In this document: piece after piece, positions 1-64,000 of the stretch
Layout of the letters: every line of letters begins with the position of its first letter
How positions within the stretch are numbered: position 1 is the first letter of the stretch
Assembly: GCA_023663635.1 (NCBI GenBank)
Contig: JAMPHD010000001.1
Span: forward strand, 390,383 to 454,382
Direction of reading: 5' to 3'
Source: Acetatifactor muris
GTDB taxonomy: Bacteria > Bacillota > Clostridia > Lachnospirales > Lachnospiraceae
DNA length: 64,000 nt
Position numbers and translations under genes: made by a program
The notes under the pieces: generated by a model
Database searches by the model: none
Seen by the model: the letters and a program-made list of their open reading frames with translations, nothing else
What the model was told of the DNA's origin: nothing

Positions 1-984
1 ACGGAGAACGCGGGAATCCGGATGGAGCGGGAGGATCCCTTTCGCGTGGGCGTGATCGTGGGATCGGGCATAGGCAGTCTGCAGGCCACGGAGTCAGCGG
101 TGGCGAAACTGCGCGACAAGGGGCCCGGCAGGGTGGATCCGCTGTTGGTTCCCAAGATGATCTCCAATATGGCGGCGGGCAATGTGTCCATCGCCACCGG
201 AGCCAGAGGCAAATGCACCAATGTGGTGACGGCCTGTGCCACGGGCACCCACTGTATCGGCGACGCGTTTCGGGCCATCGCGTACAATGACGCGGACGTG
301 ATGATCGCGGGGGGAACGGAGGCGGCCATCTGTCCTATCGGCGTGGCGGGATTTCTGTCATTGACCGCGCTGAGCACCTCGGAGGACCCGAGACGCGCCT
401 CCATCCCTTTTGACAAAGATCGGAGCGGTTTTGTCATGGGAGAGGGCGCCGGGATCGTGATCCTGGAGGAACTGGAACATGCCCTGCGGAGAGGAGCCGA
501 TATTCTGGCGGAGGTGGTGGGTTACGGCGCCACGGGGGACGCGTGGCATATCACTTCTCCCATAGAGGACGGCAGCGGCGCCGCGAGAGCCATGTCGGAT
601 GCCATGGCCGAGGCGGGGGTCAGGCCGGAAGATGTGGATTATATCAACGCGCACGGCACGGGAACCCATCACAACGATCTGTTTGAGACCAGAGCCATCA
701 AGGCGGCTTTCGGCGACGCGGCATACGGTTTGAAAGTAAATTCCACCAAATCCATGGTGGGACATCTCCTGGGAGCGGCGGGCGGCGTGGAATTCATCGT
801 CTGTGTCAAGAGCATTCTGGACGGCTTTATCCATCAGACCATGGGGACCGCGCAGGTGGATGAAGAATTGGATTTGGATTATGTGATCGGAGCTCCGGTG
901 GAGCAGAAGATCCGCTATGCCATGAGTAATTCTCTGGGATTCGGCGGTCATAACGCCTCGCTTTTGATCAAAAAATATGAGTGA
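1..984 (+). CDS. fabF: beta-ketoacyl-ACP synthase II (FabF), 3' part; the 5' end lies outside the window
   Basis: The C-terminal KAS domain carries the HGTGT and GHxxGAAG motifs typical of FabF/KAS II. It sits upstream of accB-fabZ-accC, as in Clostridial fab clusters. Confidence 0.88.
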   Translation, partial: TENAGIRMEREDPFRVGVIVGSGIGSLQATESAVAKLRDKGPGRVDPLLVPKMISNMAAGNVSIATGARGKCTNVVTACATGTHCIGDAFRAIAYNDADVMIAGGTEAAICPIGVAGFLSLTALSTSEDPRRASIPFDKDRSGFVMGEGAGIVILEELEHALRRGADILAEVVGYGATGDAWHITSPIEDGSGAARAMSDAMAEAGVRPEDVDYINAHGTGTHHNDLFETRAIKAAFGDAAYGLKVNSTKSMVGHLLGAAGGVEFIVCVKSILDGFIHQTMGTAQVDEELDLDYVIGAPVEQKIRYAMSNSLGFGGHNASLLIKKYE

Positions 985-1002
985 GACAGGGGATGGAAAA
1001 TA

Positions 1003-1497
1003 ATGGAATCGGAGAAGTTGGAATTTGAGCAGCTCTTGCAACTGATGGATCATGTGGCGGCTGCGGATCTGAATTCTTTTACCTATGAGTCGGATACGTT
1101 TCGGTTGACCATGAAACGCAAACAGCCCCGAAATAAATCCGGGAAGAACCGTTGTGCGCAGGGACCGGCAGACGCGCAGGGCAAAGAGCAGAGCAGCGCT
1201 CCCGTTCCCACGGCAGTCATCGGGGGAGAGCCGACATCGGACGAGGCCGGCGGGATGCCTGCGGGCAAGGTTGTGACATCCCCTCTGGTGGGCACTTTCT
1301 ATGTGGCGCCGGCGCAGGGGGAGGAACCCTTTGTGCGCGTGGGGGACAGCGTGAAGGCCGGGCAGGTGTTGGGCATTGTGGAGGCCATGAAACTGATGAA
1401 CGATATCGAGAGTGAATTTGACGGTGTGGTGGTCAAAATCCTGGTGCAGGACGGAGAGCCGGTGGAGTACGGACAGCCGCTGTTCTGTATCGGGTGA
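1003..1497 (+). CDS. accB: acetyl-CoA carboxylase biotin carboxyl carrier protein
   Basis: The C-terminal biotinyl domain has the EAMKLMN (biotin-lysine) motif. There is a Pro/Ala-rich linker. It lies in a fab/acc cluster. Confidence 0.88.
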   Translation: MESEKLEFEQLLQLMDHVAAADLNSFTYESDTFRLTMKRKQPRNKSGKNRCAQGPADAQGKEQSSAPVPTAVIGGEPTSDEAGGMPAGKVVTSPLVGTFYVAPAQGEEPFVRVGDSVKAGQVLGIVEAMKLMNDIESEFDGVVVKILVQDGEPVEYGQPLFCIG

Positions 1498-1510
1498 ACG
1501 GGAGGTCAAA

Positions 1511-1942
1511 ATGAACGCGTTGAATGTGAAACAGATAGAGGAGATCCTGCCTCATCGCCATCCGTTTTTGCTGTTGGACGGCATTGAGGACTATGTGCCG
1601 GGCGAGTACGCGGTAGGCTATAAATGCGTGACTTTTCGGGAGGATTTCTTTGCGGGACATTTTCCCGAAGAGCCTGTGATGCCGGGAGTGCTGATCCTGG
1701 AGGCATTGGCGCAGACCGGGGCGGTGGCGATCCTCTCTCTGCCGGAGAACAAGGGCAAGATCGCCTATTTTGGCGGTGTGGACCGCTGCAGATTCAAGGG
1801 AAAAGTGGCGCCGGGAGACCGTCTCCGTCTGGAGACTCGGATCATCCGACGGAAGGGACCCGTGGGCGTGGGAGAGGCCAAAGCTTATGTGGGAGACAGG
1901 CTTGTGGCGAAAGCGGAATTGACCTTTGCGGTGGGCATGTAG
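1511..1942 (+). CDS. fabZ: 3-hydroxyacyl-ACP dehydratase FabZ
   Basis: A GGAGG ribosome-binding site sits at 1501-1505. The hotdog fold has the PHRxPFLLLD and FFxGHFP motifs. Confidence 0.9.
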   Translation: MNALNVKQIEEILPHRHPFLLLDGIEDYVPGEYAVGYKCVTFREDFFAGHFPEEPVMPGVLILEALAQTGAVAILSLPENKGKIAYFGGVDRCRFKGKVAPGDRLRLETRIIRRKGPVGVGEAKAYVGDRLVAKAELTFAVGM

Positions 1943-1958
1943 GAGTGGGAGACGGAAC

Positions 1959-3320
1959 ATGATTCGTAAATTGTTGATCGCCAACCGGGGTGAGATTGCC
2001 GTGCGGATCATCCGGGCGTGCAGGGAATTGGGAATAGAGACGGTGGCCGTGTACTCGGACGCGGACGCGGACAGTCTGCACTCCGAACTGGCGGACGAGG
2101 CGGTCTGTATCGGCCCCGGACCCGCCGCGGAGAGTTATCTGAATATGGAGAGGATCATGAGCGCCGCCATGATCACCGGCGCGGACGCCATTCATCCGGG
2201 ATATGGTTTCCTCTCGGAAAATGCCCGCTTTGCCGAGCTGTGTGAGCGCTGTAACATGGTCTTCGTGGGACCGCCCTCGGAGGTCATAGCCGCCTTGGGG
2301 AATAAACAGGCGGCCCGCAACACGATGCGGGAGGCGGGGGTGCCGGTGATCCCGGGAACGGACCGTCCGGTGACCGAAGCGGAGGAAGGCCTCGCGTTGG
2401 CGGAACGGATCGGATGGCCCGTCATCGTGAAGGCGGTGTCGGGAGGAGGCGGCAAAGGCATGCGCACGGCTCACTCGGCGGATGAGTTTGCCAAAGCTTT
2501 TCTCACCGCGCAGAAGGAGGCCCGGGCGGCCTTTGGGGACGACAGTATGTATCTGGAGCATTTTGTGGAGCATCCCAGACATATCGAGTTCCAGATTCTG
2601 GCGGACCATAAGGGAAATGTGGTGCATCTGGGGGAGCGGGACTGTTCCATACAGAGAAAGCACCAGAAGATGATAGAGGAAGCGCCGTCTCCGGCGGTGT
2701 CCCCCGCCCTGCGGGAGCGCATGGGAGGGATGGCGGTGCGGGCGGCCAAGGCGGCGCGTTACGTCAGCGCGGGCACCATTGAATTTCTGTTGGAGGAGGA
2801 CGGGAGCTTTTATTTCATGGAGATGAACACCCGCATTCAGGTGGAGCATCCCGTGACGGAGTGGGTGACGGGCATCGATCTGATCAAAGAACAGATCCGG
2901 ATCGCATCGGGGGAAAGTCTCGGCATCCGTCAGCAGGATGTGCAGATCAGGGGACATGCCATAGAGTGCCGCATCAACGCGGAGGATCCCGGGAAGAATT
3001 TCAGACCCTCCCCGGGGCAGATCTCCACGCTGCATTTGCCGGGAGGACAGGGCATCCGCGTGGACACGGGCATCTACAGCGGTTACCGGATTCCGACATA
3101 CTATGATTCCATGCTCGCCAAGCTGATCGTGTACGGGGAGGACAGGCCGCGCGCCATCGCCAAGATGCTCAGCGCCATGGGCGAGGTGATCATAGGCGGG
3201 ATAGACACCAATGTGGACTATCAGTTTGAGATCCTGAGCGACAGGGACTATCAGGCGGGCAATATCAATGTGGATTTTTTGAAGGATCATGAAATCGGTG
3301 GTGTGAAGATTGAAGAATAA
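1959..3320 (+). CDS. accC: acetyl-CoA carboxylase biotin carboxylase subunit
   Basis: The MIRKLLIANRGEIAVRIIRAC N-terminus, ATP-grasp motifs and EMNTRIQVEHPVTE are hallmarks of biotin carboxylase. Confidence 0.92.
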   Translation: MIRKLLIANRGEIAVRIIRACRELGIETVAVYSDADADSLHSELADEAVCIGPGPAAESYLNMERIMSAAMITGADAIHPGYGFLSENARFAELCERCNMVFVGPPSEVIAALGNKQAARNTMREAGVPVIPGTDRPVTEAEEGLALAERIGWPVIVKAVSGGGGKGMRTAHSADEFAKAFLTAQKEARAAFGDDSMYLEHFVEHPRHIEFQILADHKGNVVHLGERDCSIQRKHQKMIEEAPSPAVSPALRERMGGMAVRAAKAARYVSAGTIEFLLEEDGSFYFMEMNTRIQVEHPVTEWVTGIDLIKEQIRIASGESLGIRQQDVQIRGHAIECRINAEDPGKNFRPSPGQISTLHLPGGQGIRVDTGIYSGYRIPTYYDSMLAKLIVYGEDRPRAIAKMLSAMGEVIIGGIDTNVDYQFEILSDRDYQAGNINVDFLKDHEIGGVKIEE

Positions 3321-5094
3321 TCATTTATTTAAGAAGACGGTGAGATACATTCCCCCGAGAGACGGGGCGGAGAGTGTGCCGGAGGTGCCGGCGGGACTTC
3401 TGCGCAGATGTAACGCCTGTAAGGCTGCGGTGTTTGTGGACGAGGTGAAGTCCAATGCCTACATCTGTCCCCGCTGCCACAATTACTTTCGCGTTCCCGC
3501 CCCTGTCAGGCTGTCTCAAGTGACGGATGAGGGGAGTTTCGAGGAGTGGGACAGGGAGCTCGTCTTCTCCAATCCGCTGCATTATAAGGGATACCGGGAA
3601 AAGGTGCAGGAGCTGCGGGAGAGGACGGGGCTGCAGGAGGCCGTGGTCACGGGGAAGGCGATGGTCGGGGGATTTCCCGCGGCGCTTGGCGTCATGGACG
3701 GAAGATTTCTCATGGCCAGCATGGGTGAGATCGTGGGGGAGAAGATCGCGAGGGTCTTCGAGCGGGCCACGAAGGAGCGCCTGCCGGTGATCCTGTTCGC
3801 CTGTTCCGGCGGAGCCAGAATGCAGGAGGGCATGATCTCCCTCATGCAGATGGCCAAGACTTCCGCCGCCGTCAGAAGGCATGGCGAGGCGGGGCTTTTA
3901 TACATCACGGTGCTGACGGATCCCACCACGGGTGGCGTGACGGCGAGTTTTGCCATGTTGGGAGACATTATCCTGGCGGAACCGGGGGCTTTGATCGGAT
4001 TTGCCGGGCCCAGAGTCATCGAACAGACCATTCGCCGGAAATTGCCAAAAGGTTTTCAGCGGGCGGAATTTCTGTTGGAACACGGCTTTTTGGACGCCAT
4101 TGTGCCCAGGGAGGAGATGCGGGAGACTTTGACGGAGATCCTGCGACTGCATTCCCGAGACCGGGAGGCGATCCGGGATGATCTGCGCGCCCTGCAAAAA
4201 AGTACCGGACAGGACTGGGGCGGAGAGGATATAATAGTTGGAGAGGATACAACAGTCAGAGAGGATGCGATCGCCCCGGAAAATGAATATACGCCCGCGG
4301 GCGCATGGGAGCATGTGCAGCTCGCCCGGGATAAGAGGCGTCCCACGGGGCAGGATTATATAGAGAAACTGTTTCCGGATTTTATGGAATGGCACGGAGA
4401 CAGATACCTTCGGGATGATCCGGCCGTGGTGGGTGGGATTGCCACTTTTCACGGGATTCCCGTGACGGTCATCGCCCAGGAGAAGGGAGAGGGCACCAAG
4501 GGCTGCATTGCCCGCAATTTCGGCATGGTCTCCCCTGACGGCTATCGCAAATCGCTGAGATTGGCAAAGCAGGCCGAGAAGTTCGGCCGCCCCGTTATCT
4601 TTCTGGTGGATACGCCGGGGGCTTTCTGCGGTATGGAGGCCGAGGAGCAGGGACAGGGCGAGGCGATCGCGCGCAATATCAGTGAATTATTCGGCATTCG
4701 TGTGCCCATTCTCTCCATCGTGATCGGAGAGGGCGGGAGCGGCGGGGCGTTGGCATTCGCCGTGGCGGACGAGGTGTGGATGTTGGAATACGCGGTGTAT
4801 TCCATTCTCTCCCCGGAAGGGTTTGCCTCCATTTTGTGGAAGGACGGATCCCGCGCGAAGGAGGCGGCAGAGTTGATGAAACTCACCGCGTCGGATCTGC
4901 GCCAAATGGGGATCGTGGAGCGTGTGGTGAGGGAGAGGGGGACTTTCCCCGAGAAGGAAGGATTCTCCAGGGAGACGATGGGGGGCGTGGCTGCCGCGCT
5001 GGAGCGGGAGATCGCGCGTTTCCTCAGCGAGTACGGCGAACGGGACGCGGAAGAATTGCTTGAGAGGCGATATCAAAGATTTCGCAGATTTTGA
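3310..5094 (+). CDS. accDA: acetyl-CoA carboxylase carboxyltransferase, fused beta (AccD) and alpha (AccA) subunits
   Basis: The N-terminal AccD zinc ribbon reads CxxC...CPRCHNYF. The C-terminal AccA-like half has a GGSGGALA-type motif. One 594-aa ORF has a TTG start overlapping the accC stop. Confidence 0.82.
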   Translation: MKNNHLFKKTVRYIPPRDGAESVPEVPAGLLRRCNACKAAVFVDEVKSNAYICPRCHNYFRVPAPVRLSQVTDEGSFEEWDRELVFSNPLHYKGYREKVQELRERTGLQEAVVTGKAMVGGFPAALGVMDGRFLMASMGEIVGEKIARVFERATKERLPVILFACSGGARMQEGMISLMQMAKTSAAVRRHGEAGLLYITVLTDPTTGGVTASFAMLGDIILAEPGALIGFAGPRVIEQTIRRKLPKGFQRAEFLLEHGFLDAIVPREEMRETLTEILRLHSRDREAIRDDLRALQKSTGQDWGGEDIIVGEDTTVREDAIAPENEYTPAGAWEHVQLARDKRRPTGQDYIEKLFPDFMEWHGDRYLRDDPAVVGGIATFHGIPVTVIAQEKGEGTKGCIARNFGMVSPDGYRKSLRLAKQAEKFGRPVIFLVDTPGAFCGMEAEEQGQGEAIARNISELFGIRVPILSIVIGEGGSGGALAFAVADEVWMLEYAVYSILSPEGFASILWKDGSRAKEAAELMKLTASDLRQMGIVERVVRERGTFPEKEGFSRETMGGVAAALEREIARFLSEYGERDAEELLERRYQRFRRF

Positions 5095-5110
5095 GGATGG
5101 TGAGGAGTTT

Positions 5111-5554
5111 ATGGACAGTCGGGAAGTGTTTAATGATGTGTTGGTGCATCTTTTTAATGAGATCATGCGTCTGGAGGAGGATGTGATCATCACGGAGGAA
5201 TACAGTGATATCACGAACAATGAGATGCATGTGATAGACGCCGTGGGTCCCGAGGGAGGCAATATGTCCGCCATCGCGGCCAAACTGCGCATTACCGTGG
5301 GATCGCTGACCACTTCCATGAACGGCCTCGTGTCCAAGGGATATGCGGAGAGACAGCGCAGCGAGGAGGACCGCAGAGTGGTCAATGTGCGGCTCACGGA
5401 CAAGGGGCGCAAAGCCTATGAGAAACACAGGGAATACCATATGCAGATGATAGATGCCATGATGCGGACCATGGACGAGGAGGAGATTCCCGTTCTCGCC
5501 AAGGCGCTCATGGGCCTGAAGGATTTCTTTTATCAATACAAAAAATCTCTCTAA
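5111..5554 (+). CDS. MarR-family transcriptional regulator
   Basis: It has a winged-HTH MarR-like core (GSLTTSMNGLVSKGYAERQRSEEDRRVVNVRLTDKGR). A ribosome-binding site (GAGGAG) precedes the ATG at 5111. It sits at the end of the fab cluster, where FapR/MarR-type regulators are often found. Confidence 0.65.
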   Translation: MDSREVFNDVLVHLFNEIMRLEEDVIITEEYSDITNNEMHVIDAVGPEGGNMSAIAAKLRITVGSLTTSMNGLVSKGYAERQRSEEDRRVVNVRLTDKGRKAYEKHREYHMQMIDAMMRTMDEEEIPVLAKALMGLKDFFYQYKKSL

Positions 5555-5568
5555 TTTCAAAAAAATGG

Positions 5569-5596
5569 TTGACGGGAATATATTTTATGCTATAAT
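5569..5596 (+). promoter_or_regulatory. sigma-A type promoter (TTGACG, 16-nt spacer, TGcTATAAT extended -10) upstream of rpsU
   Basis: Direct read: ttgacgggaatatattttatgctataat. Confidence 0.5.
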
Positions 5597-5680
5597 GTGT
5601 AATGTGTATGGCGTATCCCGTACATAGAATAACCCAATCAGTCATGTTACTAGAGGGACTGAAGGGAGGTCAGGTGCAGA

Positions 5681-5857
5681 ATGTCTAACGTAATCGTAAA
5701 AGAGAACGAGACTTTGGACAGCGCATTGCGTCGCTTCAAGAGAAGTTGTGCTAAGGCGGGTATCCAGCAGGAGATTCGTAAAAGAGAGCATTACGAGAAG
5801 CCCAGCGTAAAGCGCAAGAAGAAGTCTGAAGCGGCAAGAAAACGTAAATATAACTAA
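5681..5857 (+). CDS. rpsU: 30S ribosomal protein S21
   Basis: The 58-aa ORF ([58 protein letters not shown]) is not in the ORF track because it is under 60 aa. It shows the classic S21 sequence. A GAAGGGAGG ribosome-binding site lies upstream. Confidence 0.85.
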
Positions 5858-5862
5858 ACTGC

Positions 5863-5900
5863 AAATCCCTGGCCGATGCGACCGGGGATTTTGTAATTTT
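5863..5900 (+). terminator. rho-independent terminator after rpsU
   Basis: A hairpin (aaatccc...ggggattt) is followed by a T-rich tract. Confidence 0.5.
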
Positions 5901-5946
5901 ACAGATGGTTTTTAATACCGCGACAAGTCGTGAGGGAGAAGAGGAA

Positions 5947-6534
5947 ATGTGGACTAAAGAACTGTTTGGGACGGATGTGTACCACCTCGTCGCCGCTTTT
6001 GTGCTGTACAGCATGTTGGGATGGCTGGTGGAATCCATATACATGTCTTTCTGCAATCGTAAACTTACCAACAGAGGCTTTGGCAAGGGGCCGTTCTGCC
6101 CGATCTACGGTTTTGGCGCAGTGGCCGGATATCTGATCCTGAGACCTCTGAAAGGGCATTATGTGACACTGTATATCGTGGGAGCCGTTCTGGCCACGGT
6201 GTTTGAGTTTATCGTCGGCAAAGGGATGATCCTGTTTCTGGGGGATCTCTGGTGGGATTACAATGACAAGCCTTTGAACTACAAGGGGATCATCTGTCTG
6301 GAGAGCACCATCGCATGGGGATTTTACGCCATCGGCATCATTCAGTTTGTCAATGCGGGTGTGTACCGGCTCATCGACAGGGTGGATTACCGCACGGGCA
6401 TCCGCCTGATCTCGGCGGCGTTGGCTCTGGTGGTGATCGACTACAGCGTTCAGCTCATCAGAGTGTTCGACATTGACCTGCATGAGAAAAAGGAACGTCT
6501 CATAGAGAGGTATCACGCCTTTATGAACCGATAA
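5947..6534 (+). CDS. integral membrane protein (hypothetical)
   Basis: It has several hydrophobic helices and a GxxxCPIYGFGA motif. The start was chosen at the ATG preceded by GAGGGAGAAGAGG. Confidence 0.45.
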   Translation: MWTKELFGTDVYHLVAAFVLYSMLGWLVESIYMSFCNRKLTNRGFGKGPFCPIYGFGAVAGYLILRPLKGHYVTLYIVGAVLATVFEFIVGKGMILFLGDLWWDYNDKPLNYKGIICLESTIAWGFYAIGIIQFVNAGVYRLIDRVDYRTGIRLISAALALVVIDYSVQLIRVFDIDLHEKKERLIERYHAFMNR

Positions 6535-6615
6535 AGTCCCAAAGAAAGAGGTATAACCGATGCCGCATTCCCATATTCTTTTAGTAGACAAAGAGAATGG
6601 GAGTGTGGCATTTTT

Positions 6616-7782
6616 ATGCGCAGAAGGATCACAAAATGTCTGCAGGCGATGGTCTTGGCGCTGCTCATGGCGGCAGCCCCCGTCCTTCCGGTCCGTGCGG
6701 AGCTCAATATCTCCACGCCTTCGGCGATCCTGATAGAGGCTTCGACCGGGGAGACCGTATATGAAAAGAACTCGACTGAGAGGCGAAGTCCGGCCAGCAT
6801 CACCAAGATCATGACGCTTCTCCTCACCTTTGAGGCTCTGGAGGGCGGCAGGGTGACATTGACGGACGAAGTGCTCGTCAGCGCTCACGCCGCCGGCATG
6901 GGAGGCTCGCAGGTCTTTCTGGCGGAGGGCGAGGTACAGACTTTGGAGACCATGATCAAGTGTATCGTGGTGTCCAGCGGCAATGACGCCAGCGTGGCGA
7001 TGGCGGAGCATCTGGCGGGCAGCGAGGAGGCCTTTGTGGAGAAGATGAATCAAAAGGCGGCGCAGCTGGGGATGGTTGACACGCATTTCGTGGATTGCTG
7101 CGGCCTGACGGACTCGGACGATCACTATTCCACCGCGAGGGATGTGGCCATCATGTCGAGAGAACTGATCACAAAATACCCGGAAATTTATCAGTACAGC
7201 ATGATCTGGATGGAGGACATCACCCATGTCACCAGGCAGGGGACGGTGAATTTTACCCTAAACAGCACCAACAAACTCCTGAAACAATATCAATACACCA
7301 CGGGCCTGAAGACGGGATCCACCTCCAAGGCAAAGTTCTGCATCTCCGCCACGGCCAACAAAGACGGCATAGATCTGATCGCCGTGGTGATGGGGGCGGA
7401 GACCGGGGCGAACCGCTTTCAGGACGCGCAGGTCATGTTGAGTTACGGGTTCAGTGTGTGCGATCTGTTTACCGACACCAACGAGGAGGAACTGCCCCAA
7501 ATGGAGATAAAGGGCGGCGTGAAACCGCAGGCCGCTCTGATGTATCAGGGGGAGTTCCGCTATCTGGATGTGGAGGGCAACGCGCTTGACAATGTGGAGA
7601 AGGTCATCGCGCTGCCGGAGAGTCAAAACGCGCCCGTGAAGGCGGGAACCGAGGCGGGCAGCGCCCAATATCTGCTGAACGGCGTGGAGATCGGGCGGGT
7701 TCCCATTCTGTACGCCGAGGATGTGGAGAAGGCCTCCTACGGAGATTATCTGAGACGGACGATCGGATATTTTCTGTTGTGA
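6616..7782 (+). CDS. D-alanyl-D-alanine carboxypeptidase (PBP5/DacA family serine peptidase S11)
   Basis: There is a signal peptide. The SITKIMT (SxxK), SSGND (SxN) and KTGST (KTG) motifs are present. Confidence 0.85.
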   Translation: MRRRITKCLQAMVLALLMAAAPVLPVRAELNISTPSAILIEASTGETVYEKNSTERRSPASITKIMTLLLTFEALEGGRVTLTDEVLVSAHAAGMGGSQVFLAEGEVQTLETMIKCIVVSSGNDASVAMAEHLAGSEEAFVEKMNQKAAQLGMVDTHFVDCCGLTDSDDHYSTARDVAIMSRELITKYPEIYQYSMIWMEDITHVTRQGTVNFTLNSTNKLLKQYQYTTGLKTGSTSKAKFCISATANKDGIDLIAVVMGAETGANRFQDAQVMLSYGFSVCDLFTDTNEEELPQMEIKGGVKPQAALMYQGEFRYLDVEGNALDNVEKVIALPESQNAPVKAGTEAGSAQYLLNGVEIGRVPILYAEDVEKASYGDYLRRTIGYFLL

Positions 7783-7836
7783 CGGAAGATAAAAATGTGA
7801 TACACTATATCATAAATACGGATCTGACGATGGAGA

Positions 7837-8721
7837 ATGCTTATGTGGAACATAGTGTTTACGGTGTTGTTTGTGATCGTATTGGTCTCTCTGTGGATCA
7901 TGATCTATGACGGCAATCGTTTTGTGGTGCGGGAGCATGTGTTTTGTGATGCCCGCATCCGCCGGAATGTCCGTGCCGTGGTGTTGGCGGATCTGCACAA
8001 CAAGCGGTACGGCAGGGATAATGAGAGACTGATCGCGGCAGTCAGGAAACTGGCGCCGGATATGATCCTGGTGGCGGGGGATCTGCTCACCGCCAGACGG
8101 GGAGCGGAGTTGGACACGGCTCTGCATCTGTTGGAGGAGCTTTCCAAGGATTATCCCATCTATTACGGAAACGGCAATCATGAACAGAGAATGGCATTGT
8201 ATCCCGAAGTATACGGGGATATGGCCGGGCGCTATGGCGAGGGGCTGCGCAAATTGGGCATCAGTCCCCTTGCCAACGCGCATGTGTGTCTTGCGGACTG
8301 CGGGATCACGATCTACGGCGCGGAGCTCGACAAATTTTATTACAAGCGTTTCCGCGTACAGCCCATGGATCCGGGCTATATGGAGTCGATCCTGGGCAAG
8401 CCGGACAAGTCCTCCTACAGCATCCTTCTGGCGCACAATCCGGACTATTTTCCCCGGTACGCGGACTGGGGCGCGGATCTGGTGTTGGCGGGGCATGTGC
8501 ATGGCGGACTGGTGCGCGTTCCCTTTTGGGGCAGAGGGGTGGCCTCCCCCAATATCAGGTTTTTCCCGAAATATGACGGGGGCAGGTTCGATGAGAAGGG
8601 CAGCGTCATGCTGGTGAGCCGGGGCTTGGGCGTACATACCATTCCCGTCAGGCTGTTCAATCCGGGCGAGATCCTGTGTCTGGAATTCAAAGGCGCGGAT
8701 CCGCAGGAACCGGGAATATAA
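7837..8721 (+). CDS. calcineurin-like metallophosphoesterase (YkuE-like), membrane-anchored
   Basis: There is an N-terminal TM helix. The GDLHN, GNHE and GHVHGG metal-binding motifs are present. Confidence 0.78.
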   Translation: MLMWNIVFTVLFVIVLVSLWIMIYDGNRFVVREHVFCDARIRRNVRAVVLADLHNKRYGRDNERLIAAVRKLAPDMILVAGDLLTARRGAELDTALHLLEELSKDYPIYYGNGNHEQRMALYPEVYGDMAGRYGEGLRKLGISPLANAHVCLADCGITIYGAELDKFYYKRFRVQPMDPGYMESILGKPDKSSYSILLAHNPDYFPRYADWGADLVLAGHVHGGLVRVPFWGRGVASPNIRFFPKYDGGRFDEKGSVMLVSRGLGVHTIPVRLFNPGEILCLEFKGADPQEPGI

Positions 8722-8803
8722 GTTCCCGGGGACCAAGAACGTAAGTTCAGCTTGAAATGAGGAGGCTTTCTCGGTAAAATAGTATCGTTGTGTGGAGGTA
8801 ACT

Positions 8804-9550
8804 ATGGCGATACCGGTAAAATTGGAGGCATTTGAGGGTCCTTTGGATCTGTTGCTTCATCTGATCGAGAAAAACAAAATAGACATCTACGATATCCCCA
8901 TTGTGGAGATCACGGAACAATATCTGGAGTATATCCGGCAGATGGAGAGGGAGGACATGAACGTGATGAGCGAGTTCCTTGTCATGGCGGCCACCCTGAT
9001 CGACATCAAATGCCGTATGCTTCTCCCCAAGGAAGTGAACGAGGAGGGGGAGGAGGAAGACCCGAGAGCGGAACTGGTGCAGAAACTGTTGGAATATAAA
9101 ATGTATAAGTACATGTCCCTGGAACTTCGGGACAGGCAGGTGGACGCGGCTCACAATCTCTACAGGGAACAGAGACTTCCCGAGGAGGTGGCGGCGTACA
9201 GACAGCCGCTTGACTATGAGGAACTGATCGGGGACATGACTCTCAATAAACTTCATGAGATCTTTAAGTCCGTGGTGCGCAGACAGGAGGACAAGATCGA
9301 TCCCATTCGCAGCCGGTATGGCAAGATCGAGAAAGAGGAGATCGACATGGACATCAAGATGCTCTATGTGGAGGCCTATGCCAGGGAGCACAGGCAGTTC
9401 AGTTTCCGCAAACTTTTGGAAAAACAGCGCAGCCGCGCGGAGATCATCGTGACTTTCCTCATCATTCTGGAACTGATGAAGACGGGCAAGATCTGCATCA
9501 GGCAGGAGGACATTTTTGACGATATCGTGATCACTTCCAATGTGGCGTGA
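8804..9550 (+). CDS. scpA: segregation and condensation protein A
   Basis: The N-terminus reads MAIPVKLEAFEGPLDLLLHLIEKNKIDIYDIPIVEITEQYLEYI, a canonical ScpA sequence. Confidence 0.85.
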   Translation: MAIPVKLEAFEGPLDLLLHLIEKNKIDIYDIPIVEITEQYLEYIRQMEREDMNVMSEFLVMAATLIDIKCRMLLPKEVNEEGEEEDPRAELVQKLLEYKMYKYMSLELRDRQVDAAHNLYREQRLPEEVAAYRQPLDYEELIGDMTLNKLHEIFKSVVRRQEDKIDPIRSRYGKIEKEEIDMDIKMLYVEAYAREHRQFSFRKLLEKQRSRAEIIVTFLIILELMKTGKICIRQEDIFDDIVITSNVA

Positions 9551-9630
9551 GAGTGGAGAGGATAAAAGTTTGAAAGTAAACTTTCAAATATTGATTGGTA
9601 TGCGTGCTGAAGCACGCCGGGGGTATAAGT

Positions 9631-10200
9631 ATGGAACATATACAGGCGCAGGCCGTGATAGAGGCCGTGCTGTTCACCATGGGGGAGTCCGTGGAGGTGA
9701 GCAGACTGGCGGAAGTGATAGAGGAAGATGTCAAGACCACCAAAGCCATCTTAAAGGAGATGGAGGAGCGCTATGAGCAGGAGGATCGGGGAATCGCCCT
9801 GACCCGGTTGGACAGCGCGGTGCAGTTGTGCACCAAGGCGAGCATGTATGAGCACCTGATCAAAATCGCCAAGGCTCCCCGCAGGATGAGTCTGACGGAC
9901 ACGGTGTTGGAGACGCTGTCCATCATCGCCTACAAGCAGCCGGTGACCAGAGTGGAGATTGAGAAGGTGCGCGGCGTGAGCTGCGATCATGCCATCAACA
10001 AGCTGTTGGAGTACGATCTGATCACGGAGTTGGGCAGACTGGACGCGCCGGGTCGCCCTCTTTTGTTCGGCACCACGGAACAGTTCCTTCGGTGTTTTGG
10101 CGTGAAGAGTCTGGAGGAACTGCCGGAACTCAATCCCGTGCAGATCGAGGAGTTCAAGGCACAGGCGGAGGCCGAGGTGCAGCTCAAACTGGATATCTGA
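9631..10200 (+). CDS. scpB: segregation and condensation protein B
   Basis: ScpB winged-helix repeats (EAVLFTMGESVEVSRLAEVIE...) are present. The gene immediately follows scpA. Confidence 0.85.
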   Translation: MEHIQAQAVIEAVLFTMGESVEVSRLAEVIEEDVKTTKAILKEMEERYEQEDRGIALTRLDSAVQLCTKASMYEHLIKIAKAPRRMSLTDTVLETLSIIAYKQPVTRVEIEKVRGVSCDHAINKLLEYDLITELGRLDAPGRPLLFGTTEQFLRCFGVKSLEELPELNPVQIEEFKAQAEAEVQLKLDI

Positions 10201-10276
10201 ATCATACTATATCCGAATCATAATTGTGGAGAGAGCCCTCATATATATTAGCAAACCGCATGGCGGGGGAAGACTT

Positions 10277-11644
10277 ATGTCAAAGTACCGTAGGAGCGCA
10301 GCGGTCAGGCTGATGGGGGGCTTTTTTTGCGTCTGTTTTTGGATTTTGGCGATGCGGGAGACGACTGTCACGGCGAGGGCGGAGGAGCCGGATCTGAGTC
10401 TCTATGCCACGGCGGCGGTGCTCATGGACGCGGATTCCGGGAGGGTGCTGTATGAGCGGGAAGGCTATACGCCCATGGCAATGGCCAGCACCACCAAGAT
10501 CATGACCTGTATTTTGGTGTTGGAGCAGGGAGAGTTGGACGACATGGCGCAGGTGTCCGCCTACGCGGCCTCCATGCCCAAGGTAAAACTATATGCCGCC
10601 CGGGGGGAGGAGTATCAGGTGCGGAACCTGCTCTTCTCGCTGATGTTGGAGTCCCACAATGATTCCGCGGTGGTGTTGGCGGAATACATCGGGAAAAGAT
10701 ATCTGCCCCCGGAGTTGGCGGAGAAGTCCACGGCGGATTACACGGCGGAGGAGAGCAAACAGGCCGTGAAGGCCTTTGCCAATCTCATGAATGCCAAGGC
10801 AAAAGAGCTGGGCTGTACCGACACATGGTTCATTACGCCCAACGGACTTGACGCCACGGAGACTTTCGAGGGGCCGAACGGGGAGGCCATACAGAAGGAA
10901 CATTGCACCACGGCGGCGGATCTCGCCAGGATCATGGCCTACTGCGTGAAGGAATCCCCCGGGCGGGATCTCTTCCGGGAGATCACCCGCACGGAGAGCT
11001 ATTCCTTCTATGTAAGCGGGGTGAACGGGGCAAACGGGAGGACCGTCACCTGCACCAACCACAACGCTTTTCTGAATATGATGGACGGCGCTTTCAGCGG
11101 CAAGACGGGGTTCACCAACAAGGCGGGGTACTGCTATGTGGGGGCCTTAGAGCGGGGCGGCAGGACCTATGTGGTGGCGCTTTTGGCCTGCGGGTGGCCC
11201 AACAACAAGACCTATAAATGGAGTGATACAAGGACGCTCATGGAGTACGGCCTGGCCAATTTTGACTTCCGGGAGATCCCGGATGAGGGGACGGCCTATG
11301 ACGAGGGAGGGCTGCAGCCTCTGCCGGTGGAGGACGGCCGGACGGCGGTGCTGGGCGACACGGCCCGGGTGGAGCTGATGATCCGCGAACGGCATGACGG
11401 GTCGCAGAGCGCCCGTGATCCGGTGCGCCTTCTCATGAAGAGCGATGAGAAGATCAGCGTGGAGTGCGAGATGGAGCAAAAGCTGCAGGCGCCGGTGGCC
11501 GCGGGCACACCCGTGGGCAGCATTACATACAGCGTGGACGGAAAGGTGTATCTCACCGAGACCATCGTGACCAAAGACGGGGTGGACCGGGTGGAACTGC
11601 GGTGGTGCGTCCGGCAGGTGTTTGAGCGTTTTCTGATGCGCTGA
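10277..11644 (+). CDS. D-alanyl-D-alanine carboxypeptidase, second PBP5-type paralog with a C-terminal domain
   Basis: The MASTTKIMT (SxxK), SHNDSA (SxN) and KTGFT (KTG) motifs are present. There is an N-terminal hydrophobic anchor. Confidence 0.8.
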   Translation: MSKYRRSAAVRLMGGFFCVCFWILAMRETTVTARAEEPDLSLYATAAVLMDADSGRVLYEREGYTPMAMASTTKIMTCILVLEQGELDDMAQVSAYAASMPKVKLYAARGEEYQVRNLLFSLMLESHNDSAVVLAEYIGKRYLPPELAEKSTADYTAEESKQAVKAFANLMNAKAKELGCTDTWFITPNGLDATETFEGPNGEAIQKEHCTTAADLARIMAYCVKESPGRDLFREITRTESYSFYVSGVNGANGRTVTCTNHNAFLNMMDGAFSGKTGFTNKAGYCYVGALERGGRTYVVALLACGWPNNKTYKWSDTRTLMEYGLANFDFREIPDEGTAYDEGGLQPLPVEDGRTAVLGDTARVELMIRERHDGSQSARDPVRLLMKSDEKISVECEMEQKLQAPVAAGTPVGSITYSVDGKVYLTETIVTKDGVDRVELRWCVRQVFERFLMR

Positions 11645-11782
11645 CCTTCGCGGCTTATGCTCGCGCGGGCACCGGCACAAAGTCAACTATGTTGACTTGA
11701 CTCATTATTCGCGGGAATAAAATATTCACTGGAAAATTTTTCTGAAAAATGAAGTTTTGTGGTGGAATTGCACATGGTTTTG

Positions 11783-11809
11783 TGTTATACTAAATATACT
11801 TTCATGAAA
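11783..11809 (+). promoter_or_regulatory. promoter (-10 TATACT / extended TGtTATAC) with overlapping perfect palindrome TTTCATGAAA (KdgR-type operator candidate) upstream of kduI
   Basis: Direct read of tgttatactaaatatactttcatgaaaatc. The TGAAA/TTTCA half-sites resemble KdgR boxes. Confidence 0.4.
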
Positions 11810-11876
11810 ATCAAAATTGGCGGTTTGGGTGCTGCCATGGGCAGTCCGGGGCACGCCAAGGAAAGAGAGGCGTAAG

Positions 11877-12737
11877 GTGGAACTTAGAACAGCAGTATCA
11901 CCAAGAGATGTGAAACATTATACCACAGAACGTCTGAGAGAAGAGTTTCTGATTCAGAACCTTTTCGTACCCGGCGAGATCAAGTTGGTATACAGCCACA
12001 TCGACAGAATCATCACGGGTGCGGCGGTGCCGACGGCCCCCATCACGCTGACTGCGGGAGACGAGCTGAGAGCCGAGTATTTCTGCCAGAGAAGAGAGTT
12101 GGGAGTCATCAACATCGGCGGCGCGGGCACCATCACCGTTGACGGCAGGGTATACAAGGTCGGTTTCAAGGAAGGCATGTATATCGGCATGGGATCGAAA
12201 GACATTGTGTTTGCCAGCGATGACGCGTCCGATCCCGCTAAATTTTATCTGAATTCTGCTCCTGCACACAGAACCTGCCCTACCGTGCTGATCAAGCCGG
12301 AGGGAACTCCCGGGGAGGGCGTGGTGATCGTGAAGGATGAGAATAAAGTGGAACTCGGCTCCTTAGAGGACGCCAACCACAGAGTCATCTGCAAGTACAT
12401 TCTTCCCGGACAGGTGGAGAGCTGCCAGTTGGAGATGGGAATGACCAAACTGGAGCCTGGCAGCGTGTGGAACACCATGCCCTGCCACACCCACGACAGA
12501 CGTATGGAAGTGTATCTGTACTTTGAGATGCCCGAGGACGCCTTTGTGATGCATTACATGGGCGAACCTCAGGAGACGCGCCACATTGTCATGAGAAACG
12601 AGGAGGCCGTGATCTCCCCCAGTTGGTCCATCCATTCCGGATGCGGCTCCAGAGCCTATACCTTTATCTGGGGCATGGTGGGTGAGAATCAGGACTTCGA
12701 TGACATGGACGGCGTGGACACGAAAGATCTGATGTAA
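11877..12737 (+). CDS. kduI: 5-dehydro-4-deoxy-D-glucuronate isomerase
   Basis: The FxxExxxxYSHIDRIITG motif near the N-terminus and cupin-domain features are present. The GTG start is preceded by AAAGAGAGG. The product is 286 aa, as expected for KduI. Confidence 0.82.
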   Translation: MELRTAVSPRDVKHYTTERLREEFLIQNLFVPGEIKLVYSHIDRIITGAAVPTAPITLTAGDELRAEYFCQRRELGVINIGGAGTITVDGRVYKVGFKEGMYIGMGSKDIVFASDDASDPAKFYLNSAPAHRTCPTVLIKPEGTPGEGVVIVKDENKVELGSLEDANHRVICKYILPGQVESCQLEMGMTKLEPGSVWNTMPCHTHDRRMEVYLYFEMPEDAFVMHYMGEPQETRHIVMRNEEAVISPSWSIHSGCGSRAYTFIWGMVGENQDFDDMDGVDTKDLM

Positions 12738-12765
12738 AAATCTTTAAAAGAAAAGGAGAGACAAA

Positions 12766-13569
12766 ATGAGCAACTACACAAATTTCAGCCTGGAAGGCAA
12801 AGTGGCGCTGGTGACGGGCGCAACCTACGGCATCGGTTTTGCGATCGCTTCCGCATACGCAGAAGCAGGCGCGACCATCTGTTTTAACGATCGCACGAAG
12901 GACAAGTTGGAGCAGGGGATTGCGGCATACGCGGAAAAAGGCATCAAGGCGCATGGTTATGTGTGTGACGTGACTGATGAGGATGCCGTAAACGCCATGG
13001 TGGCACAGATCGAGAAAGAGGTCGGCGTGATCGATATCCTTGTGAACAACGCGGGTATCATCAAGAGAATTCCCATGACCGAGATGAGCGCTGAAGAGTT
13101 CAGACAGGTTGTGGATGTGGATCTGAACGCTCCTTTCATCGTGGCCAAGGCAGTCATTCCTTCCATGATCAAGAAGGGCGGCGGCAAGATCATCAACATC
13201 TGCTCCATGATGTCCGAGCTCGGCCGTGAGACGGTCTCCGCATATGCGGCAGGTAAGGGCGGACTGAAGATGCTGACCAAGAATATCTGTGCAGAGTATG
13301 CTCAATATAACATCCAGTGCAACGGCATCGGACCCGGCTATATCGCGACGCCTCAGACCGCTCCTCTGCGCGAGAAACAGGCAGACGGCAGCAGACATCC
13401 TTTCGACGAGTTCATCTGCGCGAGAACTCCCGCCGGCAGATGGTTGGATCCTCAGGAGCTCACCGGCCCCGCAGTGTTCCTGGCATCTCCCGCTTCCGAT
13501 GCGGTGAACGGCCATATCCTCTACGTGGACGGCGGTATCCTTGCCTACATCGGCAAGCAGCCCTCCTGA
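12766..13569 (+). CDS. kduD: 2-dehydro-3-deoxy-D-gluconate 5-dehydrogenase (SDR family)
   Basis: The TGATYGIGFAIA Rossmann motif and the SDR catalytic YxxxK are present. It is adjacent to kduI. Confidence 0.8.
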   Translation: MSNYTNFSLEGKVALVTGATYGIGFAIASAYAEAGATICFNDRTKDKLEQGIAAYAEKGIKAHGYVCDVTDEDAVNAMVAQIEKEVGVIDILVNNAGIIKRIPMTEMSAEEFRQVVDVDLNAPFIVAKAVIPSMIKKGGGKIINICSMMSELGRETVSAYAAGKGGLKMLTKNICAEYAQYNIQCNGIGPGYIATPQTAPLREKQADGSRHPFDEFICARTPAGRWLDPQELTGPAVFLASPASDAVNGHILYVDGGILAYIGKQPS

Positions 13570-13601
13570 TCGCGCGAGACTAAGTGGAGAGGTTTACGGA
13601 C

Positions 13602-14240
13602 ATGAAGATTGCATTGATCAACGAAAACAGTCAGGCAGGAAAGAACGATATGATCTGTGCCACCCTGAAAAAGGTGGTGGAGCCCATGGGGCATGAGGTG
13701 TTCAACTACGGCATGTGCGGCGCGGAGGATCCCAATTCCCTCACCTATGTGCAGAATGGAATCCTGGCGGCAGTGCTCCTCAATTCCGGAGCGGCAGACT
13801 ATGTCATCACGGGCTGCGGTACGGGAGAGGGCGCGATGCTCGCCTGCAACTCCTTCCCCAAGGTGCTCTGCGGACACATTGAGTCCCCTCTGGACGCATA
13901 TCTGTTCTCACAGGTAAATGACGGCAACTGCGTGGCTCTTCCCTTCGCCGAGAATTTCGGTTGGGGCGGAGAGCTGAATCTGCAGTACATTTTTGAGAAA
14001 CTGTTCTGCGCTCCCGGCGGTGGCGGCTATCCCCCTGAGAGAGTAGAACCCGAGCAGCGCAACAAGAAGATCTTGGACAAGGTGAAAGAGGTGACGCACA
14101 CCGATATGGTGACCATCCTTCGGAATCTGGATCGGGATCTGGTGAAGGGCGCGCTCTCCGGCGCAAAGTTTCAGGAGTATTTCTCCGCAAACTGCAAATG
14201 TGACAAGATCGCGGAGGCAGTGAAAGAGGTTTTGGCATAG
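13602..14240 (+). CDS. RpiB/LacA/LacB-family sugar(-phosphate) isomerase homolog with a C-terminal extension
   Basis: The MKIALxxE N-terminus, the GxCGTGxG active-site region and the LC(G)H motif are typical of RpiB/LacAB isomerases. The 212-aa product is longer than canonical RpiB. Confidence 0.6.
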   Translation: MKIALINENSQAGKNDMICATLKKVVEPMGHEVFNYGMCGAEDPNSLTYVQNGILAAVLLNSGAADYVITGCGTGEGAMLACNSFPKVLCGHIESPLDAYLFSQVNDGNCVALPFAENFGWGGELNLQYIFEKLFCAPGGGGYPPERVEPEQRNKKILDKVKEVTHTDMVTILRNLDRDLVKGALSGAKFQEYFSANCKCDKIAEAVKEVLA

Positions 14241-14333
14241 CGGAAGTTTGGGCGTAAGATGAGTTCTGGCGCAATTCTTCCGGTTCCAAGGCCCGGATCA
14301 TTAAAACCGGCCGCCTGAGGCGGCAGAAAGAGG

Positions 14334-15305
14334 ATGAATATGAACGCAGTATTAGAGCAAATCAGCAAAATCGGCATTGTTCCGGTCGTGAAGATCGACA
14401 GGGCGGAGGATGCTCTTCCCTTGGCGAAGGCTCTGTGCGCAGGCGGACTTCCCTGCGCTGAGGTTACTTTCCGCACCGATGCGGCCGCAGAGGCCATCAA
14501 GATCATGACGGACAATTTCCCCAACATGTGCGTGGGCGCAGGTACCGTGCTGAATGCGGCACAGGTGGATGCGGCAGTGGCAGCGGGATCCAAATTTATC
14601 GTGAGTCCCGGCCTGAATCCCAAGACCGTCAAGTATTGTCTGGAGAAAGGGGTGCCCATCACTCCCGGCACTTCCAGCCCCTCCGATATCGAGCAGGCCA
14701 TCGAGTTGGGTCTCGACGTGGTGAAGTTCTTCCCTGCGGAGCAGTCCGGCGGTCTTGCCAAGATCAAGGCTATGGCAGCTCCCTATGTGAACATGAAGTT
14801 CATGCCTACCGGCGGTGTAAATGCCAAGAATCTGACCTCTTATCTGGACTTCCCCAAGATCATCGCGTGCGGCGGTTCCTGGATGGTTCCCGGCGATCTG
14901 ATCAATGCGGGCGAGTGGGATAAGATCGAGCAGCTGACCCGCGAGGCAGTGCAGACCATGTTGGGCTTTGAGTTGGCTCACATCGGTGTGAATGCCGAGA
15001 ATGCCGAGGAGGCAGAGAAGGCAGCCAACCGTTTTGCATTTATCTTCGGTATGCCCGCCAAAGTGGGCAACAGTTCCGTATTCGCCGGCACGGCTCTGGA
15101 GGTGATGAAGAGCCCGTATCTCGGCAAGAACGGTCATATTGCGATCCGCACCAATTACATCGACAGGGCAGTGAACTATCTGAGCACCGTTCTGGGCGTG
15201 GAGTTTGACGAGTCCACCGCCAAGAAGGATGCCAAGGGCGGATTGAAAGCCATCTACCTCAAGGAGGAGATCGGCGGTTTTGCGGTACATCTCGTGCAGA
15301 AGTAA
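14334..15305 (+). CDS. eda: KDPG/KHG aldolase (Eda) with an extra ~110-aa C-terminal domain (VOC/glyoxalase-like?)
   Basis: The first ~210 aa match the Eda fold (GIVPVVKI, ...VGAGTVL, FPA, PTGGV). The C-terminal extension is unusual. Confidence 0.72.
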   Translation: MNMNAVLEQISKIGIVPVVKIDRAEDALPLAKALCAGGLPCAEVTFRTDAAAEAIKIMTDNFPNMCVGAGTVLNAAQVDAAVAAGSKFIVSPGLNPKTVKYCLEKGVPITPGTSSPSDIEQAIELGLDVVKFFPAEQSGGLAKIKAMAAPYVNMKFMPTGGVNAKNLTSYLDFPKIIACGGSWMVPGDLINAGEWDKIEQLTREAVQTMLGFELAHIGVNAENAEEAEKAANRFAFIFGMPAKVGNSSVFAGTALEVMKSPYLGKNGHIAIRTNYIDRAVNYLSTVLGVEFDESTAKKDAKGGLKAIYLKEEIGGFAVHLVQK

Positions 15306-15379
15306 TCACAAAACAGCGGGCGGCGCGCTCTGCGAACTGCCCTTATGTTAATAAAAAGTAAGAAAGGAATAAGACGACA

Positions 15380-16411
15380 ATGGCAAAAGTAATTACCATG
15401 GGTGAGATCATGCTGAGACTGTCCACCCCCAACAACGAGAAATTCATTCAGGCGGACGAGTTTGATGTTTGTTACGGAGGCGGCGAGGCCAATGTGGCAG
15501 TATCTCTGGCCAACTATGGCCATGACGCGGAGTTTGTGACTGCCGTTCCCGACAATGAGATCGGTGAGTGCGCGGTTGCGGCACTGAGAAAATACGGCGT
15601 GGAGACCAAGAATATCGCAAGATGCGGCGAGAGACTCGGCATCTACTATCTGGAGAGCGGATCTTCCATGAGACCCTCCAAGGTTGTGTATGACAGAGCT
15701 CATTCCTCCATCTCCACCGCGACCGAGGCAGATTTCGATTTTGACAAGATCTTTGAGGGCGCTGACTGGTTCCATTTCACCGGCATCACTCCCGCCGTGT
15801 CCGACAGCGCTGCCGAGTTGACGGAGAAGGCTTTGATCGCTGCCAAGAAACATGGCGTGAAGGTTTCCGTTGACTTGAACTTCCGCAAGAAATTGTGGTC
15901 TTCCGAGAAGGCTCAGAAGGTTATGAAGAATCTGATGAAGTATGTGGATGTCTGCATCGGCAACGAGGAAGACGCAGAGTTGGTTCTGGGCTACAAGCCC
16001 GGCAACACCGATGTGACCAGCGGCGATCTGGAGTTGGCAGGTTACAAGTCCATCTTCGAGCAGATGGTGGCAGATTACAACTTTGAGTACTGCATCTCCT
16101 CCCTGCGCGTGAGCCATTCCGCTTCCGACAACGGTTGGTCCGCATGTATCTACTCCAGAGACACCAAGGAGTTCTATCACTCCAAGGAGTACAGCATCCA
16201 CCCCATCGTTGACCGTGTGGGCGGCGGCGATTCCTTTGCGGGCGGCGTGATCTGCGGTCTGGTGGACGGCAAGGATTTCAAGTCTGCACTTGAGTACGGC
16301 GTGGCAGCTTCCGCTCTGAAACATACCATTCCCGGCGACTTCAATCTGGTTTCCAGAAAAGAGGTTGAGACCTTGGCCGGCGGCGATGCTTCCGGACGCG
16401 TACAGCGCTAA
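15380..16411 (+). CDS. kdgK: 2-dehydro-3-deoxygluconokinase (PfkB family)
   Basis: It has the PfkB ribokinase-like fold, a GGGEANVAV N-terminal motif and a C-terminal DRVGGGDSFAGG motif. Confidence 0.85.
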   Translation: MAKVITMGEIMLRLSTPNNEKFIQADEFDVCYGGGEANVAVSLANYGHDAEFVTAVPDNEIGECAVAALRKYGVETKNIARCGERLGIYYLESGSSMRPSKVVYDRAHSSISTATEADFDFDKIFEGADWFHFTGITPAVSDSAAELTEKALIAAKKHGVKVSVDLNFRKKLWSSEKAQKVMKNLMKYVDVCIGNEEDAELVLGYKPGNTDVTSGDLELAGYKSIFEQMVADYNFEYCISSLRVSHSASDNGWSACIYSRDTKEFYHSKEYSIHPIVDRVGGGDSFAGGVICGLVDGKDFKSALEYGVAASALKHTIPGDFNLVSRKEVETLAGGDASGRVQR

Positions 16412-16428
16412 TATCACTGACAGAAATG

Positions 16429-16462
16429 ACACAGGTGGGTCTTGCGCTCACCTGTGTTTTTC
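16429..16462 (+). terminator. rho-independent terminator after kdgK
   Basis: The hairpin acacaggtg...cacctgtgt is followed by TTTTT. Confidence 0.6.
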
Positions 16463-16489
16463 CGTTGTATAAACGGGATATACCCGTGA

Positions 16490-17743
16490 ATGGGCCGGCA
16501 GACGGACAAGCGCCGCCGGGGGAACAATAGCCGGGAAATGAGGACGGATATGGGACAGAATCAGGCCGATGGCAGAAAAATTGGAAAAGCCGAGATCTTT
16601 TGGGGATTGCTCCTGGTGGTGAGCATTGTCTGTATGTGGATGGCACAGCGGGCAGTGCCTGTCATGATGGATGATGAGTGGTATGGCACCATTCTCTCCT
16701 CTGACAGGCCCCTCACCTCTCTGAGAGACATTTTACATGCACAGATCTGGCATTATCACAACTGGGGCGGGCGCACCGTGGCGCATACCATGGCTCAGTT
16801 GATCCTGCTGTATGTGAGCGAGCCGGTGGCCAATGTGCTCAATGTGGCCATGATCGTGCTGTTGGCATGGATGATGAACGCCATGATGGGGAACAGGCGG
16901 CTTGCTTTTGTGACGCTGACCATCGGATTTCTGCACGGTCTCAATGCCGATTGGAAGATGAGTATGTATTGGCAGACGGGAGCCTGTAATTATCTCTATA
17001 CCACGGTGCTCATTCTGGCTTTTTTGTGGATGTATCTGAGGGAGTTGGAGAGAAGTCCGGAGCGGGGGCGGGGCGAAACGGCAAGGCCCTTGGGCGGGCA
17101 GAGACGCGGTTTCCCGCTCCTGATAGTGCTCGCTCCCGTTCTGGGACTTCTGAGCGGTTGGACCAATGAAAATATGGGGCCCGCGGTGTGGGTGCTCACG
17201 ATACTCGTGATGATCCTCTTAAAGAGGGCAGGACAGAAGATTGCGCTCTGGATGCCCTTGGGCAGCGCTGCCTGTCTGGCGGGCAGCGCATTGATGTTGC
17301 TCGCTCCCGGAAACGCCGTCCGCAGCGCTGAGGTAGTTTCACATGAATATGGGACTCTGTGGCAGATTTTTCTCAGGATGTATGGCGTGTGCAGGGGAGC
17401 GTGGGAATATCTCTTCCCGGCCATATTGGTGACGGTCGGATTGGTCTGGGTCAATGTGTGTGTGTTGGGCAACCGTCTGCGCAAGCAGGAGACCCTTTTG
17501 CTGACAGGGGCGGCATTGTCATGGGGCGCCATGGCGCTGTCCCCCCATTATCCCGAGAGAGCCGCCTTTGGCACCCTGTGTTTTCTTCTCTGTGTGGCGT
17601 TTTCTCAGGCGGCATCCATATTAAAGAGCCGGAACAACCGGTTCTGTGCGCCGGCGCTGGCAGGGCTCGGTGTCTTCATCTGGCTGCGGGGGATGTTCGT
17701 GTTGGGGGAGTTTTTGTCCATCAGTTGGGGATGGATTCGGTAG
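16490..17743 (+). CDS. polytopic membrane protein (hypothetical)
   Basis: It has many hydrophobic helices. No family could be recognised. The true start may be an internal Met. Confidence 0.45.
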   Translation: MGRQTDKRRRGNNSREMRTDMGQNQADGRKIGKAEIFWGLLLVVSIVCMWMAQRAVPVMMDDEWYGTILSSDRPLTSLRDILHAQIWHYHNWGGRTVAHTMAQLILLYVSEPVANVLNVAMIVLLAWMMNAMMGNRRLAFVTLTIGFLHGLNADWKMSMYWQTGACNYLYTTVLILAFLWMYLRELERSPERGRGETARPLGGQRRGFPLLIVLAPVLGLLSGWTNENMGPAVWVLTILVMILLKRAGQKIALWMPLGSAACLAGSALMLLAPGNAVRSAEVVSHEYGTLWQIFLRMYGVCRGAWEYLFPAILVTVGLVWVNVCVLGNRLRKQETLLLTGAALSWGAMALSPHYPERAAFGTLCFLLCVAFSQAASILKSRNNRFCAPALAGLGVFIWLRGMFVLGEFLSISWGWIR

Positions 17744-17764
17744 AGCGGAGACAGGAGGGTATTC

Positions 17765-18061
17765 TTATGATTCCGGTGTAATGGTAAGTGTGGTGCCGTT
17801 TACACTGTATGTTACCTGTGTGCCGAGTTTAGCGATCTGCGCGTTCAGCAGCGCGACCTGCGTGCCTAGTTGTGCGACCTGCGTGTCCAGCTGTGCGACC
17901 TGTGTGTCCAGTGAGGTGATCCGATCCTGCAGAGTGCTCCCATCGTCAAATTCCACATCGGATGCTTTTGTCCAAAACGAGATCCGTTGCCACAACATGG
18001 TGGTCTCGTCTATCAGTTTTCTGAACTTTCTTCCTGTTACGATTGTCTCATGAATTGCCAT
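17765..18061 (-). CDS. tail-fiber-tip-like protein (98 aa) with coiled-coil heptad repeats
   Basis: The C-terminus (LGTQVTYSVNGTTLTITPES) is homologous to the C-terminus of the 417-aa fiber (LGTQTTYSANGTTLYITPK), and the DNA is similar too. Internal 21-bp tandem repeats encode QLDTQVA units. Confidence 0.5.
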   Translation of the reverse strand: MAIHETIVTGRKFRKLIDETTMLWQRISFWTKASDVEFDDGSTLQDRITSLDTQVAQLDTQVAQLGTQVALLNAQIAKLGTQVTYSVNGTTLTITPES

Positions 18062-18109
18062 ATCAATCTTCCTCCTGTGAACTGTTTAATTTGCAATTGG
18101 TTTTCCGGT

Positions 18110-18592
18110 TTAAATCCAGATGGTATTTTGCGTGACATGGGGTGGTTCCAATTCATCTTTGGTCATCTCTGTATCTCCTATGAATATGCAAAGCATTTCA
18201 AAGGGATCTGCGGTATCATCCGCCGAGAACAACAGAATTGATTTGAGAGGTTCTTCCGAGTCCGTATCGGAAAATATGGATACTCCATAAGTTTTTTCCT
18301 CATAATAGCAAAAGGGCTGTTGTTTCACCGGCTTGCTCAGCAGATAGTCTTGAAGACTGTCGATACGATTCTCTATCAGGTTCAGAAAATTCGCAAAAAA
18401 TCCGTAAATACCTTCCTGTTGGTCTGCATGATCGCAAGCCGCATCGTATCGGCCCTGTGCCACAAGACTGTCATAGTGCCGCATGACCTCTATATTTTTG
18501 AGGTTTGTGTCTTGGAAAAATGTCATGGCATCCACATGGTCGGGATACCGGGATGCAGGATCACATAACATGGTCACACACCCCCTAACCAT
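18110..18592 (-). CDS. hypothetical phage protein
   Basis: The ORF lies in the minus-strand phage gene array. Its start is uncertain because it overlaps the upstream gene. Confidence 0.35.
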   Translation of the reverse strand: MVRGCVTMLCDPASRYPDHVDAMTFFQDTNLKNIEVMRHYDSLVAQGRYDAACDHADQQEGIYGFFANFLNLIENRIDSLQDYLLSKPVKQQPFCYYEEKTYGVSIFSDTDSEEPLKSILLFSADDTADPFEMLCIFIGDTEMTKDELEPPHVTQNTIWI

Positions 18593-18912
18593 ACATCGCC
18601 TTCAATGCCGTCGAAGTCTTGGGCATACTCGTCAAACCAGATGGTCTGCTGTTTTTGGCGGGCATATTTTTGCGTGTTATAAATCTCTTCTTCCCATGTC
18701 CGAAATGTAACGGCATCAACGATGTAATGGGATAAAATGTCCCGATTGGCCTCAATGATGCGGGCGGCCCGGTCATACAGGCCCTGTGCCCGCAGGTCAT
18801 TGATCTGTCGAACGATTTCGGCAATGCCGTCGTCCACATTTTTGAACTCATGTCTTATGATCTTCCGGGACGGAAAGCTGCTGAATTCATTTTCGAATCT
18901 CGCCATAATCAT
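18574..18912 (-). CDS. hypothetical phage protein
   Basis: A 112-aa ORF sits between tail genes. No motifs were recognised. Confidence 0.4.
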   Translation of the reverse strand: MIMARFENEFSSFPSRKIIRHEFKNVDDGIAEIVRQINDLRAQGLYDRAARIIEANRDILSHYIVDAVTFRTWEEEIYNTQKYARQKQQTIWFDEYAQDFDGIEGDVWLGGV

Positions 18913-18919
18913 TCCCTCC

Positions 18920-19462
18920 TTAGCTGAATGTCAGGCCGCTGAAATCAAAGTTTACGTAATTGGCTATATCGGAGTTGTAATTGTGAATGTCCGACCACCC
19001 TTTGCCACTGAATGTGATGGTGCGCCTGGTGATATAGCCGTCTATCCCAAACGGGCCGTATGTGCCTCCGTAATGCTCGCCTCCGGGTAAATGACAGATA
19101 ATACCCCCAATATCAACGTAAGAGTCATATTCGCTCTCCAACAAAAACGCAAAGTATCTGTTGGGGTCCGTGTAGATATGAAAGCTGCCGCTCACATGCG
19201 CCGGAGCGGAAGCATCAATGCCGGCAAGGATCACGGATCCGATGTCAAACAGGCCGCTATCCCAATCCACATTATTGTTGTAGGGGTATTTGGCCACACC
19301 GTTCGCGACAGTTGCCTTGCTCAAAAGCCACCTGACCACTGCCGAACTTCCGGGAACCGAATCCACTAACTTGTACATACCGTTCTGGTAGTTGATCTGT
19401 GTAATGGGTAAACCCGCATAAGATATGGTATCCAATTGAGTGCCATTGTAAAGTATTGCCAT
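18920..19462 (-). CDS. phage tail-associated protein (hypothetical)
   Basis: It immediately follows the tail fiber gene and is Gly/Tyr-rich, like receptor-binding accessory proteins. Confidence 0.45.
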   Translation of the reverse strand: MAILYNGTQLDTISYAGLPITQINYQNGMYKLVDSVPGSSAVVRWLLSKATVANGVAKYPYNNNVDWDSGLFDIGSVILAGIDASAPAHVSGSFHIYTDPNRYFAFLLESEYDSYVDIGGIICHLPGGEHYGGTYGPFGIDGYITRRTITFSGKGWSDIHNYNSDIANYVNFDFSGLTFS

Positions 19463-19474
19463 GTAATCCGCCTC

Positions 19475-20728
19475 CTATTTCGGTGTGATATAAAGGGTGG
19501 TGCCGTTTGCGCTGTAAGTTGTCTGTGTCCCGAGTCTGTTGTTGATATCATTGATCTGATTTTGAAGTGATACCAGGATGTCGTGGATGTGGTATCCTCC
19601 GGAATCATAGGTCGCGTTGGTTGCAGTGTCCGCATTTCCCTGCAGATTGCCGGCGAAAATCACGGCGCCAATCCGATTGAAATTACTGATATTCGGTTTT
19701 TCGCCATTGTCCAATTTAATCCCTTGAATATTCCCTGTTTTGACATATTTGTCGGATGCGGGGGCATTGGTTGGAGTTGTCGCTCCCGGAGCGAATCGGA
19801 ATTCAGCGGATTTGTAAAAATAGGTCTTATCTTCAAGACCACCTGCAATTTCTATGGATTTTGCGGCATGGAGATCAATATCCTGCGGGGACGAAAGACT
19901 CAGATCTGCTGTTAAATCTATCCAAGATCCCCCATTGGATTTCTGTTGCCCGCTTCGAATTGATATATTTTGGTTGGCTGATATTTCCACGTTATTACTG
20001 CTCACATTAACGCGGTTGTGGTCGTCGGTGAAAATTTTGATATCATTATCTCCAATTCTCACCGCACTGCTCCAATCGCCACTTGCGGTCCGAGTGCCAA
20101 TATCAAGCAGCGCAGACCCCTCCATGTCTATTTCATAGTTTCCGCTTTTGATCTTGCGCAGCTCGGTTATGTCATGGTTGTCCATAGACAGATCGCCCGT
20201 CAGTTTTCCCCCCGTAAGGGTTTGCGTATTATTGTATGGCGGAACCTGCCATGTCCCATCTTCTCTGAGATACTTAGACGTGCCTGCCGTAGTACCCGGC
20301 GAGGGAACCAGACCGGCCTTTGCGCCGGAGCCTGATTTTACAAAAATATCATAAGTTGTATCCGTTGTCTTAAATCCGCTGTCATTAGAAAGTTGGCTGA
20401 TCCTGGTAGGGATTGTCGGTCTGTTGGACAGATCGGTATAAGAACCGGTAAATGCCACAGTTTTTAAATCGGTCAGAAACTTCATTATCTTTCCAAACAG
20501 AATTGAGATCTTTTCACCGGATTTAATATTTTCTCTTGTCGCCGCTTGCGTAAAAGAAGGGGTCAGGTCATTTATGGACAGTTCTTTTTCGGACACCTTA
20601 TCAACCTTGAGATCCAATTTGTGCAGTTCAGAATCTATGATCAGATTATTTTTGTTGAAAACCTGAATATCATAGCGATCCGAAACAGCAGGGAGTTCCA
20701 AATTTTTATATTGACTGTATGTGGCCAT
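19475..20728 (-). CDS. phage tail fiber protein
   Basis: The N-terminus has a baseplate-attachment-like segment. Central repeats are Gly/Thr/Asn-rich. A C-terminal coiled coil ends in a tip motif. Confidence 0.7.
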   Translation of the reverse strand: MATYSQYKNLELPAVSDRYDIQVFNKNNLIIDSELHKLDLKVDKVSEKELSINDLTPSFTQAATRENIKSGEKISILFGKIMKFLTDLKTVAFTGSYTDLSNRPTIPTRISQLSNDSGFKTTDTTYDIFVKSGSGAKAGLVPSPGTTAGTSKYLREDGTWQVPPYNNTQTLTGGKLTGDLSMDNHDITELRKIKSGNYEIDMEGSALLDIGTRTASGDWSSAVRIGDNDIKIFTDDHNRVNVSSNNVEISANQNISIRSGQQKSNGGSWIDLTADLSLSSPQDIDLHAAKSIEIAGGLEDKTYFYKSAEFRFAPGATTPTNAPASDKYVKTGNIQGIKLDNGEKPNISNFNRIGAVIFAGNLQGNADTATNATYDSGGYHIHDILVSLQNQINDINNRLGTQTTYSANGTTLYITPK

Positions 20729-20759
20729 TGCTTATCCTCTCTTTTCAGATTTCTGTTTC

Positions 20760-22520
20760 TTACTCTCCGCCAATGGAGACCAGTTCATCGTGGCTGTGTT
20801 GCCCCAACGCACCGTGGTAATATCCGCATAATGTCGTATGCCTCCCGGCTTTTTTCATCAACATTTCATACGAAGGGTAAAAGCGATACATCGTGATGGT
20901 GGTCGTAAAGCCCGCAAAATCATGGGAAATGGAAGAGATAATGTATTGCTGCTCTCTGTCGGAATCACTGCGCCGATAGGATAGCTTTTTATTTACATCC
21001 AAAAACGGCAGCAGAGCGGTTGTAATGGTAATATGATCTGTCAGTCGGCAGTTTTTCCAATTTTCCCATTTGGCCCTGTCAGCCGCCAGATTGTCAGAGG
21101 TAATGTTGTCATATTCCCGGCCCGTCTTTACTTCGGGTATCTCGCCGAGCTTTTCCACTGTAAAAGGAGAGTCGGAAACGATGGTCAGATCCACCCGATC
21201 ACAGTGATGAAATTTTTGAAAGTATTCTTTGGAATACAGCTCGCAGGACGTGCCATCGGGAGCATTCACGAATCGGTTGCCCTTTTGGCCGTTCGTGAGC
21301 ACGTTCATGGCATGTACCTGCCACTGACCTAACAGACAGACTTTGGTCAAGGTCTGTCCGTCTGCGGGCTTTTTGCGGATCTTGAAGGCATACACCCGGT
21401 TTGGCCGCAATTCATCCGCCTTCACGGCCTCTTGGGTTGTCTCATGGTAAATACCAACGGCACCCAGCCCGTTGATATTTATTTGTGCGTTTGCTTCGTT
21501 GGCGGCGGGAATCTTCAGAGCAATCACATCTCCGTTGCGGTAATCGTCTTCGTATCCCGCGATATAGGCAGTATAGAGCCGATCGGCATAAGTGCAGTCC
21601 TCGCTGTAGAAATCCGTTTCGATCACCTTTCCCCAGACTTCACAGATATTTCTCACGGTGGTCATATCCACAGAGGTGTTTTCTGAGATCAATACTCTTT
21701 GCAGGAAATCATTGTCCAACAAAATATCATCCTCATAACACAGAGGTTTTAACTGACAGATGAAAGTATTGTTCTCCATATCAAAAAACATCTCATAGTT
21801 GGGGTATAGATCGCGGAAAGCGGTCAGAATGGAGAGTATACTGCAGCCTGCGGAGAATTCTTGGTCGAAGGGAATGGCGTTCCAGTTGTCATGCTCTTTT
21901 CGATACTGTTGCCAGTTGTCGTTATACTCAGGCATGGCTTGTGTTTCCCCCATGTCATCAATTCTGTGGTTGGTGATCCCTGCCAATGACTCAAGTGTCT
22001 CGATGACCGCATTGCGGATGGTGTAGTATTCCTCCACCTCCCCGGTCTCCTCATTTTCCCGATAGGCCGGATAGCGGATGAGGAGAGCGCCGGCCTGTCC
22101 GTTCTTGGAACCGTCCAATTTCCTGATAAAATCAGCACAGTTGATCGTAAGGTTATTGGTCGTGGCATCATATACCCCGGACGCGTCCGTATAGACGTAG
22201 CAACCCAAAGGATAAAATTTGTACTCACGGGTTTGGGCATGATACAGACCGATGGATATGCGTATATCCTTGTTGAGCCATAACAGGCTGTTTTCAGTGA
22301 GTTTGAGTTTGTCCTTCAAAGTCGGCTGTACCACAAAATTGGCAGTGCGCCGTATGTCTGACTCGCCGGATATGGACATACTGCCGGCGGTGAGGCCGCA
22401 TTCCAATGTCCCAATGATCCGTTGATCGGAGTCCAACACTTCAATCCGCAGCTTTAACGCGGGTGCGGCCGATTGCCGTAAGACAATCAATAAATCTTCC
22501 TGTGTAATCCTGTCTGCCAT
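20760..22520 (-). CDS. phage tail protein (Tal-like, siphovirus tail endopeptidase family)
   Basis: This 586-aa gene immediately follows a Dit-like gene in the order TMP - Dit - Tal typical of Firmicutes siphoviruses. It shares an ATGA start/stop overlap with the upstream gene. Confidence 0.65.
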   Translation of the reverse strand: MADRITQEDLLIVLRQSAAPALKLRIEVLDSDQRIIGTLECGLTAGSMSISGESDIRRTANFVVQPTLKDKLKLTENSLLWLNKDIRISIGLYHAQTREYKFYPLGCYVYTDASGVYDATTNNLTINCADFIRKLDGSKNGQAGALLIRYPAYRENEETGEVEEYYTIRNAVIETLESLAGITNHRIDDMGETQAMPEYNDNWQQYRKEHDNWNAIPFDQEFSAGCSILSILTAFRDLYPNYEMFFDMENNTFICQLKPLCYEDDILLDNDFLQRVLISENTSVDMTTVRNICEVWGKVIETDFYSEDCTYADRLYTAYIAGYEDDYRNGDVIALKIPAANEANAQININGLGAVGIYHETTQEAVKADELRPNRVYAFKIRKKPADGQTLTKVCLLGQWQVHAMNVLTNGQKGNRFVNAPDGTSCELYSKEYFQKFHHCDRVDLTIVSDSPFTVEKLGEIPEVKTGREYDNITSDNLAADRAKWENWKNCRLTDHITITTALLPFLDVNKKLSYRRSDSDREQQYIISSISHDFAGFTTTITMYRFYPSYEMLMKKAGRHTTLCGYYHGALGQHSHDELVSIGGE

Positions 22521-23449
22521 TATTTATTCCACCATTCTGTTGTAATTTCCGACAGTCCCAGATAGTACAGGTCTTCCTCAGAGTTTACATCTCCGACTTC
22601 CATCCAGGACCAGGATATTTGCCTGTCGTTGTAGGACCGATCGGCCGTGTCGGCAGGGTTGTCGGTCACTTGGATGATCCATAATCTGCCGTCCGGCAAT
22701 TTGAGAATCTTGGGTATGCCGTCGCAGAGAAAATCCATAAACTCCCGCTGATATTTAACCCGTTTGTAATCGTGCTTTTTACTATAGGCCGGCTCACAGT
22801 ACGCATCGTCCGCAAGAGGGACAAAAGATCCGCTGCAGTTGCCGGTTTCATAGTTGGCGATGGTATTACGAACCCAAACAGGATATCTGCCATTCAGCAG
22901 GGTAACGGCAGAAGAGGGGATATTGCGGGTGGTGTTGCACAACCCATCCGTCATCTCCGTGCCCCAGACAAGATTCCCCTCGATCAGAAACATCTTGTGA
23001 AATTGAGAGGTGACTTTAGTGGCGGCATAGGGTCCTTCACTGCCGTACAGCACGGGCACGATGGCATATTCCACCGGCTGTCCGGATGCCACGAAATAGT
23101 CCGGATAGTTCAGAACAAAATCTTCCACCGCATGTATCTCTTTGACGGCCAGGGTCTTCCAACGGAAATTTCCCTCTGTCCGACTCTTCAGGATGATATG
23201 GGATGTGGTCTCCGGACTCCAGTCTATGTTCCCGGCATTGGTGTTGTTTTCGAATCGTGCCCACAGCACTGTGTCAAAATCCCATTCCTCCGGACGAAAA
23301 CCTTCATATGCAAAATCCACGGCTGTGGTGATATAGAGATCATCGTAGATTCCCTCCTGCAGTTCCACATACCGGATGTCAGCGATGTCGGTGGGGGTAA
23401 GCGCGCAGGCCAACTCCCCGCCGATCCAATTACTTCCACAGATAAACAT
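22520..23449 (-). CDS. phage distal tail protein (Dit-like)
   Basis: It is 309 aa. Its position and size fit a Dit, and it is translationally coupled to the Tal-like gene. Confidence 0.6.
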   Translation of the reverse strand: MFICGSNWIGGELACALTPTDIADIRYVELQEGIYDDLYITTAVDFAYEGFRPEEWDFDTVLWARFENNTNAGNIDWSPETTSHIILKSRTEGNFRWKTLAVKEIHAVEDFVLNYPDYFVASGQPVEYAIVPVLYGSEGPYAATKVTSQFHKMFLIEGNLVWGTEMTDGLCNTTRNIPSSAVTLLNGRYPVWVRNTIANYETGNCSGSFVPLADDAYCEPAYSKKHDYKRVKYQREFMDFLCDGIPKILKLPDGRLWIIQVTDNPADTADRSYNDRQISWSWMEVGDVNSEEDLYYLGLSEITTEWWNK

Positions 23450-23454
23450 ACTTT

Positions 23455-24486
23455 TTAATCACCTCCCACGAAAGCATTTAGTTGCCAGACATTGCCCCGA
23501 TGTCTGAGGATAATGGACACCATGTCTGAATTGTCAAAGAGCATTTCATCCGAGTACAGAAGATACCGGGATGCCCCGACAGGCACCAACAGGCGAAATC
23601 TCAGTTTTCCGTTGGTATAAATGCGCGAGCTCAAGACCGGACCCTGACCGCCGTTTTTCATTTTAAACAGCTCGGCAGTCTGCCACAGATTTGTCCCCCG
23701 TATGAGGACCGTGAAATCGTCCGGGATCACAAAGCCTTTGTCATAGTATAGTGTCCTGTTTCTGAGGTCGATCATACCGTCCGTATACTCGAAGGAATCC
23801 GTACCGTTGTACTGAATGACGATCAGATTGCCGGACACCTGTATGCAGCCCTGAGACGGAAGGGGAGTGGCATAAATGCGCGCGTAAGTGTTGGGATTTT
23901 CATATTTCACCTGAATTTCCACATATCCGGTGTCCAATTCCATTCCGTTTACCGTCATTCCGACACAGCGGATATAGTAGAAAGTATTATTGTCCAATCC
24001 CCTGTAGGTATAACTGATGTCCCGGTCGTCTGTCAGTTCGTCACTGGCGGCCAATTGTTTCTTGGACATATCATACAGATAGAAGACATATTTGCTGATC
24101 TTTTCCCAGTCCTCGGAATAGTAGTGTACGGTCGCGGTGAATGAGGGATTGGAGATCACGGGATCGTCACCCGGATTGTCAAAACGGAACTCCGGTGTCG
24201 CAAAGGTCCTAAAAAGCACTTTGTCGGACAGGGCGGACGGGATGTTCTCCGCATCATAGATCTGTGCCTGAATGATATATTGGCGATTATTGGTCAGAGT
24301 GTAAGCCGGTACGGTATGTCTCAGCGTATAAGAAGATACCGTGTCGTCCCAAACCACCTGATTGGTGTCGTTATCCGATATGATAATGCGATTGGTCTGC
24401 GCCCGGCTGCCTGTCCATGAGATGGATATCTCAAAGCTGTTGTTGGCGTCAAAAGGGTTGATTTTGGATATGATAGGACGTGCCAT
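23455..24486 (-). CDS. phage tail component (hypothetical)
   Basis: A 343-aa beta-rich protein lies between the TMP and the Dit-like gene. Confidence 0.5.
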   Translation of the reverse strand: MARPIISKINPFDANNSFEISISWTGSRAQTNRIIISDNDTNQVVWDDTVSSYTLRHTVPAYTLTNNRQYIIQAQIYDAENIPSALSDKVLFRTFATPEFRFDNPGDDPVISNPSFTATVHYYSEDWEKISKYVFYLYDMSKKQLAASDELTDDRDISYTYRGLDNNTFYYIRCVGMTVNGMELDTGYVEIQVKYENPNTYARIYATPLPSQGCIQVSGNLIVIQYNGTDSFEYTDGMIDLRNRTLYYDKGFVIPDDFTVLIRGTNLWQTAELFKMKNGGQGPVLSSRIYTNGKLRFRLLVPVGASRYLLYSDEMLFDNSDMVSIILRHRGNVWQLNAFVGGD

Positions 24487-24531
24487 ATCTTGTTCATCAC
24501 CTTCCTGTCTGTATATTGCTGTATGTAATTT

Positions 24532-24789
24532 TTATAGTATTCCGCAGATGTGGATGCCGTTCAGGTCTCCGCAGGGCTCTTTGACCCACACCTTCTGTCC
24601 GGCGCTCAAATGAACATCGGGGATGCTGCATCCGACAATCCTCTCGCTGCCGGTCTCATCCAAGACCGTGAATCCTTTGGCACCGGCCCGCAGGATGACG
24701 GACCGGTAGGTCCGGTCCGCCTTGTACTCAGCTGCCTTTCTGTCGATCATGGTTTGAATTGATTTGAGGATTTCCGCTTTAAAATCCAT
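24532..24789 (-). CDS. small hypothetical phage protein
   Basis: An 85-aa ORF on the same strand in the tail module. Confidence 0.35.
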   Translation of the reverse strand: MDFKAEILKSIQTMIDRKAAEYKADRTYRSVILRAGAKGFTVLDETGSERIVGCSIPDVHLSAGQKVWVKEPCGDLNGIHICGIL

Positions 24790-25009
24790 TGCGATATCAC
24801 CCCCTTGGAATAGGTATTTGAGGACATATTAAAAGAGCAGAAGAATATGGATTCTCCTGCTCCTTTAAATAGGGTGTTATTGTTGGTAGTTACCCGGATA
24901 TTACGAAATTAAGCAATGTGTACGTCCGCAAAAATCATTTTTCCTCTCATTCCCATATCCTCCTTATCATTGATTATATAATACCATTTTACGTTGCTAA
25001 AATCAACAA

Positions 25010-26074
25010 CTATTTATCCAATAGCACAACGGTTACGCCATCATACCTAAAAATCCAGTCGGAAAAGCAGATATTCACATTTGAATCTGAGCTATTATTG
25101 GCAGAATCATCCGCGTTATCCAAGAAACCGAAGGCATCCACTGCAAGCCGATATTTATCTTGTTGTATTACGGAATAGATCAATGAAAAATTTTGGCAGG
25201 GTTTGCCGACCCGAAAGGTGGAAATCCTGTCGTCTTTGGATGTTCTGGTGACATATTTCACACTTACGGTCGTTTCTTTTTGGTTGTTGATTTCGATAGG
25301 TTTTTTGTAAACATATTCCATAGAGGAATCATATTGATTCTGCTCATCCAAGTGACGCATTTTAGGATCCTCCCCCAGGCCATAGTCATCGGATGAGATT
25401 GAGACACCATTAATTTCCACCGATTCTATTTCATATGGCTGTAAACCGGAAATGGTCTTGGATTTAAATTGCCCCAAACTATAGTTCGTGATCGTGAATG
25501 TGTTCTCATAAGATTTTAATGAGACTTTTCGGGTAATCACTTTCTCTATATAAGTTTCTTTAACATTGCATGAAACGACAAAGGTGCAGTTGCAGAAATA
25601 ATAGTCGCGGATGGTATCTATCAGTCGGGACCTTATGTTTTGAAACATATTGTGTACACTGTCATAGGGAAAGAATAACCGCCGTTCCAAGGCGTTACAC
25701 ATGGCAGTTTGTATGTCGGCCGGTAAATTCTCATAAAATTCCGGCGCGGAGACTACATCATTCATAATGATATCCGATACCAACGCATTCTTGGAGTTCA
25801 CTTCTATCAAAAGCCCTAAGAGTAAATTTGCTCCAAACAGAGATATAAAGATAAGCAATATGTCCTTTCCGGTCTGTAGCATTGCGATCTTGGTGGTATC
25901 CATGGATTGGGCTTGTACCATGCCTTCTATATTTAAAAAGAAGGTGCATAATATATACGCGATCGCACAGATTACCACCAAGGCAACGGATAAGTATATG
26001 GAACTTTTCTTTATGTAGAACTTTTGAATAAGTTTTGACATTTTAGCGTCTCCTATGTTCTGTAATGCAATCAT
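25010..26074 (-). CDS. AT-rich moron: membrane-anchored protein (2 N-terminal TM helices plus a soluble domain)
   Basis: It has strikingly low GC compared with neighbours. It is inserted between the TMP and the distal tail genes. Confidence 0.55.
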   Translation of the reverse strand: MIALQNIGDAKMSKLIQKFYIKKSSIYLSVALVVICAIAYILCTFFLNIEGMVQAQSMDTTKIAMLQTGKDILLIFISLFGANLLLGLLIEVNSKNALVSDIIMNDVVSAPEFYENLPADIQTAMCNALERRLFFPYDSVHNMFQNIRSRLIDTIRDYYFCNCTFVVSCNVKETYIEKVITRKVSLKSYENTFTITNYSLGQFKSKTISGLQPYEIESVEINGVSISSDDYGLGEDPKMRHLDEQNQYDSSMEYVYKKPIEINNQKETTVSVKYVTRTSKDDRISTFRVGKPCQNFSLIYSVIQQDKYRLAVDAFGFLDNADDSANNSSDSNVNICFSDWIFRYDGVTVVLLDK

Positions 26075-26118
26075 TATATATCAACATCGGAGAAAATGCT
26101 ACTGTTTTCGACATATTT

Positions 26119-29100
26119 TTATCTTCGGATCATACTCTGTTGTTCCGCGTACAAATGAAATCCCCTGAACTTCTCATTCAGCGCGACGCCCACCTGCTCC
26201 GCAACCTCTCGGTCGGTGATGCCGGGGCAACTGATGTGAATATCCCCTATTTGGACATTGGGCTGTATGCTGCGGGTGTTGACGGAATCCGCGTGCATCC
26301 GGGAAGTCATCTGCTCCATCTGCCGCTGTCCGTCCAATATTGCATTGCTGACGAGGATTTCCCCGTCATTCAGAATCCGGGATACTAACGGCTCAAAGGC
26401 TTTCTGCAATTCCCATATACGGTCGCCGGGTTGAAGAGGACGCAGCATGTGTCCGTCGGATGTGATGATCGGTTCCGAGAGGGTGATGGATTCGGCTGCA
26501 GGATCAATCGGCTGTGTCTGTCTGAGTCCCGCCGCAAGGCGACTGATCTGTTCGGGGGTTGCCACCGCCTCGCCCTCCTTGAGGATAGCGGGCACTTCCC
26601 GGTTGCCCAGTCCGACTTGTCGGACGAGTCGAAAGTCTTCGTCGAAACTATGGCTGCTCACGGGTCCCTGCCGCAGACCGGTGTGATATCTGGAGCTGTT
26701 AAGGACGTAATAGGAAGGCTCTGTATCGGGAATGTTCCTGCTCAGTTTGGCGGCATATTCTTGGGCGGTTGAGAGTGAATCAAAGGTTCGGACCGTTCGC
26801 GCCGTACTTTCGTCCACCACTTCATAGGTGGGAGGATTCTTTGCGACGGACGCGTTCCCCATGTTACCTTCCGCACCCTTGGCCGCCTCTCGGGCGGCTG
26901 AGATTTGCGCATTGGCGGATTCCCATGCGGCATCTGCCATGGCCTGTTGGATGGAGATATACTCGTCCCTAAATTGGCTCAGGGTGTCGAGACGGCAGTT
27001 CAGGATGTCGCTTTCCCATTCCTGCCCGAGGATCTGAGCGGCAATCAGGTTCTCCTGATTTTCTTCGTATGCGGAAGTGATGTCATTCCATTGCTCCCTG
27101 TATTCCCGAAGGCTGTCGATCATGTCGTCGATGGCGGCGGTCTCGGCATCGCGGGCCTGTTCCAGTTCGGTGACGCCCTTTTCAATTTTTGAAATTCGAA
27201 TCTCGTATTCGGCGTTTTCAACTGTGGTCTCCGCGTCTCGAAGGGCGGCCTCATCGGTCACATAGCGCATCCCTCCGTCTTCGGAGTAGACCAGGGCGGT
27301 TCTTTGGTTCTTGGCCCGTTCCAAATTATAGAGGGCTTTCTGAAGATCAAGTTGCCTCCGGCGTTCGCTGTTGGCATCCTGCAGGAGATTTTTCTGTTCC
27401 TCCAGAGCATCGATCCGGGTCTGCCAACTGTCCGAGATCGCGGCCTTTTCTTTCTCGAGACTGTTGATCTCTCTGTCAATCCTCTTGGTGACCGCATTGA
27501 TCGCCTTGTCCCGGTAGGACAATTCCTGCGCATAGTGGTTTTCCAGATAAGAATAGTATTCGTCCGCGGAGATTTTGCTCTGACGGTAATAGTCTTCGAT
27601 GAGAGCCAGACGGTCGCGGATGTAGTCTTTAAAGTCCGTATAGCCGGCCTCCATCTTCTTGTCCAGGACGGTGAGTTCTTTGTCGAGAAGGTCGCTGAAA
27701 GAGCGGGCGCTTTCGACTGCATGGGATGAGGCAGCGGTGAAATTGTCTGCCAATCCTGTGGTGACGTTGTCAAAGAGTATGTTGATTTTGTTGATATCAC
27801 CGTACATTTTTGCCGTCACGGCATCATAGAGTTGCTGTGACAGTTCCCCGGATGCAAGGCGGGCATCCAATGATGCCTTGGCTGAGAGCATGGATGTACG
27901 CGCCAGTTCTTCAAAGGATTCGGCAGTCGCATAGTTTGTGGATGCCAGATACAGATTGGCATCCGCATTATTGCGGATTTGTTGTACATTGTCGATCACA
28001 TTGTTTAATGCCCTGACACGCATTTCTTCCAAACGCAATCGGGTGAGTTCCTCCAACGAGTCGCAGTTGAGGCTTAGGGCGCCGTTTTCCTCCGAGAGAT
28101 AATCCAACCAGTTGTCGCCTAAGACCATCACGGATTGTAAAGTATCCGTTGAGATGGCACCGGTCTGTTCGTATTCATCGATGGCAGAAGACAGGACCCG
28201 ATATGCATTTTGGACGTTGTCAACGGATTCGGATATTTTACCGAGGGAGGTTAGGATGTTATCCGCATTTTGGAGAGAGAAAAGGTCAGGAAAAGATGCC
28301 TCCGGCGCCGGGAACTGCAATTGCCGGTCGGCAATGGCGGTAATTTCGTCATAGAACTCCCGGAATATGTCGGAACCTTCGCTCACGATCAGTTCGCTGT
28401 CCCTGATCGCCGCGTTTAACTTCGGAAAGCTCTGTAATACCTCAGGAGACAGTTCACCGGCTTTAGCCATGGCGATTAATTCTTCTTTTGTTTTCTCCAA
28501 GCCCTTGGTATCAAAAATTGAATCAAATTCAAGACTGTTCCAAGTAGCAGGGCTATAAAACTCATAGATCATCTTCTGTACTGAAGAAAGATAATCGTAG
28601 GTGGCCTGTTCATCTTCGGTCAAGTCACGAACACTTGCGATATCCAGAATGTTTTGCTTATATTCGGAGATAGAAGATAACATTTCCCGGCCTTGAGATT
28701 TAATCAGATCGGTTTTTGCTTGAACCAGATTAGCAATCATTGATTCATATATTTGAATGTCTGTCCCGTCAGTCAATTGCTCTTTGGTTTCATTAAGATA
28801 TTGCAGCATAGCCTCAATATCTACAAGATTATCTTCTAAATCAAGTTGAATGCCTGAAATATTTCCGGTAGATAATTGTTGTTTTAGCGCATCCACCGAA
28901 CTGTTGCCGATGGAATTTCCAAACTGTTTGTTGAAAGTTTCCCTGCTTTCCTTATACAGATCCTCGGCAGCCGATAATTGATCGTCCTGTTTTAGCTGTT
29001 TTTGCAGTTCCAATTCTTTGGTTACTTCACGAAGCCTGTCTAATTCTTCCTGTTCCACCCAAGTCAGATTGGGTAATTCCTCTAACTCTTTGATGGCCTC

Positions 29101-29673
29101 ATTGGTATTTTGGAGTTCGGTTTCTACTTCTTTGAGCTCGTTTCCTACATCATTCCAGGCATCTTTTGCGTCTTTTAACTTCTCTTTGTGTTCTTCAAGG
29201 GTTACATCTATTGCGTCATGTAACTTGTAAATTCCAAAGGTAAGCGCACCGATAGCCGCAACAACGGCTGTTGCCAATCCGACAGGATTTGTGGTCATCC
29301 ACGTCCACATGGCTTTGGTTGTGTTTTTGATAGATATACCTAAGCCTTTAAATGCTGTACCGAGTCCGAGAGTCGTACTTGTTGAGGTAGCTTGAGAGGC
29401 GGATAATGCTGCTGTAGACAAAGCGGTTTCGATTTGTTCTGTGTTCAATGTAGTTGTTTGAAGAACCTGTCTTGCTTGTGTTTCAGAAAATACCCCTTGA
29501 TTAATAGTAGCAATAAGTATTTCGTTAGAATATTTTTGTGTTGATTTAGATAATGCATCAATAATAACCTTATTCTTTGCTAAATTACCGTCTGGTATAT
29601 ATGAAAATTTATTAAATGTTTCATTTATAATGCTTGTTGCTTCAGATACTTTGGCGAGATCTTTTAGTTGCAT
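26119..29673 (-). CDS. tail tape measure protein, large C-terminal portion (1184 aa); the 5' third is compositionally AT-rich
   Basis: It has long coiled coils, an internal TM segment and a typical TMP C-terminus. Its position before Dit/Tal fits. GC content changes abruptly at about 28.35 kb. Confidence 0.78.
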   Translation of the reverse strand: MQLKDLAKVSEATSIINETFNKFSYIPDGNLAKNKVIIDALSKSTQKYSNEILIATINQGVFSETQARQVLQTTTLNTEQIETALSTAALSASQATSTSTTLGLGTAFKGLGISIKNTTKAMWTWMTTNPVGLATAVVAAIGALTFGIYKLHDAIDVTLEEHKEKLKDAKDAWNDVGNELKEVETELQNTNEAIKELEELPNLTWVEQEELDRLREVTKELELQKQLKQDDQLSAAEDLYKESRETFNKQFGNSIGNSSVDALKQQLSTGNISGIQLDLEDNLVDIEAMLQYLNETKEQLTDGTDIQIYESMIANLVQAKTDLIKSQGREMLSSISEYKQNILDIASVRDLTEDEQATYDYLSSVQKMIYEFYSPATWNSLEFDSIFDTKGLEKTKEELIAMAKAGELSPEVLQSFPKLNAAIRDSELIVSEGSDIFREFYDEITAIADRQLQFPAPEASFPDLFSLQNADNILTSLGKISESVDNVQNAYRVLSSAIDEYEQTGAISTDTLQSVMVLGDNWLDYLSEENGALSLNCDSLEELTRLRLEEMRVRALNNVIDNVQQIRNNADANLYLASTNYATAESFEELARTSMLSAKASLDARLASGELSQQLYDAVTAKMYGDINKINILFDNVTTGLADNFTAASSHAVESARSFSDLLDKELTVLDKKMEAGYTDFKDYIRDRLALIEDYYRQSKISADEYYSYLENHYAQELSYRDKAINAVTKRIDREINSLEKEKAAISDSWQTRIDALEEQKNLLQDANSERRRQLDLQKALYNLERAKNQRTALVYSEDGGMRYVTDEAALRDAETTVENAEYEIRISKIEKGVTELEQARDAETAAIDDMIDSLREYREQWNDITSAYEENQENLIAAQILGQEWESDILNCRLDTLSQFRDEYISIQQAMADAAWESANAQISAAREAAKGAEGNMGNASVAKNPPTYEVVDESTARTVRTFDSLSTAQEYAAKLSRNIPDTEPSYYVLNSSRYHTGLRQGPVSSHSFDEDFRLVRQVGLGNREVPAILKEGEAVATPEQISRLAAGLRQTQPIDPAAESITLSEPIITSDGHMLRPLQPGDRIWELQKAFEPLVSRILNDGEILVSNAILDGQRQMEQMTSRMHADSVNTRSIQPNVQIGDIHISCPGITDREVAEQVGVALNEKFRGFHLYAEQQSMIRR

Positions 29674-29726
29674 GATTTAACAAAAACATTTATAATATTT
29701 TCTATAATTATTAAGGAGATAATAAT

Positions 29727-30305
29727 ATGTCGCTTTTAGAAAAATGGCGTTCTATCGCATACGATTATACAAAATCTAAATCAGAAATAGATTCTTTTTG
29801 GAATCAATACTTTACAAAGGAAACACAATTTTATGAAAGGTTATTAAATATTTCAGAACATCCAATTTTAGATACGGTTGAAAATTTTGCTGTTAAATTT
29901 GATACAGATATTATAACTATGGTTGGATTTTTAGATGGAATTAATGATAGTCTTAAAATTCCAAATAATATTGAAGAAATAACGGAAAAAACAATAGTAA
30001 CATTAGATTGCAACTTAGAAGAGTTGTACAAAAATGCTATAAAATCAGATGCAAAGCACATATATACATTATCTATTTGGGATACAATTCTTCCGAATAG
30101 AAAAAGCATACCAAGACCACCAATTGAATATAAAGATAAATTGTTACAACCAACTTTAAACCAACCTAAATGTCCCACTTGTAATAGTACTAATATTAAG
30201 AAAATATCAGGCTTATCCAAAGCCGGGAGTGTGGCATTGTTTGGGATCCTTTCCCAAAAAGTAAAGCATCAGTTTAAATGCAACAACTGCGGCTATGAGT
30301 GGTAG
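29727..30305 (+). CDS. AT-rich hypothetical protein with a C-terminal CxxC...CxxC zinc ribbon (moron, opposite strand)
   Basis: This 192-aa ORF runs convergent to the TMP. It has very low GC. Its C-terminus reads CPTCNS...CNNCGYEW. Confidence 0.6.
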   Translation: MSLLEKWRSIAYDYTKSKSEIDSFWNQYFTKETQFYERLLNISEHPILDTVENFAVKFDTDIITMVGFLDGINDSLKIPNNIEEITEKTIVTLDCNLEELYKNAIKSDAKHIYTLSIWDTILPNRKSIPRPPIEYKDKLLQPTLNQPKCPTCNSTNIKKISGLSKAGSVALFGILSQKVKHQFKCNNCGYEW

Positions 30306-30310
30306 TGCCC

Positions 30311-30337
30311 GGGGCGGTCTTCCGTAAGGAGACCGCC
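30311..30337 (+). terminator. stem-loop immediately after the zinc-ribbon ORF
   Basis: The hairpin gggcggtct/agaccgccc is a 9-bp stem. No clear T tract follows. Confidence 0.35.
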
Positions 30338-30896
30338 CTGATTTAACATATGGGCTGCATATGATATATGTTTTGATTTTTACCCGTTGGCCGAAACACT
30401 GCGGCCAAGCGCATCACTGAAAATCATAAAATCGCAATGCGCACTATGCATTACCGGTAGACTGCATTATGGCTGCGGTCTGCCGGGAGGATGGGTATGT
30501 CTGTGGGGATTGCTCTCTCCGTCAGGGAGAGTGCCGTCCTGCTCGTTATCCATTGTCCGCGATACTTAGGCGTCCGTGGGTTCTCACCCGCGTTACCGTA
30601 TATCAACATGACCGGTTTTTTCTGCTTTCGCAACCGCGTCCGCAATGAGGGGACTGTGGTCCGACATGTGTTAGCCGGATGGCTCCGGTCTTACCCGAAA
30701 GTAAGAGATTTTCAAGCATTTACTCCTCCATGTACAGTTTATACTCCGCTTAAAGTGTTTGCAGAGTCTTATTAAAAACCCCATGTATCCACAGACTTGT
30801 ACGCGGCGCCGTTATGCCGTTTTCTTGTCTGTGATCGCCCGACCAAAATCCCCCGCCAAAGTGATTCCGATCATGTCACCCCGCGTTGCCGCGGGG

Positions 30897-32150
30897 TCAA
30901 GCAAAGTTTTTAACGAATTCCCGTATGCTCAACAGTCCGCTCCCTATTCCAACGGTTCCAAACAGTCCCGTCTTCTCCGTCAGCCGTTCAAGGCCGTTGC
31001 CGAGGGAGAGCAGGGCGTCAAGGAAGGTTTTCACGTCTTCGGGATCCAAGATGTTTTGCAGGATCCCGTTCCCCGCCTCCCGGAGACGGTTCAGGCGGTG
31101 CTCCACGGTGTCTGCCGCGGCGGCCATCTCCGTTTCTATGCCGCCCGCTGAGCGGGCCATGGTCTCCATGGAGTCGGTGACGGTGTCGAAGTGTTCGAGG
31201 AGGGCAGTGGAAAACCGCGCGTCTTCCTCTCTGCCGAGAAACTCCGACAGGCTGTTTTGCCGCGTGGCATCCAGTTCTCCGTAGATTTCAGAGATGTCCT
31301 GCAGCAGTTCCATGGTGGATTTCAGCCGTGTGCCGGCCTCGTCGGCGAAGAGGCTGACGCCTCCGGGGCTGTCAGCGGTACGGGTCAGTTCCGCCACGGT
31401 GCGGGAGAGTTCCCGGACGTCGGCGGTGCAGACCCCCGTGTCCTCGGAGTATCCGCGGGTCCGCAGGGAGAGTGTGTTCAGGATGTCCGCGGCCCGTGCG
31501 GCGTCTCCCGTGAGGGAGGTGAGGACCGCTCCGAGGGCTATGGTGTCCTCCGGGCTGTTGCCCGCATCCGCCATGGCATCGGCCGAGCGGGTCAGGAGCT
31601 CCAGGATTTCCGCATTGCCGAAGGGACGTGTCCTGCCCACGGCATTGATCTTGGAAAGGAGATCATCAAGGGTCCGGTCGGAAGTTTCCAAATCCATGCG
31701 GAAGGCTTTCATGACGGCGGAGAGCCCCGATACGGCATCTTCCGGGGTCATCCCGGGGGAGACGGCGGCCAGCATGGCGGAGTATTCGGTGAGTGTGGAG
31801 AGGGCATGTTGTGTCGCGGCGCCCAGTCTGCTCCACGCGGCGGCCTGTTCCAGAATGTCGGTGGTGGCGGTGCCGGTGCGGCGGGCGATGTCATCTGCGG
31901 TTTCATGAAAGGCAGCCAGTTGGCGCGCTGTCATGCGGGATGCCCTCTGCAGGGAAGTCATGGCTGTGTCGAGATCGCGGACGGCGGATAGGATATCTCC
32001 GGGGACGGTGAATGCCTTCACGAAGGCGCCGGCGCGTTTGGTGAGAAGGGAGAGAGTCCCCGCGCAGTCCGACAGAACCGCCAGGAGGGATTGGCCTTTT
32101 TTGCCCGCTTTGTCCAGATCTTTGATCAGGGTGTCGGTGGAATTGCTCAT
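30897..32150 (-). CDS. tail tape measure protein, N-terminal portion (417 aa)
   Basis: It has the alanine-rich TMP N-terminal core region (DLDKAGKKG..., LSAVMKAF..., TADVRELS...). It ends in a hydrophobic segment. Confidence 0.72.
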   Translation of the reverse strand: MSNSTDTLIKDLDKAGKKGQSLLAVLSDCAGTLSLLTKRAGAFVKAFTVPGDILSAVRDLDTAMTSLQRASRMTARQLAAFHETADDIARRTGTATTDILEQAAAWSRLGAATQHALSTLTEYSAMLAAVSPGMTPEDAVSGLSAVMKAFRMDLETSDRTLDDLLSKINAVGRTRPFGNAEILELLTRSADAMADAGNSPEDTIALGAVLTSLTGDAARAADILNTLSLRTRGYSEDTGVCTADVRELSRTVAELTRTADSPGGVSLFADEAGTRLKSTMELLQDISEIYGELDATRQNSLSEFLGREEDARFSTALLEHFDTVTDSMETMARSAGGIETEMAAAADTVEHRLNRLREAGNGILQNILDPEDVKTFLDALLSLGNGLERLTEKTGLFGTVGIGSGLLSIREFVKNFA

Positions 32151-32375
32151 GTGTCTGTGTTACCTCCTTTTCCGGATTAGGTCTCCTGATTTTCGGCATG
32201 GATCATTTCCGCCAGCCGGGAGATCAAATCTTTCTTTTTCTGCTCCTCCATGATGCCCAGAATGATTTCATAAATGGTCAATCTGATTTTCCACTGAGCC
32301 TTTTTCATTCTAAAGAATACAAACATCTGATTTTCCTCTTTTCTTTCTTCATTGATGGTTGTGGATCCGTATGGA

Positions 32376-32822
32376 TCAGTCCATTTCTTTCAATCCGCGC
32401 ATGGCCGGCTCCACAATGCTGTGAATGTATCCGTCTCCGCCGCGTGACTCATAATCGTCAAACAGATCCCAGAAGGCATCTTTTTCCAACTTGGACCATT
32501 GGACTGCATCCTTGTATTTATTGTAGTATCTCACAAGACTGTCCTTGAGTTTCTTAAGTTCCGTCTCGTTGTCCTTGCGCTGCATTTCCGCCAGAGTGGC
32601 TACAATGCCGTTGACGGTGTCGGACAGTTTGGCCAGATCCTTTTTGATGAGCAGCAGATCCCGCTCCTTCCGCCGTTTTCGCATCCATAGGGTCTCCAGC
32701 TCCAATTTATCGGAGAACCATTCCAGGATGGACAGCATGGATTTCATTCCGACCAGTATGACAAACACCGAGACAAGTACATAAGAAAAGTCGATCTTCC
32801 AAAATTCCCGTATTGCGTCCAT
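32376..32822 (-). CDS. membrane/coiled-coil lysis-accessory protein (XhlA-like?)
   Basis: It has one TM helix and a coiled coil. It is directly downstream of the holin, with its start at an internal Met that avoids overlap. Confidence 0.4.
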   Translation of the reverse strand: MDAIREFWKIDFSYVLVSVFVILVGMKSMLSILEWFSDKLELETLWMRKRRKERDLLLIKKDLAKLSDTVNGIVATLAEMQRKDNETELKKLKDSLVRYYNKYKDAVQWSKLEKDAFWDLFDDYESRGGDGYIHSIVEPAMRGLKEMD

Positions 32823-32835
32823 TTGCCGTACCGCC

Positions 32836-33141
32836 TCATTTCTTCGGGCCGATGATCTGCTCCACTGCCTGTCTGACCTTGTCATAGGAAGTCATACTCA
32901 CCAGACCTGCAGCCAGTCCCATCAGGATCAGACAGATCATGTTGTTGACCGTGAACGGAATGGCGTTCAGGCGGTAGAAGACGGCAGTACCGCCCCCGCC
33001 TATGACGAGGGCGGTGATCATTGCCGCGAGATTGTAGGGCAGATTGACTCTGTCAGTGATGAGAGTTTTAACGGCCTCCGTGACGAGACTGCTGATCGCG
33101 GAGAGAAGAGACAGCAAAATTAAAAACATGGTAGTGTTCAT
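32836..33141 (-). CDS. phage holin
   Basis: It is 101 aa with two or three TM helices and a charged C-terminus. It is immediately downstream of the endolysin. Confidence 0.7.
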   Translation of the reverse strand: MNTTMFLILLSLLSAISSLVTEAVKTLITDRVNLPYNLAAMITALVIGGGGTAVFYRLNAIPFTVNNMICLILMGLAAGLVSMTSYDKVRQAVEQIIGPKK

Positions 33142-33142
33142 A

Positions 33143-34189
33143 TCAAATCCTCCCTGTGATTCCTTTTACGATGGCATCCGCCATTTGGTCTGCCCGGTAT
33201 AAAGCCACATCGTCCCGATCGTCCACAAAGCAGCATTCGATGAGCAGTGCGGGAGATTTGGTCTTCTTTAACACGTAGAGCGAAGGGGACACCTTTACTC
33301 CGCGGTTTTTAAAGCCCAATGCCGCAATGGCATTGACGATACGTTGGGCATAGGGCTTGGCTTTGGATGTGGAGGAGTAGACATAGATTTCCGTTCCCGT
33401 GGTCCTGCCGTTGCCGCCCTTATCTTTGGCGCCGCTGTTGAAATGAATGCTGATGTCCAGATCTGCGGGCCGGGCATTGCACTTTTGGACGATCCGGCTC
33501 AGCACATTGTTTTGGCTTGTGCCGTCATTCACGGTGCAGTCATATACGGTGTGGCCCTGTGTCCTCAGTCTGTCGATGACTTTATCTTTGACAATACGGG
33601 CTTCGGTGGATTCTTTGATCAGTCCCACGGCTCCGCAGGCGATCTTGCCGTCCGGGTTGTGGCCGGCATGAATGTTAATGATCATTTGACGCTCTCCTTT
33701 CGTGCTCTGCCTGGGCTTGTCCCATGTGTCATATTGCGTCAGATCATACTTTCGGACAACGGCCATGACATTGTCAACGTATCGGATGCTTGTGGCATAT
33801 CCGTCCTGTTTGATGTTCTCCAGATAAATTTGCGGATCCGTCACACCTTTGAGATTGGCGTAATTGGAAATATTGGTAAAATCAAAATACCCGCGGACAC
33901 CGCTTTCCATATCGGGAAATCTCATCCAGTTCATTGAAGATGAGAGATAGCTGCCGTCAGCGTTCTGCTCACTCCCGATCTTGCGGTAGATCCCACAGGC
34001 GGTGGGACATCTGCCCGCCCGGTATTTCAGGCCGAAGTAGTTATGGGCATTCCGGGCAAGTTCAGATGTGCCGCTTGCGGATTCCAATATGGCCTGCGCC
34101 ACAATGGGGGAGCAGATACTGATCCCGTATTGGGGCGCGTATTTTTGTATGTATGGTACGATCTGTTCTATAAATCCCATGTCAGACAC
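33143..34189 (-). CDS. bifunctional endolysin: N-terminal glucosaminidase plus C-terminal N-acetylmuramoyl-L-alanine amidase (Amidase_3)
   Basis: The N-terminal domain (FIEQIVPYIQKYAPQYGI...) is glucosaminidase-like. The C-terminal part has IINIHAGHNPDG, GAVG and E...HFNS zinc-amidase motifs. Confidence 0.82.
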   Translation of the reverse strand: MSDMGFIEQIVPYIQKYAPQYGISICSPIVAQAILESASGTSELARNAHNYFGLKYRAGRCPTACGIYRKIGSEQNADGSYLSSSMNWMRFPDMESGVRGYFDFTNISNYANLKGVTDPQIYLENIKQDGYATSIRYVDNVMAVVRKYDLTQYDTWDKPRQSTKGERQMIINIHAGHNPDGKIACGAVGLIKESTEARIVKDKVIDRLRTQGHTVYDCTVNDGTSQNNVLSRIVQKCNARPADLDISIHFNSGAKDKGGNGRTTGTEIYVYSSTSKAKPYAQRIVNAIAALGFKNRGVKVSPSLYVLKKTKSPALLIECCFVDDRDDVALYRADQMADAIVKGITGRI

Positions 34190-34190
34190 C

Positions 34191-35327
34191 TCACTTTTTG
34201 CGCAGAGTATTTGATTTGCTATTTAGTTTTCGTAGTTTGGCGACACATACGTTCAATTTGTCGCACACATAATCCAACTCCTCCGGGGTCTCCTTCCCGC
34301 TGAAGGTCATGCGGACGCAACTGTGGATATCGTCCGGATCCATGCTGATGGCCGTCAGAGCAGTGGAGGCGGAGAGCGCCCCGCTGTTGCAAGCGGATCC
34401 GGTGGAGACCTGAATGCCGTTTGCGTCCAACAGATACATCAAAGATTCTCCCTCCACGCCCCGAAAGCATATATACAGATGCCGCGGCAGACGGTGACTG
34501 GCGCTGCCGACCAAGTAACTTTCGGGAATATGGTCTGCAATGTAGCGACAGACATAGTCCCGGGAGTGGGATGAGACGGAGGAATAGTCATGCTCCCTGA
34601 CGGCCCGGTCCAATGAGGCGATCCCAAGCACATTTTCGGTGCCGCCGATCAGTCCCTGCTCCTGGCTGCCGCAGATCAGCGGCTCCGGGTCAATGGCGGG
34701 CTTTTTGTAAAATACGCCGCAACCCTTCAACCCGCCCAGTTTGTGGGCGGAGAATCCGCACATATCCACATTCAGTTCCTCCACATCCAATGGGATGGAG
34801 GAAATACTGCCGGTGCAGTCCAAGTACATGATACCGTTAAAGTGATGTGTCAGATCGATGATCGCCCTCACATCCTGTATGGTTCCGATTTCGGAGCAGG
34901 CATGTTCAACCGCGACAAGGGCCTTTTCGTCTGACGCGCGCAATTGTTCCCGCAGGTTAGACAGATCTATCGATCCGTGTCGGTCCACTTTGAGCGGATA
35001 TGTCCTGTCGCGGTTTTCCACGCATTTTAAGATGGATTTGTGGGCGGTGGGAGAGTATAATATGCGACAATCGTGTCTCGCGCAATAGCCTCTGACGGCC
35101 AGAGTGTTGCTCGCTGCCCCGCCGGGGGTGAAGAAAATATCATTTGGGCAGGCATGGATAAAGCGGGCCACCGAATCCCGGCAAGATGTGATGATCTGCC
35201 GGGCCGGTTTGCCCACCGAATGGAGGGAGGAGGGATTGCCATATTGGTCCAACAGTGAGATCAGATACTGTCGGGTGGTGGGAGAGAGGGGAGTGGTGGC
35301 TGCATAATCCAGGTATATTTTTTTCAT
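34191..35327 (-). CDS. cysteine desulfurase (NifS/IscS-like, PLP-dependent class V aminotransferase)
   Basis: The MKKIYLDYAATTP N-terminus, the SAHKLGG PLP-lysine motif and a C-terminal active-site Cys region (GSACNSG) are present. Confidence 0.82.
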   Translation of the reverse strand: MKKIYLDYAATTPLSPTTRQYLISLLDQYGNPSSLHSVGKPARQIITSCRDSVARFIHACPNDIFFTPGGAASNTLAVRGYCARHDCRILYSPTAHKSILKCVENRDRTYPLKVDRHGSIDLSNLREQLRASDEKALVAVEHACSEIGTIQDVRAIIDLTHHFNGIMYLDCTGSISSIPLDVEELNVDMCGFSAHKLGGLKGCGVFYKKPAIDPEPLICGSQEQGLIGGTENVLGIASLDRAVREHDYSSVSSHSRDYVCRYIADHIPESYLVGSASHRLPRHLYICFRGVEGESLMYLLDANGIQVSTGSACNSGALSASTALTAISMDPDDIHSCVRMTFSGKETPEELDYVCDKLNVCVAKLRKLNSKSNTLRKK

Positions 35328-35358
35328 TTTGTCTTATTTCCTAAGTATGTGTCCGCGG

Positions 35359-35628
35359 TCAGGTTCCCATGATATCGTCCAATACCTTCCGGGCGCTCTC
35401 TTTGTAAAGCGCCCGGTCGGACAGATCCAGATCGGAGAGCAGATTTCTCGCCTCTTCCCCGGTGATGATATGATTATGGTAGTCTTTCAGGATCATGAAG
35501 ATTTGGTAGTGCGCGGGAGTGTCTGTCAGCACCCGCCAGGATGTGAATGCTTTGGACTTGGAGCAGCTGTCACAGGCATGATATCCCTTTCCGCACAGGA
35601 CACACCAATGATTGATCTCTCCGGGCAT
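35359..35628 (-). CDS. small zinc-binding protein (hypothetical)
   Basis: It has a CVLCGKGYHACDSC motif. It is translationally coupled between neighbouring genes. Confidence 0.4.
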   Translation of the reverse strand: MPGEINHWCVLCGKGYHACDSCSKSKAFTSWRVLTDTPAHYQIFMILKDYHNHIITGEEARNLLSDLDLSDRALYKESARKVLDDIMGT

Positions 35629-36395
35629 CAGTTGGCCACGATCACACTGAAGAGGTCGGTTCCGTCATCTTCACAGTAATCCTTCATGAAGTCGATGGAG
35701 AAACTGTGCTTGCCCGTTCCGGTCAGAGCCGTCTCGATGGATGAGGGATCGATCTTGCCTTTCTTGGCCACGATGGTACCGGCATACTTGATGTTCTCGT
35801 TGCACATGTCCTTGAAGATTGCGAAGATCTTCACGCCGACAGCCTCGGGGAAGTTCTCGGTATTGTTGACCACACGGACGGCGCCGGAGGTCTCGTACTC
35901 ATACTCCACATAGATCTTGCCGGTCACATCGGTGGGCACGGTGATCTCCCGGTCTGCGATGGTGAACTCGGACTCACTTGCCATTGCGCCCAAGGTAAAC
36001 TTTTGGGCGAGCTGACCGCTCTCAAGCTTATAGATGTACTTCACGTCATTCAGCGGTTTGTGGGACAGGGTGATTCTGCCGTCTTCCACGGTGAGAATTT
36101 CCTCCACGGGCACCCGGATCTTGTGATCCTCGTCCGCGATCTCCTTGTCCGTGCCATACTGCAGCGCCAACAGATCCATGCTGAACAGAGAGTTGGTGGC
36201 GGAGAAAGTGCCGGTCTTGGCCCTAAACAGTTTCGTGATCAATGCGCCCTGCGCGTTGGTGATCTCCTCGCCCTCGGCTGCAGTCTGCAGACTGGGCTCC
36301 TCCAGGTTGGTCAGACGGCCGATCACGGATCCGTCGGACAGGTCAGTGAAGATAAGGCTGCGCACCCTATCAAGAATCAGTTCGTTTACGTTCAT
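35628..36395 (-). CDS. phage structural protein (putative major tail/tube protein)
   Basis: It is 255 aa, acidic and beta-rich. Position and size are consistent with a sipho tail tube. The assignment is tentative. Confidence 0.4.
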   Translation of the reverse strand: MNVNELILDRVRSLIFTDLSDGSVIGRLTNLEEPSLQTAAEGEEITNAQGALITKLFRAKTGTFSATNSLFSMDLLALQYGTDKEIADEDHKIRVPVEEILTVEDGRITLSHKPLNDVKYIYKLESGQLAQKFTLGAMASESEFTIADREITVPTDVTGKIYVEYEYETSGAVRVVNNTENFPEAVGVKIFAIFKDMCNENIKYAGTIVAKKGKIDPSSIETALTGTGKHSFSIDFMKDYCEDDGTDLFSVIVAN

Positions 36396-36439
36396 AGTTT
36401 CTTCTCCTTTTTGTGATGTATTTGATAAAGAACCCGGGG

Positions 36440-37201
36440 TTATTTGAGTTCTCCCATCCAGTTTAAAGCGTCTTTGTCGATCCGGTTAAGGTTCACGCCA
36501 AAGCCCGAGTAGCCGCTCTGTAGGAGCAGGGTGGCGTTTTTGATCCGTTCAATCCTCTGTACGCTGTCCATAAAGGGATATATTTTCATGTCAAACACGG
36601 TGTGATGATCCTGCTTGAAACCCTCCGAGTTGACCATGGCGGATATCAGCGGCAGCAGATAAGAATGCGGTGTCATGCCCTTGCTTTGTTCATAGTTCTC
36701 TCTTGCCTCCTCTATTAGGATTCGGCGGGTGGCCTCATTGCCGGGGACTTCTTCATTGCGCCTGAGCCGGTGCATCTTACGGACGGCGGTTACAAGGGCA
36801 TTGTAAACGTAGCGGTCGATCCGCGGTTGCCTGTCCGGTCCGGATTGCGGCGCAAGAATGACTTCTTTGAGGTTCTCGTCATAGGTCGGTTGCATTTGAG
36901 ACAGATCCATGGAGTCACCCAGAAGGATGGCGGTGGACTTTCGGGGCAGTTGAGCGGACAGGAGAGAGGTAAACAGCTCAAAATCCGATATCCGAGTGTA
37001 ATCGATTCCCATGTCGTCTAATTGCCATTTCAGATCCGCGCCCACGGAGCACATCATCCGGACCATGTGAAAATATTCCGTCTCGCCGTACTCGCATATC
37101 TCGCGCAGAGTGGGCTGTCTGATGGAGATATGTTCATTGATTCGCAGATCGTCACCGCGATACAGTTTCAGTTCGTCGATTTGGTTTTCCGATCCCATCA
37201 T
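36440..37201 (-). CDS. hypothetical phage protein
   Basis: Choosing an internal Met start (MMGSENQ...) gives tight coupling to the HU-like gene stop. Confidence 0.4.
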   Translation of the reverse strand: MMGSENQIDELKLYRGDDLRINEHISIRQPTLREICEYGETEYFHMVRMMCSVGADLKWQLDDMGIDYTRISDFELFTSLLSAQLPRKSTAILLGDSMDLSQMQPTYDENLKEVILAPQSGPDRQPRIDRYVYNALVTAVRKMHRLRRNEEVPGNEATRRILIEEARENYEQSKGMTPHSYLLPLISAMVNSEGFKQDHHTVFDMKIYPFMDSVQRIERIKNATLLLQSGYSGFGVNLNRIDKDALNWMGELK

Positions 37202-37202
37202 T

Positions 37203-37532
37203 TTAACCTGCCTTTCCCGAGTGTCTGTTTTCAAAGAGTTTGCGGTTGATCTTTTCACTAAAGTATTTGGACAGACAGATTTTAGTCTTCACATGTGCCG
37301 GACAGTCGATATCCCGGAACATGCCCTTGGAATAGTTCTTTCGCGCCACATAGTTCCTTCGAATCTGTATGCCGCTAAACAGCTTAATGCTGACGTCCTC
37401 CGTCGGAGTGACTGAAACAAGACGGTCAAAAATGATTTTTTCCGCGGTCCGAAACATTTGTTGGACGATTGCCACATCCATATTTCCGCTTTCCGCGATC
37501 TGTCTGATCAAAGTATCCTGTGTGATGTTCAA
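37203..37532 (-). CDS. HU/IHF-like nucleoid DNA-binding protein (phage-encoded, diverged)
   Basis: The N-terminus (MNITQDTLIRQIAESGNMD...) and length match the HU fold pattern. Synteny with yonO recalls SPbeta yonN. Confidence 0.55.
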   Translation of the reverse strand: MNITQDTLIRQIAESGNMDVAIVQQMFRTAEKIIFDRLVSVTPTEDVSIKLFSGIQIRRNYVARKNYSKGMFRDIDCPAHVKTKICLSKYFSEKINRKLFENRHSGKAG

Positions 37533-37658
37533 AGCAGCTTGGTACCTCCTTTATACGCACAAAACTTTCGACGTAATTTACGGACGTTTTTCCGGTGAAG
37601 GATTTTTTTCAGCCGTAAATAACGGGATGATCTTCGGGGTTTTAAAACCGGGGACATG

Positions 37659-40307
37659 TCATGCATGGCGCTGTCTTTGTTTTTTGGCTCTCTCATATTC
37701 TCTGTCATGAATCTGCCTGCAGTGGGGGCATCTGCGGGTGCGCCTGTTGGAGAGATCCACCTCAAACCACTCTCCGCAGTCCTCGCATTGCACGAATTTG
37801 GTCTGCGGAATACTGATGTTTCGTGTCAGATTGTTCACAATATATTGTCCGTAGCAGAACCAGAGCAACTGTTTATAACGCTTTTGTCTGCCGTACAGAT
37901 ATTCTACCAACATATCCGTGACCGTTTCATCGGAGTATCCGAAACTGTGGAATTGTTCCCTCATCTGCCCGGCAATATAGTGCAGATTATCGATGTATTC
38001 ATCTTTGCGGTTGATCATGTACCGATACTGTCTGTTCAGGCTGTCGTACAGGTCGGCAACTTCCCTGCTGCAGACCATGGTCTTGTTACACATCATATTT
38101 CGATGATCGAGCGGGGCAAGATCCATGGAGCGGGTGTTGATGGGACTGTTGGGAATCCGGTCATAGATTCTGTTGACCAGACTGCCGTTTCGTGCCTGTA
38201 ACTGCGAATCTTCCTTATCTTTGGCGTATGCAAAGAATGCGGGGAGTTTCGCCTGAGTGTACTTGGCGATCCGTTCCCTGACTTCCCGGGGAAATTCCGG
38301 CTTATACAGGGTCTTGGCGAAGTCGATCACAAAGTTGTTTTGGCAGCACAGTTGCCGAACGCAGTCCAAAGCCTCCCGTTTTTCTTTTTCCGAACCGGAT
38401 AGGAAGACTTCATGATTCCAAATCTTGGAGATGCTGTTGCTGTAGGTGCCGATATTGCCTCCCGTGAAGGCCGCATATAATCCGTCATAGATTGTCTGAG
38501 GCGTCAGCGGGGTCGGCTCTGACTTGCGCATATTGTAATAGAGGGGGACAATGCCTTTCATATTGCGCTCCGCAACGCGGATAAAATCTTCATCCGCTAC
38601 CACCAGGGCTTTATCGCCATCCACATCGTACATTAAGATCTTGCTGATCAGATCATGGGTGCTCGCGTAGAGACCGTCCGTAGTGAACCATTCTCCGATC
38701 CGGTCGGCCCGTTCGCCGTATTCCACACAGGCCGCATTGATGCGTATGGCATGTTCCTTATACAGATGCGGACTCCGCAGACAGTCCAACCGGGGATGCC
38801 TTCTAAACATCCGGCAAAACACCTCATGATCCGCCAACAGGCCTTTCGGTTGTGGCGCGTGTCCGAACCAGTGCTCACAGGCGGCATAGAAATCGGGTAG
38901 CAGAAAGGCGTATTTGCCGTTTATTTCCAATCGGCCGCTGCGATATTTTTGCACAAGGCTGTTTTTGATGTCCCGTATCATGTCCTTGGTATAGGTGTCG
39001 TTGAGCAGAGCGGGGTACATTTTTACGGATTTTTGAAAGGCCGTCATGTCGGTGTTGTAGGGAGTGATGCCCAGTATTTCAATCATGGTCTCGCGGGAAT
39101 TGCATATATTGCGGATGCGTTCGGACGATCTTCGGGTGATCAGATCGACTTCCTCATCCGTTACGTCAGTGAGCGTCTGCAGCATCTGGTAATTGATCTT
39201 GGCATTCCTGCCCCTCTGTTCTTCTCTGTTGCATATTCCCGCGCGACAATGGTATTTTTTGAAACAGTCCTTGTACTCATCCCAGGAATCGTAGTACCGG
39301 TACATCTTAAACTGACTTTTGGTAAAAATAATGCGGATGTCTTCCTCTATAATATTGTGCTCTCTGCCGTACAGGTCCGTGATGACGGGAGAGCAGTCGT
39401 TGACCGTCACAAACTTTCTAAAGTCGAATACGCCCAACAACCCCTTGATCCAAGGGGCGCGGAACATGAAATTTTTGTCGGAGACGTAGGGGAGCATCAT
39501 GCCGGCTCCGTCAGTGTGGGGAATCGGTATGTAGTCGGATTTTCTTGTGATGGAATAATCCGTTTCGTCCACGAAGTCAAAGGTGCCATATACATTCGTC
39601 TCAAAATCATCCACCACGATGGTCCGGTCGATATCAAAATCTCTCCACTCGGTGGTGGCAGAGTTGGTCAGAGCCATATAGGCCAGATGCTTATTGACAT
39701 TATTGCCGCCCCGTGAGTTGATCCTGTCGATGGTGAGTCCGCACATGACGGAGGATTCGATCCGATTCCACACGGTCTCTTTGATAAAGACAGCCTTCTT
39801 CTTGCGGATCTGCCCGGCTGAGGAGGTAAAGTACCGATATCGCTCACCCGCATACATAAAGCCGTGGAAGGCAATATCCTTAAAAATGTCAAAGTAGTAC
39901 ACCTGAACGATCATCAGCGCGTCCGTCAGTTCATCCCGGCCGATACCGATGGCGCGGCTGAGATAGGAGTCGAAGACGGAGACGATATCGGTATCTTTCA
40001 GACTGCCGTCTCGGACGCTGCGGATATGGTCCCGCCCGGCAGTCCGCTCATTTTGTGACACTTTGTGGGACAGAAGGGTCAACATTTTCTCTTTGGTTTC
40101 CCTGATCTTAGCCTTCTTATGCGTAGTAAGGTTCTCCCAATGTCTGCGGGCAGCAGGTGACATTTCCGTTTGGACTTTGGTACGGCTGTCCCTGAGTTGG
40201 AGAAGTTCGCAGCGATACCTGCGGATCCGGTCATGCAGATTCTGCTCGCGGTTACTGTAAAAGTGTGCCGTATCTATGGAATAGACATAATATAATTGGT
40301 CCTGCAT
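37659..40307 (-). CDS. YonO-like single-subunit DNA-dependent RNA polymerase homolog
   Basis: It is 882 aa. It contains the DVDGD (DxDGD) catalytic metal-binding motif of double-psi beta-barrel RNAPs and a C-terminal CxxC...CxxC zinc ribbon. It lies adjacent to an HU-like gene, as in SPbeta yonO-yonN. Confidence 0.6.
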   Translation of the reverse strand: MQDQLYYVYSIDTAHFYSNREQNLHDRIRRYRCELLQLRDSRTKVQTEMSPAARRHWENLTTHKKAKIRETKEKMLTLLSHKVSQNERTAGRDHIRSVRDGSLKDTDIVSVFDSYLSRAIGIGRDELTDALMIVQVYYFDIFKDIAFHGFMYAGERYRYFTSSAGQIRKKKAVFIKETVWNRIESSVMCGLTIDRINSRGGNNVNKHLAYMALTNSATTEWRDFDIDRTIVVDDFETNVYGTFDFVDETDYSITRKSDYIPIPHTDGAGMMLPYVSDKNFMFRAPWIKGLLGVFDFRKFVTVNDCSPVITDLYGREHNIIEEDIRIIFTKSQFKMYRYYDSWDEYKDCFKKYHCRAGICNREEQRGRNAKINYQMLQTLTDVTDEEVDLITRRSSERIRNICNSRETMIEILGITPYNTDMTAFQKSVKMYPALLNDTYTKDMIRDIKNSLVQKYRSGRLEINGKYAFLLPDFYAACEHWFGHAPQPKGLLADHEVFCRMFRRHPRLDCLRSPHLYKEHAIRINAACVEYGERADRIGEWFTTDGLYASTHDLISKILMYDVDGDKALVVADEDFIRVAERNMKGIVPLYYNMRKSEPTPLTPQTIYDGLYAAFTGGNIGTYSNSISKIWNHEVFLSGSEKEKREALDCVRQLCCQNNFVIDFAKTLYKPEFPREVRERIAKYTQAKLPAFFAYAKDKEDSQLQARNGSLVNRIYDRIPNSPINTRSMDLAPLDHRNMMCNKTMVCSREVADLYDSLNRQYRYMINRKDEYIDNLHYIAGQMREQFHSFGYSDETVTDMLVEYLYGRQKRYKQLLWFCYGQYIVNNLTRNISIPQTKFVQCEDCGEWFEVDLSNRRTRRCPHCRQIHDREYERAKKQRQRHA

Positions 40308-40317
40308 ACTGTGCCTC

Positions 40318-40836
40318 CTATGCCAAAATGTCAGAGTGGCGCCTGTTGCGGCGGGGCTTTATGTCGAGCCATACTTCCCAGTAGCCGTCACAATAGCGGG
40401 TCCGCAGGGTGTCGGGATAGAATTTGGCCAGCTCCATGATCTGAAAAATGTAATAGCAGTAATCTTTCCGACCTGCACGGATATTGTCCGACACATCGCT
40501 TATGTAGGCGCAATATCGCTGCCAGTTGGTGGGACCGCTGTATTGGCCTCTTGTCTCCTCATTCCAGAGGCCGGATTCCTTGGAGTAATGACCGGTCGGA
40601 CGGTTTATATGATCCGGGCAGGGGGTGATGAACAGTTTTCTCAGATAAAATTCTTTCTGCCATTTCTCATCGGTGAGAGCAGCGGAGGGCCTCCCGTCAG
40701 TATTGGATATCAGTTTCCTGCGTTTCAGTTCTTCCAATCCCATGGCCCTGTACCGCTGTTCGGCCCGGGCGATCGTCTCATCGGTATGCGGGCATACCGG
40801 CGCAAAATATGGAGTTGTCTGTGTGATTGTTGTCAT
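40318..40836 (-). CDS. hypothetical protein (Cys/Tyr-rich)
   Basis: An AAGGAGGA ribosome-binding site precedes the ATG at 40836. It is the first gene of the minus-strand operon downstream of the SOS-box region. Confidence 0.45.
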   Translation of the reverse strand: MTTITQTTPYFAPVCPHTDETIARAEQRYRAMGLEELKRRKLISNTDGRPSAALTDEKWQKEFYLRKLFITPCPDHINRPTGHYSKESGLWNEETRGQYSGPTNWQRYCAYISDVSDNIRAGRKDYCYYIFQIMELAKFYPDTLRTRYCDGYWEVWLDIKPRRNRRHSDILA

Positions 40837-40928
40837 GTGTCTCAAATCCTCCTTAGTTGGTTGAATCAGGTGGCGGTATGATATATTTCTCCGTTTTGCC
40901 GGGAACACATCTCAAAAAATCCAATTTT

Positions 40929-40980
40929 AGAACAAATGTTCGAAAATTTTATTGACAAATCAGAACGCATGTTCTATACT
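40929..40980 (+). promoter_or_regulatory. divergent promoter region with two LexA/Cheo boxes (AGAACAAATGTTCG, AGAACGCATGTTCT). The second lies in the spacer of TTGACA-17-TATACT.
   Basis: Direct read. The GAAC-N4-GTTC pattern is the Gram-positive SOS box consensus. Confidence 0.6.
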
Positions 40981-41027
40981 GACATTGTAAAGAAATTTGA
41001 GCAACAAATATCGGGATCAGGTGGTGG

Positions 41028-41591
41028 TTGGAAATGGAACAAATGCTAAATGCTTATTATGCGGATAATGCGTCCAAACTGCATAGGACAGTGGATCGGA
41101 TCCTGCAAAAGTATGGCGGTTTATCAGGTAAGGACAGAGATGATTTCTATTCACTTGCCAATGAGGTGTTCGCGGAGGCCATAAAACGTTATGACCGGTC
41201 GCAGACCTTTGACGGTTTTCTGTATATCTGTCTGAATAATCGCATTAAGACGGAGATAACGCGAAGAAATCGAGAGAAACGTAAGGTGGACAGAGTATGT
41301 ATTTCCATGGATATGCCGATCGGTGACGATGAAGATTCCACTTTGGCAGATGTGATCACGGATGATTTTAACTTGGAGGAAACGGTGTTGGCCGGATCAA
41401 ATGAAGGGTACGGCAAACGACTGTCAGCGTATCTCGCCAGATTGTCAGAGTTGCAGAGGAGGGTGTTGAGACTGGATGCCGCAGGCTATCTGCCCCATGA
41501 GATCAGGGAGAAACTGCAGATTACGGAGAGACAGTATGCGGATTGCAACGCAGCAATCCATTCCTACAGAAATATATCACTGTTGCTCTGA
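41028..41591 (+). CDS. group-5 (TcdR/UviA/BotR-like) alternative sigma-70 family factor
   Basis: It is 187 aa with region 2 (YD...FxxY) and a region 4 HTH (LSELQRRVLRLDAAGYLPHEIREKLQITERQ). It sits directly downstream of the LexA-box promoter. Confidence 0.72.
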   Translation: MEMEQMLNAYYADNASKLHRTVDRILQKYGGLSGKDRDDFYSLANEVFAEAIKRYDRSQTFDGFLYICLNNRIKTEITRRNREKRKVDRVCISMDMPIGDDEDSTLADVITDDFNLEETVLAGSNEGYGKRLSAYLARLSELQRRVLRLDAAGYLPHEIREKLQITERQYADCNAAIHSYRNISLLL

Positions 41592-41610
41592 TGAAAAGGA
41601 GGGCATCAAA

Positions 41611-42678
41611 ATGGCAAAACCGCGCAGACAGACTTATACGATGGATATGTATCTCCATAAAGTGTCGGATGCCGACATTCGCAATGACGCGGATGTGCAG
41701 AGGCAATTTATCTGGAGCAGGGAGCAGATCGATGAACTGGTGATGACGGTCCTTGCGGATGACTATATTCCGCCGATCGTCCTCGGAGAGGAGGACAGTT
41801 CCCAATTGTGGATCGTGGATGGCGGACAGCGCACGATGGCTTTGGCCAAATTTCGTTATGGGAATCATAAGATCATTCCAGGGAAGAAGAACTCACGAAT
41901 TTCCTATAAGAAGAAAGAACGGGATGATTCAGGCAAGATCGTATGGGAGGACGCCGTCTGCGATATTCGCAATAAGACTTATGACAAACTGCCGGAGGAG
42001 CTGAGAAAGCAGTTTAATGAATATCAGATAGAGACGGTCATTCATGAACACTGTGACAACCATAGGATCTCCCAACTGATCAAAAGATATAACAATCACA
42101 CTGCAATGAACACGAATCAGAAGGCATTTACCTATATCGATCGTTTTGCCAGGGATATCCGCGAGATCTCGGAGAGCGGTTTCTTTGTGGAATACAGTGA
42201 GTATTCCGAGAAGGAGAAGAGCAAGGGGGTGGTGGAACGCGTGATTGTGGAGACCGTGATGTGTACCAATCACTTGAACGATTGGAAGAAACAGACCGGA
42301 GCGATCTGCATATATTTGAACCGGAATGCCGCAAAGGAGGAGTTTACAGAGCTGGCAGAACGGATTCATCGACTGGAACGGGTGATCACGGAGGATATCA
42401 AAAGTATATTTAACAGCAGGGATTCCTTTTTGTTCCTGACTTTGTTTGAACGATTTACAAGGTCGGGAATGGAGGATGTGCTGTTTGCGCAATTCCTGAG
42501 AGAATTTAAAAACCACCTCAGACAGACGAGGATGGATGGTGTGCTATTTGACGAGACAGGCAAGGAGAAAGGGAGTAAGAACAAGGCGGTCATTCTTGCC
42601 AAGTTGGACATATTGGAAAGGATGATGTGGGATTTTTTGCGGTCGGAGGAGGAATCCGATAAAAATAAAATGCGATAA
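41611..42678 (+). CDS. DUF262 (ParB/Srx-like nuclease superfamily) domain protein
   Basis: It has the LWIVDGGQRTMAL (DGxxR) signature. An AAAGGAGGG ribosome-binding site is present. It is co-oriented 20 bp after the sigma gene. No DUF1524/HNH-like C-terminal domain is apparent. Confidence 0.62.
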   Translation: MAKPRRQTYTMDMYLHKVSDADIRNDADVQRQFIWSREQIDELVMTVLADDYIPPIVLGEEDSSQLWIVDGGQRTMALAKFRYGNHKIIPGKKNSRISYKKKERDDSGKIVWEDAVCDIRNKTYDKLPEELRKQFNEYQIETVIHEHCDNHRISQLIKRYNNHTAMNTNQKAFTYIDRFARDIREISESGFFVEYSEYSEKEKSKGVVERVIVETVMCTNHLNDWKKQTGAICIYLNRNAAKEEFTELAERIHRLERVITEDIKSIFNSRDSFLFLTLFERFTRSGMEDVLFAQFLREFKNHLRQTRMDGVLFDETGKEKGSKNKAVILAKLDILERMMWDFLRSEEESDKNKMR

Positions 42679-42717
42679 ACATGGTATTTCTACCGCATTT
42701 ATCGCATTTGACGAGCT

Positions 42718-43140
42718 CTATTTATTTGTTATTAAAACGGTAATGACAAAATCGTTGTACTCATTGTCGCTCAGGTCTTCAATGGCAATGGTGTATATGT
42801 TGCCGATGATCTTGCCGGCGCTGTTCAACATATTGGTATTGGAGACGGTCTGTTTGATGTTGATATCAAAGTTGGAACTCTCCATTTCCACCTCGACTCT
42901 CAAATTTGCCCCACCGGCATATTTTTTGGAGTCGATGCCCAGGAGTTGGTGCTTGTTGGTTGCTTCATCGTTACTAATTATGGAATACGTTTTGGTATCA
43001 TCTTTCAGAGTGATCTTCCCGATGCTCCAACAGCTTGATATAGCAGAGATGGTCATTCGTTGTCCGCGTTTCACGTTCGTTAATACGCACTGTGATGATG
43101 CTGAGTGTTTCATGTTCGGTTCCTCCTTTGAAAAATGCAA
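42718..43140 (-). CDS. hypothetical protein (AT-rich)
   Basis: A 140-aa ORF in an AT-rich patch. The true start may be the internal MKHSASS. Confidence 0.35.
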   Translation of the reverse strand: MHFSKEEPNMKHSASSQCVLTNVKRGQRMTISAISSCWSIGKITLKDDTKTYSIISNDEATNKHQLLGIDSKKYAGGANLRVEVEMESSNFDINIKQTVSNTNMLNSAGKIIGNIYTIAIEDLSDNEYNDFVITVLITNK

Positions 43141-43272
43141 TTAATGTTATGTATTAATTATACAGTAATATAATATTATGTCAATAAATAAATACAAAAT
43201 ATTGCTGAAAATGTGGGAAAGATGTGATTTGGCCTATGGTTTCTTCGAAATTTGTCGGACTGATACAAATAT

Positions 43273-43914
43273 TTACAGAAACATACCCAACAGATTGGCA
43301 AGGAAATGCGCTAAACCGCTGCACCATGCATTGTCCGTCTTCCTGAAGATCCATCCATAGAAGAGTGAATTGATGAAAATGAATACCAAGTCATATAAAA
43401 CGACGATCGCGTTTCCGAAATTGAAATGTCCCATCGCGAACAGGACAGATGTAAGGAGCAATGCCGGTATAAAGGGCATCATTTTGGAAGTCTGTTTCTG
43501 GAAAAATGCTCTCCATGCGATTTCTTCGCCCAATGCGAGCACGAGCAGCTCCAGGATCAATTTGGGCAGTTCGGCGGGGTTCAAAAACCCTGTTCTGGAA
43601 TTTAAATGCTCTATATATTCCGGCAAACAGTATCTTGCGATCCCAAAGCACAGCACATTCATGATCGCCGGCATGAAGACCAACAGGATGACTTTTTTAT
43701 CTTTGAGGGAGCCCGCAAATGATTTAAGATCCAACCCCTCCTTTTTGGACGCATTTGTCTTGCGGGTAGTAAAAAATGCCACGATGCCGACAATGACCGA
43801 CAGTCCCGCTAATTTTAAGGTTTCTCCGTTAAATTCCAAATTTAGAACATTGGTAAATGATAAAATGGTCATGATGATAACTAAGATCCATATGGATTTG
43901 TTTAGCTTTTTCAT
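43273..43914 (-). CDS. CPBP-family (CAAX/Abi) intramembrane metalloprotease
   Basis: It has an EEIAWRAF (ExxxR) motif and a C-terminal FxxxH. It has multiple TM helices and is AT-rich. Confidence 0.72.
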   Translation of the reverse strand: MKKLNKSIWILVIIMTILSFTNVLNLEFNGETLKLAGLSVIVGIVAFFTTRKTNASKKEGLDLKSFAGSLKDKKVILLVFMPAIMNVLCFGIARYCLPEYIEHLNSRTGFLNPAELPKLILELLVLALGEEIAWRAFFQKQTSKMMPFIPALLLTSVLFAMGHFNFGNAIVVLYDLVFIFINSLFYGWIFRKTDNAWCSGLAHFLANLLGMFL

Positions 43915-43933
43915 ATACTTTCTCCCTGTTTGT

Positions 43934-44497
43934 CTACTCATGCAAAGCAAGTATCGCGCCTGTATAGACCCGCTCCAAGTGCGTTGTTATGAGTTCTTCA
44001 TCATATTCCAATGAATTGTTGGCGATGATAGAGGCATATCCGTGAACAAACAGCGCAAGCGTTACAAAGACTTCTTTGGTCTGCTCCATGTCCGTCTTCA
44101 TGGCCTTCTGCATGGCAAAGAGCACAGGCGTGAGTTCCTCCGAGTCTACCATCTCAAGCAGACTGTTTTCAACGGCAAAACCCGATTGAAAGAGAAAACG
44201 GAACAGATTCGGTTCCTCCACCGCGAAACGGATATAATTTATCCCAATCCGCAGCATGACATTTTCCTGCGTCCCCGGAATGTTCATCAGATATTCCGTA
44301 TGATAGGCATTCGTTTTGGCGTAGACCGCTCTTTTCAATTCCTCAATGGTTGCAAAATGGTACATGATAGGCTGTGTGGAGCAGCCAAGCCTTTGGGAGA
44401 CGATCCGCGCGTTGACCTTTTCCGCTCCCTCGGCCCTTGTGACTTCAAAAGCCGCGTTTATCACCATTTCTTTTGTGATTTTTGCTTTCGGCGGCAT
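43934..44497 (-). CDS. TetR/AcrR-family transcriptional regulator
   Basis: The N-terminal HTH reads ITKEMVINAAFEVTRAEGAEKVNARIVSQRLGCSTQPIMYHF. Confidence 0.8.
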   Translation of the reverse strand: MPPKAKITKEMVINAAFEVTRAEGAEKVNARIVSQRLGCSTQPIMYHFATIEELKRAVYAKTNAYHTEYLMNIPGTQENVMLRIGINYIRFAVEEPNLFRFLFQSGFAVENSLLEMVDSEELTPVLFAMQKAMKTDMEQTKEVFVTLALFVHGYASIIANNSLEYDEELITTHLERVYTGAILALHE

Positions 44498-44736
44498 GTT
44501 CTTCTCCTTCTCTTATAATAATTGATGTTATATAACAATAATTATATATGTGGATTTTGATTTGTCAACAGGTTTGTGAAATTTGAGGATTTATGCCGCT
44601 TGGGGAATCCGAGGGTTTGCACCGGGGAAATTTACCTATTTACGATATCCTGTGGATGGTTTCAGGGGTAAAAAGGGTATTTCACCAAAGGGCGGGAAGA
44701 TGTATAATGGAAAAAAGAAGATCAGGGAGGCAGTCT

Positions 44737-45546
44737 ATGTTTTGGCGAAGGGGAAATTACGAATACAATACGGTTGAAGGCATTGTGGGACATATAACCG
44801 GCGGCATGGGATATGTGGCCCAAGGGACATGGTTCGTCGGGGTCACGGCCAACGCCGTTCAAAGCCTGCATGCGCACCGGATTGACACGGAGGATCAACA
44901 GGCGCGGAACTTTGTCTGTTGGGACATTCCTTTTGCGTCCGCGAAAGCCTGTAAGGAGGCGCTGTTGGCGTTGGAGGGATACCGGTTTATCAGCGATGAT
45001 GAGAGCGATTTTCTTGATGATACTTATCCCAATTCTTTTATTTACCTGTATCAGGTCCGGGAGCAGTATACGGTGCAGCACATTGACGTCTCCGGATTTC
45101 GGCCGGTGAAAGCGCTCCCGGGCAGACCTGTTATCGTGACGGAAGAATCCCGTGACGGCAGGGAGACTGTCACAAGGTATGGCGATGATTTTGACAAGGC
45201 TGCCCGGGCCGGGCTGGTGGAACGGATCCGGCAGAAATTCCTTGCCGGTCAGTTGAACTCTTTGAAAATCGTACATAGAAGCATTGCCGAGCTGCGGTTC
45301 GTATTCGGGGAGGGCTGCTGTGCCATCAGTTATGACGCGCAGACTTCGCAGGCAGGGTATATTCAAAGTTACCGCAGTGGGAGCCGTTCCCGAAAGCCGG
45401 TTCTGTTTTTTGAGGGCTCTTATCCCGAATACATGGTATGCAGGGATGTGGATGAGTTTACGGCCATCCTGCAGTATTTCCTGGAAAAAGACCGCAAGCC
45501 CGGAAAGCGGCAAAATGTAAAATGGGTTGCGGTCGTGGAGGAATGA
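44737..45546 (+). CDS. hypothetical protein
   Basis: A GGGAGG ribosome-binding site lies 6 nt before the ATG. A TGTATAAT extended -10 is at 44699-44706. No family was recognised. Confidence 0.45.
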   Translation: MFWRRGNYEYNTVEGIVGHITGGMGYVAQGTWFVGVTANAVQSLHAHRIDTEDQQARNFVCWDIPFASAKACKEALLALEGYRFISDDESDFLDDTYPNSFIYLYQVREQYTVQHIDVSGFRPVKALPGRPVIVTEESRDGRETVTRYGDDFDKAARAGLVERIRQKFLAGQLNSLKIVHRSIAELRFVFGEGCCAISYDAQTSQAGYIQSYRSGSRSRKPVLFFEGSYPEYMVCRDVDEFTAILQYFLEKDRKPGKRQNVKWVAVVEE

Positions 45547-45676
45547 GATAAGGGGGAATTTTTGAAAAAATTGAATAAAGCCTTGACTGTAAACCTTGTT
45601 GATACCTTATATTTCAAGGAAGACTGTTTTATATGGTCATACTCAAAGAAGAAAAATATTGGCAGGGGGTAAGTGT

Positions 45677-46519
45677 ATGACAATAAAAGAAGTTGAGGCG
45701 CAGACAGGATTAACACGCTCCAACATACGTTTTTATGAAAAAGAAAAATTGATAGAACCGTCACGAAATGAACAAAACGGATACAGGGATTATTCTGAAA
45801 AAGACATTGAAAATATTAGAAAAATCGCTTATTTGCGTACATTGCAGATTTCCGTTGAGGATATTCGTAATATCATATCCGGTAAAGTGTCATTGACAGA
45901 AATTATAGAGAAACAAGTGGCAACGATACAGACACAAACAGAGGATTTAAATAAAGCGAAAATCATGTGTGAAAGACTGCTTGAATCCGGAAATGTCAGC
46001 TTTGATGAATTACAGGTGGAAAAATATGTGGAAGATTTGGAAACTTATTGGAAAGATAATAAACTTGTCTTCAAACCGGATTCGGTTAGTTTTCTGTATA
46101 TATGGGGCAGTCTTATTACATGGGCGGTCATTACATCATTATGTTTAGTGATCGGAGTAGCATCATACGCGAAGTTACCGGCAGAAATTCCTGTTCAATG
46201 GAATAATGGAATAGTAACTTCGGTTGCAGATAAAAAAATTATATTTGTATATCCGCTGGTTTGTATCTGTATCCGTATTTTGTTAAGACCGTTTATCTAT
46301 GTGAGATTTTTAATGAACTGTCTCTATGGAGAGCTTGTAACAGAATATTTATCAAACTGGTTATGTTTTATCGCGCTGTCAATAGAAGTGTTTTCTATAT
46401 TATTTGTATATGGATTGATAAAGAGTATAGTCGCTGTTTTGCTTGCAGATACTGTCGTATTTATCGGGATATTAATTGCGGGAATTATTAAATCAAATCA
46501 CAATTTTGCAAAGACGTAA
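45677..46519 (+). CDS. MerR-family regulator fused to a C-terminal multi-TM domain
   Basis: The N-terminal HTH is MTIKEVEAQTGLTRSNIRFYEKEKLI. The C-terminal half is hydrophobic. The gene is AT-rich. Confidence 0.7.
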   Translation: MTIKEVEAQTGLTRSNIRFYEKEKLIEPSRNEQNGYRDYSEKDIENIRKIAYLRTLQISVEDIRNIISGKVSLTEIIEKQVATIQTQTEDLNKAKIMCERLLESGNVSFDELQVEKYVEDLETYWKDNKLVFKPDSVSFLYIWGSLITWAVITSLCLVIGVASYAKLPAEIPVQWNNGIVTSVADKKIIFVYPLVCICIRILLRPFIYVRFLMNCLYGELVTEYLSNWLCFIALSIEVFSILFVYGLIKSIVAVLLADTVVFIGILIAGIIKSNHNFAKT

Positions 46520-46719
46520 TACACTATGCGGCAATAAAGTGACCAAAATGTAACCGGTAGTTTTGTTTTCGAGCGGGAATCTCACTTACAAAACGGGACT
46601 CTCTCCTTGTTATTCACCCAACCGTCATTGGTGTACAAGTCTGAACTGTATAATGCACAAACATTGTATTGACGAAATGTATTGTGGATAATATAATAAT
46701 ATAAGGAAGGAGTGATTTT

Positions 46720-46995
46720 ATGGCAACAACTAATATAACGATGCGGATAGATACAGGGGTAAAAGCACAGTTACAAGAACTGATGTCGGAGCTTGGATTA
46801 GATATGACAACCTTTTTTACTATGGCGGCAAAACAGGCAATCAGGGAACAGAGAATACCGTTTGAGATTTCAAGAGATATTCCTAATGCAGAAACAATTG
46901 ATGCTATAAAAGAGGTAAAAATGATGAAACAGAATCCTTCTATTGGTAAATCTTATACGGACGTTGACAAAATGATGGAGGAATTATTGTTATGA
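46720..46995 (+). CDS. dinJ: type II antitoxin, RelB/DinJ family
   Basis: The 91-aa ribbon-helix-helix-like N-terminus (NITMRIDTGVKAQLQE) is followed by yafQ with a 4-nt overlap. Confidence 0.78.
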   Translation: MATTNITMRIDTGVKAQLQELMSELGLDMTTFFTMAAKQAIREQRIPFEISRDIPNAETIDAIKEVKMMKQNPSIGKSYTDVDKMMEELLL

Positions 46996-47267
46996 TTTAT
47001 ACCGTAAGGCCAACTTCCAGATTTCAAAAGGATTTAAAACGCATACAAAAAAGAGGATATGATATATCACTTTTAACAGATGTTATTAAGAAACTGGCTA
47101 ATGGAGAACAATTACCGGAGAAGAATAGAGACCATTTGCTTGGCGGAGATTATACTGACTGCAGGGAGTGTCATATTACACCTGATTGGCTGTTGATTTA
47201 TGAAATTAACAATGGGGAATTGTTACTATATCTGACAAGGACAGGAACGCATAGCGATTTATTTTAA
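46992..47267 (+). CDS. yafQ: type II toxin mRNA interferase, YafQ/RelE family
   Basis: It has the RelE/YafQ fold signature (...DYTDCRECHITPDWLLIYEI...) and overlaps the antitoxin stop. Confidence 0.78.
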   Translation: MIYTVRPTSRFQKDLKRIQKRGYDISLLTDVIKKLANGEQLPEKNRDHLLGGDYTDCRECHITPDWLLIYEINNGELLLYLTRTGTHSDLF

Positions 47268-47565
47268 AATAGCCATAAAGCATCAAGAAATGGGAATGCT
47301 TATGTAGAGGATAAATCAGCAGTGATAAGGGTAAATGAAATCTTTGATGGTGCCCTCTAAAATGTCTTTCAGCGCATCCCGGATATAAAAAGAATAATGT
47401 TTATACAAATAAACTTTTCACTTCAGAAAACATTTTCTAATCACGGATTTATATTGTATAGTTGTTCCCTATAAAACATAATATTACAAAAAGCGATATA
47501 GTAATTGCGAAGGGGCCGGTTGACATCGTAAATAAATTGATATACGAAAGGAAGAAGGTGAGAAT

Positions 47566-47838
47566 ATGGCTACTGTACAGACACAAATCAGAATAGAAGA
47601 AGATGTCAAAAAACAGGCTGTTGAGTAATTTAATCAACTTGGAATTGATATGTCCGGTGCAGTTAATATGTTTTTAAGGCAGGCTATTATGCGTGGTGGG
47701 TTTCCTTTTAGTGTAGAAATCCCTAAATATACCCAGGAAGTACTAGAAACTATGGAGGAGGCAAAACAAATTAGCAGAGATCCTAATACAAAGCGATATG
47801 GCAGTTTTGCGGAAACGCTGGAGGATATTGATTCATGA
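47566..47838 (+). pseudogene. second dinJ/relB antitoxin copy disrupted by an in-frame TAA after codon 20
   Basis: MATVQTQIRIEEDVKKQAVE is followed by a stop. It then continues in frame as FNQLGIDMSGAVNMFLRQAI..., homologous to the intact DinJ. Confidence 0.6.
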
Positions 47839-47919
47839 AATATGAATTAGTCCTTACAGGAAGATTTAAAAGAGGATTAAAACTTGCTAAGAAACGAGGA
47901 TTAAATAGATATATCTGAT
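47836..47919 (+). pseudogene. truncated yafQ/relE remnant (27 codons)
   Basis: MKYELVLTGRFKRGLKLAKKRGLNRYI is followed by a stop. It resembles a toxin N-terminus and directly follows the dinJ pseudogene. Confidence 0.4.
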
Positions 47920-47928
47920 AGAAGAAAA

Positions 47929-47962
47929 AGGAAACCCCTACATTCCGAGGTTTCCTTTTTTT
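47929..47962. terminator. bidirectional rho-independent terminator (hairpin flanked by an A run and a T run)
   Basis: The 8-bp stem aggaaacc / ggtttcct is followed by ttttttt on the plus strand and by a T run on the minus strand. Confidence 0.6.
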
Positions 47963-47964
47963 AC

Positions 47965-48048
47965 TGCGGAAGATGGGACTTGAACCCACACGGTATTGCT
48001 ACCACAAGATCCTTAGTCTTGCTCGTCTGCCAGTTCCGACACTTCCGC
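47965..48048 (-). tRNA. tRNA-Leu (anticodon UAG) with a long variable arm
   Basis: Reverse-complement cloverleaf: a 7-bp acceptor stem GCGGAAG/CTTCCGC, an anticodon loop CTTAGGA, a long variable arm, and a T arm GGTTCAAGTCC. Confidence 0.82.
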
Positions 48049-48068
48049 TCACGCATCGCGCAAATACA

Positions 48069-48097
48069 ATATTAGCATCATCCCGATGAAAAGTCAA
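48069..48097 (-). promoter_or_regulatory. promoter for tRNA-Leu (TTGACT, 17-nt spacer, TAATAT on the minus strand)
   Basis: Direct read of the reverse complement immediately upstream of the tRNA 5' end. Confidence 0.5.
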
Positions 48098-48305
48098 GTC
48101 CTTCTTGTGTTTTATGGCGGATATGATATAATAGCCGCAGGGGAAAATCAAGCGCCCCTGAAAGGGGCATTTGATTTTCCCGCGGCATTAACGAGCAAGC
48201 GTCCGATGAAATCGGACAAAGAGCACTGAAAGTGCGGGCTTGCGAGTTTAGATCAAGGCATGAAACGGCTGCAAGGCCGACAATGTCGGATACGGGAGCG
48301 ATACA

Positions 48306-48812
48306 ATGGACAAAGACTCAAAGAGACTGCAGATCAGGCGGGCTGAAACCGGAGACCTGAGCAGGATCCTGGAAATATATGCGCAGGCGAGGGTTTTTCA
48401 GAGGGAACATGGCAATCCCGACCAATGGGCGGGCGGCTACCCGCAGCGGGAGATATTGGAGGAAGATCTGAGTTTGGGCAGACTCTATGTGGTGGTCCAA
48501 GACGAGGAGATTCGGGCGGTCTTCATGTTCATGCTCGATCCGGAACCCACCTATGAAGTGATTTATGAAGGCGACTGGCCGGACAGTCTTCCCTACGGGA
48601 CCATGCACAGGCTGGCTTCCGATGGCAGGGAGCGGGGGATCGGCAGGGTGGTCTTTGAATGGTGCGCGCAGCGCTGTCCGCGCCTGAGAGTCGATACGCA
48701 TCGGGACAATCTGCCGATGCAGCGCGCGGTGGAAAAATACGGTTTCCGCTATTGCGGGATCATTCGGTTGGCCGACGGCTCGGAGCGGTTGGCCTATCAG
48801 TTTACAAGGTGA
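48306..48812 (+). CDS. GNAT-family N-acetyltransferase
   Basis: The acetyl-CoA-binding motif region (RxxGxGxxV...) is present. The gene is 168 aa. Confidence 0.75.
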   Translation: MDKDSKRLQIRRAETGDLSRILEIYAQARVFQREHGNPDQWAGGYPQREILEEDLSLGRLYVVVQDEEIRAVFMFMLDPEPTYEVIYEGDWPDSLPYGTMHRLASDGRERGIGRVVFEWCAQRCPRLRVDTHRDNLPMQRAVEKYGFRYCGIIRLADGSERLAYQFTR

Positions 48813-48816
48813 AGGG

Positions 48817-49692
48817 ATGAATGAGAAACGTTTGAGGCAGGCATCCAAGATCAGATATATTACTGCCGTATTTTTGTATGGTACGATCGGGCTGATGGTG
48901 CACTATATCAATCTGCCCTCGGAAGTGATCGTTCTGTGCAGGGGCGTGATCGGCACGTTTTTCATATTATGTTATACGGGGCTTACCGGGAGGCGGCTCG
49001 ACCGGAAGGCGGTCAGAAGCAATCTGCCATGGTTGATCCTGTCGGGAATCTGTCTGGGTTTGAACTGGGTCTTTCTGTTTGCGGCATACCGATACACCAC
49101 GGTGGCGGTGGCCAGTCTGTGCAATTATATGGCACCCATTATTGTCATCTTTCTGTCTCCGTTTCTGTTTCATGAGAAATTGGGAGGAAAGAAACTGCTC
49201 TGCGTGTTTTCGGCGTTTGCGGGCATTGTGTTGGTATCGGGAGTCGGAGCGGGCGGCGGAGCGGATATCCGGCGCGGCGGAGTGGCGCTGGGGCTTGCGG
49301 CAGCGGCCTGTTTTGTGGGATTGGTCCTGTGCAACAGGAAAATGCGAAATTTGTCGGCCTATGACAAGGCCTTGGTGCAACTCGGCGTCTCCGCGGCCAC
49401 GGTGTTGCCATATGTTATTTTTAACAACTATGGCACCGGACTGCATCCGGACCATCGCTCCGCGCTGTTGGTCCTGATCCTTGGGGTGGTTCATACGGGC
49501 ATGGCATATTGCCTGTATTTCGGCTCATTGGGGGAATTGCCGGTACAGACGATCTCGATCTTGGGCTATATTGAGCCGGTGGTCTCCGTGCTGAGTTCGG
49601 CGCTGATCCTGCGGGAGCCGCTCTCCGCGGGCAGTATGGTGGGAGCGGTCCTGATCATCGGGGCGGCTGTGGCAAGTGAGATGATATCATGA
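48817..49692 (+). CDS. EamA/DMT-family transporter
   Basis: It has 10 predicted TM helices and duplicated EamA domains. Confidence 0.78.
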   Translation: MNEKRLRQASKIRYITAVFLYGTIGLMVHYINLPSEVIVLCRGVIGTFFILCYTGLTGRRLDRKAVRSNLPWLILSGICLGLNWVFLFAAYRYTTVAVASLCNYMAPIIVIFLSPFLFHEKLGGKKLLCVFSAFAGIVLVSGVGAGGGADIRRGGVALGLAAAACFVGLVLCNRKMRNLSAYDKALVQLGVSAATVLPYVIFNNYGTGLHPDHRSALLVLILGVVHTGMAYCLYFGSLGELPVQTISILGYIEPVVSVLSSALILREPLSAGSMVGAVLIIGAAVASEMIS

Positions 49693-49782
49693 CCATATGC
49701 AGGGTAGGAAACGGTCGGATGGACATCCGGTATAAATGACGCAGCAATTTATGATCGCGTAAAACGAAGGGAGAAAAGGACG

Positions 49783-50163
49783 ATGCAAAACACGGATCTG
49801 ACAAAATTTTTTCGCAGTGTGATCGAACAGGACAGGTGCGCCGTGGTCATCTGTAATCTGGCGCATGAGATCATTTATATGAATCCTGCGGCCATATCGA
49901 GATATGCGCGGCGGGGAGGCGCAAAGCTGTTGGGGCAAAATCTTTTGGACTGCCACAACGCGGAGTCCGGGCGGCGGATTGAGGAAGTGGTCGCCTGGTT
50001 TCGGGAGAGCGCGGATCACAACCTGGTATACACTTCGCACAACGCAAAGGAGAATAAGGATGTCTATATGGTGGCGCTGCGGGATGAAGACGGGACATTG
50101 ATCGGATATTACGAAAAACATGAATACCGGGATCCCGAACAGGGAGAATTCTATCACTTTTAA
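49783..50163 (+). CDS. small PAS-like sensor domain protein (hypothetical)
   Basis: It is 126 aa, and its pattern is PAS-fold-like (...IIYMNPAAISRY...). The call is tentative. Confidence 0.4.
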   Translation: MQNTDLTKFFRSVIEQDRCAVVICNLAHEIIYMNPAAISRYARRGGAKLLGQNLLDCHNAESGRRIEEVVAWFRESADHNLVYTSHNAKENKDVYMVALRDEDGTLIGYYEKHEYRDPEQGEFYHF

Positions 50164-50193
50164 TTTCATTTTAACTTAAAATACCAAAAGAGG

Positions 50194-50658
50194 ATGCGGT
50201 GGCAAGGGTATTTGCGGGGGGAACAGATGAATACGCGCGATGACTATGGAGAGGCTTGGGACGGTTTTGACAGACAGACGCATATATATGATGAGCGGGC
50301 GGAAAAAAGCCGGCAGACCCGGGTGTGGGTCGTGTTGACCTGTGTGATGGTATTTATGCTGCTTTTTCTTATCTTCGATCAGGTGAAGGAGAGTCGGCTG
50401 ATGCGCACGGGCAATAAGCTGGAGGCGATCTATGATGCGGATAGGCAGCATGCCCGATTCCGGATAGACGGGAGCGAATATCATATCGTGGACCTGAGCG
50501 GTTATTATCCGGTGCGTGAGGGCGATAAAGTGTGGCTGTATTATTATGAGGATCCCGACCGTTCGAGACCGCAGAATACTTTGGCGTCCAAGGTGTTCTA
50601 TTATGTTTTTTTCGGGAGTCTGTTGGGCATCTGCATATGGAGGATCCGGAAGGCGTGA
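50194..50658 (+). CDS. membrane protein (DUF3592-like?)
   Basis: One or two TM helices are followed by a beta-rich domain. Confidence 0.4.
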   Translation: MRWQGYLRGEQMNTRDDYGEAWDGFDRQTHIYDERAEKSRQTRVWVVLTCVMVFMLLFLIFDQVKESRLMRTGNKLEAIYDADRQHARFRIDGSEYHIVDLSGYYPVREGDKVWLYYYEDPDRSRPQNTLASKVFYYVFFGSLLGICIWRIRKA

Positions 50659-50682
50659 GTTGGGTGAGTTGGAATCAAGAAT

Positions 50683-53280
50683 ATGACGCGGGAGGTAGCG
50701 GGAGTGAGGAAAATCCGAAACGGTACAACACGATTTCTGTTGCGCAGTCTTATCTTTTTGGTACTGATATGTGTCGCTATATTTACATTTTTGGGCATTT
50801 ATATGAACAGGAGAAGCGCGGAGACCATCAAGGAAGTCGGGACGTATTATATGACCGGCATCAGCGAGCAGGTTTCGGGGCATTTTGAGACTGCCATCGG
50901 CCTTCGCCTGGAGCAGGTGGAGGCGCTCACCTATGCGATCCGTCCGGAGGAGAATGCCAATATGGAGGATCTGAAAGCGACGCTGTCCCATAACGCGCGG
51001 GCGAGAGATCTGCAATATCTGGCATTCTATTCCGCGGACGGCGATTTCGAGATGATCTATGGCGATGTCCTGGAGGTGATGGATCCCGAGCCCTTTATAA
51101 ATTCACTGGATCATGGCGATAAGAAAGTGGCGATCGGCACGAACGGTCAGGGAGAAAGGGTGATCCTGTTGGGCATACCTTCCCAATATCCCATGGAGAA
51201 CGGTGAGAGCAGTATCGCTTTGGTGGCGGGGATTCCCACGGAATATATTACGGAGACCTTGTCTTTGGAGGAGAACGATCAAAATGTCTACTCCTTTATC
51301 ATCTGGCGGGACGGCAGCTATATCATTCGCACCTACGACGAATACAGAAATAACTATTTTGAGAGGGTGCGGGCTCTGTATGTCGATGTGGATGGCAGGA
51401 ACGTGGAGCAGTACCTGACGGAATTGCAGGAGGCCATGGATAATCACGAGGACTATTCCTCGGAATTTAGTCTGGAGGGGGAACCGCGGCATCTGTACTG
51501 CACGAGTCTGCCTTACTCGGAGTGGTATCTGTTGACTTTCATGCCCTATAGCGCATTGAATAAGACGATCAGCAGATTGAGCCTGCGTCAGACCGTCACT
51601 GCGCTGGCGGGATGTGCTTTGATCCTGGGGATTTTTGGCTTTCTGTTCTCACGTTATTTTAAGATGACGAGAAGGCAGGTGTTGGCGTTGGAGGAGGCGC
51701 GTGAAAAGGCGGAGCAGGCCCAGCGGGCGGCGGAACAGGCCAACAGGGCAAAGAGTGAATTTCTTGCCAACATGAGCCACGATATACGCACCCCCATGAA
51801 TGCCATTGTGGGATTGACGGTGATCGCCACATCCGATATAGACAATAAGCAGCATGTGCAGGAGTGCCTGAAGAAGATCACACTGTCCGGCAAACATCTG
51901 TTGGGCATCATCAATGATGTGTTGGATATGTCCAAGATCGAGAGTGGGAAGATGACCTTAAATTATGATCTGGTGTCGCTGAGGGAACTTTTGGACAGTC
52001 TGGTCAATATCGTGCAGCCGCAGGTCACGGCCAAAAAGCAGAAGTTTGATGTGTTCATTCATGACATTTCCGTGGAAAATGTGTGCAGTGACGGCGTCAG
52101 ATTGAATCAGGTTCTGCTCAATCTGTTGTCCAATGCGGTCAAATTCACACCGGAGGGCGGCTCCATTCATGTGGCCCTGTACGAGGAGGAATCTCCCAAG
52201 GGAGAGGAGTATATCCGCACGCATTTTAGAGTGAAGGACACCGGAATCGGCATGTCGGAGGAGTTCAGGCAGCATGTCTTTGAGTCCTTTGAGCGGGAGG
52301 ACAGTGCCCGGGTACACGGAACGGAGGGAACGGGCCTGGGGATGGCCATCACCAAATATATCGTGGATGCCATGGAGGGTACCATTGAGGTGGAGAGCAG
52401 TCAGGGGCAGGGAACAGAGTTTCATGTCACATTGGATCTGCAAAAAGAAGAGATGACAGAGGCGGATATGATTCTGCCCAATTGGAATGTGTTGGTGGTG
52501 GACGATGACAGACAGCTCTGTGAGAGCACGATGAAGTCCCTGAAGGCTATCGGTATTGACGCGGACTGGACATTGGACGGCGAGAGCGCCATACGGATGG
52601 TGGATGAGCATCACCGACAAAATGACGACTATCGCATTATCCTGTTGGATTGGAAACTTCCGGGGATAGACGGCATGACTACCGCTGCGGAATTGCGCCG
52701 GCATCTGGAGGATGATGTCCCCATTCTGCTGATCTCCGCTTACGATTGGAGTGAGATCGAGGAGGATGCCAGAGCAGCGGGGATCACCGGGTTTATCTCC
52801 AAGCCCTTATTCAAGTCCACCCTGTTCTACGGATTGCGTCCTTTTATGGGGGATTTGGCGAAACTGCCGGAGGAGTCTGACAGGGCAAAGCCGGATCTGA
52901 GCGGCAGGAAGATTCTGTTGGCGGAGGATCTGGAGTTAAACTGGGAGATAGCGCGGGAGTTGCTGTCGAGTGTGGGTTTGGAACCGGATTGGGCGGAGAA
53001 CGGACAGATCTGTGTGGATATGTTCCGCAATTCCGAGCCGGGGTATTATGACGCGATATTGATGGATGTGCGTATGCCTGTCATGGGAGGCTATGAGGCG
53101 GCGAAAACCATCCGCGGTCTGGACAGACCGGACGCGGCAAAGATACCGATCATTGCCATGACGGCGGACGCTTTTGCCGAAGATATCCAAAGGAGTCTGG
53201 AGGCGGGGATGAACGCGCATACAGCCAAGCCCATCGACCTGAAGGAGGTAGTCGGACTTTTGGAGAAATTTATGGATTAG
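50683..53280 (+). CDS. hybrid sensor histidine kinase with an extracellular sensing domain, HisKA/HATPase and two receiver domains
   Basis: The H-box MSHDIRTPMNAIVG, N/G boxes, and two REC domains (VLVVDDD... and KILLAEDLELN...) with conserved Asp are present. Confidence 0.85.
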   Translation: MTREVAGVRKIRNGTTRFLLRSLIFLVLICVAIFTFLGIYMNRRSAETIKEVGTYYMTGISEQVSGHFETAIGLRLEQVEALTYAIRPEENANMEDLKATLSHNARARDLQYLAFYSADGDFEMIYGDVLEVMDPEPFINSLDHGDKKVAIGTNGQGERVILLGIPSQYPMENGESSIALVAGIPTEYITETLSLEENDQNVYSFIIWRDGSYIIRTYDEYRNNYFERVRALYVDVDGRNVEQYLTELQEAMDNHEDYSSEFSLEGEPRHLYCTSLPYSEWYLLTFMPYSALNKTISRLSLRQTVTALAGCALILGIFGFLFSRYFKMTRRQVLALEEAREKAEQAQRAAEQANRAKSEFLANMSHDIRTPMNAIVGLTVIATSDIDNKQHVQECLKKITLSGKHLLGIINDVLDMSKIESGKMTLNYDLVSLRELLDSLVNIVQPQVTAKKQKFDVFIHDISVENVCSDGVRLNQVLLNLLSNAVKFTPEGGSIHVALYEEESPKGEEYIRTHFRVKDTGIGMSEEFRQHVFESFEREDSARVHGTEGTGLGMAITKYIVDAMEGTIEVESSQGQGTEFHVTLDLQKEEMTEADMILPNWNVLVVDDDRQLCESTMKSLKAIGIDADWTLDGESAIRMVDEHHRQNDDYRIILLDWKLPGIDGMTTAAELRRHLEDDVPILLISAYDWSEIEEDARAAGITGFISKPLFKSTLFYGLRPFMGDLAKLPEESDRAKPDLSGRKILLAEDLELNWEIARELLSSVGLEPDWAENGQICVDMFRNSEPGYYDAILMDVRMPVMGGYEAAKTIRGLDRPDAAKIPIIAMTADAFAEDIQRSLEAGMNAHTAKPIDLKEVVGLLEKFMD

Positions 53281-53325
53281 ACCGCGGATAGAGCTGCGAA
53301 CGGGACCGTGCATCAGACAACAGAC

Positions 53326-54084
53326 TTATCGGATCAGCATTTCCTGCAGCATATTCATGTCCCCGCGAAACATATTCAGATCAATGTATCGCTCCGGGCC
53401 GGAATAGCCGGGCAGTTGTCCGCGGTTGGTGTACTGCCAGAAATCCCATTCCCTGTCAATCCGGGGCGGTGTCAGGACGCTGCGGATCCATAAGGGGTAT
53501 TCTTCATAGGAGCCTTTCAGAAAGTGGTCATAGGCTTCCAGGGTAGTATATATAATGGGTTTTGTGCCATAGAATTCCTCCGCTGTGAGCAGGAACGCGT
53601 CCAGTTCCTCTCTGACATCGGAGGAATTGGTATTTTGTGCATTATAGTTGCCGTAAAATTCAATGTCAACCACCGGGGGCAGCATATTTTTCTTGAGAGG
53701 AACGGTTTGTGTAAAATGAGCTGCCTGGCTTTCGCCGGGACTCTCAAAACTGAAAAAGTGGTAGGCGCCCACGAGCAGATCCGTTTGAAAGGCCTGTTCC
53801 CAATTTTGGGAAAAATTGGGATCCACATGGCTGCTGCCCTCCGTGGCCTTGATAAACGCAAAAGAAATATCCTGACAGGATAGCACATCCCATTGGATCG
53901 CGCCCTGGTATCGGGACACATCGCATCCCGTGATATCTGTTTCGCTGATATAGAAATTGTTGGGGATGACGGCTCCCGTACAGACCATGCGGGTAATGCC
54001 GAGCGCGCCCCCGACGGCGATGGCGGCGAGGACCGGAAACCCTATGAGAAACCGAATGATCCTTTTCTTCCTGTTTGTTTTCAT
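53326..54084 (-). CDS. GH25-family muramidase (lysozyme), membrane-anchored
   Basis: The DVSRYQG...FAFIKATEG...GAYHF motifs of GH25 are present. There is an N-terminal TM anchor. Confidence 0.8.
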   Translation of the reverse strand: MKTNRKKRIIRFLIGFPVLAAIAVGGALGITRMVCTGAVIPNNFYISETDITGCDVSRYQGAIQWDVLSCQDISFAFIKATEGSSHVDPNFSQNWEQAFQTDLLVGAYHFFSFESPGESQAAHFTQTVPLKKNMLPPVVDIEFYGNYNAQNTNSSDVREELDAFLLTAEEFYGTKPIIYTTLEAYDHFLKGSYEEYPLWIRSVLTPPRIDREWDFWQYTNRGQLPGYSGPERYIDLNMFRGDMNMLQEMLIR

Positions 54085-54124
54085 ATCCGTGTCTTTCTGT
54101 CGGCAGATGATGCGGCACAGGGAG

Positions 54125-54877
54125 TCATTGCAGAGACTGTCTCAACCGGTCAAGCTCTGCTTTCAGAGCGGCGATTTCACCGTTCTTGGTCGCAAGCTCA
54201 TTGTTCTTGGCGGCAACCTGATCGGTCAGGGTGGCAAGCTCTTCCTGCATGTCATCGATCATCAAGCGGATGGTGTTGCGGTCTGCAATGGCAAGTGCCT
54301 CTGAATACATATGAATCAACTCCTTTGGATTCGTCCTAAACTCCGCAATTTCGCGATACAGCTCACGAAATTCAGGGTACGCCGTGATCAGTGCAATGAT
54401 GTCGGCGGGCTCATCGGAACTGAAGAAAGTGAGCCATGCCTGTAATCGGTTACTTATATTGTGAACGGAGTTTTTGAATGTGTCAAGGGAAATATATTTG
54501 ATCTTAAAAAGAGATGTGACCGCTGCGCCGCTGTCATATTGGCTCTGTTCCGTGTGTATAAAAGCAGGAGCCACCTGTTTGAAAGGGGTGGAGCTGTGTT
54601 CCATGAGAATGATGAGATAGAAAGGTTTTATCTCCCTGTAGCTGAAACGTTCCTTTAAGCGATTTTTGAGCTCCGTGTACTGCCGCATGATGGCATCCGC
54701 GGCGTAACAGCTGCTGCGTTCACCTGGAAAGTAGAGGCCGAGTTTTTGCATCTCCACATTCACCCGTGAGCCGTCGGAGAGCTGAAGGAGAATATCCATG
54801 ATGATGAGTCCGGCCTCGTCGGCCATGCGGATTCCCTCCCGAGGGAGGACCTTTTCAATATGTACCCGGTCCTCCAT
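54125..54877 (-). CDS. Rpn-family (PD-(D/E)XK, transposase_31-like) recombination-promoting nuclease homolog, apparently N-terminally truncated
   Basis: The core ...MDILLQLSDGSRVNVEMQ... resembles Rpn motif II/III. The upstream in-frame sequence hits a stop within 23 codons, so the N-terminal motif is missing. Confidence 0.5.
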   Translation of the reverse strand: MEDRVHIEKVLPREGIRMADEAGLIIMDILLQLSDGSRVNVEMQKLGLYFPGERSSCYAADAIMRQYTELKNRLKERFSYREIKPFYLIILMEHSSTPFKQVAPAFIHTEQSQYDSGAAVTSLFKIKYISLDTFKNSVHNISNRLQAWLTFFSSDEPADIIALITAYPEFRELYREIAEFRTNPKELIHMYSEALAIADRNTIRLMIDDMQEELATLTDQVAAKNNELATKNGEIAALKAELDRLRQSLQ

Positions 54878-54983
54878 CAGCGCGGACAGAAAATCTTCAA
54901 GCCGTTCAAGGGCATCCTCCGGGGAACAGCCCGTTGACCGGATTGGTCAGATGGGTGAGAGAATGTAGGGAATCCCCTACCTC

Positions 54984-55051
54984 GAATAAGGTCATTATAT
55001 CATGGATGGCCATTCGGCCGTTCCCTGCTTTGAATAAGGTCATTATATCAT
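54984..55051 (+). repeat. two 20-bp direct repeats GAATAAGGTCATTATATCAT separated by 28 bp (starts 48 bp apart)
   Basis: Direct read. They lie upstream of the truncated Rpn gene and of the aldo/keto reductase gene. Confidence 0.6.
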
Positions 55052-55238
55052 ATGGGAAAGTATTTGCAAGTAAAAGATAAAAATCCGAAAAAAGATAAAA
55101 CTCCGAAAAAACCCGGAAAAATCGGCAAGATAGGGTGTTGTGGCTAATCCAAAATAATGCTATGATAAGGTAACGGGATTGTTTGGGAGATATCCGAAAC
55201 AACGGAAAAATAGGAATACGGAAAGGCAGGATATCGGG

Positions 55239-56264
55239 ATGAGAGAGATCACATTGGGTTCCACAGGCATCACCGCCGCGCAGAATGCTTTCGGCGCATT
55301 GCCGATACAGCGCGTGGACAAAGATACCGCGGTGCGGATTCTGCGCAGAGCCTATGAGGGCGGTATGCGTTTTTTTGACACGGCCAGAGCTTACAGCGAC
55401 AGCGAGGAGAAGATGGGCGCCGCCTTTGGCGATATGAGGGATAAGATTTATATTGCCACCAAGACCATGGCCAAGACTCCGGAGGAATTTTGGCAGCAGT
55501 TGGATGAGTCTCTCGAAAGACTGCGCACGGATCATATCGACCTGTATCAGTTTCACTGTGTCAACCGCTGTTACGCGCCGGGGGACGGCACGGGGATGTA
55601 CGAATGTATGTTGGAGGCCAAGGCGCAAGGCAGGATCCGCCATATCGGCGTGACGGCCCACAAGCTGCAGGTGGCTTTTGACTGTGTAAAATCGGGATTG
55701 TATGAGACATTGCAGTTCCCGTTCAGCTATCTGTCATCTCCGCGGGAAGTGGAGTTGGTGGAGGCATGTAAAGAGGCGGATATGGGCTTTATCGCCATGA
55801 AAGGTTTGGCGGGCGGTCTGATTCATAACTCCGAGGCGGCCATGGCTTTTATGACTCAATTTGACAATGTGCTGCCCATCTGGGGCGTACAGCGGATGGA
55901 GGAACTGGAGGAATGGTTGGCGTTCATGGACAGGACTCCGGAGTACGATGAGGAGATCAGAGCCTATATTGAGAAAGAACGGGGAGAGTTGGCGGGAGAC
56001 TTCTGTCGCGGATGCGGTTATTGTATGCCCTGTCCCGCCGGCATCATGATCAATCAGTGCGCCAGAATGTCCCTGATGCTGCGCAGGGCACCCTCGGCCA
56101 ATTGGCTGTCTGAGAATATGCAGTCGGAGATGGCCAAGATTGAGCAGTGCTTAAACTGCGGACAATGCAAGAGCAAATGTCCGTATGAGTTGGATACGCC
56201 GGAGCTCCTGCGCAAGAATCTGGCGGACTACAAGAGAGTACTGGCGGGGGAAGTGACCGTATAA
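55239..56264 (+). CDS. aldo/keto reductase with a C-terminal Cys-rich (Fe-S ferredoxin-like) domain
   Basis: The AKR core has D...Y...K...H features. The C-terminus reads CRGCGYCMPCP...CLNCGQCKSKCP. Confidence 0.78.
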   Translation: MREITLGSTGITAAQNAFGALPIQRVDKDTAVRILRRAYEGGMRFFDTARAYSDSEEKMGAAFGDMRDKIYIATKTMAKTPEEFWQQLDESLERLRTDHIDLYQFHCVNRCYAPGDGTGMYECMLEAKAQGRIRHIGVTAHKLQVAFDCVKSGLYETLQFPFSYLSSPREVELVEACKEADMGFIAMKGLAGGLIHNSEAAMAFMTQFDNVLPIWGVQRMEELEEWLAFMDRTPEYDEEIRAYIEKERGELAGDFCRGCGYCMPCPAGIMINQCARMSLMLRRAPSANWLSENMQSEMAKIEQCLNCGQCKSKCPYELDTPELLRKNLADYKRVLAGEVTV

Positions 56265-56310
56265 AGGCGAGTGAGTATATAGAAACGGATGATGGTGTAG
56301 GAGAATATCA

Positions 56311-57426
56311 ATGGCAGAAAAGGATTTAGAGAAGATCAAAGCCGCGTCGAAACGGCTGGAAGAATGGTTGAGCGCCCCGGGCGGTCCGGGGATCCGGGCG
56401 GCCAAATTGGAGTATGTGGAATCTTTTCAGGCTGAGGACGGGACGGAATGCATGATCTTTAAGTTTCGGAAATCCGTGTTTTCCAAGTGGATGCTCGGGA
56501 TTGTAAACGACCTTGGGGCATTCAGCGGGATGCGGGAATTTCGGCAGGAATACGCCGTGCGGGACGCAGAGGAATGTCTGGAGACTCTCCGCGCCGGCGC
56601 GGGATCCGAACCCGGCCGGGCGGAGTCGCCGGATGGGGAGTACGCCAAGGACAGGGGCGTCTTTTCGGGTTTTGTATTGTTGTCGGACAAATCCTGGGAT
56701 AAAGAAAAGTTCAAGCGGGATTTTTTGGAGGACTGGGGCCTTTCGCCGGAGTATGACGAGGGGGAAGAGGGCGCCGACAGGGAGGATGCCGATCGGGAGA
56801 GAGAGTTTGACGCCATGCTGTTTGAAATGGGCAGCCAGCGTGTGGCGTTGGGATTTATGGGAATGCCTGTGCCCAACGGGGAGGCGGAGCACAACGCGGC
56901 CTTCAACTATACATGGAAGGAAGCCGTGGAGGTGACGAAGACGCACAAGGCGCAGATCACGGTGGCGATCCTGGGAGCGCATGAGGATGTCAAAAAGGAC
57001 GGGGAGCTGTTCGTGAAGGTGACGGCCACCCTCTGCAGACAGACGAACGCCATTGCCGTCTATGCCAACGGTGTGGTCTATCAGCCGCAATTTTATTTTG
57101 CCATGAAGGAGTTTATGGAGCAGGGGCTGTATCCGCTGCCGGGACTCTTGTGGTTGGGCATCATGAGATCCGAGGGCGGTTTTCATGTATACACGATAGG
57201 AATGAACAGTTTTGGCAAACCGGACATGGAGATCTTGGATGTGGCGAAAGATCCCAACGAAGCGCGTGATTTTCTCATGAATGTGGCCCTGTACTGTATT
57301 GACGGGGATGTGACGCTCAAGGACGGCGAGACCGTCGGCCTGACGGCGCGGCAAAAGTGCAAAGTCATCCGAAGTCCCGGCGTCTGTATGGGAGGGACAA
57401 CCCTCAAGATCGCCTATGAGCGGTAG
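56311..57426 (+). CDS. hypothetical protein (acidic linker; DUF4261-like C-terminus?)
   Basis: It is 371 aa with no recognisable catalytic motifs. Confidence 0.45.
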   Translation: MAEKDLEKIKAASKRLEEWLSAPGGPGIRAAKLEYVESFQAEDGTECMIFKFRKSVFSKWMLGIVNDLGAFSGMREFRQEYAVRDAEECLETLRAGAGSEPGRAESPDGEYAKDRGVFSGFVLLSDKSWDKEKFKRDFLEDWGLSPEYDEGEEGADREDADREREFDAMLFEMGSQRVALGFMGMPVPNGEAEHNAAFNYTWKEAVEVTKTHKAQITVAILGAHEDVKKDGELFVKVTATLCRQTNAIAVYANGVVYQPQFYFAMKEFMEQGLYPLPGLLWLGIMRSEGGFHVYTIGMNSFGKPDMEILDVAKDPNEARDFLMNVALYCIDGDVTLKDGETVGLTARQKCKVIRSPGVCMGGTTLKIAYER

Positions 57427-57500
57427 ATTCCGGATTGATTTCGGAGACCGATTCAAGGACGGTTCCAAAGACTGACCCAAAGAGCGACTTGGAGAACAGA

Positions 57501-57534
57501 GAGGGATATATGACATTGCTGTCATATATCCCTC
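57501..57534. terminator. bidirectional terminator: perfect 15-bp inverted repeat hairpin between convergent genes
   Basis: The read is gagggatatatgaca-ttgc-tgtcatatatccctc followed by ttgttt. Confidence 0.6.
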
Positions 57535-58250
57535 TTGTTTAATATCCGGCTGCCGGTGAGCATGAAGAGAGCGATGTACGCGATGCAGGTCGCCAGGAAA
57601 AGCGGATAACCTGATCGGTCCAATTCCTGCGGGGCATTGGAGTCCATGCCGTAGGCCATCAGGGAATAGGGCCAGATATGCCCCAGATCCTTGGCGAGAA
57701 ACAGGAGCCCGGACAGTCCGCCGCACAGCGCGATGGCCACGGGAGCCGCAAAATTTCTGATAAACAGAGAGAGCATGAGTTGTATGGACGCCATGACGAC
57801 GCCGCCCAATGTGCCAAACAGACACCAGACGACGATCCTGTCCATGGGCGGTGCGGCAGGCATGCCGATGAGTTTGCCCGACAGGATATAGAGGGCGCAG
57901 ATCCAGATCTGGCTGAGCAGTATCATGAGCGAGACGCATAATAATTTGGCGATAAATATCATATTTTTGGAGACGGGCATGGTCAGCACCCGGTTCCAAT
58001 TCCGGTTGTTTTCCTCCTGATGCATGATGTGAGAGCAGTAGATGCCGATCATGATGGGAAGGAAAAAATAGGTCGTAAACAGGGTGTGCTGTGTCCACAG
58101 GCTGTACCATTCCTCGGTGAGGATCTCGATATTTCCCTGATAGTTGAGAGTTCCCAACAGGGCCGGAATGACCGGCATTAAGAGAAAAGCGAGCCATACG
58201 GGACTTCTCTTCAGTTTCATCTGTTCCGCGCGTAATAATCTGAATAACAT
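57522..58250 (-). CDS. lantibiotic-immunity ABC transporter permease (MutG/EpiG-like, ABC-2 family)
   Basis: It has 6 TM helices, and its size and order are those of a MutEFG operon. The start is at MLFRLL. Confidence 0.72.
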   Translation of the reverse strand: MLFRLLRAEQMKLKRSPVWLAFLLMPVIPALLGTLNYQGNIEILTEEWYSLWTQHTLFTTYFFLPIMIGIYCSHIMHQEENNRNWNRVLTMPVSKNMIFIAKLLCVSLMILLSQIWICALYILSGKLIGMPAAPPMDRIVVWCLFGTLGGVVMASIQLMLSLFIRNFAAPVAIALCGGLSGLLFLAKDLGHIWPYSLMAYGMDSNAPQELDRSGYPLFLATCIAYIALFMLTGSRILNKRDI

Positions 58251-58284
58251 ATATACCTCCCTGCCCGATTGGACGGGCACTGAT

Positions 58285-59064
58285 CTAATCGTTTTTGGTT
58301 TGAAAGAGTCTGCGGCCCGCGAGCCAAAGGATGACGGCGCAGACGACCGAGCCGGTCAAAGCCGGCCAATTATAGCCCATGTGTTCCATATAGGCATATT
58401 GATAGCGGGTCTCTTTGGCGTATCCATAGAGTCCCATGAATTGCAGCGCGCCGTAGTGGCCCCAGATCAGGTTGTTCCTCAAAAAGGAATACTGAGGCAG
58501 AAACAGGGAGAAGAGTCCCACAAATTCGCCCAGAATGCCGGTGAAAAACGGTACGGCCTGATTCCGAAAGTACATGGACAGCGCGTGCTGAAAGCAATAG
58601 ATGGAGACGGTGGGCACAATGGTAAAGAGCAGGAAGAGCCCGTAAAATTCCATGGGAGGCGCCCCCGCAAAACCGGACACCCGCCCCATCACCAGGGCAA
58701 CGCACCAGAACAGCGTCACGCAAAAAAGGGTGATCATAAGGCCGTACAGGAGTTTGGCGTCATAGAGTCTGCCCTTGTCGGTGAGGGTGCACAGCAGCTT
58801 GAAATTGTTGCCCTTGTGCTCCGCGTCACAGAGGCGGGACGCCACGACGGTACACAGGATCGGAAAGAAGATCGTGGCGATCAGAGGCAGCTGATAGAGA
58901 AAGAGCAGCCAGCCGTTGGCCGAATAAAAGGCGGCGGTATCTTCGCGGGTCGTGTGGTCTCCGTAAAATGCCCACACACAGGCCATGGCGGTCACGGCCA
59001 GAGCGGTGAGGAAGACATAGCGATGTCTGTTCTTCAACAATTCACATTTCAACAGTTTTCTCAT
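58285..59064 (-). CDS. lantibiotic-immunity ABC transporter permease (MutE/EpiE-like)
   Basis: It has 6 TM helices and overlaps the ATPase gene stop. Confidence 0.72.
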   Translation of the reverse strand: MRKLLKCELLKNRHRYVFLTALAVTAMACVWAFYGDHTTREDTAAFYSANGWLLFLYQLPLIATIFFPILCTVVASRLCDAEHKGNNFKLLCTLTDKGRLYDAKLLYGLMITLFCVTLFWCVALVMGRVSGFAGAPPMEFYGLFLLFTIVPTVSIYCFQHALSMYFRNQAVPFFTGILGEFVGLFSLFLPQYSFLRNNLIWGHYGALQFMGLYGYAKETRYQYAYMEHMGYNWPALTGSVVCAVILWLAGRRLFQTKND

Positions 59065-59798
59065 AAGCTCATATCCTTTCCCGTGAGATCCAAAAAGATC
59101 TCTTCCAGATTTTTGTCCGTGTCCAGATCATGCAGAGCCGCCAGAGTGCCCTGATACATCATCTTGCCGTTGGCGATGATGCCAAGGTGATCCGCGAGTT
59201 GGTCGATCTCGGACAAAAGATGACTGGAGACGATGACGGTCATACCGTATTTGGCGGGCAGGGTGCGGATCAGTTCCCGCATCTCCTGAATGCCCGCGGG
59301 ATCCAGACCGTTGGTGGGCTCATCCAGGATCAGCAGTTTCGGGAAGGACAGCAGGGCGCATGCCAGTCCGAGACGCTGTTTCATGCCGAGGGAATAAGCA
59401 TTGGTGCGCTTGTGCTCCTGTCGGTCCAGGCGGACGATGCGCAGCACCTCATCGATATTACTGTCGGGCAGATCCAATATGGTGCAACAGATCTTCAGAT
59501 TCTCTCTGGCGGTGAGATTGCCGTAGTAGGAGGGGGATTCGATCAGGGATCCGATGCCCCGCAGGGTTTCCATGCGGTTGCGGGGAGTGCAGCGTCTGCC
59601 GAATATATCGATCTCTCCGGCGGTGGGATGCACCAGTCCCAAGAGCATTTTCAGGGTGGTGGACTTGCCGGCTCCGTTGGGTCCCAGAAACCCGTAGATG
59701 GAGCCCTCCGGGACGCTCATGTCCAGATTGCACACGGAAAAAGTATTTCCGTATTTTTTGGACAGACTGTTTGTACTGACGATTTCTTTCATGTTCAA
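59061..59798 (-). CDS. ABC transporter ATP-binding protein (MutF/EpiF-like)
   Basis: Walker A GPNGAGKST, the signature LSLGMKQRLGLA and Walker B LILDEPT are present. Confidence 0.85.
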   Translation of the reverse strand: MNMKEIVSTNSLSKKYGNTFSVCNLDMSVPEGSIYGFLGPNGAGKSTTLKMLLGLVHPTAGEIDIFGRRCTPRNRMETLRGIGSLIESPSYYGNLTARENLKICCTILDLPDSNIDEVLRIVRLDRQEHKRTNAYSLGMKQRLGLACALLSFPKLLILDEPTNGLDPAGIQEMRELIRTLPAKYGMTVIVSSHLLSEIDQLADHLGIIANGKMMYQGTLAALHDLDTDKNLEEIFLDLTGKDMSL

Positions 59799-59975
59799 AA
59801 CTCCTTTCCGTATCTTTCTTTGGGGCGATCGCGAAACGCATCGTTTGGAAACGCCCTGATGTCAGCATAGCACCGCGCTTTTACAAAAAACTTAATTGTA
59901 CCTTACGGGAAACTTAAATTTCACAAAATCCCGGAAATCCGCTTTCAAACTTCTTTCTGACGTGTTATTTTGTTA

Positions 59976-60031
59976 TCATGAGAACATGAGACCGGGGGAT
60001 CTCATGAGACCGGGAGATATCATGAGACCGG
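59976..60031 (+). promoter_or_regulatory. three direct repeats of CATGAGACCGG at 18-bp spacing (plus a half repeat) between the divergent ABC and TCS operons
   Basis: Direct read. Direct repeats are typical binding sites for OmpR-family regulators. Confidence 0.45.
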
Positions 60032-60052
60032 AACCGATGGGAGGTCATGCAT

Positions 60053-60769
60053 ATGAGTGACGGGATGGAAGATCTGCGGAACAAGAAGATCCTGATCGTG
60101 GATGACGAGACGGATATTCTGAAGATGATAGAGAACGCGTTGTTTGACGAGGGATTTTACAATATTCACACGGCGCAAAACTGCAGGGAGGCGGAGGAGG
60201 TCGCGAAGGAGTACCCTATCGCTCTCTTTCTGTTGGACATCAATCTGCCGGATGGAAACGGTTTTGGGCTGTACCGGGAGATCAGGCGAAAGTCCAAGGC
60301 TCCGGTGATCTTTCTGACGGCCAGGGGCGGGGAGGAGGACCGCGTCCGCGGCTTTAATCTGGGGGCGGACGACTATATCGTCAAACCTTTTCTCATGAAG
60401 GAACTGGTGCTGCGGGTGCGGGCGCTGTTGCGCAGGACCTATGCCGTACAGACGGGGGAACCCGGGTTTGCGCTGGGGGATCGTTATATTGATTTTGAGC
60501 GGGCGGTGGTGACTTCTCCGGACGGTGAGGAGCCGCTCACGGCCAAGGAGTTTATCCTGTTGAAGAAACTGTGGGAGAACAAAGACCGCATTGTGACCAA
60601 CGACGGGCTCTGTATGGCGGCTTGGGGCGAGGAGTATTACGGGCATGAAAATACGCTGATGGTGCATATCAGGAGGCTCAGAAAGAAAGTGGAGGCGCAG
60701 CCCTCCGAGCCTAAATATCTGATCACGGTGAAAGGGCTTGGCTACAAGTTGGTGACCGATCATGAATAA
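60053..60769 (+). CDS. OmpR/PhoB-family response regulator
   Basis: A REC domain (KILIVDDETDI...D) is fused to a winged-helix trans_reg_C. A GGGAGG ribosome-binding site is present. Confidence 0.85.
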   Translation: MSDGMEDLRNKKILIVDDETDILKMIENALFDEGFYNIHTAQNCREAEEVAKEYPIALFLLDINLPDGNGFGLYREIRRKSKAPVIFLTARGGEEDRVRGFNLGADDYIVKPFLMKELVLRVRALLRRTYAVQTGEPGFALGDRYIDFERAVVTSPDGEEPLTAKEFILLKKLWENKDRIVTNDGLCMAAWGEEYYGHENTLMVHIRRLRKKVEAQPSEPKYLITVKGLGYKLVTDHE

Positions 60770-62114
60770 GACGGTATGGAAGATCTTTTTGTGTTTTACG
60801 CTGACGGCATCCGGGATCGCCGTGATCCTGTTGGCCATCAACGCGTTAGGGTTAGCGCATCTTATGTCAGACTACCGGACGAATGTGGGAGGACGACATC
60901 CGAAGAAACTCGTGCGGGATGTCAAGGACGCGCTGTATTGGGATGGCGAAAAGTTTATTCTGACGGAGGATGTAGCGCTCCCGGAGGGGTGTTGGTGCAT
61001 TCTGGTGGGTGACGCCGGCGACATCCTGTGGGATATGGACAGGCCGGAGGATATCCCTGAACATTATACCATCAGGGACATCGCCGGCATGACCAGATGG
61101 TATCTGAACGACTATCCGGTCTATGTGTGGACGACGGACTATGGTCTCATCGTGTTGGGATTCCCCAAGGATTCCATCGCCAAATATGATCTGCAGTATT
61201 CCATGGATTGGTTCTCGTCCCTCGGAAAAAGACTGGGGATCATCCTGTGCATCAATCTGGTGTTGGCCATGATATTGGCGCTCATCTTTGGGATGCGGCT
61301 GTATAAGCGGCTCAGGCAGATGACGAGGGGCATCCGGGATCTTCGGGATGAGAAACCTGTTCATATCCCGGAGAAGGGGCTCTTTAAGGAGTTTGCAAGG
61401 AATCTGAACGAGACATCCCGGATCATTTCCGCCAAGAACAGTCAGTTGGCGCTCAGGGACAGGGCGAGACAGAACTGGACGGCGGGTATCTCCCACGATA
61501 TACGCACGCCGCTTGCCATTGTCATGGGGAACGCGGAGGCTCTGGAACAGGATGTGTCCGTCCCCGCGGAGGGCAGACAGAAAGCCGCGGTCATCGTCAC
61601 GCAGAGCATGAGGGTCAAGCGGTTGGTGGAGGATCTGAATCTGATCTCCTCACTGGAGTATGACGGCCCGGACAGGCGCAGGGATCCGGTGAAGATCTGT
61701 CCTTTGGTCCGGAGTATCGTGACGGATCTGCTGAACAGCGGACTGGCTGAAGAATTTGAGATCCTGCCCGAGCTGCAGTTCGAGGAGGCGGTGGTGGCAG
61801 GGGACAGATCTCTGTTGGAGCGTGCCGTCTTTAATCTGCTCCACAACGCGGTCACGCATAATCCCAAGGGATGCAGGATCAAGGTCGGTGTGTACAGGCA
61901 TGGGGACAGGGTGGTCATCTGTGTGCGGGACAACGGCGCGGGCGTGCCGGAGGAGACGCTGCGAAAGATGGACAGGATGCCGCAGACCACCCACGGGATC
62001 GGGCTGCCGCTGGTGTATCGGATCGCCCGCATACACGGGGGTACATTTACGGGCGAGAATGACAACGGGTTTTGGGGCAGGATGGAACTGCCGGCGCAGA
62101 ATCGGCTAAAATAA
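60762..62114 (+). CDS. sensor histidine kinase (two TM helices, HAMP, HisKA, HATPase)
   Basis: The H-box reads ISHDIRTPLAIVMGNAEAL. N/G boxes are present. It overlaps the RR stop. Confidence 0.85.
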   Translation: MNKTVWKIFLCFTLTASGIAVILLAINALGLAHLMSDYRTNVGGRHPKKLVRDVKDALYWDGEKFILTEDVALPEGCWCILVGDAGDILWDMDRPEDIPEHYTIRDIAGMTRWYLNDYPVYVWTTDYGLIVLGFPKDSIAKYDLQYSMDWFSSLGKRLGIILCINLVLAMILALIFGMRLYKRLRQMTRGIRDLRDEKPVHIPEKGLFKEFARNLNETSRIISAKNSQLALRDRARQNWTAGISHDIRTPLAIVMGNAEALEQDVSVPAEGRQKAAVIVTQSMRVKRLVEDLNLISSLEYDGPDRRRDPVKICPLVRSIVTDLLNSGLAEEFEILPELQFEEAVVAGDRSLLERAVFNLLHNAVTHNPKGCRIKVGVYRHGDRVVICVRDNGAGVPEETLRKMDRMPQTTHGIGLPLVYRIARIHGGTFTGENDNGFWGRMELPAQNRLK

Positions 62115-62184
62115 TAGGATTAGCATGAGAAACGGGCCGCGGATGCATCATGGAGGCATCCGCGGCCCGCTTTCCGCGCCCGGG

Positions 62185-63450
62185 TCATGTGCCGGGTTCC
62201 GCGATGCGGGTCACGCCCACATAGATATCCGAGATCTCATACCATGTGGCATAGTCCGTCACGCCGGTTTGGGGCAGATTGAAGATGCGTTGGAAAACGC
62301 GCACGCTCTCCGCAGTGGCGGGCCCGTATATGCCGTCCGCCGTCAGAGTGGGGATGGCCGGATAGTTGCGGGCTATGCGGTTGAGCTGTGTCTGGAGCTG
62401 CCGCACCTTATCCCCTGAGGAACCGATGGTGAGATCGTATCCCGGATAGGAGGAGGGCACGCCGGAGATGATGTCGGCCGTGGCGATATACATGTCATTG
62501 CCAAAGTAATAGCGGATGATCTCAATGGCGGAATAGCCCTCGTCGGCCAGATACTTGGATCCCCACTGGCTGAGTCCCGAACAGGTCACCCGGTTGCCGT
62601 CACAGTAGGAGGTGAAGATGGGCTGCCGCACTCCGGGGCGGGCCAGGTAATTGGCGAATATAGTGTCCACCAGATAGTCGATGTTTTCAAATATATTGCG
62701 CCCGTAGATCCATTTCTGGTCATAGGCGGTGGAGGAAGTGATGGTGAAATCATAGCCCTGCCCCCGATACCATTCCGTGTAGACACGGTTTAACGTGAAG
62801 GACATGATCGCGAGGATGTTGGCGTAGATGGCAGCCTCCGGCCAGGTGGAATAGATCTCGCAGGAGGCCACGTTTTTGATGTAATCTTTATAGCGCACCC
62901 AATAGTTGGCAGCCGTGGAATCGGAGGGTACGCCGTCGTGGACGATCACATACTCCGGTATGACCACGCGGCTCAATACGATCTCTCCCGTCTCCGACAT
63001 GGGTTTGATCTCTTCCTCGGGAATCTTGGGAGGATAGTCCCCGAACAGGGTGTGTACGGGTATGATGACTCTCTTCTCCTCCTCATCGGTGGTCTCAAGA
63101 GGATTCATGACAATGGGTTGGAGGGAGAGGCGGTCCGGCAGCAGCTCGGAGCCGGATACCAACACGGGCTCGTATCCCTCCGCCGTGACGATGAGATTGT
63201 ATTCCGAGTAGGGTTGAACCGTGGCATCGGGATCCAGAGAGAGGGCGATGGGCGGCGCGGGGAGACGGATGGTGGGAGTCTGTCCCGAACTGTCGGTGGT
63301 CAGCACCTCCAACGGTTCCTCGGGGTCGCCCGTGTAGGATATGGTCACGGTGGCATTCTCCACGGGGATCAGTCCCAGGGAGGACACCACACTCACCTGC
63401 ATTGTTCCGAAGTCTTCATTGTTTTCGTTCCTATTTTCCGGATTAGGCAT
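62185..63450 (-). CDS. SpoIID/LytB-domain protein with a C-terminal peptidoglycan-binding (PG_binding_1) domain
   Basis: The SpoIID/LytB core (...GYDFTITSS...CDGNRVTCSGLSQWGS...) and the C-terminal LTIGSSGDKVRQLQTQLN...DGIYGPAT repeat are present. The ATG start is preceded by AAGGTG. Confidence 0.68.
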   Translation of the reverse strand: MPNPENRNENNEDFGTMQVSVVSSLGLIPVENATVTISYTGDPEEPLEVLTTDSSGQTPTIRLPAPPIALSLDPDATVQPYSEYNLIVTAEGYEPVLVSGSELLPDRLSLQPIVMNPLETTDEEEKRVIIPVHTLFGDYPPKIPEEEIKPMSETGEIVLSRVVIPEYVIVHDGVPSDSTAANYWVRYKDYIKNVASCEIYSTWPEAAIYANILAIMSFTLNRVYTEWYRGQGYDFTITSSTAYDQKWIYGRNIFENIDYLVDTIFANYLARPGVRQPIFTSYCDGNRVTCSGLSQWGSKYLADEGYSAIEIIRYYFGNDMYIATADIISGVPSSYPGYDLTIGSSGDKVRQLQTQLNRIARNYPAIPTLTADGIYGPATAESVRVFQRIFNLPQTGVTDYATWYEISDIYVGVTRIAEPGT

Positions 63451-63606
63451 GGCAGCACCTTGCGATAATGTCAGTTGTCTTATGGTATGCGGCCGCGCTA
63501 AAAGTGTTCCCAAATCCCGGTTCTGAATTTGGTTATAAAATTTCTCCCTTTTCGGAAAAGTGTTCCCACTGCTATTATCAGAGAATTTAGTGAATATTCA
63601 TACATT

Positions 63607-63981
63607 TTAATCACGTTTTCCACTTCGGTAATATCCAAAACATATCAGAGCCCAAATTCCTGGAACAACTGCATATCCGGCATTTACCTGACCATGGTTA
63701 ATAAGAACGTAGCTACCACCTATAAATGTTAAGGTTAGAAAAATAGTGCCTAAAATCAACGCTACTTTCTTTATAAGCTCCATCTTCTCTATAAGAATGA
63801 CTTTGATTATCATGCAAATTGCTAATAATATAAGCATAAATAACCCCTTGATTAAAATGCTGGTATACCAAGGGGCAGATTGTAAAACATATAAATCTGG
63901 GTATTTTTTGAAATGCCAATATTCATACAACCCCGAGCCAATGAATACGCCTGTGAAAGAACCCATAATGATATTTAACAA
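63607..63981 (-). CDS. small membrane protein (AT-rich, hypothetical)
   Basis: It is 124 aa with 3-4 TM helices. Confidence 0.4.
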   Translation of the reverse strand: MLNIIMGSFTGVFIGSGLYEYWHFKKYPDLYVLQSAPWYTSILIKGLFMLILLAICMIIKVILIEKMELIKKVALILGTIFLTLTFIGGSYVLINHGQVNAGYAVVPGIWALICFGYYRSGKRD

Positions 63982-64000
63982 TTGATTGATTTTCTTTTTC

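Follow-up and report, generated by a model that had tools for sequence, protein, structure and literature searches.

The DNA analysed here, a 64,000-nucleotide stretch of the chromosome of a gut member of the Lachnospiraceae (hereafter the window), carries at positions 17765–42678 a headless phage-tail element, a cluster of about 25 kb comprising roughly 24 open reading frames (ORFs), all intact and closely packed. Its genes and control sequences are listed below from the right edge leftwards; identities in L022 refer to a related locus.

41611–42678, plus strand: DUF262/GmrSD_N (ParB-like) protein, 355 aa; PF03235, E=1e-12; PADLOC NsnA-like, E=3e-14; right edge of the element
41028–41591, plus strand: sigma-70-family factor, 187 aa; Sigma70_r2 and r3 matches
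40952–40980, plus strand: sigma promoter TTGACA-17-TATACT with two LexA (Cheo) boxes; region including the boxes, 40929–40980
40962–40975: LexA box 2, AGAACGCATGTTCT (also given as GAACGCATGTTC, 40963), overlapping the promoter
40929–40942: LexA box 1, AGAACAAATGTTCG (also given as GAACAAATGTTC, 40930), flanking the promoter
40867–40904, minus strand: conserved motif CAAAnGGAGAAaTAtAtA upstream of the polymerase operon; candidate sigma-dependent promoter
40318–40836, minus strand: first gene of the operon, 172 aa; no family match
37659–40307, minus strand: YonO-type single-chain two-barrel RNA polymerase (RNAP), 882 aa; PF05183; phrog_8308, E=9e-246
37203–37532, minus strand: divergent HU/IHF-like protein, 109 aa; TTG start, AGGAGG ribosome-binding site
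36440–37201, minus strand: alpha-helical protein, 253 aa; phrog_4051; always directly upstream of the tube gene
35628–36395, minus strand: tail tube protein (YomU family), 255 aa; phrog_2729; precomputed PF27173 YomU_Tube
35359–35628, minus strand: Cys-rich protein, 89 aa; conserved, follows the tube gene
34191–35327, minus strand: NifS/IscS-type cysteine desulfurase; Aminotran_5, E=2e-47; phrog_12787; SspA/DndA-like
33143–34180, minus strand: endolysin with Glucosaminidase and Amidase_3 domains
32836–33141, minus strand: holin-like membrane protein, 101 aa; phrog_34925 and phrog_1299 (holin)
32376–32822, minus strand: conserved 148–169-aa protein; phrog_4257; after the lysis genes
30897–32150, minus strand: tape-measure N-part, 417 aa; PF10145, E=5e-18; 12 tape-measure PHROGs
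29727–30305, plus strand: antisense zinc-ribbon gene, 192 aa, between the two tape-measure parts
26119–29673, minus strand: tape-measure C-part, 1184 aa; coiled-coil rich; 60% identity in L022
25010–26074, minus strand: low-GC membrane protein, 354 aa; an insertion, absent from L022
24532–24789, minus strand: conserved protein, 85 aa; 61% identity in L022
23455–24486, minus strand: FN3-repeat tail-tip protein (from its predicted structure), 343 aa
22520–23449, minus strand: tail-tip protein, 309 aa; phrog_27355, E=4e-48; 69% identity in L022
20760–22520, minus strand: tail-tip protein with DUF5048, 586 aa; phrog_1887 'tail protein'; PF16467, E=3e-44; 71% identity in L022
19475–20728, minus strand: fibre-like protein, 417 aa; phrog_21765
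17765–19462, minus strand: four small distal genes (180, 112, 160 and 98 aa), the last encoding a coiled coil

The element is bordered by host genes on both sides, with scpAB, kduID, eda, kdgK and DUF6056 on the left and GNAT, EamA and histidine kinases on the right, and neither contiguous head genes nor frameshifted tail ORFs were found. The GC content is 0.39–0.52 across most of 18–30 kb and 37–43 kb of the window and 0.54–0.60 in the left flank; the low GC content ascribed to the element in the preliminary description thus holds for those two intervals, whereas the stretch at 30–37 kb (0.50–0.57) is host-like. Profile searches of the window (PHROG and Pfam) returned no match to a terminase, portal, capsid or integrase, and tblastn with the head proteins of the complete relative L010 gave zero matches, in agreement with what had been claimed from the bare sequence. 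For this purpose the window was probed with the L010 proteins, the SPbeta head probes YonB–YonG being used in the related loci only. The same profile searches detected no sheath family in the window and no replication genes in the element, and the window contains neither an MrpR-type repressor nor a recombinase. Attachment sites flanking the element, proposed earlier as a point of comparison, did not materialize, as no att repeats were found in the window.

What the element does encode is a non-contractile tail set of tube, tape-measure, tip and fibre proteins, together with its own lysis cassette placed between the tube and tape-measure genes. The polymerase can be aligned with SPbeta yonO (40.7% identity) and with its counterpart in Clostridium phage D-1873 (44%) over 97–99% of its length by tblastn; judged by its sequence, it is a YonO orthologue, as had been proposed. 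Homologues of the 172-aa protein precede the polymerase in complete phages at ~28% identity, and one in the L055 locus reaches 58%. The assignment of the 109-aa protein as HU-like is less secure: its Pfam Bac_DNA_binding match is weak (E=0.009) and its identity to HBsu only 22%, yet the match is collinear over the whole HU domain (positions 2–90 of 90). Its gene occupies the same position beside the polymerase as yonN and hup, and homologues with 29–57% identity come after the polymerase in the relatives.

The tube protein shows a weak match to SPbeta YomU (25% identity, E=0.001) and 72–82% identity in relatives, being as close to its counterpart in the complete phage L010 (80%) as to those of other headless loci. 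Apart from the polymerase and this weak tube match, BLAST revealed no detectable similarity of the tail proteins to SPbeta. The 253-aa protein has 870 homologues; its model (pLDDT 80) found no fold match in the PDB, and comparing profiles directly with SPbeta YomV yielded no significant match. PF27211 YomV_2nd is present in the homologues from L023 and L025, so by this transitive evidence it would belong to the YomV family. The cysteine desulfurase, within the late operon, and the phrog_4257 protein are both found in headless and complete relatives. The tape-measure C-part has among its homologues fused proteins of 1776–2028 aa with PF10145; the split tape measure with an antisense gene between its parts, in itself a point against a working tail, is common to complete relatives too, the zinc-ribbon gene being identically placed in both classes. 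The holin and endolysin named in the preliminary description were recovered by the domain and PHROG matches listed above. Their position upstream of the tape measure was likewise read correctly, but it is not unlike a normal prophage, as had been thought: the complete relatives L010 and L157 have the same order, which is therefore a trait of the lineage and not a sign of domestication.

A complete-looking siphovirus tail had been described; the tape measure, tip and fibre proteins bear this out, but the Dit/Tal labels are not supported. The 343-aa protein was considered as Dit, and the FN3-repeat fold of its model speaks against this: the model (pLDDT 81.5) best matches FN3 folds and FN3-bearing siphovirus minor tail proteins. 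This protein has 354 homologues at 67–74% identity. Among the proteins of the element none could be identified as a canonical Dit, Tal, tail terminator or chaperone pair, which weighs against the tailocin reading given below. Across loci the tip core is conserved and the fibres vary; the 417-aa fibre shares with the 782-aa Peptidase_S74 fibre of L022 its N-terminus alone. The 3′ end of the 98-aa gene repeats that of the fibre gene (repeat D1, 17770–17828 versus 19477–19535, 80% identical), and one locus has tandem tape-measure and tip modules.

The control region lies at the other end, where the sigma gene diverges from the polymerase and tail operon and is followed immediately, on the same strand, by the DUF262 gene. 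The sigma-70 family assignment is sound, but the TcdR/UviA grouping suggested previously was not reproduced: in a comparison with general family models only generic regions 2 and 3 were matched, and the best NCBIfam matches, to ECF superfamily and SigH models, all fall far below cut-off. The Cheo box, with the consensus CGAAC-N4-GTTCG, is the site of the B. subtilis DinR/LexA repressor. Two of the three perfect LexA sites in the 64 kb (0.9 expected) sit at the sigma promoter, confirming the LexA-box promoter described before; boxes before sigma are kept, with the same -35/box/-10 arrangement, in 13 of the 14 loci having sigma, and these 13 loci have no other perfect boxes. The motif CAAAnGGAGAAaTAtAtA recurs in the same place in each of the 13 headless loci that were aligned, regardless of polymerase type. 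Its weight matrix is AT-rich and non-specific genome-wide, and its assignment as a candidate sigma-dependent promoter is for this reason positional only.

Comparison across related genomes, as the preliminary description had advised, separates two classes. Complete SPbeta-like relatives, on contigs of 100–170 kb, have a head module between polymerase and tube: more than 100 relatives carry a head and packaging block (YonJ, YonG, YonF terminase, YonE portal, YonD and YonB) between the polymerase and the tail genes. In headless loci, found in at least 17 other diverged genomes, the polymerase adjoins the tail genes, and the YonJ–YonB-type block is absent from the window and from the other headless loci examined. 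Headless loci make up 9 of the 13 tube-anchored loci in species-representative genomes, and metagenomes add L023, L025, L027–29, L032, L055 and L090; the window is the one place where both ends of a headless element are visible. The pair of sigma and DUF262 is exclusive to this class. Sigma homologues (30–61% identity) are confined to headless loci, DUF262 invariably adjoins sigma there, and in L090 and L028 the two form a single ORF. Neighbours at this end are core host genes, namely pheST/queA (L090), a tRNA methyltransferase (L023) and ackA (L028); in L026 rny/recX lie by the tail end, the upstream end being outside view and the headless status of this locus therefore unconfirmed. Orthologues among headless loci are full-length and without stops, dS is saturated and dN is 0.12–0.36, with dN/dS about 0.05–0.14 where computable. 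The headless loci differ in chromosomal site and in polymerase–tail junction, have two very different polymerase types and are interleaved with a few complete phages in the polymerase tree; they may therefore derive from phages repeatedly and recently.

It appears, from the recurrence of the headless layout and the LexA-repressed sigma gene in at least 17 other diverged genomes, that the element looks like a maintained tailocin-like system and not random prophage debris. The preliminary description had left the choice between a tailocin-like element and a defective SPbeta-like prophage; the comparison favours the former, since the headless LexA–sigma layout recurs with intact ORFs and complete phages form a separate class. 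A defective remnant, that is, an SPbeta-like prophage decaying without selected function after deletion of its head and integration modules, is in our view unlikely. It would account for the missing integrase, att repeats and head genes, for the low-GC insertion within the tail module and for a tube no nearer to headless loci than to the complete phage L010 (80%). Decayed relatives do exist: L024 retains tape-measure genes only, and L162 is without the integrase present in L161. However, decay is hard to reconcile with roughly 24 intact and tightly packed ORFs, with the recurrence of the headless layout, class-specific regulatory module and LexA boxes in at least 17 loci, or with low dN/dS (about 0.05–0.14 where computable) at saturated synonymous sites; the sigma–DUF262 fusions, too, imply continued selection.

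In complete phages the tube is invariably preceded by a protein that the element retains, and the related locus L011 also keeps the h169 gene before it; this could instead mean that the tails serve heads made elsewhere, in a split prophage or GTA-like system or as tails donated to the capsids of other elements or of co-resident SPbeta-like phages; complete relatives with 80% identical tubes do share the habitat. We consider this improbable, as no head–tail connector, portal or packaging gene occurs in any headless locus examined, neither a precedent nor a packaging signal was identified, and the element has its own lysis cassette and SOS switch, like autonomous tailocins. Least credible, and in our estimate very improbable, is a complete small phage with head and packaging genes too divergent to recognise within 17.7–48 kb. 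ORFs without a family match (172, 169, 354, 180, 160, 317 and 140 aa) leave some room for it, but all unassigned ORFs are too short for a terminase or portal, and the capsid-sized candidates (343, 309 and 354 aa) sit in the tail-tip block, where the model of one shows FN3 repeats and another has no counterpart in L022. Moreover, the SPbeta-type head genes of complete relatives are easily recognised, yet match nothing in the window.

The element is thus probably one of a conserved group of headless elements, fixed in the chromosome and derived from SPbeta-like temperate phages of gut Clostridia; its most likely products are F-type tailocin-like tails made upon SOS induction. Judging from the motif and its conservation, LexA would bind the two boxes over the sigma-A-type promoter and repress the sigma–DUF262 operon. 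SOS induction would lift this repression, and sigma might then guide the host RNAP to the conserved motif before the divergent operon, as its constant position suggests. The YonO-type polymerase produced from that operon would, by analogy with SPbeta, transcribe the late operon of roughly 23 kb, in the order tube, cysteine desulfurase, endolysin, holin, two-part tape measure, tip proteins and fibres. In SPbeta, YonO transcribes the late structural and lysis operon (PMC5467207). Tails would then assemble, to be freed by holin and endolysin as they lyse the producer cell, and the fibres may direct them to related bacteria; we infer a bacteriocin function.

Known F-type tailocins similarly consist of chromosomal non-contractile siphovirus-type tail genes and a lysis cassette, without head, packaging, replication or integration genes (PMC11830787; bioRxiv 10.64898/2025.12.13.693970), and share a DNA-damage trigger, predicted in the present case. 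The element differs from them in its SPbeta-like lineage, its own YonO-type polymerase and HU-like protein, the LexA-repressed sigma–DUF262 module, the cysteine desulfurase, the lysis genes between tube and tape measure, and a tape measure in two ORFs. Particles and killing are features of tailocins, whereas the element is known here from its genes alone; the monocin and efagin genes tested or known have no sequence similarity to it. With SPbeta and SPbeta-like phages (100–170 kb gut phages, Clostridium c-st/D-1873) it shares the YonO orthologue followed by an HU-like gene, the YomU-family tube with the same conserved gene ahead of it, and late genes in one long co-oriented block. SPbeta measures about 130 kb and the element about 25 kb; missing from the latter are the entire YonJ–YonA block for head and packaging, the recombinase, the MrpR-type repressor and the early and replication regions. 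Complete relatives have another control gene, L159 bearing an MrpR-like repressor at its tail end. LexA boxes and sigma beside the polymerase were not found in the complete phages. In PBSX and in C. perfringens BCN5, DNA damage leads through a sigma-like factor (Xpf or UviA) to late, bacteriocin and lysis genes. PBSX, a defective phage of B. subtilis, makes heads and relies on Xre as its repressor, and UviA-controlled BCN5 is a bacteriocin in soluble form; by contrast, in the element the LexA boxes lie at the sigma promoter itself and a further RNAP, of phage type, stands in between. Its sigma could not be placed in the Xpf or UviA/TcdR groups.

Somewhat more tentatively, these loci may constitute an undescribed SPbeta-derived F-type tailocin family of gut Lachnospiraceae and Oscillospiraceae, with a YonO-type RNAP and a three-tier cascade from LexA through sigma (sometimes DUF262-fused) to the phage RNAP. 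If so, this would be a tailocin-type element unprecedented in having a non-canonical RNA polymerase of its own. The family would also account for the 'orphan' YonO homologues of chromosomes, on record since 2003 and 2017, and give a role to such homologues, whose function was left open previously (PMC5467207). Tailocins kill in a strain-specific manner, and little is known of them in the anaerobic Firmicutes that dominate the gut; there, a widespread family triggered by SOS would bring a new factor into microbiome strain competition and be a source of programmable narrow-spectrum antibacterials. The family also provides natural material on how YonO-type polymerases find their promoters, on the role of the sigma–DUF262 fusion and on the reduction of large phages to tail-only elements, the last because relatives with and without heads, their tubes 80% identical, occur side by side.

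The phage-like block, from its first to its last ORF, fits the interval given in the preliminary description (17765-42678) exactly. Its minus-strand ORFs, running from 40836 down to 17765, are all intact, so that the tail genes are not frameshifted remnants, and they are closely spaced except for two gaps of ~590 bp (30306-30896) and 220 bp (24790-25009). A sigma-70-family gene (sigma) is divergent from this series, with a DUF262 gene co-oriented just downstream of it.

Genes of the element, from the divergent regulators along the minus-strand series
41611-42678, plus strand: DUF262/GmrSD_N gene
41028-41591, plus strand: sigma-70-family gene
From 40836, minus strand: 172-aa protein, first of the series
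Minus strand: YonO-type RNA polymerase (RNAP), 882 aa; PF05183, phrog_8308 (E=9e-246)
Minus strand: divergent HU-like protein, after RNAP
Minus strand: alpha-helical conserved protein, 253 aa, directly before the tube; phrog_4051
Minus strand: tail tube; phrog_2729, precomputed PF27173 YomU_Tube
Minus strand: Cys-rich 89-aa protein, after the tube
34191-35327, minus strand: NifS/IscS-type cysteine desulfurase; phrog_12787, SspA/DndA-like in PADLOC
Minus strand: endolysin with glucosaminidase and amidase_3 domains
Minus strand: holin-like protein, after the endolysin
Minus strand: 148-169-aa protein, after the lysis genes
Minus strand: tape-measure N-part, 417 aa; PF10145
29727-30305, plus strand: antisense gene with C-terminal zinc ribbon, between the two tape-measure ORFs
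Minus strand: tape-measure C-part, 1184 aa
25010-26074, minus strand: membrane protein, 354 aa, low GC (~0.43), between tape-measure C-part and tip genes
Minus strand: tip-region proteins of 85, 343, 309 (phrog_27355) and 586 aa (phrog_1887 'tail protein', DUF5048)
Minus strand: fibre-like protein, 417 aa, then four small distal ORFs

The two family matches, with identities of 40.7% to SPbeta yonO and 44% to the enzyme of Clostridium phage D-1873 over 97-99% of its length, confirm the YonO-like RNAP suspected earlier, and the proposed endolysin and a holin-like protein are likewise present. The tail gene set stands as far as tube, tape measure, tip and fibre-like proteins are concerned. The Dit-like label does not: the model of the 343-aa protein that follows the tape measure consists of two FN3 domains and a beta-sandwich, and its fold search returned FN3 domains and no Dit fold. 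When all element proteins were compared by BLAST with SPbeta and phage D-1873, only the RNAP and the tape-measure N-part were matched, so that by BLAST the tail does not resemble that of SPbeta; direct similarity of the tube to SPbeta YomU is weak. Neither the tube nor the protein encoded upstream of it nor the DUF5048 protein had a match in sequence searches of the PDB. For the 253-aa protein upstream of the tube, the idea of a tail terminator is unsupported, a fold search of its model giving no match, and its hhalign comparison with SPbeta YomV was not significant. The cysteine desulfurase, embedded in the late structural/lysis operon beside the Cys-rich 89-aa protein, is conserved in complete and headless relatives. 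The 354-aa membrane protein has no match in Pfam, PHROGs or PADLOC and is missing from the otherwise collinear L022, a related Lachnoclostridium locus whose tip module is collinear and 60-71% identical, with a different fibre. Candidate identities for the gene of the 354-aa protein are a moron, an immunity gene or a defence gene.

The absence of terminase, portal, capsid and integrase genes, noticed at first reading, is borne out. In PHROGs and Pfam searches of the window's ORFs, the terminase, portal, capsid, scaffold, connector, integrase and replication families gave no match, and neither did tblastn of the window with the head proteins of L010, a complete phage relative. Related loci were collected with the tube (species-representative genomes, IMG/VR) and the RNAP (metagenomes, IMG/VR) as anchors, and further with the tape measure, the protein upstream of the tube and the 343-aa protein. 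The window proteins, the L010 head proteins and the SPbeta head proteins were then mapped onto every locus, the SPbeta head probes being run against the related loci. This comparison showed that the headless layout recurs across related genomes and that the complete relatives form a separate class.

Complete SPbeta-like phages (class A) come mostly from 100-170 kb human-gut metagenome contigs, with some prophages in Mb-size contigs. Their order is RNAP-(HU)-YonJ-YonG-YonF terminase-portal-YonD-like-scaffold-like-YonB-like capsid, leading on to h169-conserved helical protein-tube-(89 aa)-NifS-lysis-tape measure; at the far end at least one has an MrpR-like repressor gene and another an integrase. 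In the headless elements (class B: the window, L004-L009, L011, L012, L016, L023, L025, L027-L029, L032, L055 and L090), DUF262 and sigma point away from a divergent series of (small gene), RNAP, HU, helical protein and tube, the distance from RNAP to tail genes is at most 1-4 kb, and head matches are absent. Class B accounts for nine of the 13 loci anchored on the tube in species-representative genomes, and homologues of sigma and DUF262 were found only there. Where a headless locus has visible surroundings, host genes adjoin the sigma-DUF262 end, namely pheS/pheT/queA in L090, a tRNA methyltransferase gene in L023 and ackA in L028; with core host genes in this position, head genes are not hidden beyond the regulators. 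L026, whose tail end abuts rny/recX, was not counted as headless, as its upstream end lies outside the data. Its positions 1-22100, beside these host genes, hold two tandem tape-measure and tip modules, in which a tape measure (1548 aa in one, 1517 aa in the other) precedes a DUF6558 protein and large tip proteins; the arrangement resembles tailocin loci with duplicated specificity modules.

The position of the lysis genes upstream of the tape measure had been regarded as unlike a normal prophage. That argument falls, since complete phages too have their lysis genes between tube and tape measure, an order that characterizes the lineage as a whole. Equally lineage-wide is the two-ORF tape measure around an antisense zinc-ribbon gene, which occupies the same position in L005, L012, L013, L015, L016 and L022-L026, complete phages and headless elements alike; in more distant tape-measure homologues the parts are fused into one protein of 1776-2028 aa.

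The 119-bp divergent intergenic region holds the promoter TTGACA-17-TATACT (40952-40980), the second-best sigma-70-type site in 14.5 kb, with a predicted LexA box, AGAACGCATGTTCT, in its spacer and another, AGAACAAATGTTCG, immediately before the -35. The 64-kb window has only three perfect GAAC-N4-GTTC sites (0.9 expected), and two of them are these boxes. The third, at 8737-8748, precedes scpA by ~45 bp and could be either a host SOS-box or a chance occurrence. In 13 of the 14 loci with a sigma homologue (30-61% identity), the sigma start is likewise preceded, at 45-120 bp, by perfect boxes. Usually they are a pair ~33 bp apart that repeats the -10/box/-35 arrangement, and those 3-23 kb loci have no perfect box elsewhere. 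The LexA-box promoter proposed before sigma is thus upheld as a conserved prediction, while assignment of sigma to the TcdR/UviA type is not demonstrable. A 23-nt repeat shared by the sigma promoter region and the antisense gene is probably a chance similarity.

A second motif, CAAAnGGAGAAaTAtAtA or, in some loci, AAATGTAGAAGTA, lies between the sigma promoter and the first RNAP-operon gene in all 13 loci aligned, including those with an RNAP only ~21% identical to the window's. Because sigma is the component common to the aligned loci, we take this motif to be a candidate target of sigma. Its PWM is not specific in AT-rich phage DNA, and a scan does not resolve its recurrence in the late operon or its absence from complete phages. 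In L090 (7758-9533, minus strand, 591 aa) and L028 (8075-9823, minus strand, 582 aa), sigma and DUF262 are fused into one ORF, which implies that they act together; we know of no description of such a fusion. The first product of the RNAP operon in most headless loci is a small protein with a conserved DH(T/S)xFGG...SDF motif (L005 5211-5447, L007 5120-5374, L011, L023 2919-3113, L032 8751-8951 and L090). The window's first operon gene encodes the unrelated 172-aa protein, distant homologues of which precede the RNAP in complete phages.

What can this element be? It is not a complete SPbeta-like prophage, because the head block, MrpR and recombinase are absent, although SPbeta-like phages are its closest relatives by descent. 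A defective prophage had been offered as one of two readings, and further-decayed remnants such as L024 do exist. Between the window and other headless loci, orthologues are full-length and free of internal stops; synonymous sites are saturated (dS >2 or undefined), with dN of 0.12-0.36 and dN/dS of 0.05-0.14 where computable. In the RNAP tree, most YonO-type headless loci form one deep, long-branched clade that includes a few complete phages, L055 stands apart, and L005-L012 and L016 have a different RNAP type; this mixing, together with the differing RNAP types, indicates that head loss or module exchange took place more than once. The other reading, a tailocin-like element, is supported and sharpened by the comparative data: the element has the features by which a tailocin is recognized at the sequence level. 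In function its closest counterparts would be the F-type tail-like bacteriocins of Gram-positive bacteria (monocin, efagins) and the F-pyocins. We consider it reasonably probable that it is a maintained, inducible, tail-producing element, for which a bactericidal role is a candidate function.

The gene set, its boundaries, the predicted LexA boxes over the sigma promoter and the conservation of both can be read directly from the DNA, and they are compatible with the following scheme. Cleavage of LexA would release expression of sigma, together with DUF262, and sigma would switch on the RNAP operon. Transcription of the long late block would then fall to the YonO-type RNAP, the part that YonO plays in SPbeta (PMC5467207); flexible tails without heads, estimated at ~180 nm from the 1184-aa tape measure and ~0.15 nm per residue, would assemble, holin and endolysin would release them, and the fibres would steer them to related cells. 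The DUF262 partner, the cysteine desulfurase, the Cys-rich 89-aa protein and the antisense zinc-ribbon gene stand outside this scheme. Tail-only elements as such are already known. New is one that apparently descends from the SPbeta lineage, encodes a YonO-type RNAP of its own and has a conserved, predicted LexA-sigma(-DUF262) switch; judging from the loci collected, the type is found widely among gut Clostridia. That firmicute 'main genomes' contain YonO homologues has been noted, with no role assigned to them (PMC5467207). Among the papers listed from the searchable literature, none combined YonO with tailocin or tail-like terms, and a description of tailocins of Lachnospiraceae was not found there.

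The window comes from the chromosome of a mouse-gut Lachnospiraceae. Its left host flank (1-17.7 kb; GC 0.54-0.60) carries scpA/scpB, a D-Ala-D-Ala carboxypeptidase gene, kduI/kduD, an rpiB-like gene, the KDPG aldolase gene, kdgK and a DUF6056 membrane protein gene, and the right flank, beyond 48.3 kb, GNAT, EamA transporter, histidine kinase and similar genes; the DNA between them is lower in GC than the left flank. Att-like direct repeats, a tRNA-end copy or a tRNA-Leu-derived repeat were not found around the element, an Rfam search matched only a tRNA, and flank synteny between the window and other loci was absent; the window's DUF6056 neighbour has no sequence relationship to the DUF6020 neighbour of L022. 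Low GC (0.35-0.46) also marks a second stretch (42.7-47.9 kb; 42718-48048), which ends at tRNA-Leu(aag) and encodes a 140-aa protein, a CPBP/Rce1-like protease, TetR, a 317-aa orphan, MerR-DUF1648 and a RelB/YafQ toxin-antitoxin pair, and neither a tRNA-derived repeat nor an integrase was found in it. It is not common to the relatives, was left out of the element and is probably an old island unrelated to it. The right host flank also has a GH25 lysozyme gene beside a PD-(D/E)XK transposase-like gene (53326-54877, minus strand).

Among the relatives, many complete gut phages (L062-L065, L075, L076, L141-L143, L146, L149 and L150) have the RNAP match split in two pieces ~1 kb apart, resembling SPbeta relatives annotated yonO_1/yonO_2 around a GIY-YIG nuclease gene, a pattern that points to a polymerase gene interrupted by a mobile insertion (intron, intein or homing-endonuclease gene). 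L161 (17656-18789) and L162 (9518-9751) have in common a junction between the tail end and rlmN-rsmB, which carries a tyrosine integrase in L161 and in its place only a 61-aa ORF in L162; the pair may be a snapshot of prophage fixation.

Follow-up and report, generated by a model that had tools for sequence, protein, structure and literature searches.

What does a gene resembling that of the SPbeta RNA polymerase YonO do in the window, a stretch of 64,000 nucleotides from a gut Lachnospiraceae genome, and from which site would its product begin transcription? The explanation that we consider likely overall is that the gene encodes an intact YonO orthologue, which heads an HU gene and a block of tail and lysis genes in a phage-derived cluster with no head genes detected and would transcribe them as a late operon from a start in the conserved spacer block, under SOS-linked control. 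What was observed in its support comprises sequence homology, the modelled fold, conserved motifs, synteny, spacer elements that are conserved and covary, and the gene content. The 882-aa ORF, its DVDGD and CxxC motifs, the HU-like ORF, the spacer and its inverted repeat were all found where the original prediction had placed them (Table 1).

Table 1. Position and strand of the features discussed in the text, numbered from the first letter of the window.
Feature	Position	Strand	Remark
yonO-like gene	37659..40307	(-)	predicted 882-aa single-subunit two-barrel (double-psi beta-barrel) RNA polymerase
DVDGD codons (aa 561-565, within YDVDGDKA)	38613..38627	(-)	presumed Mg-binding catalytic motif
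Cys4 zinc-ribbon-like motif, C-terminal	37719..37787	(-)	C841, C844, C860, C863
Inverted repeat, upstream arm	37613..37624	(-)	CGTTATTTACGG on coding strand
Inverted repeat, downstream arm	37572..37583	(-)	CCGTAAATTACG; 29-nt A-rich loop between arms
Conserved 22-nt block	37544..37565	(-)	GTTTTGTGCGTATAAAGGAGGT; window copy of family-wide motif; candidate cognate promoter
Diverged HU-fold gene, 109 aa	37203..37532	(-)	TTG start; positional counterpart of SPbeta yonN; 126 nt downstream of polymerase gene
Co-oriented downstream block	17765..37201	(-)	tail and lysis genes (PHROGs, Pfam)
253-aa protein	downstream block	(-)	start 1 nt after HU stop codon
YomU-type tail tube	35628-36395	(-)	Pfam YomU_Tube
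89-aa ORF		(-)	between tail tube and Aminotran_5
Aminotran_5 protein	34191-35327	(-)	
Endolysin	33143-34189	(-)	
101-aa and 148-aa ORFs		(-)	between endolysin and TMP-like gene
TMP-like protein	30897-32150	(-)	
1184-aa protein	26119-29673	(-)	
Tail proteins	down to 17765	(-)	block end
Upstream ORF, 196 aa	40318..40908	(-)	longest ORF (172 aa in source record); ends 10 nt before polymerase start
Two GAAC-N4-GTTC (LexA/Cheo-type) boxes	40930..40974	(.)	40930-40941 and 40963-40974; divergent control region
Sigma-A-type promoter TTGACA-17-TATACT	40952..40980	(+)	11/12 consensus matches; reads into sigma-factor gene
Sigma-70-family factor, 187 aa	41028..41591	(+)	divergent from polymerase operon; Pfam Sigma70_r2 E=1e-6; PHROG sigma-factor families
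GmrSD_N/DUF262 (ParB-like N-terminal) protein	41611..42678	(+)	co-oriented with sigma gene; Pfam GmrSD_N E=1e-12

The 882-aa protein aligned collinearly with SPbeta YonO at 40.7% identity over 97% of the query (E=0), was 44% identical to CLG_B2308 of Clostridium phage D-1873, and matched phrog_8308 over residues 7-869 (E=9e-246); its best Pfam family was RdRP (PF05183), with a score exceeding the gathering threshold. The reading of DVDGD as the DxDGD signature of RNA polymerases was borne out in 66 diverse homologues with identities down to ~28%, among which D561, D563 and D565 were invariant and G564 was conserved in at least 90%, YonO having DNDGD in the same alignment column. When the catalytic fragment was searched by itself, its match to Pfam RdRP began at D561 (profile positions 435-545 of 582) and was weak for the window protein (E=0.11), the best family member reaching 1.9e-6; no significant sequence match to PDB polymerase chains was obtained with profiles built on the whole protein or on the catalytic region. 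We presume DVDGD to be the metal-binding catalytic loop. The predicted C-terminal zinc ribbon also held, each cysteine of the CxxC pairs (residues 841-844 and 860-863) being present in at least 90% of the 66 homologues; the region matched zinc-ribbon families and RNAP subunit P/Rpo12 weakly, and the AlphaFold (AF2) model of the protein (pLDDT 92.6) placed a beta-hairpin there (E836-840/E847-851). Structural matches of the model were two-barrel polymerases only, namely QDE-1 and RDR2 at the top, crAss gp66 and RNAP largest subunits; the refuting outcome named in the original prediction, in which DVDGD would sit in a non-conserved loop of some other fold, did not occur. The model thus supports a fold of two double-psi beta-barrels, as in RNA-dependent RNA polymerases and the beta/beta' subunits of msRNAP. 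All invariant and nearly invariant residues of the family were present, and the comparisons support identification of the ORF as an intact orthologue of SPbeta YonO, predicted from this relation to be of the DNA-dependent type.

It is very improbable that the enzyme is an RNA-dependent RNA polymerase rather than a DNA-dependent transcriptase. The name of the Pfam family and the ranking of QDE-1 and RDR2 as best structural matches would fit such an activity, but P23-45 gp96 and the crAss-like virion RNAP, which is DNA-dependent, were among the structural matches too; and while the homologues of Psychrobacillus phage Perkons and Enterocloster phage PMBT24 are annotated as RNA-dependent RNA polymerases, the NCBI name of the Bacillus protein is DNA-directed RNA polymerase YonO. 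For YonO, which is collinear with the window protein, biochemical work demonstrated processive DNA-dependent RNAP activity, and genetic work a requirement for late-gene transcription (Forrest et al. 2017, PMC5467207). Transcription would also suit the place of the window gene, which heads a dsDNA-phage late block.

Such polymerases had been described as rare in the original prediction. Clustering at 50% identity instead gave 1,237 clusters for the yonO-like family, and the 8,000 scored candidates formed over 3,300 clusters at 90% identity; the family is large, and the window gene is one of its ordinary members. The 196-aa ORF upstream, which is probably co-transcribed with the polymerase gene, had homologues in 29 loci, likewise upstream of the polymerase; those of loci L104 and L121 were 52-56% identical. 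Searches that included Pfam and PHROGs gave no family match for it.

The resemblance to the yonO-yonN synteny proved real and general: of 129 related loci, about 100 had HU following the polymerase. The description of the downstream gene as diverged HU/IHF-like holds at the profile level: the 109-aa protein alone stayed below the Pfam cut-off for Bac_DNA_binding (PF00216; E=0.009, 16.6 bits against a gathering score of 22.4), spanning positions 2-90 of the 90-position profile, and matched YonN by BLASTP with E=8e-5. A profile of 16 family sequences, from which canonical HU was left out, matched ASFV pA104R (1.9e-5), SPO1 TF1 (8.9e-4) and HU (2.6e-3), and 13 of the 16 members matched PF00216 (best 3.4e-7). 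The R-N-P-x-T arm motif, with its intercalating proline, was absent, the window protein reading ARKNYSKGMF where YonN has ARKGRNPQTGE; the NP motif was missing from all 20 loci of the diverged class, one of which (L078) encodes a protein that is not HU-like. These results support a diverged HU-fold protein, with DNA binding predicted from its sequence.

The spacer between the two genes (37533-37658) contained the inverted repeat TTTACGG...CCGTAAA; its perfect 8-bp arms (ATTTACGG/CCGTAAAT) can be lengthened to 12 bp if one mismatch is allowed, and the loop measures 29 nt. Since a repeat at least as long occurred in 151 of 2000 shuffles (7.5%) and in 37 of 507 window tiles of the same size, the repeat alone is not unusual and is meaningful only through its conservation in relatives. 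Two related loci, L067 and L106, had identical arms at an equal distance from the 22-nt block, and covariation was observed with the arm type of L104, L003 and L004. Pairing was maintained in 93% of cells, compared with 32-49% in slid controls, and five of the 12 pairs had changed on both sides; among Clostridia lineages the repeat differed in sequence while staying self-complementary. For the inverted repeat, 10 of 44 lineages reached p<=0.01. The repeat was present in 12 of 20 lineages with a diverged, proline-less HU-like partner versus one of 21 with canonical HU, and absent from the Bacillales relatives. The polymerase-HU spacer of the window seems shorter than those of L067 and L106.

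The original prediction had offered the repeat as a terminator or a cognate promoter. An intrinsic terminator ending the transcript of the polymerase gene is unlikely, even though the repeat directly follows the polymerase stop codon, where SPbeta has an annotated stem-loop directly after yonO, and compensatory changes maintain its complementarity. A terminator search of the spacer called no site, the fold energy was ordinary (z=0.36), and the 3' arm is not followed by a T-run; the loops of 21-32 nt are A/T-rich and far exceed the 3-8 nt of terminators, and the Bacillales relatives lack the repeat. The 5' arm comes after an A-run in several lineages, as one would expect of a signal that halts antisense transcription, not sense transcription. 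The promoter suggestion stands in so far as the spacer does hold a promoter candidate, but the better one is the 22-nt block just downstream of the repeat.

This block, 6 nt past the repeat and 11 nt ahead of the start codon of the HU-like gene, belongs to a motif found downstream of yonO-like genes across Firmicutes, including Bacillus, Paenibacillus and Lachnospiraceae, with consensus ~TAATnGTCTTTAAGGGA (likewise ~GATAATTGTCTTTAAGGGAAAG, ~TAATnGTCTTTAAGGGAGA). De novo EM on 56 non-redundant polymerase-HU spacers gave an LL of 284, compared with 65-79 in shuffled sets; the window site scored 15.5 with the resulting PWM, for which the scored spacer sites were its own training set, and in most loci the motif was single-copy and the best match per ~22-kb locus. 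It did not resemble a sigma-70 promoter, having no -35/-10 geometry, and Rfam contained no family match. The cognate promoter of the YonO family was left undefined by Forrest et al. (2017, PMC5467207), and the family-wide block is a good candidate for it. The published YonO start site in SPbeta lies downstream of yonN, outside the yonO-yonN spacer, and the published promoter is therefore a different site from the spacer copy. The best motif match in the yonN-yonK gap of SPbeta fell within the primer bracket of the published start site (score 10.4, p~0.04), a weaker copy that lies outside the training set and was picked partly after inspection; this site was conserved in L068, where it scored 14.7, and in L070.

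There is a substantial, if not quite even, chance that the spacer block is something else: a host or phage sigma promoter, an RNA-level signal (a processing site, a leader or the ribosome-binding region of the HU gene), or the binding site of another phage protein. The published start site elsewhere in SPbeta would agree with this, whereas the second motif copy in the very interval that holds the YonO-dependent start would not. Because the motif always precedes the HU gene, it could be merely that gene's expression signal. Its G-rich 3' half is SD-like and in the window (AAGGAGG) doubles as the Shine-Dalgarno region of the HU-like gene, so the high score of the site could partly reflect this role; in most loci, however, the motif lies 30-157 nt from the HU start, with a separate SD beside the start codon. 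A conserved micro-ORF directly follows the motif in some lineages, and six G-U cells in the repeat are compatible with a sense-strand RNA hairpin. Against these points stand the missing -35/-10 geometry and Rfam match, and the constancy of the polymerase and HU genes as partners of the motif across distant hosts, a sigma gene being nearby in only nine loci. The preferred reading of the block is as a candidate cognate promoter.

Upstream of the polymerase operon, the divergent control region contains two perfect GAAC-N4-GTTC sites 33 bp apart, which we take to be LexA boxes from the Firmicute consensus CGAACN4GTTCG, and the second lies inside the spacer of the sigma-A-type promoter. Three such sites occurred in the 64 kb, compared with 0.9 expected. 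The box block was conserved in five related loci (L104, L106, L108, L111 and L121), all of which also had a sigma-factor homologue (60-63% identical) in the equally divergent position and, adjoining it, a GmrSD_N homologue (59-60% identical).

On its other side, the polymerase gene heads the co-oriented tail and lysis block, an arrangement consistent with a role in late-gene transcription; the tail genes are of the siphovirus type. Pfam matches in the block were YomU_Tube, PhageMin_Tail and Glucosaminidase+Amidase_3. No terminase, portal, capsid, packaging or integrase gene was detected with PHROGs and Pfam, at least six ORFs being unannotated; ORFs of 354, 343, 309 and 417 aa obtained no annotation from these searches. 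Integrase and att repeats were looked for in the island and none were found, so its limits rest on GC content, which delineates ~30 kb of low GC with host-type genes on the flanks; the phage-derived block of ~25 kb lies inside it. Two ORFs on the opposite strand, within a patch of low GC, interrupt the TMP-like region. The loci L104, L121, L105, L106, L108 and L111 shared a collinear layout in which no head genes lie between HU and tube, and the compact layout recurred, with protein identities of 23-82%, in no fewer than six Lachnospiraceae MAG loci; such recurrence argues for selection on the arrangement. A tailocin (phage tail-like bacteriocin) is a possible reading of these genes: tube, TMP-like, tail and endolysin genes are present, and no head genes were detected, with at least six ORFs unannotated. 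A complete SPbeta-like (Spbetavirus-type) prophage of ~125-135 kb was considered and rejected, given an island of only ~25-30 kb without head, packaging or integrase matches in PHROGs and Pfam. Apart from the polymerase, tblastn against the SPbeta late region returned only a weak tape-measure match (23% identity).

We give little credence to the possibility that the island is a decaying remnant of an SPbeta-like prophage that has lost its head and replication modules and whose parts no longer form one working unit. SPbeta-type relatives are 100-170 kb long, and L067, whose polymerase is 67% identical by tblastn and 72% by BLASTP, carries PhoH, YonJ_CC and integrase genes downstream; none of these, and no terminase, portal or capsid gene or att repeat, was detected in the window. 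The interrupted TMP-like region and the seemingly shortened spacer would also fit decay. Yet the polymerase retains its full set of conserved residues, the ORFs of the block are all open and tightly packed, down to the single nucleotide between the HU stop codon and the next start, and the layout recurs with its sigma/GmrSD_N pair and LexA-box block.

Returning to the preferred explanation of a working cluster, LexA would, upon DNA damage, leave both SOS boxes at the sigma-A promoter from which the divergent sigma-factor gene is read, and that sigma factor, or read-through by the host RNAP, would express the 196-aa ORF and the polymerase. By analogy with YonO, the polymerase may then transcribe the HU, tail and lysis genes as a late operon, starting at the conserved 22-nt block. 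The inverted repeat could exert lineage-specific control, whether as an operator or as an RNA hairpin insulating early from late transcription. A more specific combination, in which the block is the YonO-family promoter, the repeat is the operator of the HU-like protein and the island is an SOS-triggered F-type tailocin with its own polymerase, is speculative and, taken jointly, rather unlikely. If true, the HU-like protein would serve a two-barrel single-subunit RNAP as its dedicated regulator or co-factor, and the island would be a tail-and-lysis element without head genes, controlled from LexA through sigma to a YonO-like RNAP.

Among known systems, SPbeta is similar in its polymerase, which shares full-length collinearity at 41% identity, DxDGD and the C-terminal Cys4 ribbon, and in its gene order, with an HU-family gene immediately downstream and co-oriented structural and lysis genes that include a YomU-type tail tube. 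The element in the window differs in its host, a gut Clostridia/Lachnospiraceae-type MAG rather than Bacillus, and in size, ~25-30 kb without detectable head, packaging, replication or integrase genes compared with 134 kb. It has a diverged HU partner without the RNP arm, whose gene is followed by neither a long gap nor an ncRNA; an inverted repeat lies beside the spacer motif, and a LexA-boxed sigma-factor gene lies divergently upstream, where SPbeta has yonR. The HU-like protein shares with HU/IHF (PF00216; pA104R, TF1) a length of ~100 aa and best conservation in the N-terminal helical half, but has a C-terminal extension of ~15 aa, no R-N-P-x-T motif and a sub-threshold Pfam score. QDE-1 of Neurospora and plant RDR2 (PF05183) were only 11-16% identical to the polymerase, with no significant PDB-chain match even when profiles were used; the template preference of the characterized relative YonO is DNA (PMC5467207), unlike that of these cellular two-barrel RNA-dependent RNA polymerases. 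The crAss-like phi14:2 gp66 (2166 aa), Thermus P74-26 gp62 and P23-45 gp96 (a tape-measure fusion) are virion-packaged or fused to other modules, have no detectable sequence similarity to the window polymerase and occupy a different genome context.

In T7, the phage RNAP gene is directly followed by its first cognate promoter. The likeness is one of analogy only: a single conserved block of ~20 nt with a G-rich end, …TAAGGGAGA here and …TATAGGGAGA in T7, comes right after the polymerase gene, but the T7 enzyme is a right-hand, Pol I-like polymerase of unrelated fold and the sequence resemblance of the 22-nt block to the T7 promoter is probably coincidence. Flexible, non-contractile F-type tailocins include Listeria monocins and Pseudomonas F-pyocins, and B. 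subtilis PBSX, which does make heads, has the sigma-like activator Xpf; we know of no YonO-type polymerase in either. What the window element shares with them is a chromosomal tail and lysis cluster without detectable head genes, regulators at one end and putative control of the stress or SOS type.

The 882-aa ORF on the minus strand was present as described in the original prediction. Searches of annotated phages with tblastn matched it to YonO of SPbeta (40.7% identity over 97% of the query, E = 0) and to homologs in Clostridium phage D-1873 (44% identity) and Psychrobacillus phage Perkons (42%), and a three-way polymerase alignment was collinear from end to end. The protein also matched PF05183 (RdRP) in Pfam at 39.4 bits, against a curated cut-off of 23.8, and phrog_8308 in PHROGs over its whole length (E = 9e-246). 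Alignment of 66 homologs, down to ~28% identity, revealed 23 invariant columns; the invariant residues include K206, R283, K288, K334, R511, and K665, along with D561, D563, and D565 of the proposed catalytic DVDGD motif, while G564 was at least 90% conserved. The C-terminal zinc ribbon was likewise borne out, with CxxC pairs at aa 841 and 860 and the four Cys kept in at least 90% of the 66 homologs. A first AlphaFold (AF2) model built from 30 sequences of 39–74% identity (pLDDT 65, catalytic region below 50) was superseded by a model from the 66-sequence alignment (pLDDT 92.6, pTM 0.88). With the latter, the only significant Foldseek matches were plant RDR2 and Neurospora QDE-1 (E = 7e-19 to 8e-12), followed in rank by non-significant RNAP beta' chains. 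The match of the isolated catalytic fragment to the Pfam RdRP profile started exactly at D561. Direct and profile searches of PDB sequences with the whole polymerase and with the catalytic region returned zinc-ribbon and coiled-coil noise only; no solved structure is within sequence-profile reach, and the fold claim therefore rests on the model. Together, these independent lines of evidence place the protein in the YonO family, and clearly speak against an unrelated fold carrying DVDGD in a variable loop. YonO is a proven processive DNA-dependent RNAP, needed by 37 SPbeta late genes (PMC5467207), and on the basis of this homology DNA-dependent RNAP activity is expected of the window enzyme, despite the "RdRP" family name.

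In many relatives the yonO-like gene is split into two or three ORFs (loci L049–L053, L057, L058, L068, and L070, and several phage tblastn matches); in some, a GIY-YIG nuclease or a hypothetical ORF separates the parts, pointing to interruptions of the intron or intein type. Unlike these, the window gene is uninterrupted.

The proposed HU-like neighbor was found after a 126-nt spacer (37533–37658). By itself, the 109-aa protein matched Bac_DNA_binding end to end but below the Pfam threshold (E = 0.009), and YonN, the HU-family protein encoded after yonO in SPbeta, with E = 8e-5. A profile of 16 diverged HU-like proteins, built without any canonical HU, matched ASFV pA104R (2e-5), SPO1 TF1 (9e-4), and bacterial HU, and PF00216 was matched by 13 of the 16 (best 3.4e-7). 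Given these profile matches, we assign the protein to the HU fold, as a diverged member rather than a canonical HU. The R-N-P-x-T arm motif with its intercalating proline is absent from it, whereas Bacillales partners, including YonN, keep this arm. The synteny noted with yonO–yonN extended well beyond the window: an ORF of 80–175 aa, nearly always HU-like, lay no more than 450 nt after the polymerase gene in ~100 of 129 loci. An HU-family gene is a near-universal neighbor of the polymerase, of the canonical type in Bacillales and of the diverged type in Clostridia.

Features of the window and of related loci (window coordinates unless a locus is named)
Feature	Position	Strand	Basis or remark
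yonO-like polymerase gene, 882 aa	37659..40307	-	YonO homology, Pfam, PHROGs, model
DVDGD codons, aa 561–565	38613-38627	-	position in ORF
HU-like gene, 109 aa, TTG start	37203..37532	-	end-to-end sub-threshold Pfam match, YonN match, family profile
22-nt block GTTTTGTGCGTATAAAGGAGGT, window motif copy	37544-37565		de novo EM
Near-consensus sigma-A promoter TTGACA-17-TATACT	40952-40980	+	called site
GAAC-N4-GTTC palindromes, perfect	40930-40941 and 40963-40974		second inside promoter spacer
Gene order: 196-aa ORF, polymerase, HU-like, 253 aa (phrog_4051), YomU-type tail tube (PF27173), 89 aa, Aminotran_5, endolysin, 101 aa, 148 aa, TMP-like (PhageMin_Tail), 1184 aa, further tail proteins	17.8-42.7 kb	-	
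MerR regulator	45596-46519		
RelB/ParE toxin-antitoxin pair	46720-47267		
tRNA-Leu(aag)	47965-48048	-	right edge of low-GC stretch, GC boundary
Micro-ORF, ~25 aa	L067 ~12830-12905; L003 ~12875-12950; L005 ~8210-8270		

De novo EM on 56 non-redundant spacers between the polymerase and HU-family genes recovered a single 22-nt motif, present in almost every one (consensus GATAATTGTCTTTAAGGGAAAG; log-likelihood 284, compared with 65–79 in shuffled sets). EM was used instead of a hand-aligned PWM, which had mis-registered several sequences. The block, with the core TAAGGGA/TAAAGGAGG, has copies in Bacillus (GATAATCGTCATAAGGGAGACA in SPbeta), Paenibacillus (CTTAATAGTCTTTAAGGGGGAC), and Clostridia. 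In most loci it was single-copy and the best match on either strand of the whole ~22 kb, the scored sites being the training set of the matrix. Scanning this part of the window against Rfam returned no family. A sigma-70-type promoter was rejected, the block having no -35/-10 geometry and no called site. The motif was also considered as a pac site, but this was set aside because the pac site of SPbeta has been placed around yonR–yonP, upstream of yonO (review, PMC8270828). A separate Shine-Dalgarno sequence adjoins the HU start codon in most loci; in the short spacer of the window, the 3' half of the motif doubles as the Shine-Dalgarno sequence of the HU gene, which is a caveat for a promoter. 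We conclude that the block is a good, if still unproven, candidate promoter for the YonO family. In several lineages, a micro-ORF (ML.FTN.DM.FINRIR..GG) is conserved between the motif and the HU-like start; the window is without this stretch, and its motif adjoins the ribosome-binding site of the HU gene.

One YonO-dependent start site was mapped by Forrest et al. (PMC5467207). The published coordinate, 2225998, was placed on the SPbeta locus (L001) solely by the bracket of the primer-extension primers, the reverse primer differing from the SPbeta sequence by 1 nt in a T-run. This bracket spans L001 11291–11483, 285–480 nt downstream of yonN and outside the yonO–yonN spacer. The best family-matrix match in the 1.68-kb yonN–yonK gap, GATGTCTGTATCTTCAGGAGAC at L001 11422, fell inside the bracket, at a site that lay outside the matrix training set. 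It scored 10.4 (p ~0.04, from a background of 9 per 36,800 positions), compared with 10.8 for the SPbeta spacer copy, with which it has GGAGACAGA in common. The gap site was conserved in two diverged relatives, with conservation beginning ~25 nt upstream, and that of L068 scored 14.7, the best match in 4.5 kb. An internal SPbeta similarity, GATAATCGTCAT/GATAATAGTCAT (11/12), was compatible with chance over all positions and was not relied on. The yonN–yonK gap also contains, ~900 nt downstream of the bracketed start, a match to the Rfam DUF3800-VIII RNA (RF03075; L001 12366–12431, plus strand; 47.5 bits, gathering threshold 40.2), which may be the "unannotated non-coding RNA" of Forrest et al. 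2017; the Rfam scan found no counterpart in the window.

The inverted repeat claimed in the spacer, ATTTACGG...CCGTAAAT, was confirmed; if one mismatch is allowed, its arms can be extended to 12 bp (37572–37624), around a loop of 29 nt. Taken alone, the window repeat was equalled in 7.5% of shuffles. The suggestion that it could be a terminator did not hold as the main explanation, since no terminator-like site was called in the spacer and the fold energy was ordinary (z = 0.36). The same arms recur at the same place, 6–7 nt before the 22-nt block, in the closest relatives of the window, L067 (CGTTATTTACG/CGTAAATAACG, 32-nt loop) and L106 (GTTATTTACGGA/TCCGTAAATAAC, 28-nt loop), and other Clostridia lineages (e.g., L008, L010, L019, and L064) have unrelated arms of 12–22 bp with A/T-rich loops of 20–29 nt in this position. 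A repeat reached p ≤ 0.01 in 10 of 44 spacers, compared with 0.4 expected. When two arm types were aligned, pairing held in 93% of cells, compared with 32–49% with the partner arm slid out of register, and 5 of 12 pairs changed on both sides; as the alignment comprises no more than two arm types, these are few independent events. Of 20 lineages with a diverged HU, 12 had a significant repeat, compared with 1 of 21 with a canonical HU (Fisher p = 1.7e-4, phylogeny-uncorrected), and this co-occurrence suggests that the HU-like protein may recognize the repeat. In L008, L010, L019, L044, and L064, a run of 5–8 A directly precedes the 5' arm; as the antisense strand then reads a hairpin with a T-run behind it, these repeats could also block transcription that runs antisense into the polymerase gene. 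The window has no A-run.

The element is not a prophage of SPbeta size. PHROGs and Pfam searches of 17.8–42.7 kb gave no match to terminase, portal, or capsid, although the unannotated ORFs (354, 343, 309, 417, 253, and 196 aa) may conceal a head protein, and besides the polymerase the SPbeta late region was linked by weak tape-measure similarity only (tblastn, with the HU-like gene outside the query set). Going leftward past 17.8 kb, GC content rises abruptly from ~0.40 to 0.60; to the right of ~45.6 kb lie the MerR regulator, the RelB/ParE pair, an EamA transporter, histidine kinases, and an aldo-keto reductase. No integrase was found at the island, nor any att-type direct repeats shared by the tRNA-Leu/right edge and the left edge. 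By contrast, the 148-kb contig of L067, whose polymerase is 67% (tblastn) or 72% (BLASTP) identical to that of the window, has PhoH, YonJ_CC, and an integrase downstream. As an explanation of the whole element, the main rival is that it is a decaying remnant, which the conserved layout and the intact family-invariant residues of the polymerase make less likely. Six loci (L104, L121, L105, L106, L108, and L111), all Lachnospiraceae/Lachnoclostridium MAGs, share the order pol-HU-253aa-tube...101-148-TMP-1184 at 23–82% protein identity, together with a divergent sigma-70-like and GmrSD_N gene pair. Relatives also occur in Mediterraneibacter hominis NSJ-55 (L109) and among Lachnospiraceae of the mouse gut.

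Several other genes accompany this block. The class-V aminotransferase/cysteine-desulfurase-like gene (Aminotran_5; phrog_12787; 34191–35327, minus strand) between tube and endolysin, an unusual passenger in a late operon, is kept at the same place in L111 with 53% identity. Between the 417-aa TMP-like gene (30897–32150) and the 1184-aa ORF (26119–29673), the series of minus-strand genes is broken by ORFs of 192 and 94 aa on the plus strand (29727–30775), located in a patch of 39% GC; they could be an insertion splitting a tape-measure gene. Homologs of the 192-aa ORF are located elsewhere in L104 and L121. Past the phage-like genes, the low-GC island continues (42700–48050) with an Rce1-like CPBP protease and a TetR-like protein, followed by the MerR regulator, the RelB/ParE pair, and the tRNA-Leu.

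The control region, 119 nt long, separates the 196-aa/polymerase operon from the sigma-factor gene and contains the sigma-A promoter and the two palindromes listed in the table. GAAC-N4-GTTC, which we take to be the Firmicute LexA box, occurs three times in 64 kb, compared with 0.9 expected, and the control-region block is conserved in five related loci. The putative LexA boxes suggest SOS control of the sigma gene, and we infer a cascade in which LexA would control the sigma factor, the sigma factor would direct the YonO-like polymerase, and the polymerase would transcribe the tail and lysis block. In this compact clade, in which head genes were undetected, the polymerase is placed under a sigma-factor gene with putative LexA boxes. 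A GmrSD_N/DUF262 (ParB-like N-terminal) protein gene (41611–42678, plus strand) is conserved with the sigma factor in nine related loci, and is probably co-transcribed with it; its role might be in defense, in sensing DNA modification, or partition-like.

Such polymerases had been described as rare, which was refuted by an exhaustive search (E ≤ 1e-3) that yielded 1,237 clusters at 50% identity, 361 of them reaching E ≤ 1e-30; a word-indexed search gave >3,300 clusters at 90% identity among 8,000 candidates scored. One pattern scan of IMG/VR found 62 loci, on contigs mostly of 100–170 kb, and a scan of species-representative genomes found 72, in Bacillus, Paenibacillus, Brevibacillus, Virgibacillus, Oscillospiraceae, Lachnospiraceae, Mediterraneibacter, and others. 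The exact window protein is listed in NCBI as a hypothetical protein from a Clostridium sp./Acetatifactor MAG, and the window gene just adds one to a large family abundant in elements of gut Lachnospiraceae. The family nevertheless remains poorly characterized, as originally stated: a literature search found no paper defining a YonO promoter or the role of yonN.

To our knowledge, YonO is the only biochemically characterized bacterial or phage single-chain relative of multisubunit RNAPs that works as a late-gene transcriptase. Its interest lies in offering a minimal model for the two-barrel active site and possibly for the ancestor of cellular RNAPs. The family-wide spacer motif raises interest above the ordinary by making YonO promoter specificity directly testable, and could serve annotators as a marker of late-operon start in such elements; of secondary interest are the diverged HU partner with its covarying repeat and the compact, SOS-linked clade. 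If the block is indeed a promoter, SPbeta would have two copies, and the window and most of its relatives would have one, directly before the HU-family gene.

Follow-up and report, generated by a model that had tools for sequence, protein, structure and literature searches.

LexA-repressed sigma factor genes are already known from mobile elements (SigN on pBS32, UviA on pIP404), as is LexA acting as the direct repressor of a phage programme (GIL01). SigN (ZpdN) of the Bacillus subtilis plasmid pBS32 is expressed from a SigA promoter under direct repression by host LexA, which mitomycin C relieves (Burton et al. 2019, PMC6751061). It drives an element-borne regulon and cell death, pBS32 carries a phage-like region, and the LexA operator of sigN has been validated by EMSA (PMC6751061). 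The UviA/BCN5 systems of Clostridium perfringens (pIP404, pBCNF5603 and pSM101B) have a sigma gene that is induced by UV and mitomycin and carries a Cheo box at its promoter; the product, UviA, turns on killing and release genes. At the uviA promoter of pSM101B the box, cGAACATATGTTCg, lies just after the -10 element (PMC4459074). In GIL01 of Bacillus thuringiensis, host LexA binds several SOS boxes on a key promoter (PMC4551915, PMC6182141), and use of the Cheo motif by gut Firmicutes has been shown (PMC3998124). In SPbeta, the polymerase YonO is made after mitomycin C treatment and transcribes structural and lysis genes (PMC5467207). The divergent yolC/yolD promoter of SPbeta has two LexA-bound Cheo boxes 30 bp apart, and deletion of lexA does not induce SPbeta (PMC8270828).

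We analysed a 64,000-nucleotide stretch of an Acetatifactor muris contig (the window), in which a 197-bp intergenic region separates a sigma factor gene and its DUF262 partner from a divergent, leftward operon encoding a YonO-type RNA polymerase (Table 1). Two predicted LexA operators in this region flank and occupy the promoter of the sigma gene, and the arrangement is kept in related genomes.

Table 1. Features of the switch region and of the adjoining element, in window coordinates.
Feature	Position	Strand	Basis
Predicted LexA (Cheo) box 1, AGAACAAATGTTCG	40929-40942	.	sequence match
Predicted LexA (Cheo) box 2, AGAACGCATGTTCT	40962-40975	.	sequence match
SigA-type promoter, sigma-DUF262 operon	40952-40980	+	TTGACA, 17 bp, TATACT
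Conserved 28-nt promoter-like motif, upstream of leftward operon, CAAAACGGAGAAATATATCATACCGCCA	40871-40898	-	30.5 bits
Sigma factor gene, 185 aa, divergent SigH-like, sigma-70 family	41034-41591	+	Pfam Sigma70_r2, phrog_351
DUF262 / GmrSD_N (ParB-like) gene, co-oriented with sigma	41611-42678	+	PF03235, E 1.3e-12
First gene of leftward operon, 172 aa	40318-40836	-	ORF with AAGGAGG ribosome-binding site
YonO-type single-subunit RNA polymerase, 882 aa	37659-40307	-	PF05183; phrog_8308, E 9e-246
HU-like DNA-binding protein gene, counterpart of SPbeta yonN	37203-37532	-	weak Pfam Bac_DNA_binding match
Late block, one strand throughout	17765-37258	-	profile matches
phrog_4051 protein	within late block, 17765-37258	-	
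Virion structural protein (late block)	35628-36395	-	
Class-V aminotransferase-like gene	within late block, 17765-37258	-	
Endolysin (late block)	33143-34189	-	
Holin-like gene (late block)	32836-33141	-	
Tape-measure-like gene (late block)	30897-32150	-	
1184-aa protein	within late block, 17765-37258	-	
Tail protein with DUF5048 (late block)	20760-22520	-	
Smaller genes	within late block, 17765-37258	-	

The half-sites of both boxes are perfect for the palindrome GAAC-N4-GTTC. The refined Firmicutes Cheo/DinR consensus is CGAACRNRYGTTYC, and the four central bases of the B. subtilis DinR/LexA consensus follow the rule RNRY. By this stricter central-base rule of the Bacillus LexA consensus, N4 of box 1 (AAAT) and of box 2 (GCAT) both fit. 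The promoter of the sigma gene scored 11 of 12 matches in a promoter scan, with the -35 hexamer TTGACA at 40952-40957 and the -10 hexamer TATACT at 40975-40980. As the initial annotation had proposed, box 2 sits inside this near-consensus promoter: the 17-bp spacer (40958-40974) contains its entire 12-mer core. We infer a transcription start for the sigma operon near 40987. Relative to this predicted start, box 2 is centred at about -18 and box 1 at about -52, the latter 10 nt 5′ of the -35 hexamer. Box 1 has the same 12-mer core as the sigN operator, GAACAAATGTTC.

GAAC-N4-GTTC occurs three times in the window, against a shuffle expectation of 0.90. Two of the three are the boxes described here, 33 bp apart within one intergenic region; pairs so spaced are expected about 6e-4 times per window, as estimated from the shuffle density. 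The third, at 8737 upstream of scpA, was rejected as an SOS site, its count being within chance expectation, and also as the 'chromosome partitioning' SOS cluster of Cornish et al., since that cluster is CodV/XerD.

Conservation was assessed with the sigma protein as the anchor. We found 1801 sigma homologues; a scan of one genome per species gave 213 relatives, and the loci of the best 80 of these 213 were fetched. The orthologues in these best 80 are 56–68% identical, and nearly all are labelled Lachnospiraceae or one of its genera. At least one exact box lies within 200 bp upstream of the sigma orthologue in 50 of the 80 loci, and two exact boxes 32–34 bp apart are found there in 20. The 16 kb of upstream DNA contains 70 exact boxes and the remaining 869 kb contains 27, which corresponds to densities of 4.36 and 0.031 per kb, a difference of about 140 times. 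The full module, TTGACA-N5-GAAC-N4-GTTC-TATA.T, was searched up to 2.5 kb upstream, allowing at most one mismatch over the 18 specified bases, and was recovered with 0 or 1 mismatch in 72/80 genome loci. The commonest mismatch is AAAC in place of GAAC. Among the eight loci with no such match within 2.5 kb, one is truncated and three are variant. L030 has a near-copy with 2 mismatches, and in L032 and L056 the box is displaced by 4 nt and still within the 17-bp spacer; wherever the register is shifted (L032, L056 and L103), the box remains inside the spacer.

Alignment of 73 promoters showed that the hexamers and half-sites are almost invariant and that N5 and N4 vary. The variable central bases of box 2 nevertheless fit RNRY in 69/73 promoters, and those of box 1 in 55/62. 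Of the 73 aligned promoters, 62 have a box 1 when up to one mismatch is allowed. With the modules removed, 11 exact boxes are left in about 950 kb of related loci; they are mostly intragenic, and none is upstream of a recognisable SOS gene. The module with at most one mismatch is also found in 17 of 29 viral loci (IMG/VR contigs), and upstream of sigma homologues only 28% identical on viral contigs of 108–185 kb. These comparative data refute the reading of the boxes as chance palindromes in A/T-rich intergenic DNA. The extra match at 8737, and the fact that three matches were reached in 8 of 100 shuffles, speak for coincidence, but position and sequence are kept in 72/80 genomes and the enrichment is 140-fold, so that we give this explanation a negligible probability. 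Together with the perfect half-sites and the RNRY fit, the conservation argues that both sequences are LexA-type operators, as had been predicted for them.

The two boxes had been assigned to different genes in the initial annotation, with box 1 facing the operon on the yonO side. Our comparisons argue against this assignment and favour box 1 as an upstream auxiliary operator of the sigma promoter. The promoter scan gave no SigA-like leftward promoter in the intergenic region, which does contain the conserved 28-nt leftward motif, single-copy in the window at 30.5 bits and with a weak T-rich block about 20 nt upstream. The motif has 53 matches in 1.47 Mb of related loci versus 3 in shuffles. 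We also considered a short leader ORF within it and discarded the idea, since the sequence in most copies is ATG-TAG. The motif's upstream half persists alongside YonO proteins 60–68% identical as well as those about 22% identical, the sigma factor being conserved throughout, and the motif precedes yonO itself. Because it is kept despite YonO divergence, alongside a conserved sigma, and precedes yonO, it is more likely to be a promoter recognised by the sigma factor than one recognised by YonO. The link between sigma and motif rests on position and conservation, and we regard the motif as a candidate sigma target, with even chances that the sigma factor acts on it. No copy of the motif is found upstream of the sigma gene itself.

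If box 1 were instead the operator of the leftward operon, LexA would repress both divergent operons directly. Six loci (L015, L019, L026, L044, L060 and L077) have box 1 about 7 nt from the leftward motif, and there LexA could block both promoters. Across the alignment, however, box 1 ends 9–11 nt before the -35 hexamer of the sigma promoter in 60 of 62 cases (mode 10, as in the window), whereas the gap between box 1 and the leftward motif, 38 nt in the window, can be as short as 7 nt or exceed 150 nt. Moreover, the 11 of 73 promoters without box 1 (L020, L041, L055 and L074 among them) keep the divergent operon. We therefore consider a leftward role for box 1 improbable, and we retain it as an auxiliary operator of the sigma promoter.

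The next question is which protein would bind these operators. The promoter TTGACA-N5-GAAC-N4-GTTC-TATAMT, with a single box, occurs in at least 120 viral contigs, most of which are unrelated phages of 30–60 kb with diverse downstream genes. A box-in-spacer promoter common to unrelated phages points to a host protein. Lachnospiraceae LexA is canonical (PF01726 plus PF00717), and its recognition-helix region is, we presume, close to that of B. subtilis LexA. A tblastn search with E. coli proteins found neither lexA nor recA in the sequence examined. lexA loci were taken from other Lachnospiraceae MAGs, using a consensus Firmicute LexA as query. Two of three lexA promoter types in the family have 3–4 boxes (at most one mismatch) in the 260-bp lexA/LysM intergenic region, versus 3–4 boxes in total in the remaining 6.4 kb of those loci; in L239–L241 the clusters lie upstream of lexA, and the lexA/LysM layout is yneA-like. 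The third type (L235–L238) has only a degenerate box, AAACATTTGTTT, adjoining the -10 hexamer. The RNRY fit of N4, the promoters of unrelated phages and the boxes at Lachnospiraceae lexA promoters together identify host LexA as the probable binder.

An element-encoded or other non-LexA repressor that recognises a Cheo-like box is the alternative. Phages can encode LexA-like DNA-binding domains, the unrelated viral contig L121 encodes an 83-aa protein consisting only of a LexA N-terminal domain, and the lexA evidence above comes from other Lachnospiraceae genomes. Yet phage-specific operators co-evolve with their repressors, whereas these half-sites are invariant although the element proteins have diverged to 28–68% identity. 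The same promoter is found in unrelated phage groups, boxes of this kind are present at chromosomal lexA promoters of the family, N4 obeys RNRY, and no repressor gene is conserved beside the module, where only the sigma gene, the DUF262 gene and the yonO block recur. A dedicated repressor thus appears very unlikely. Judging from the module and its conservation, occupancy of the sigma promoter by LexA and its SOS derepression are highly probable, and direct SOS control, which the initial annotation had predicted, is still the best reading of the locus. This design is shared by dozens of related species, so the elements that carry it are very probably switched on by DNA damage.

Multiple LexA boxes at one promoter are also a feature of GIL01 and of colicin operons. 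GIL01, a tectivirus of 15 kb, differs in lacking a sigma factor and in depending on the co-repressor gp7. Colicin operons carry double overlapping LexA boxes; unlike the window, they are proteobacterial and use a different LexA motif.

The product of the rightward operon is best described, from its sequence and its predicted structure, as a divergent SigH-like sigma factor with two domains. Its start codon was set by alignment, since the homologues all begin MEQ..YYADNA. The protein matches Pfam Sigma70_r2 with 28.8 bits (cut-off 24) and phrog_351, a sigma factor family; no Pfam region-4 match was found in it. The nearest NCBIfam models are SigH and sigma70-ECF, both below their cut-offs, and the nearest solved relative by profile search is SigH (3mzy). 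An AlphaFold model (mean pLDDT 68.7) has helical domains at residues 2–86 and 126–177 joined by a flexible, disordered linker. When the model was compared with the PDB by Foldseek, the best 50 matches were all sigma factors, and the sole match below E 0.001 was B. subtilis SigH (E 5.6e-4).

The gene had been labelled TcdR/UviA-like, and this label did not survive comparison. BLASTP against a UviA homologue, that of pSM101B, gave E 4.8, and the Pfam signatures differ: UviA has Sigma70_r4 and HTH_16, whereas this protein has Sigma70_r2. UviA kinship was also rejected on the grounds that the nearest sequences and folds are those of SigH. In a tblastn search of plasmids the sigma factor matched SigH genes and no C. 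perfringens plasmid at E up to 0.1. Nor is the gene setting of the TcdR type, as the neighbours are the DUF262 gene and the divergent yonO operon, with holin and endolysin 7–8 kb off. UviA differs further in belonging to TcdR group V, in having a single box and in its target, a soluble bacteriocin and the UviB holin rather than a phage-type late operon. The likeness to UviA is one of functional analogy only, and by the same kind of comparison SigN of pBS32 is the closer analogue. Profile comparison with SigN gave a weak and partial match (71% probability, E 3.7e-5, 53 columns around the PIGDDE linker). The pBS32 switch differs from that of the window in having a single box, which does not lie within a consensus-promoter spacer. 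In addition, SigN is expressed from an autoregulatory promoter, whereas none was found for the window sigma gene; the SigN regulon consists of replication and nucleotide genes rather than a YonO operon, and SigN has no DUF262 partner. In the loci studied here that partner is nearly constant: of the 80 genome loci, 78 (77 when counted by ORF clustering) have the DUF262 gene after the sigma gene, as do 28 of 29 viral loci.

The initial annotation linked the divergent operon to yonO, and its 882-aa product is indeed a YonO homologue: it shares 41% identity with the SPbeta protein across 863 aa, and at the DxDGD motif its DVDGD lines up with DNDGD. The 172-aa gene ahead of it has no family match and has homologues in 8–9 loci; the HU-like gene lies downstream of yonO in 30 loci. 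SPbeta shares with the window the order yonO, HU-like gene (yonN) and late operon. Beyond gene order, only YonO and the tape measure of the element resemble SPbeta, which at 134 kb with head genes is unlike the element in the window. Divergent from yonP-yonO in SPbeta lies the Xre-like yonR rather than a sigma gene. No Cheo box was found between yonP and yonR, and both the leftward motif and a homologue of the sigma factor are absent from SPbeta; for these reasons SPbeta is not a model for the switch. The YonO of Enterocloster phage CB473P3 is 23% identical, and its annotation is uninformative. Because SPbeta has YonO without this sigma factor, and many large relatives have the sigma factor without an adjacent yonO, it is unlikely that the sigma factor serves as a specificity factor for YonO.

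The block of leftward genes is flanked on both sides by host genes (ScpA/ScpB on the left; a CAAX protease, TetR, MerR, tRNA-Leu, a transporter and kinases on the right), which sets the size of the element at about 25 kb. An Rfam scan returned a tRNA as its sole match. The element encodes tail and lysis functions (Table 1); no family match to terminase, portal, capsid or integrase was found in it, even at E up to 1. About ten of its proteins match nothing, and none was firmly identified as a sheath or tube protein. No att direct repeats of at least 13 nt were found between the island edge and the tRNA-Leu side. Relatives with the same switch are found on phage-sized contigs of 108–185 kb, and in these large relatives yonO and the sigma gene are often apart.

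This gene content fits either a tailocin or a remnant, and the tailocin lifestyle suggested by the initial annotation is plausible, no more. Tail and lysis genes with no detectable head, packaging or integration genes agree with it, whereas the relatives of 108–185 kb are phages. A tailocin-like output of this element is a tentative proposal, which we hold to be possible but less than probable. Alternatively, the operators are real and this copy is an inert prophage remnant, its switch a fossil rather than part of a working tailocin or release system. The small size of the element (only about 25 kb), the lack of terminase, portal, capsid, integrase and att repeats, and the much larger relatives are in keeping with decay. 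Against it, each of the 24 leftward ORFs picked is open, these ORFs lie close together on their one strand, and the boxes and hexamers are perfect. In addition, a short run of genes (yonO, HU-like, phrog_4051, virion protein, aminotransferase, endolysin) appears in the same order in other species and on an IMG/VR provirus of 21.5 kb, with protein identities of 40–80% across the recurrences. Recurrence at only 40–80% identity implies purifying selection, and the small form of the element is therefore not a one-off wreck. On balance an inert remnant seems unlikely.

A known particle-producing element for comparison is PBSX of B. subtilis, a chromosomally fixed, SOS-inducible, phage-derived particle that acts as a tailocin and whose late genes need an element-encoded sigma-like factor, Xpf. 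PBSX differs from the window in having its own Xre repressor instead of LexA boxes on a sigma gene, in keeping head and packaging genes, and in having no YonO polymerase.

Taken together, these comparisons suggest a cascade that runs from a LexA-repressed sigma promoter through the sigma factor and the leftward motif to YonO and the tail and lysis genes, and as a whole we think this model likely. With no DNA damage, LexA would hold the sigma gene silent. A LexA dimer bound at box 2 in the spacer would exclude RNA polymerase, and box 1, which covers the A/T-rich UP-element zone three helical turns (33 bp) further upstream, would probably stabilise repression. After DNA damage, activated RecA would bring about self-cleavage of LexA, and the sigma promoter would fire. 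The sigma factor may then take host core polymerase to the non-canonical leftward motif and so turn on the operon that includes the YonO-type polymerase. Expression of the tail and lysis genes may then fall to YonO, the enzyme that transcribes late genes in SPbeta; on this analogy we lean towards YonO as the reader of the element's late genes. In the window the output of this approximately 25-kb headless chromosomal element would be tail-like particles and lysis, and in the relatives the same cascade would be the lytic switch of phages of 108–185 kb. The more demanding version, in which LexA is the sole repressor of a LexA–sigma–YonO cascade that runs a fixed headless tail-and-lysis element across the Lachnospiraceae, we consider rather doubtful. 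Were the cascade reading true, the window would hold a non-contractile tailocin triggered by SOS, with a YonO-type enzyme transcribing its late genes, and the sigma-DUF262 pair would trigger lysis generally in a large family of SPbeta-like gut phages, 100–180 kb in size.

Full-text literature searches found no description of this switch. New here are the sigma family, its fixed pairing with DUF262, the two-operator design with a box in the spacer, the link to a YonO operon and the breadth across Lachnospiraceae. The Lachnospiraceae are major commensals of the gut, and the induction of their prophages and phage-derived elements is poorly understood. A LexA-operated sigma promoter conserved across at least 72 species and found on many large viral contigs yields a testable prediction, namely that fluoroquinolones, mitomycin and inflammation should directly induce the whole family of elements with no phage repressor involved. 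The locus also offers a handle on an open point about YonO: what turns yonO on, and which promoters lie upstream of it. The box-in-spacer promoter would itself be a compact and portable SOS-responsive part for Firmicutes. Cultured carriers are available in Lachnospiraceae bacterium 10-1, Acetatifactor muris DSM 23669 and Roseburia sp. 1XD42-69.

The exact promoter TTGACA-N5-GAAC-N4-GTTC-TATAAT, a consensus promoter carrying a Cheo box (GAAC-N4-GTTC, the LexA operator of Firmicutes) inside its spacer, is present on at least 120 IMG/VR viral contigs (L115-L234), mostly unrelated gut phages of 30-60 kb. Judged from these sequences, the Cheo-in-spacer promoter appears to be a generic SOS-responsive design of Firmicute phages. 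A second, upstream box was present in only 4 of the contigs listed. On one of them, L121, a phage gene placed under this promoter encodes an 83-aa protein. It recalls gp6, the late-gene activator of the Bacillus thuringiensis phage GIL01 and itself homologous to LexA. The genes just downstream, by the look of their sequence, we take to encode the small and large terminase subunits. Chromosomal lexA loci of Lachnospiraceae MAGs (L239-L241) have 3-5 Cheo-like boxes between lexA and the LysM-domain gene, and their layout is that of B. subtilis lexA/yneA.

Within the element, the phage-derived block of tail and lysis genes, the sigma gene has an obligate partner, the DUF262/GmrSD_N gene. It comes after the sigma gene in 77-78 of 80 genome loci (the best 80 of 213 relatives) and 28 of 29 viral ones, and the pairing is kept even where the sigma factor is only 28% identical. 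A conserved 28-nt motif on the leftward side is a candidate promoter for this sigma factor. It occurs once in the 64-kb window, and across 1.47 Mb of related loci a motif scan gave 53 matches versus 3 in shuffled sequence. Approximately 20 nt upstream lies a weak T-rich block. The motif was not found in the late region of SPbeta, the B. subtilis prophage that carries YonO.

Positions of the features discussed
Feature	Location	Strand	Setting
Conserved 28-nt motif CAAAACGGAGAAATATATCATACCGCCA	window 40871-40898	-	upstream of orf172 (first gene)/yonO operon
DUF262/GmrSD_N (ParB-like) gene	window 41611-42678	+	directly after sigma gene
Class-V aminotransferase (cysteine desulfurase-like) gene	window 34191-35327	-	late operon, virion protein-endolysin gap
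1184-aa protein	window 26119-29673	-	tail block
83-aa protein gene (phage)	L121 4862-5113	-	LexA N-terminal DNA-binding domain only
Chromosomal lexA, Lachnospiraceae MAGs	L239-L241, about 2750-3000		divergent from small LysM-domain gene
Third perfect GAAC-N4-GTTC (GAACGTAAGTTC)	window 8737-8748		44 nt upstream of scpA
Low-GC stretch (0.35)	window 46001-48000		between element and host genes, adjoining tRNA-Leu
tRNA-Leu	window 47965-48048	-	

The class-V aminotransferase gene is an unexpected passenger among tail and lysis genes; it holds the same position in related elements (L020, L041, L049, L055, L056, L074, L088 and L089). Searches of Pfam and PHROG returned zero matches for the 1184-aa protein, and homologues with 27-28% identity were found in two viral loci (L098 and L105).

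Elsewhere in the window, the third GAAC-N4-GTTC, immediately following a metallophosphoesterase gene, is within chance expectation. The low-GC stretch may be a separate islet or the former integration site; just before it, at 43-46.5 kb, is a cluster of small genes for regulators and membrane proteins (TetR, MerR-like, CAAX protease).
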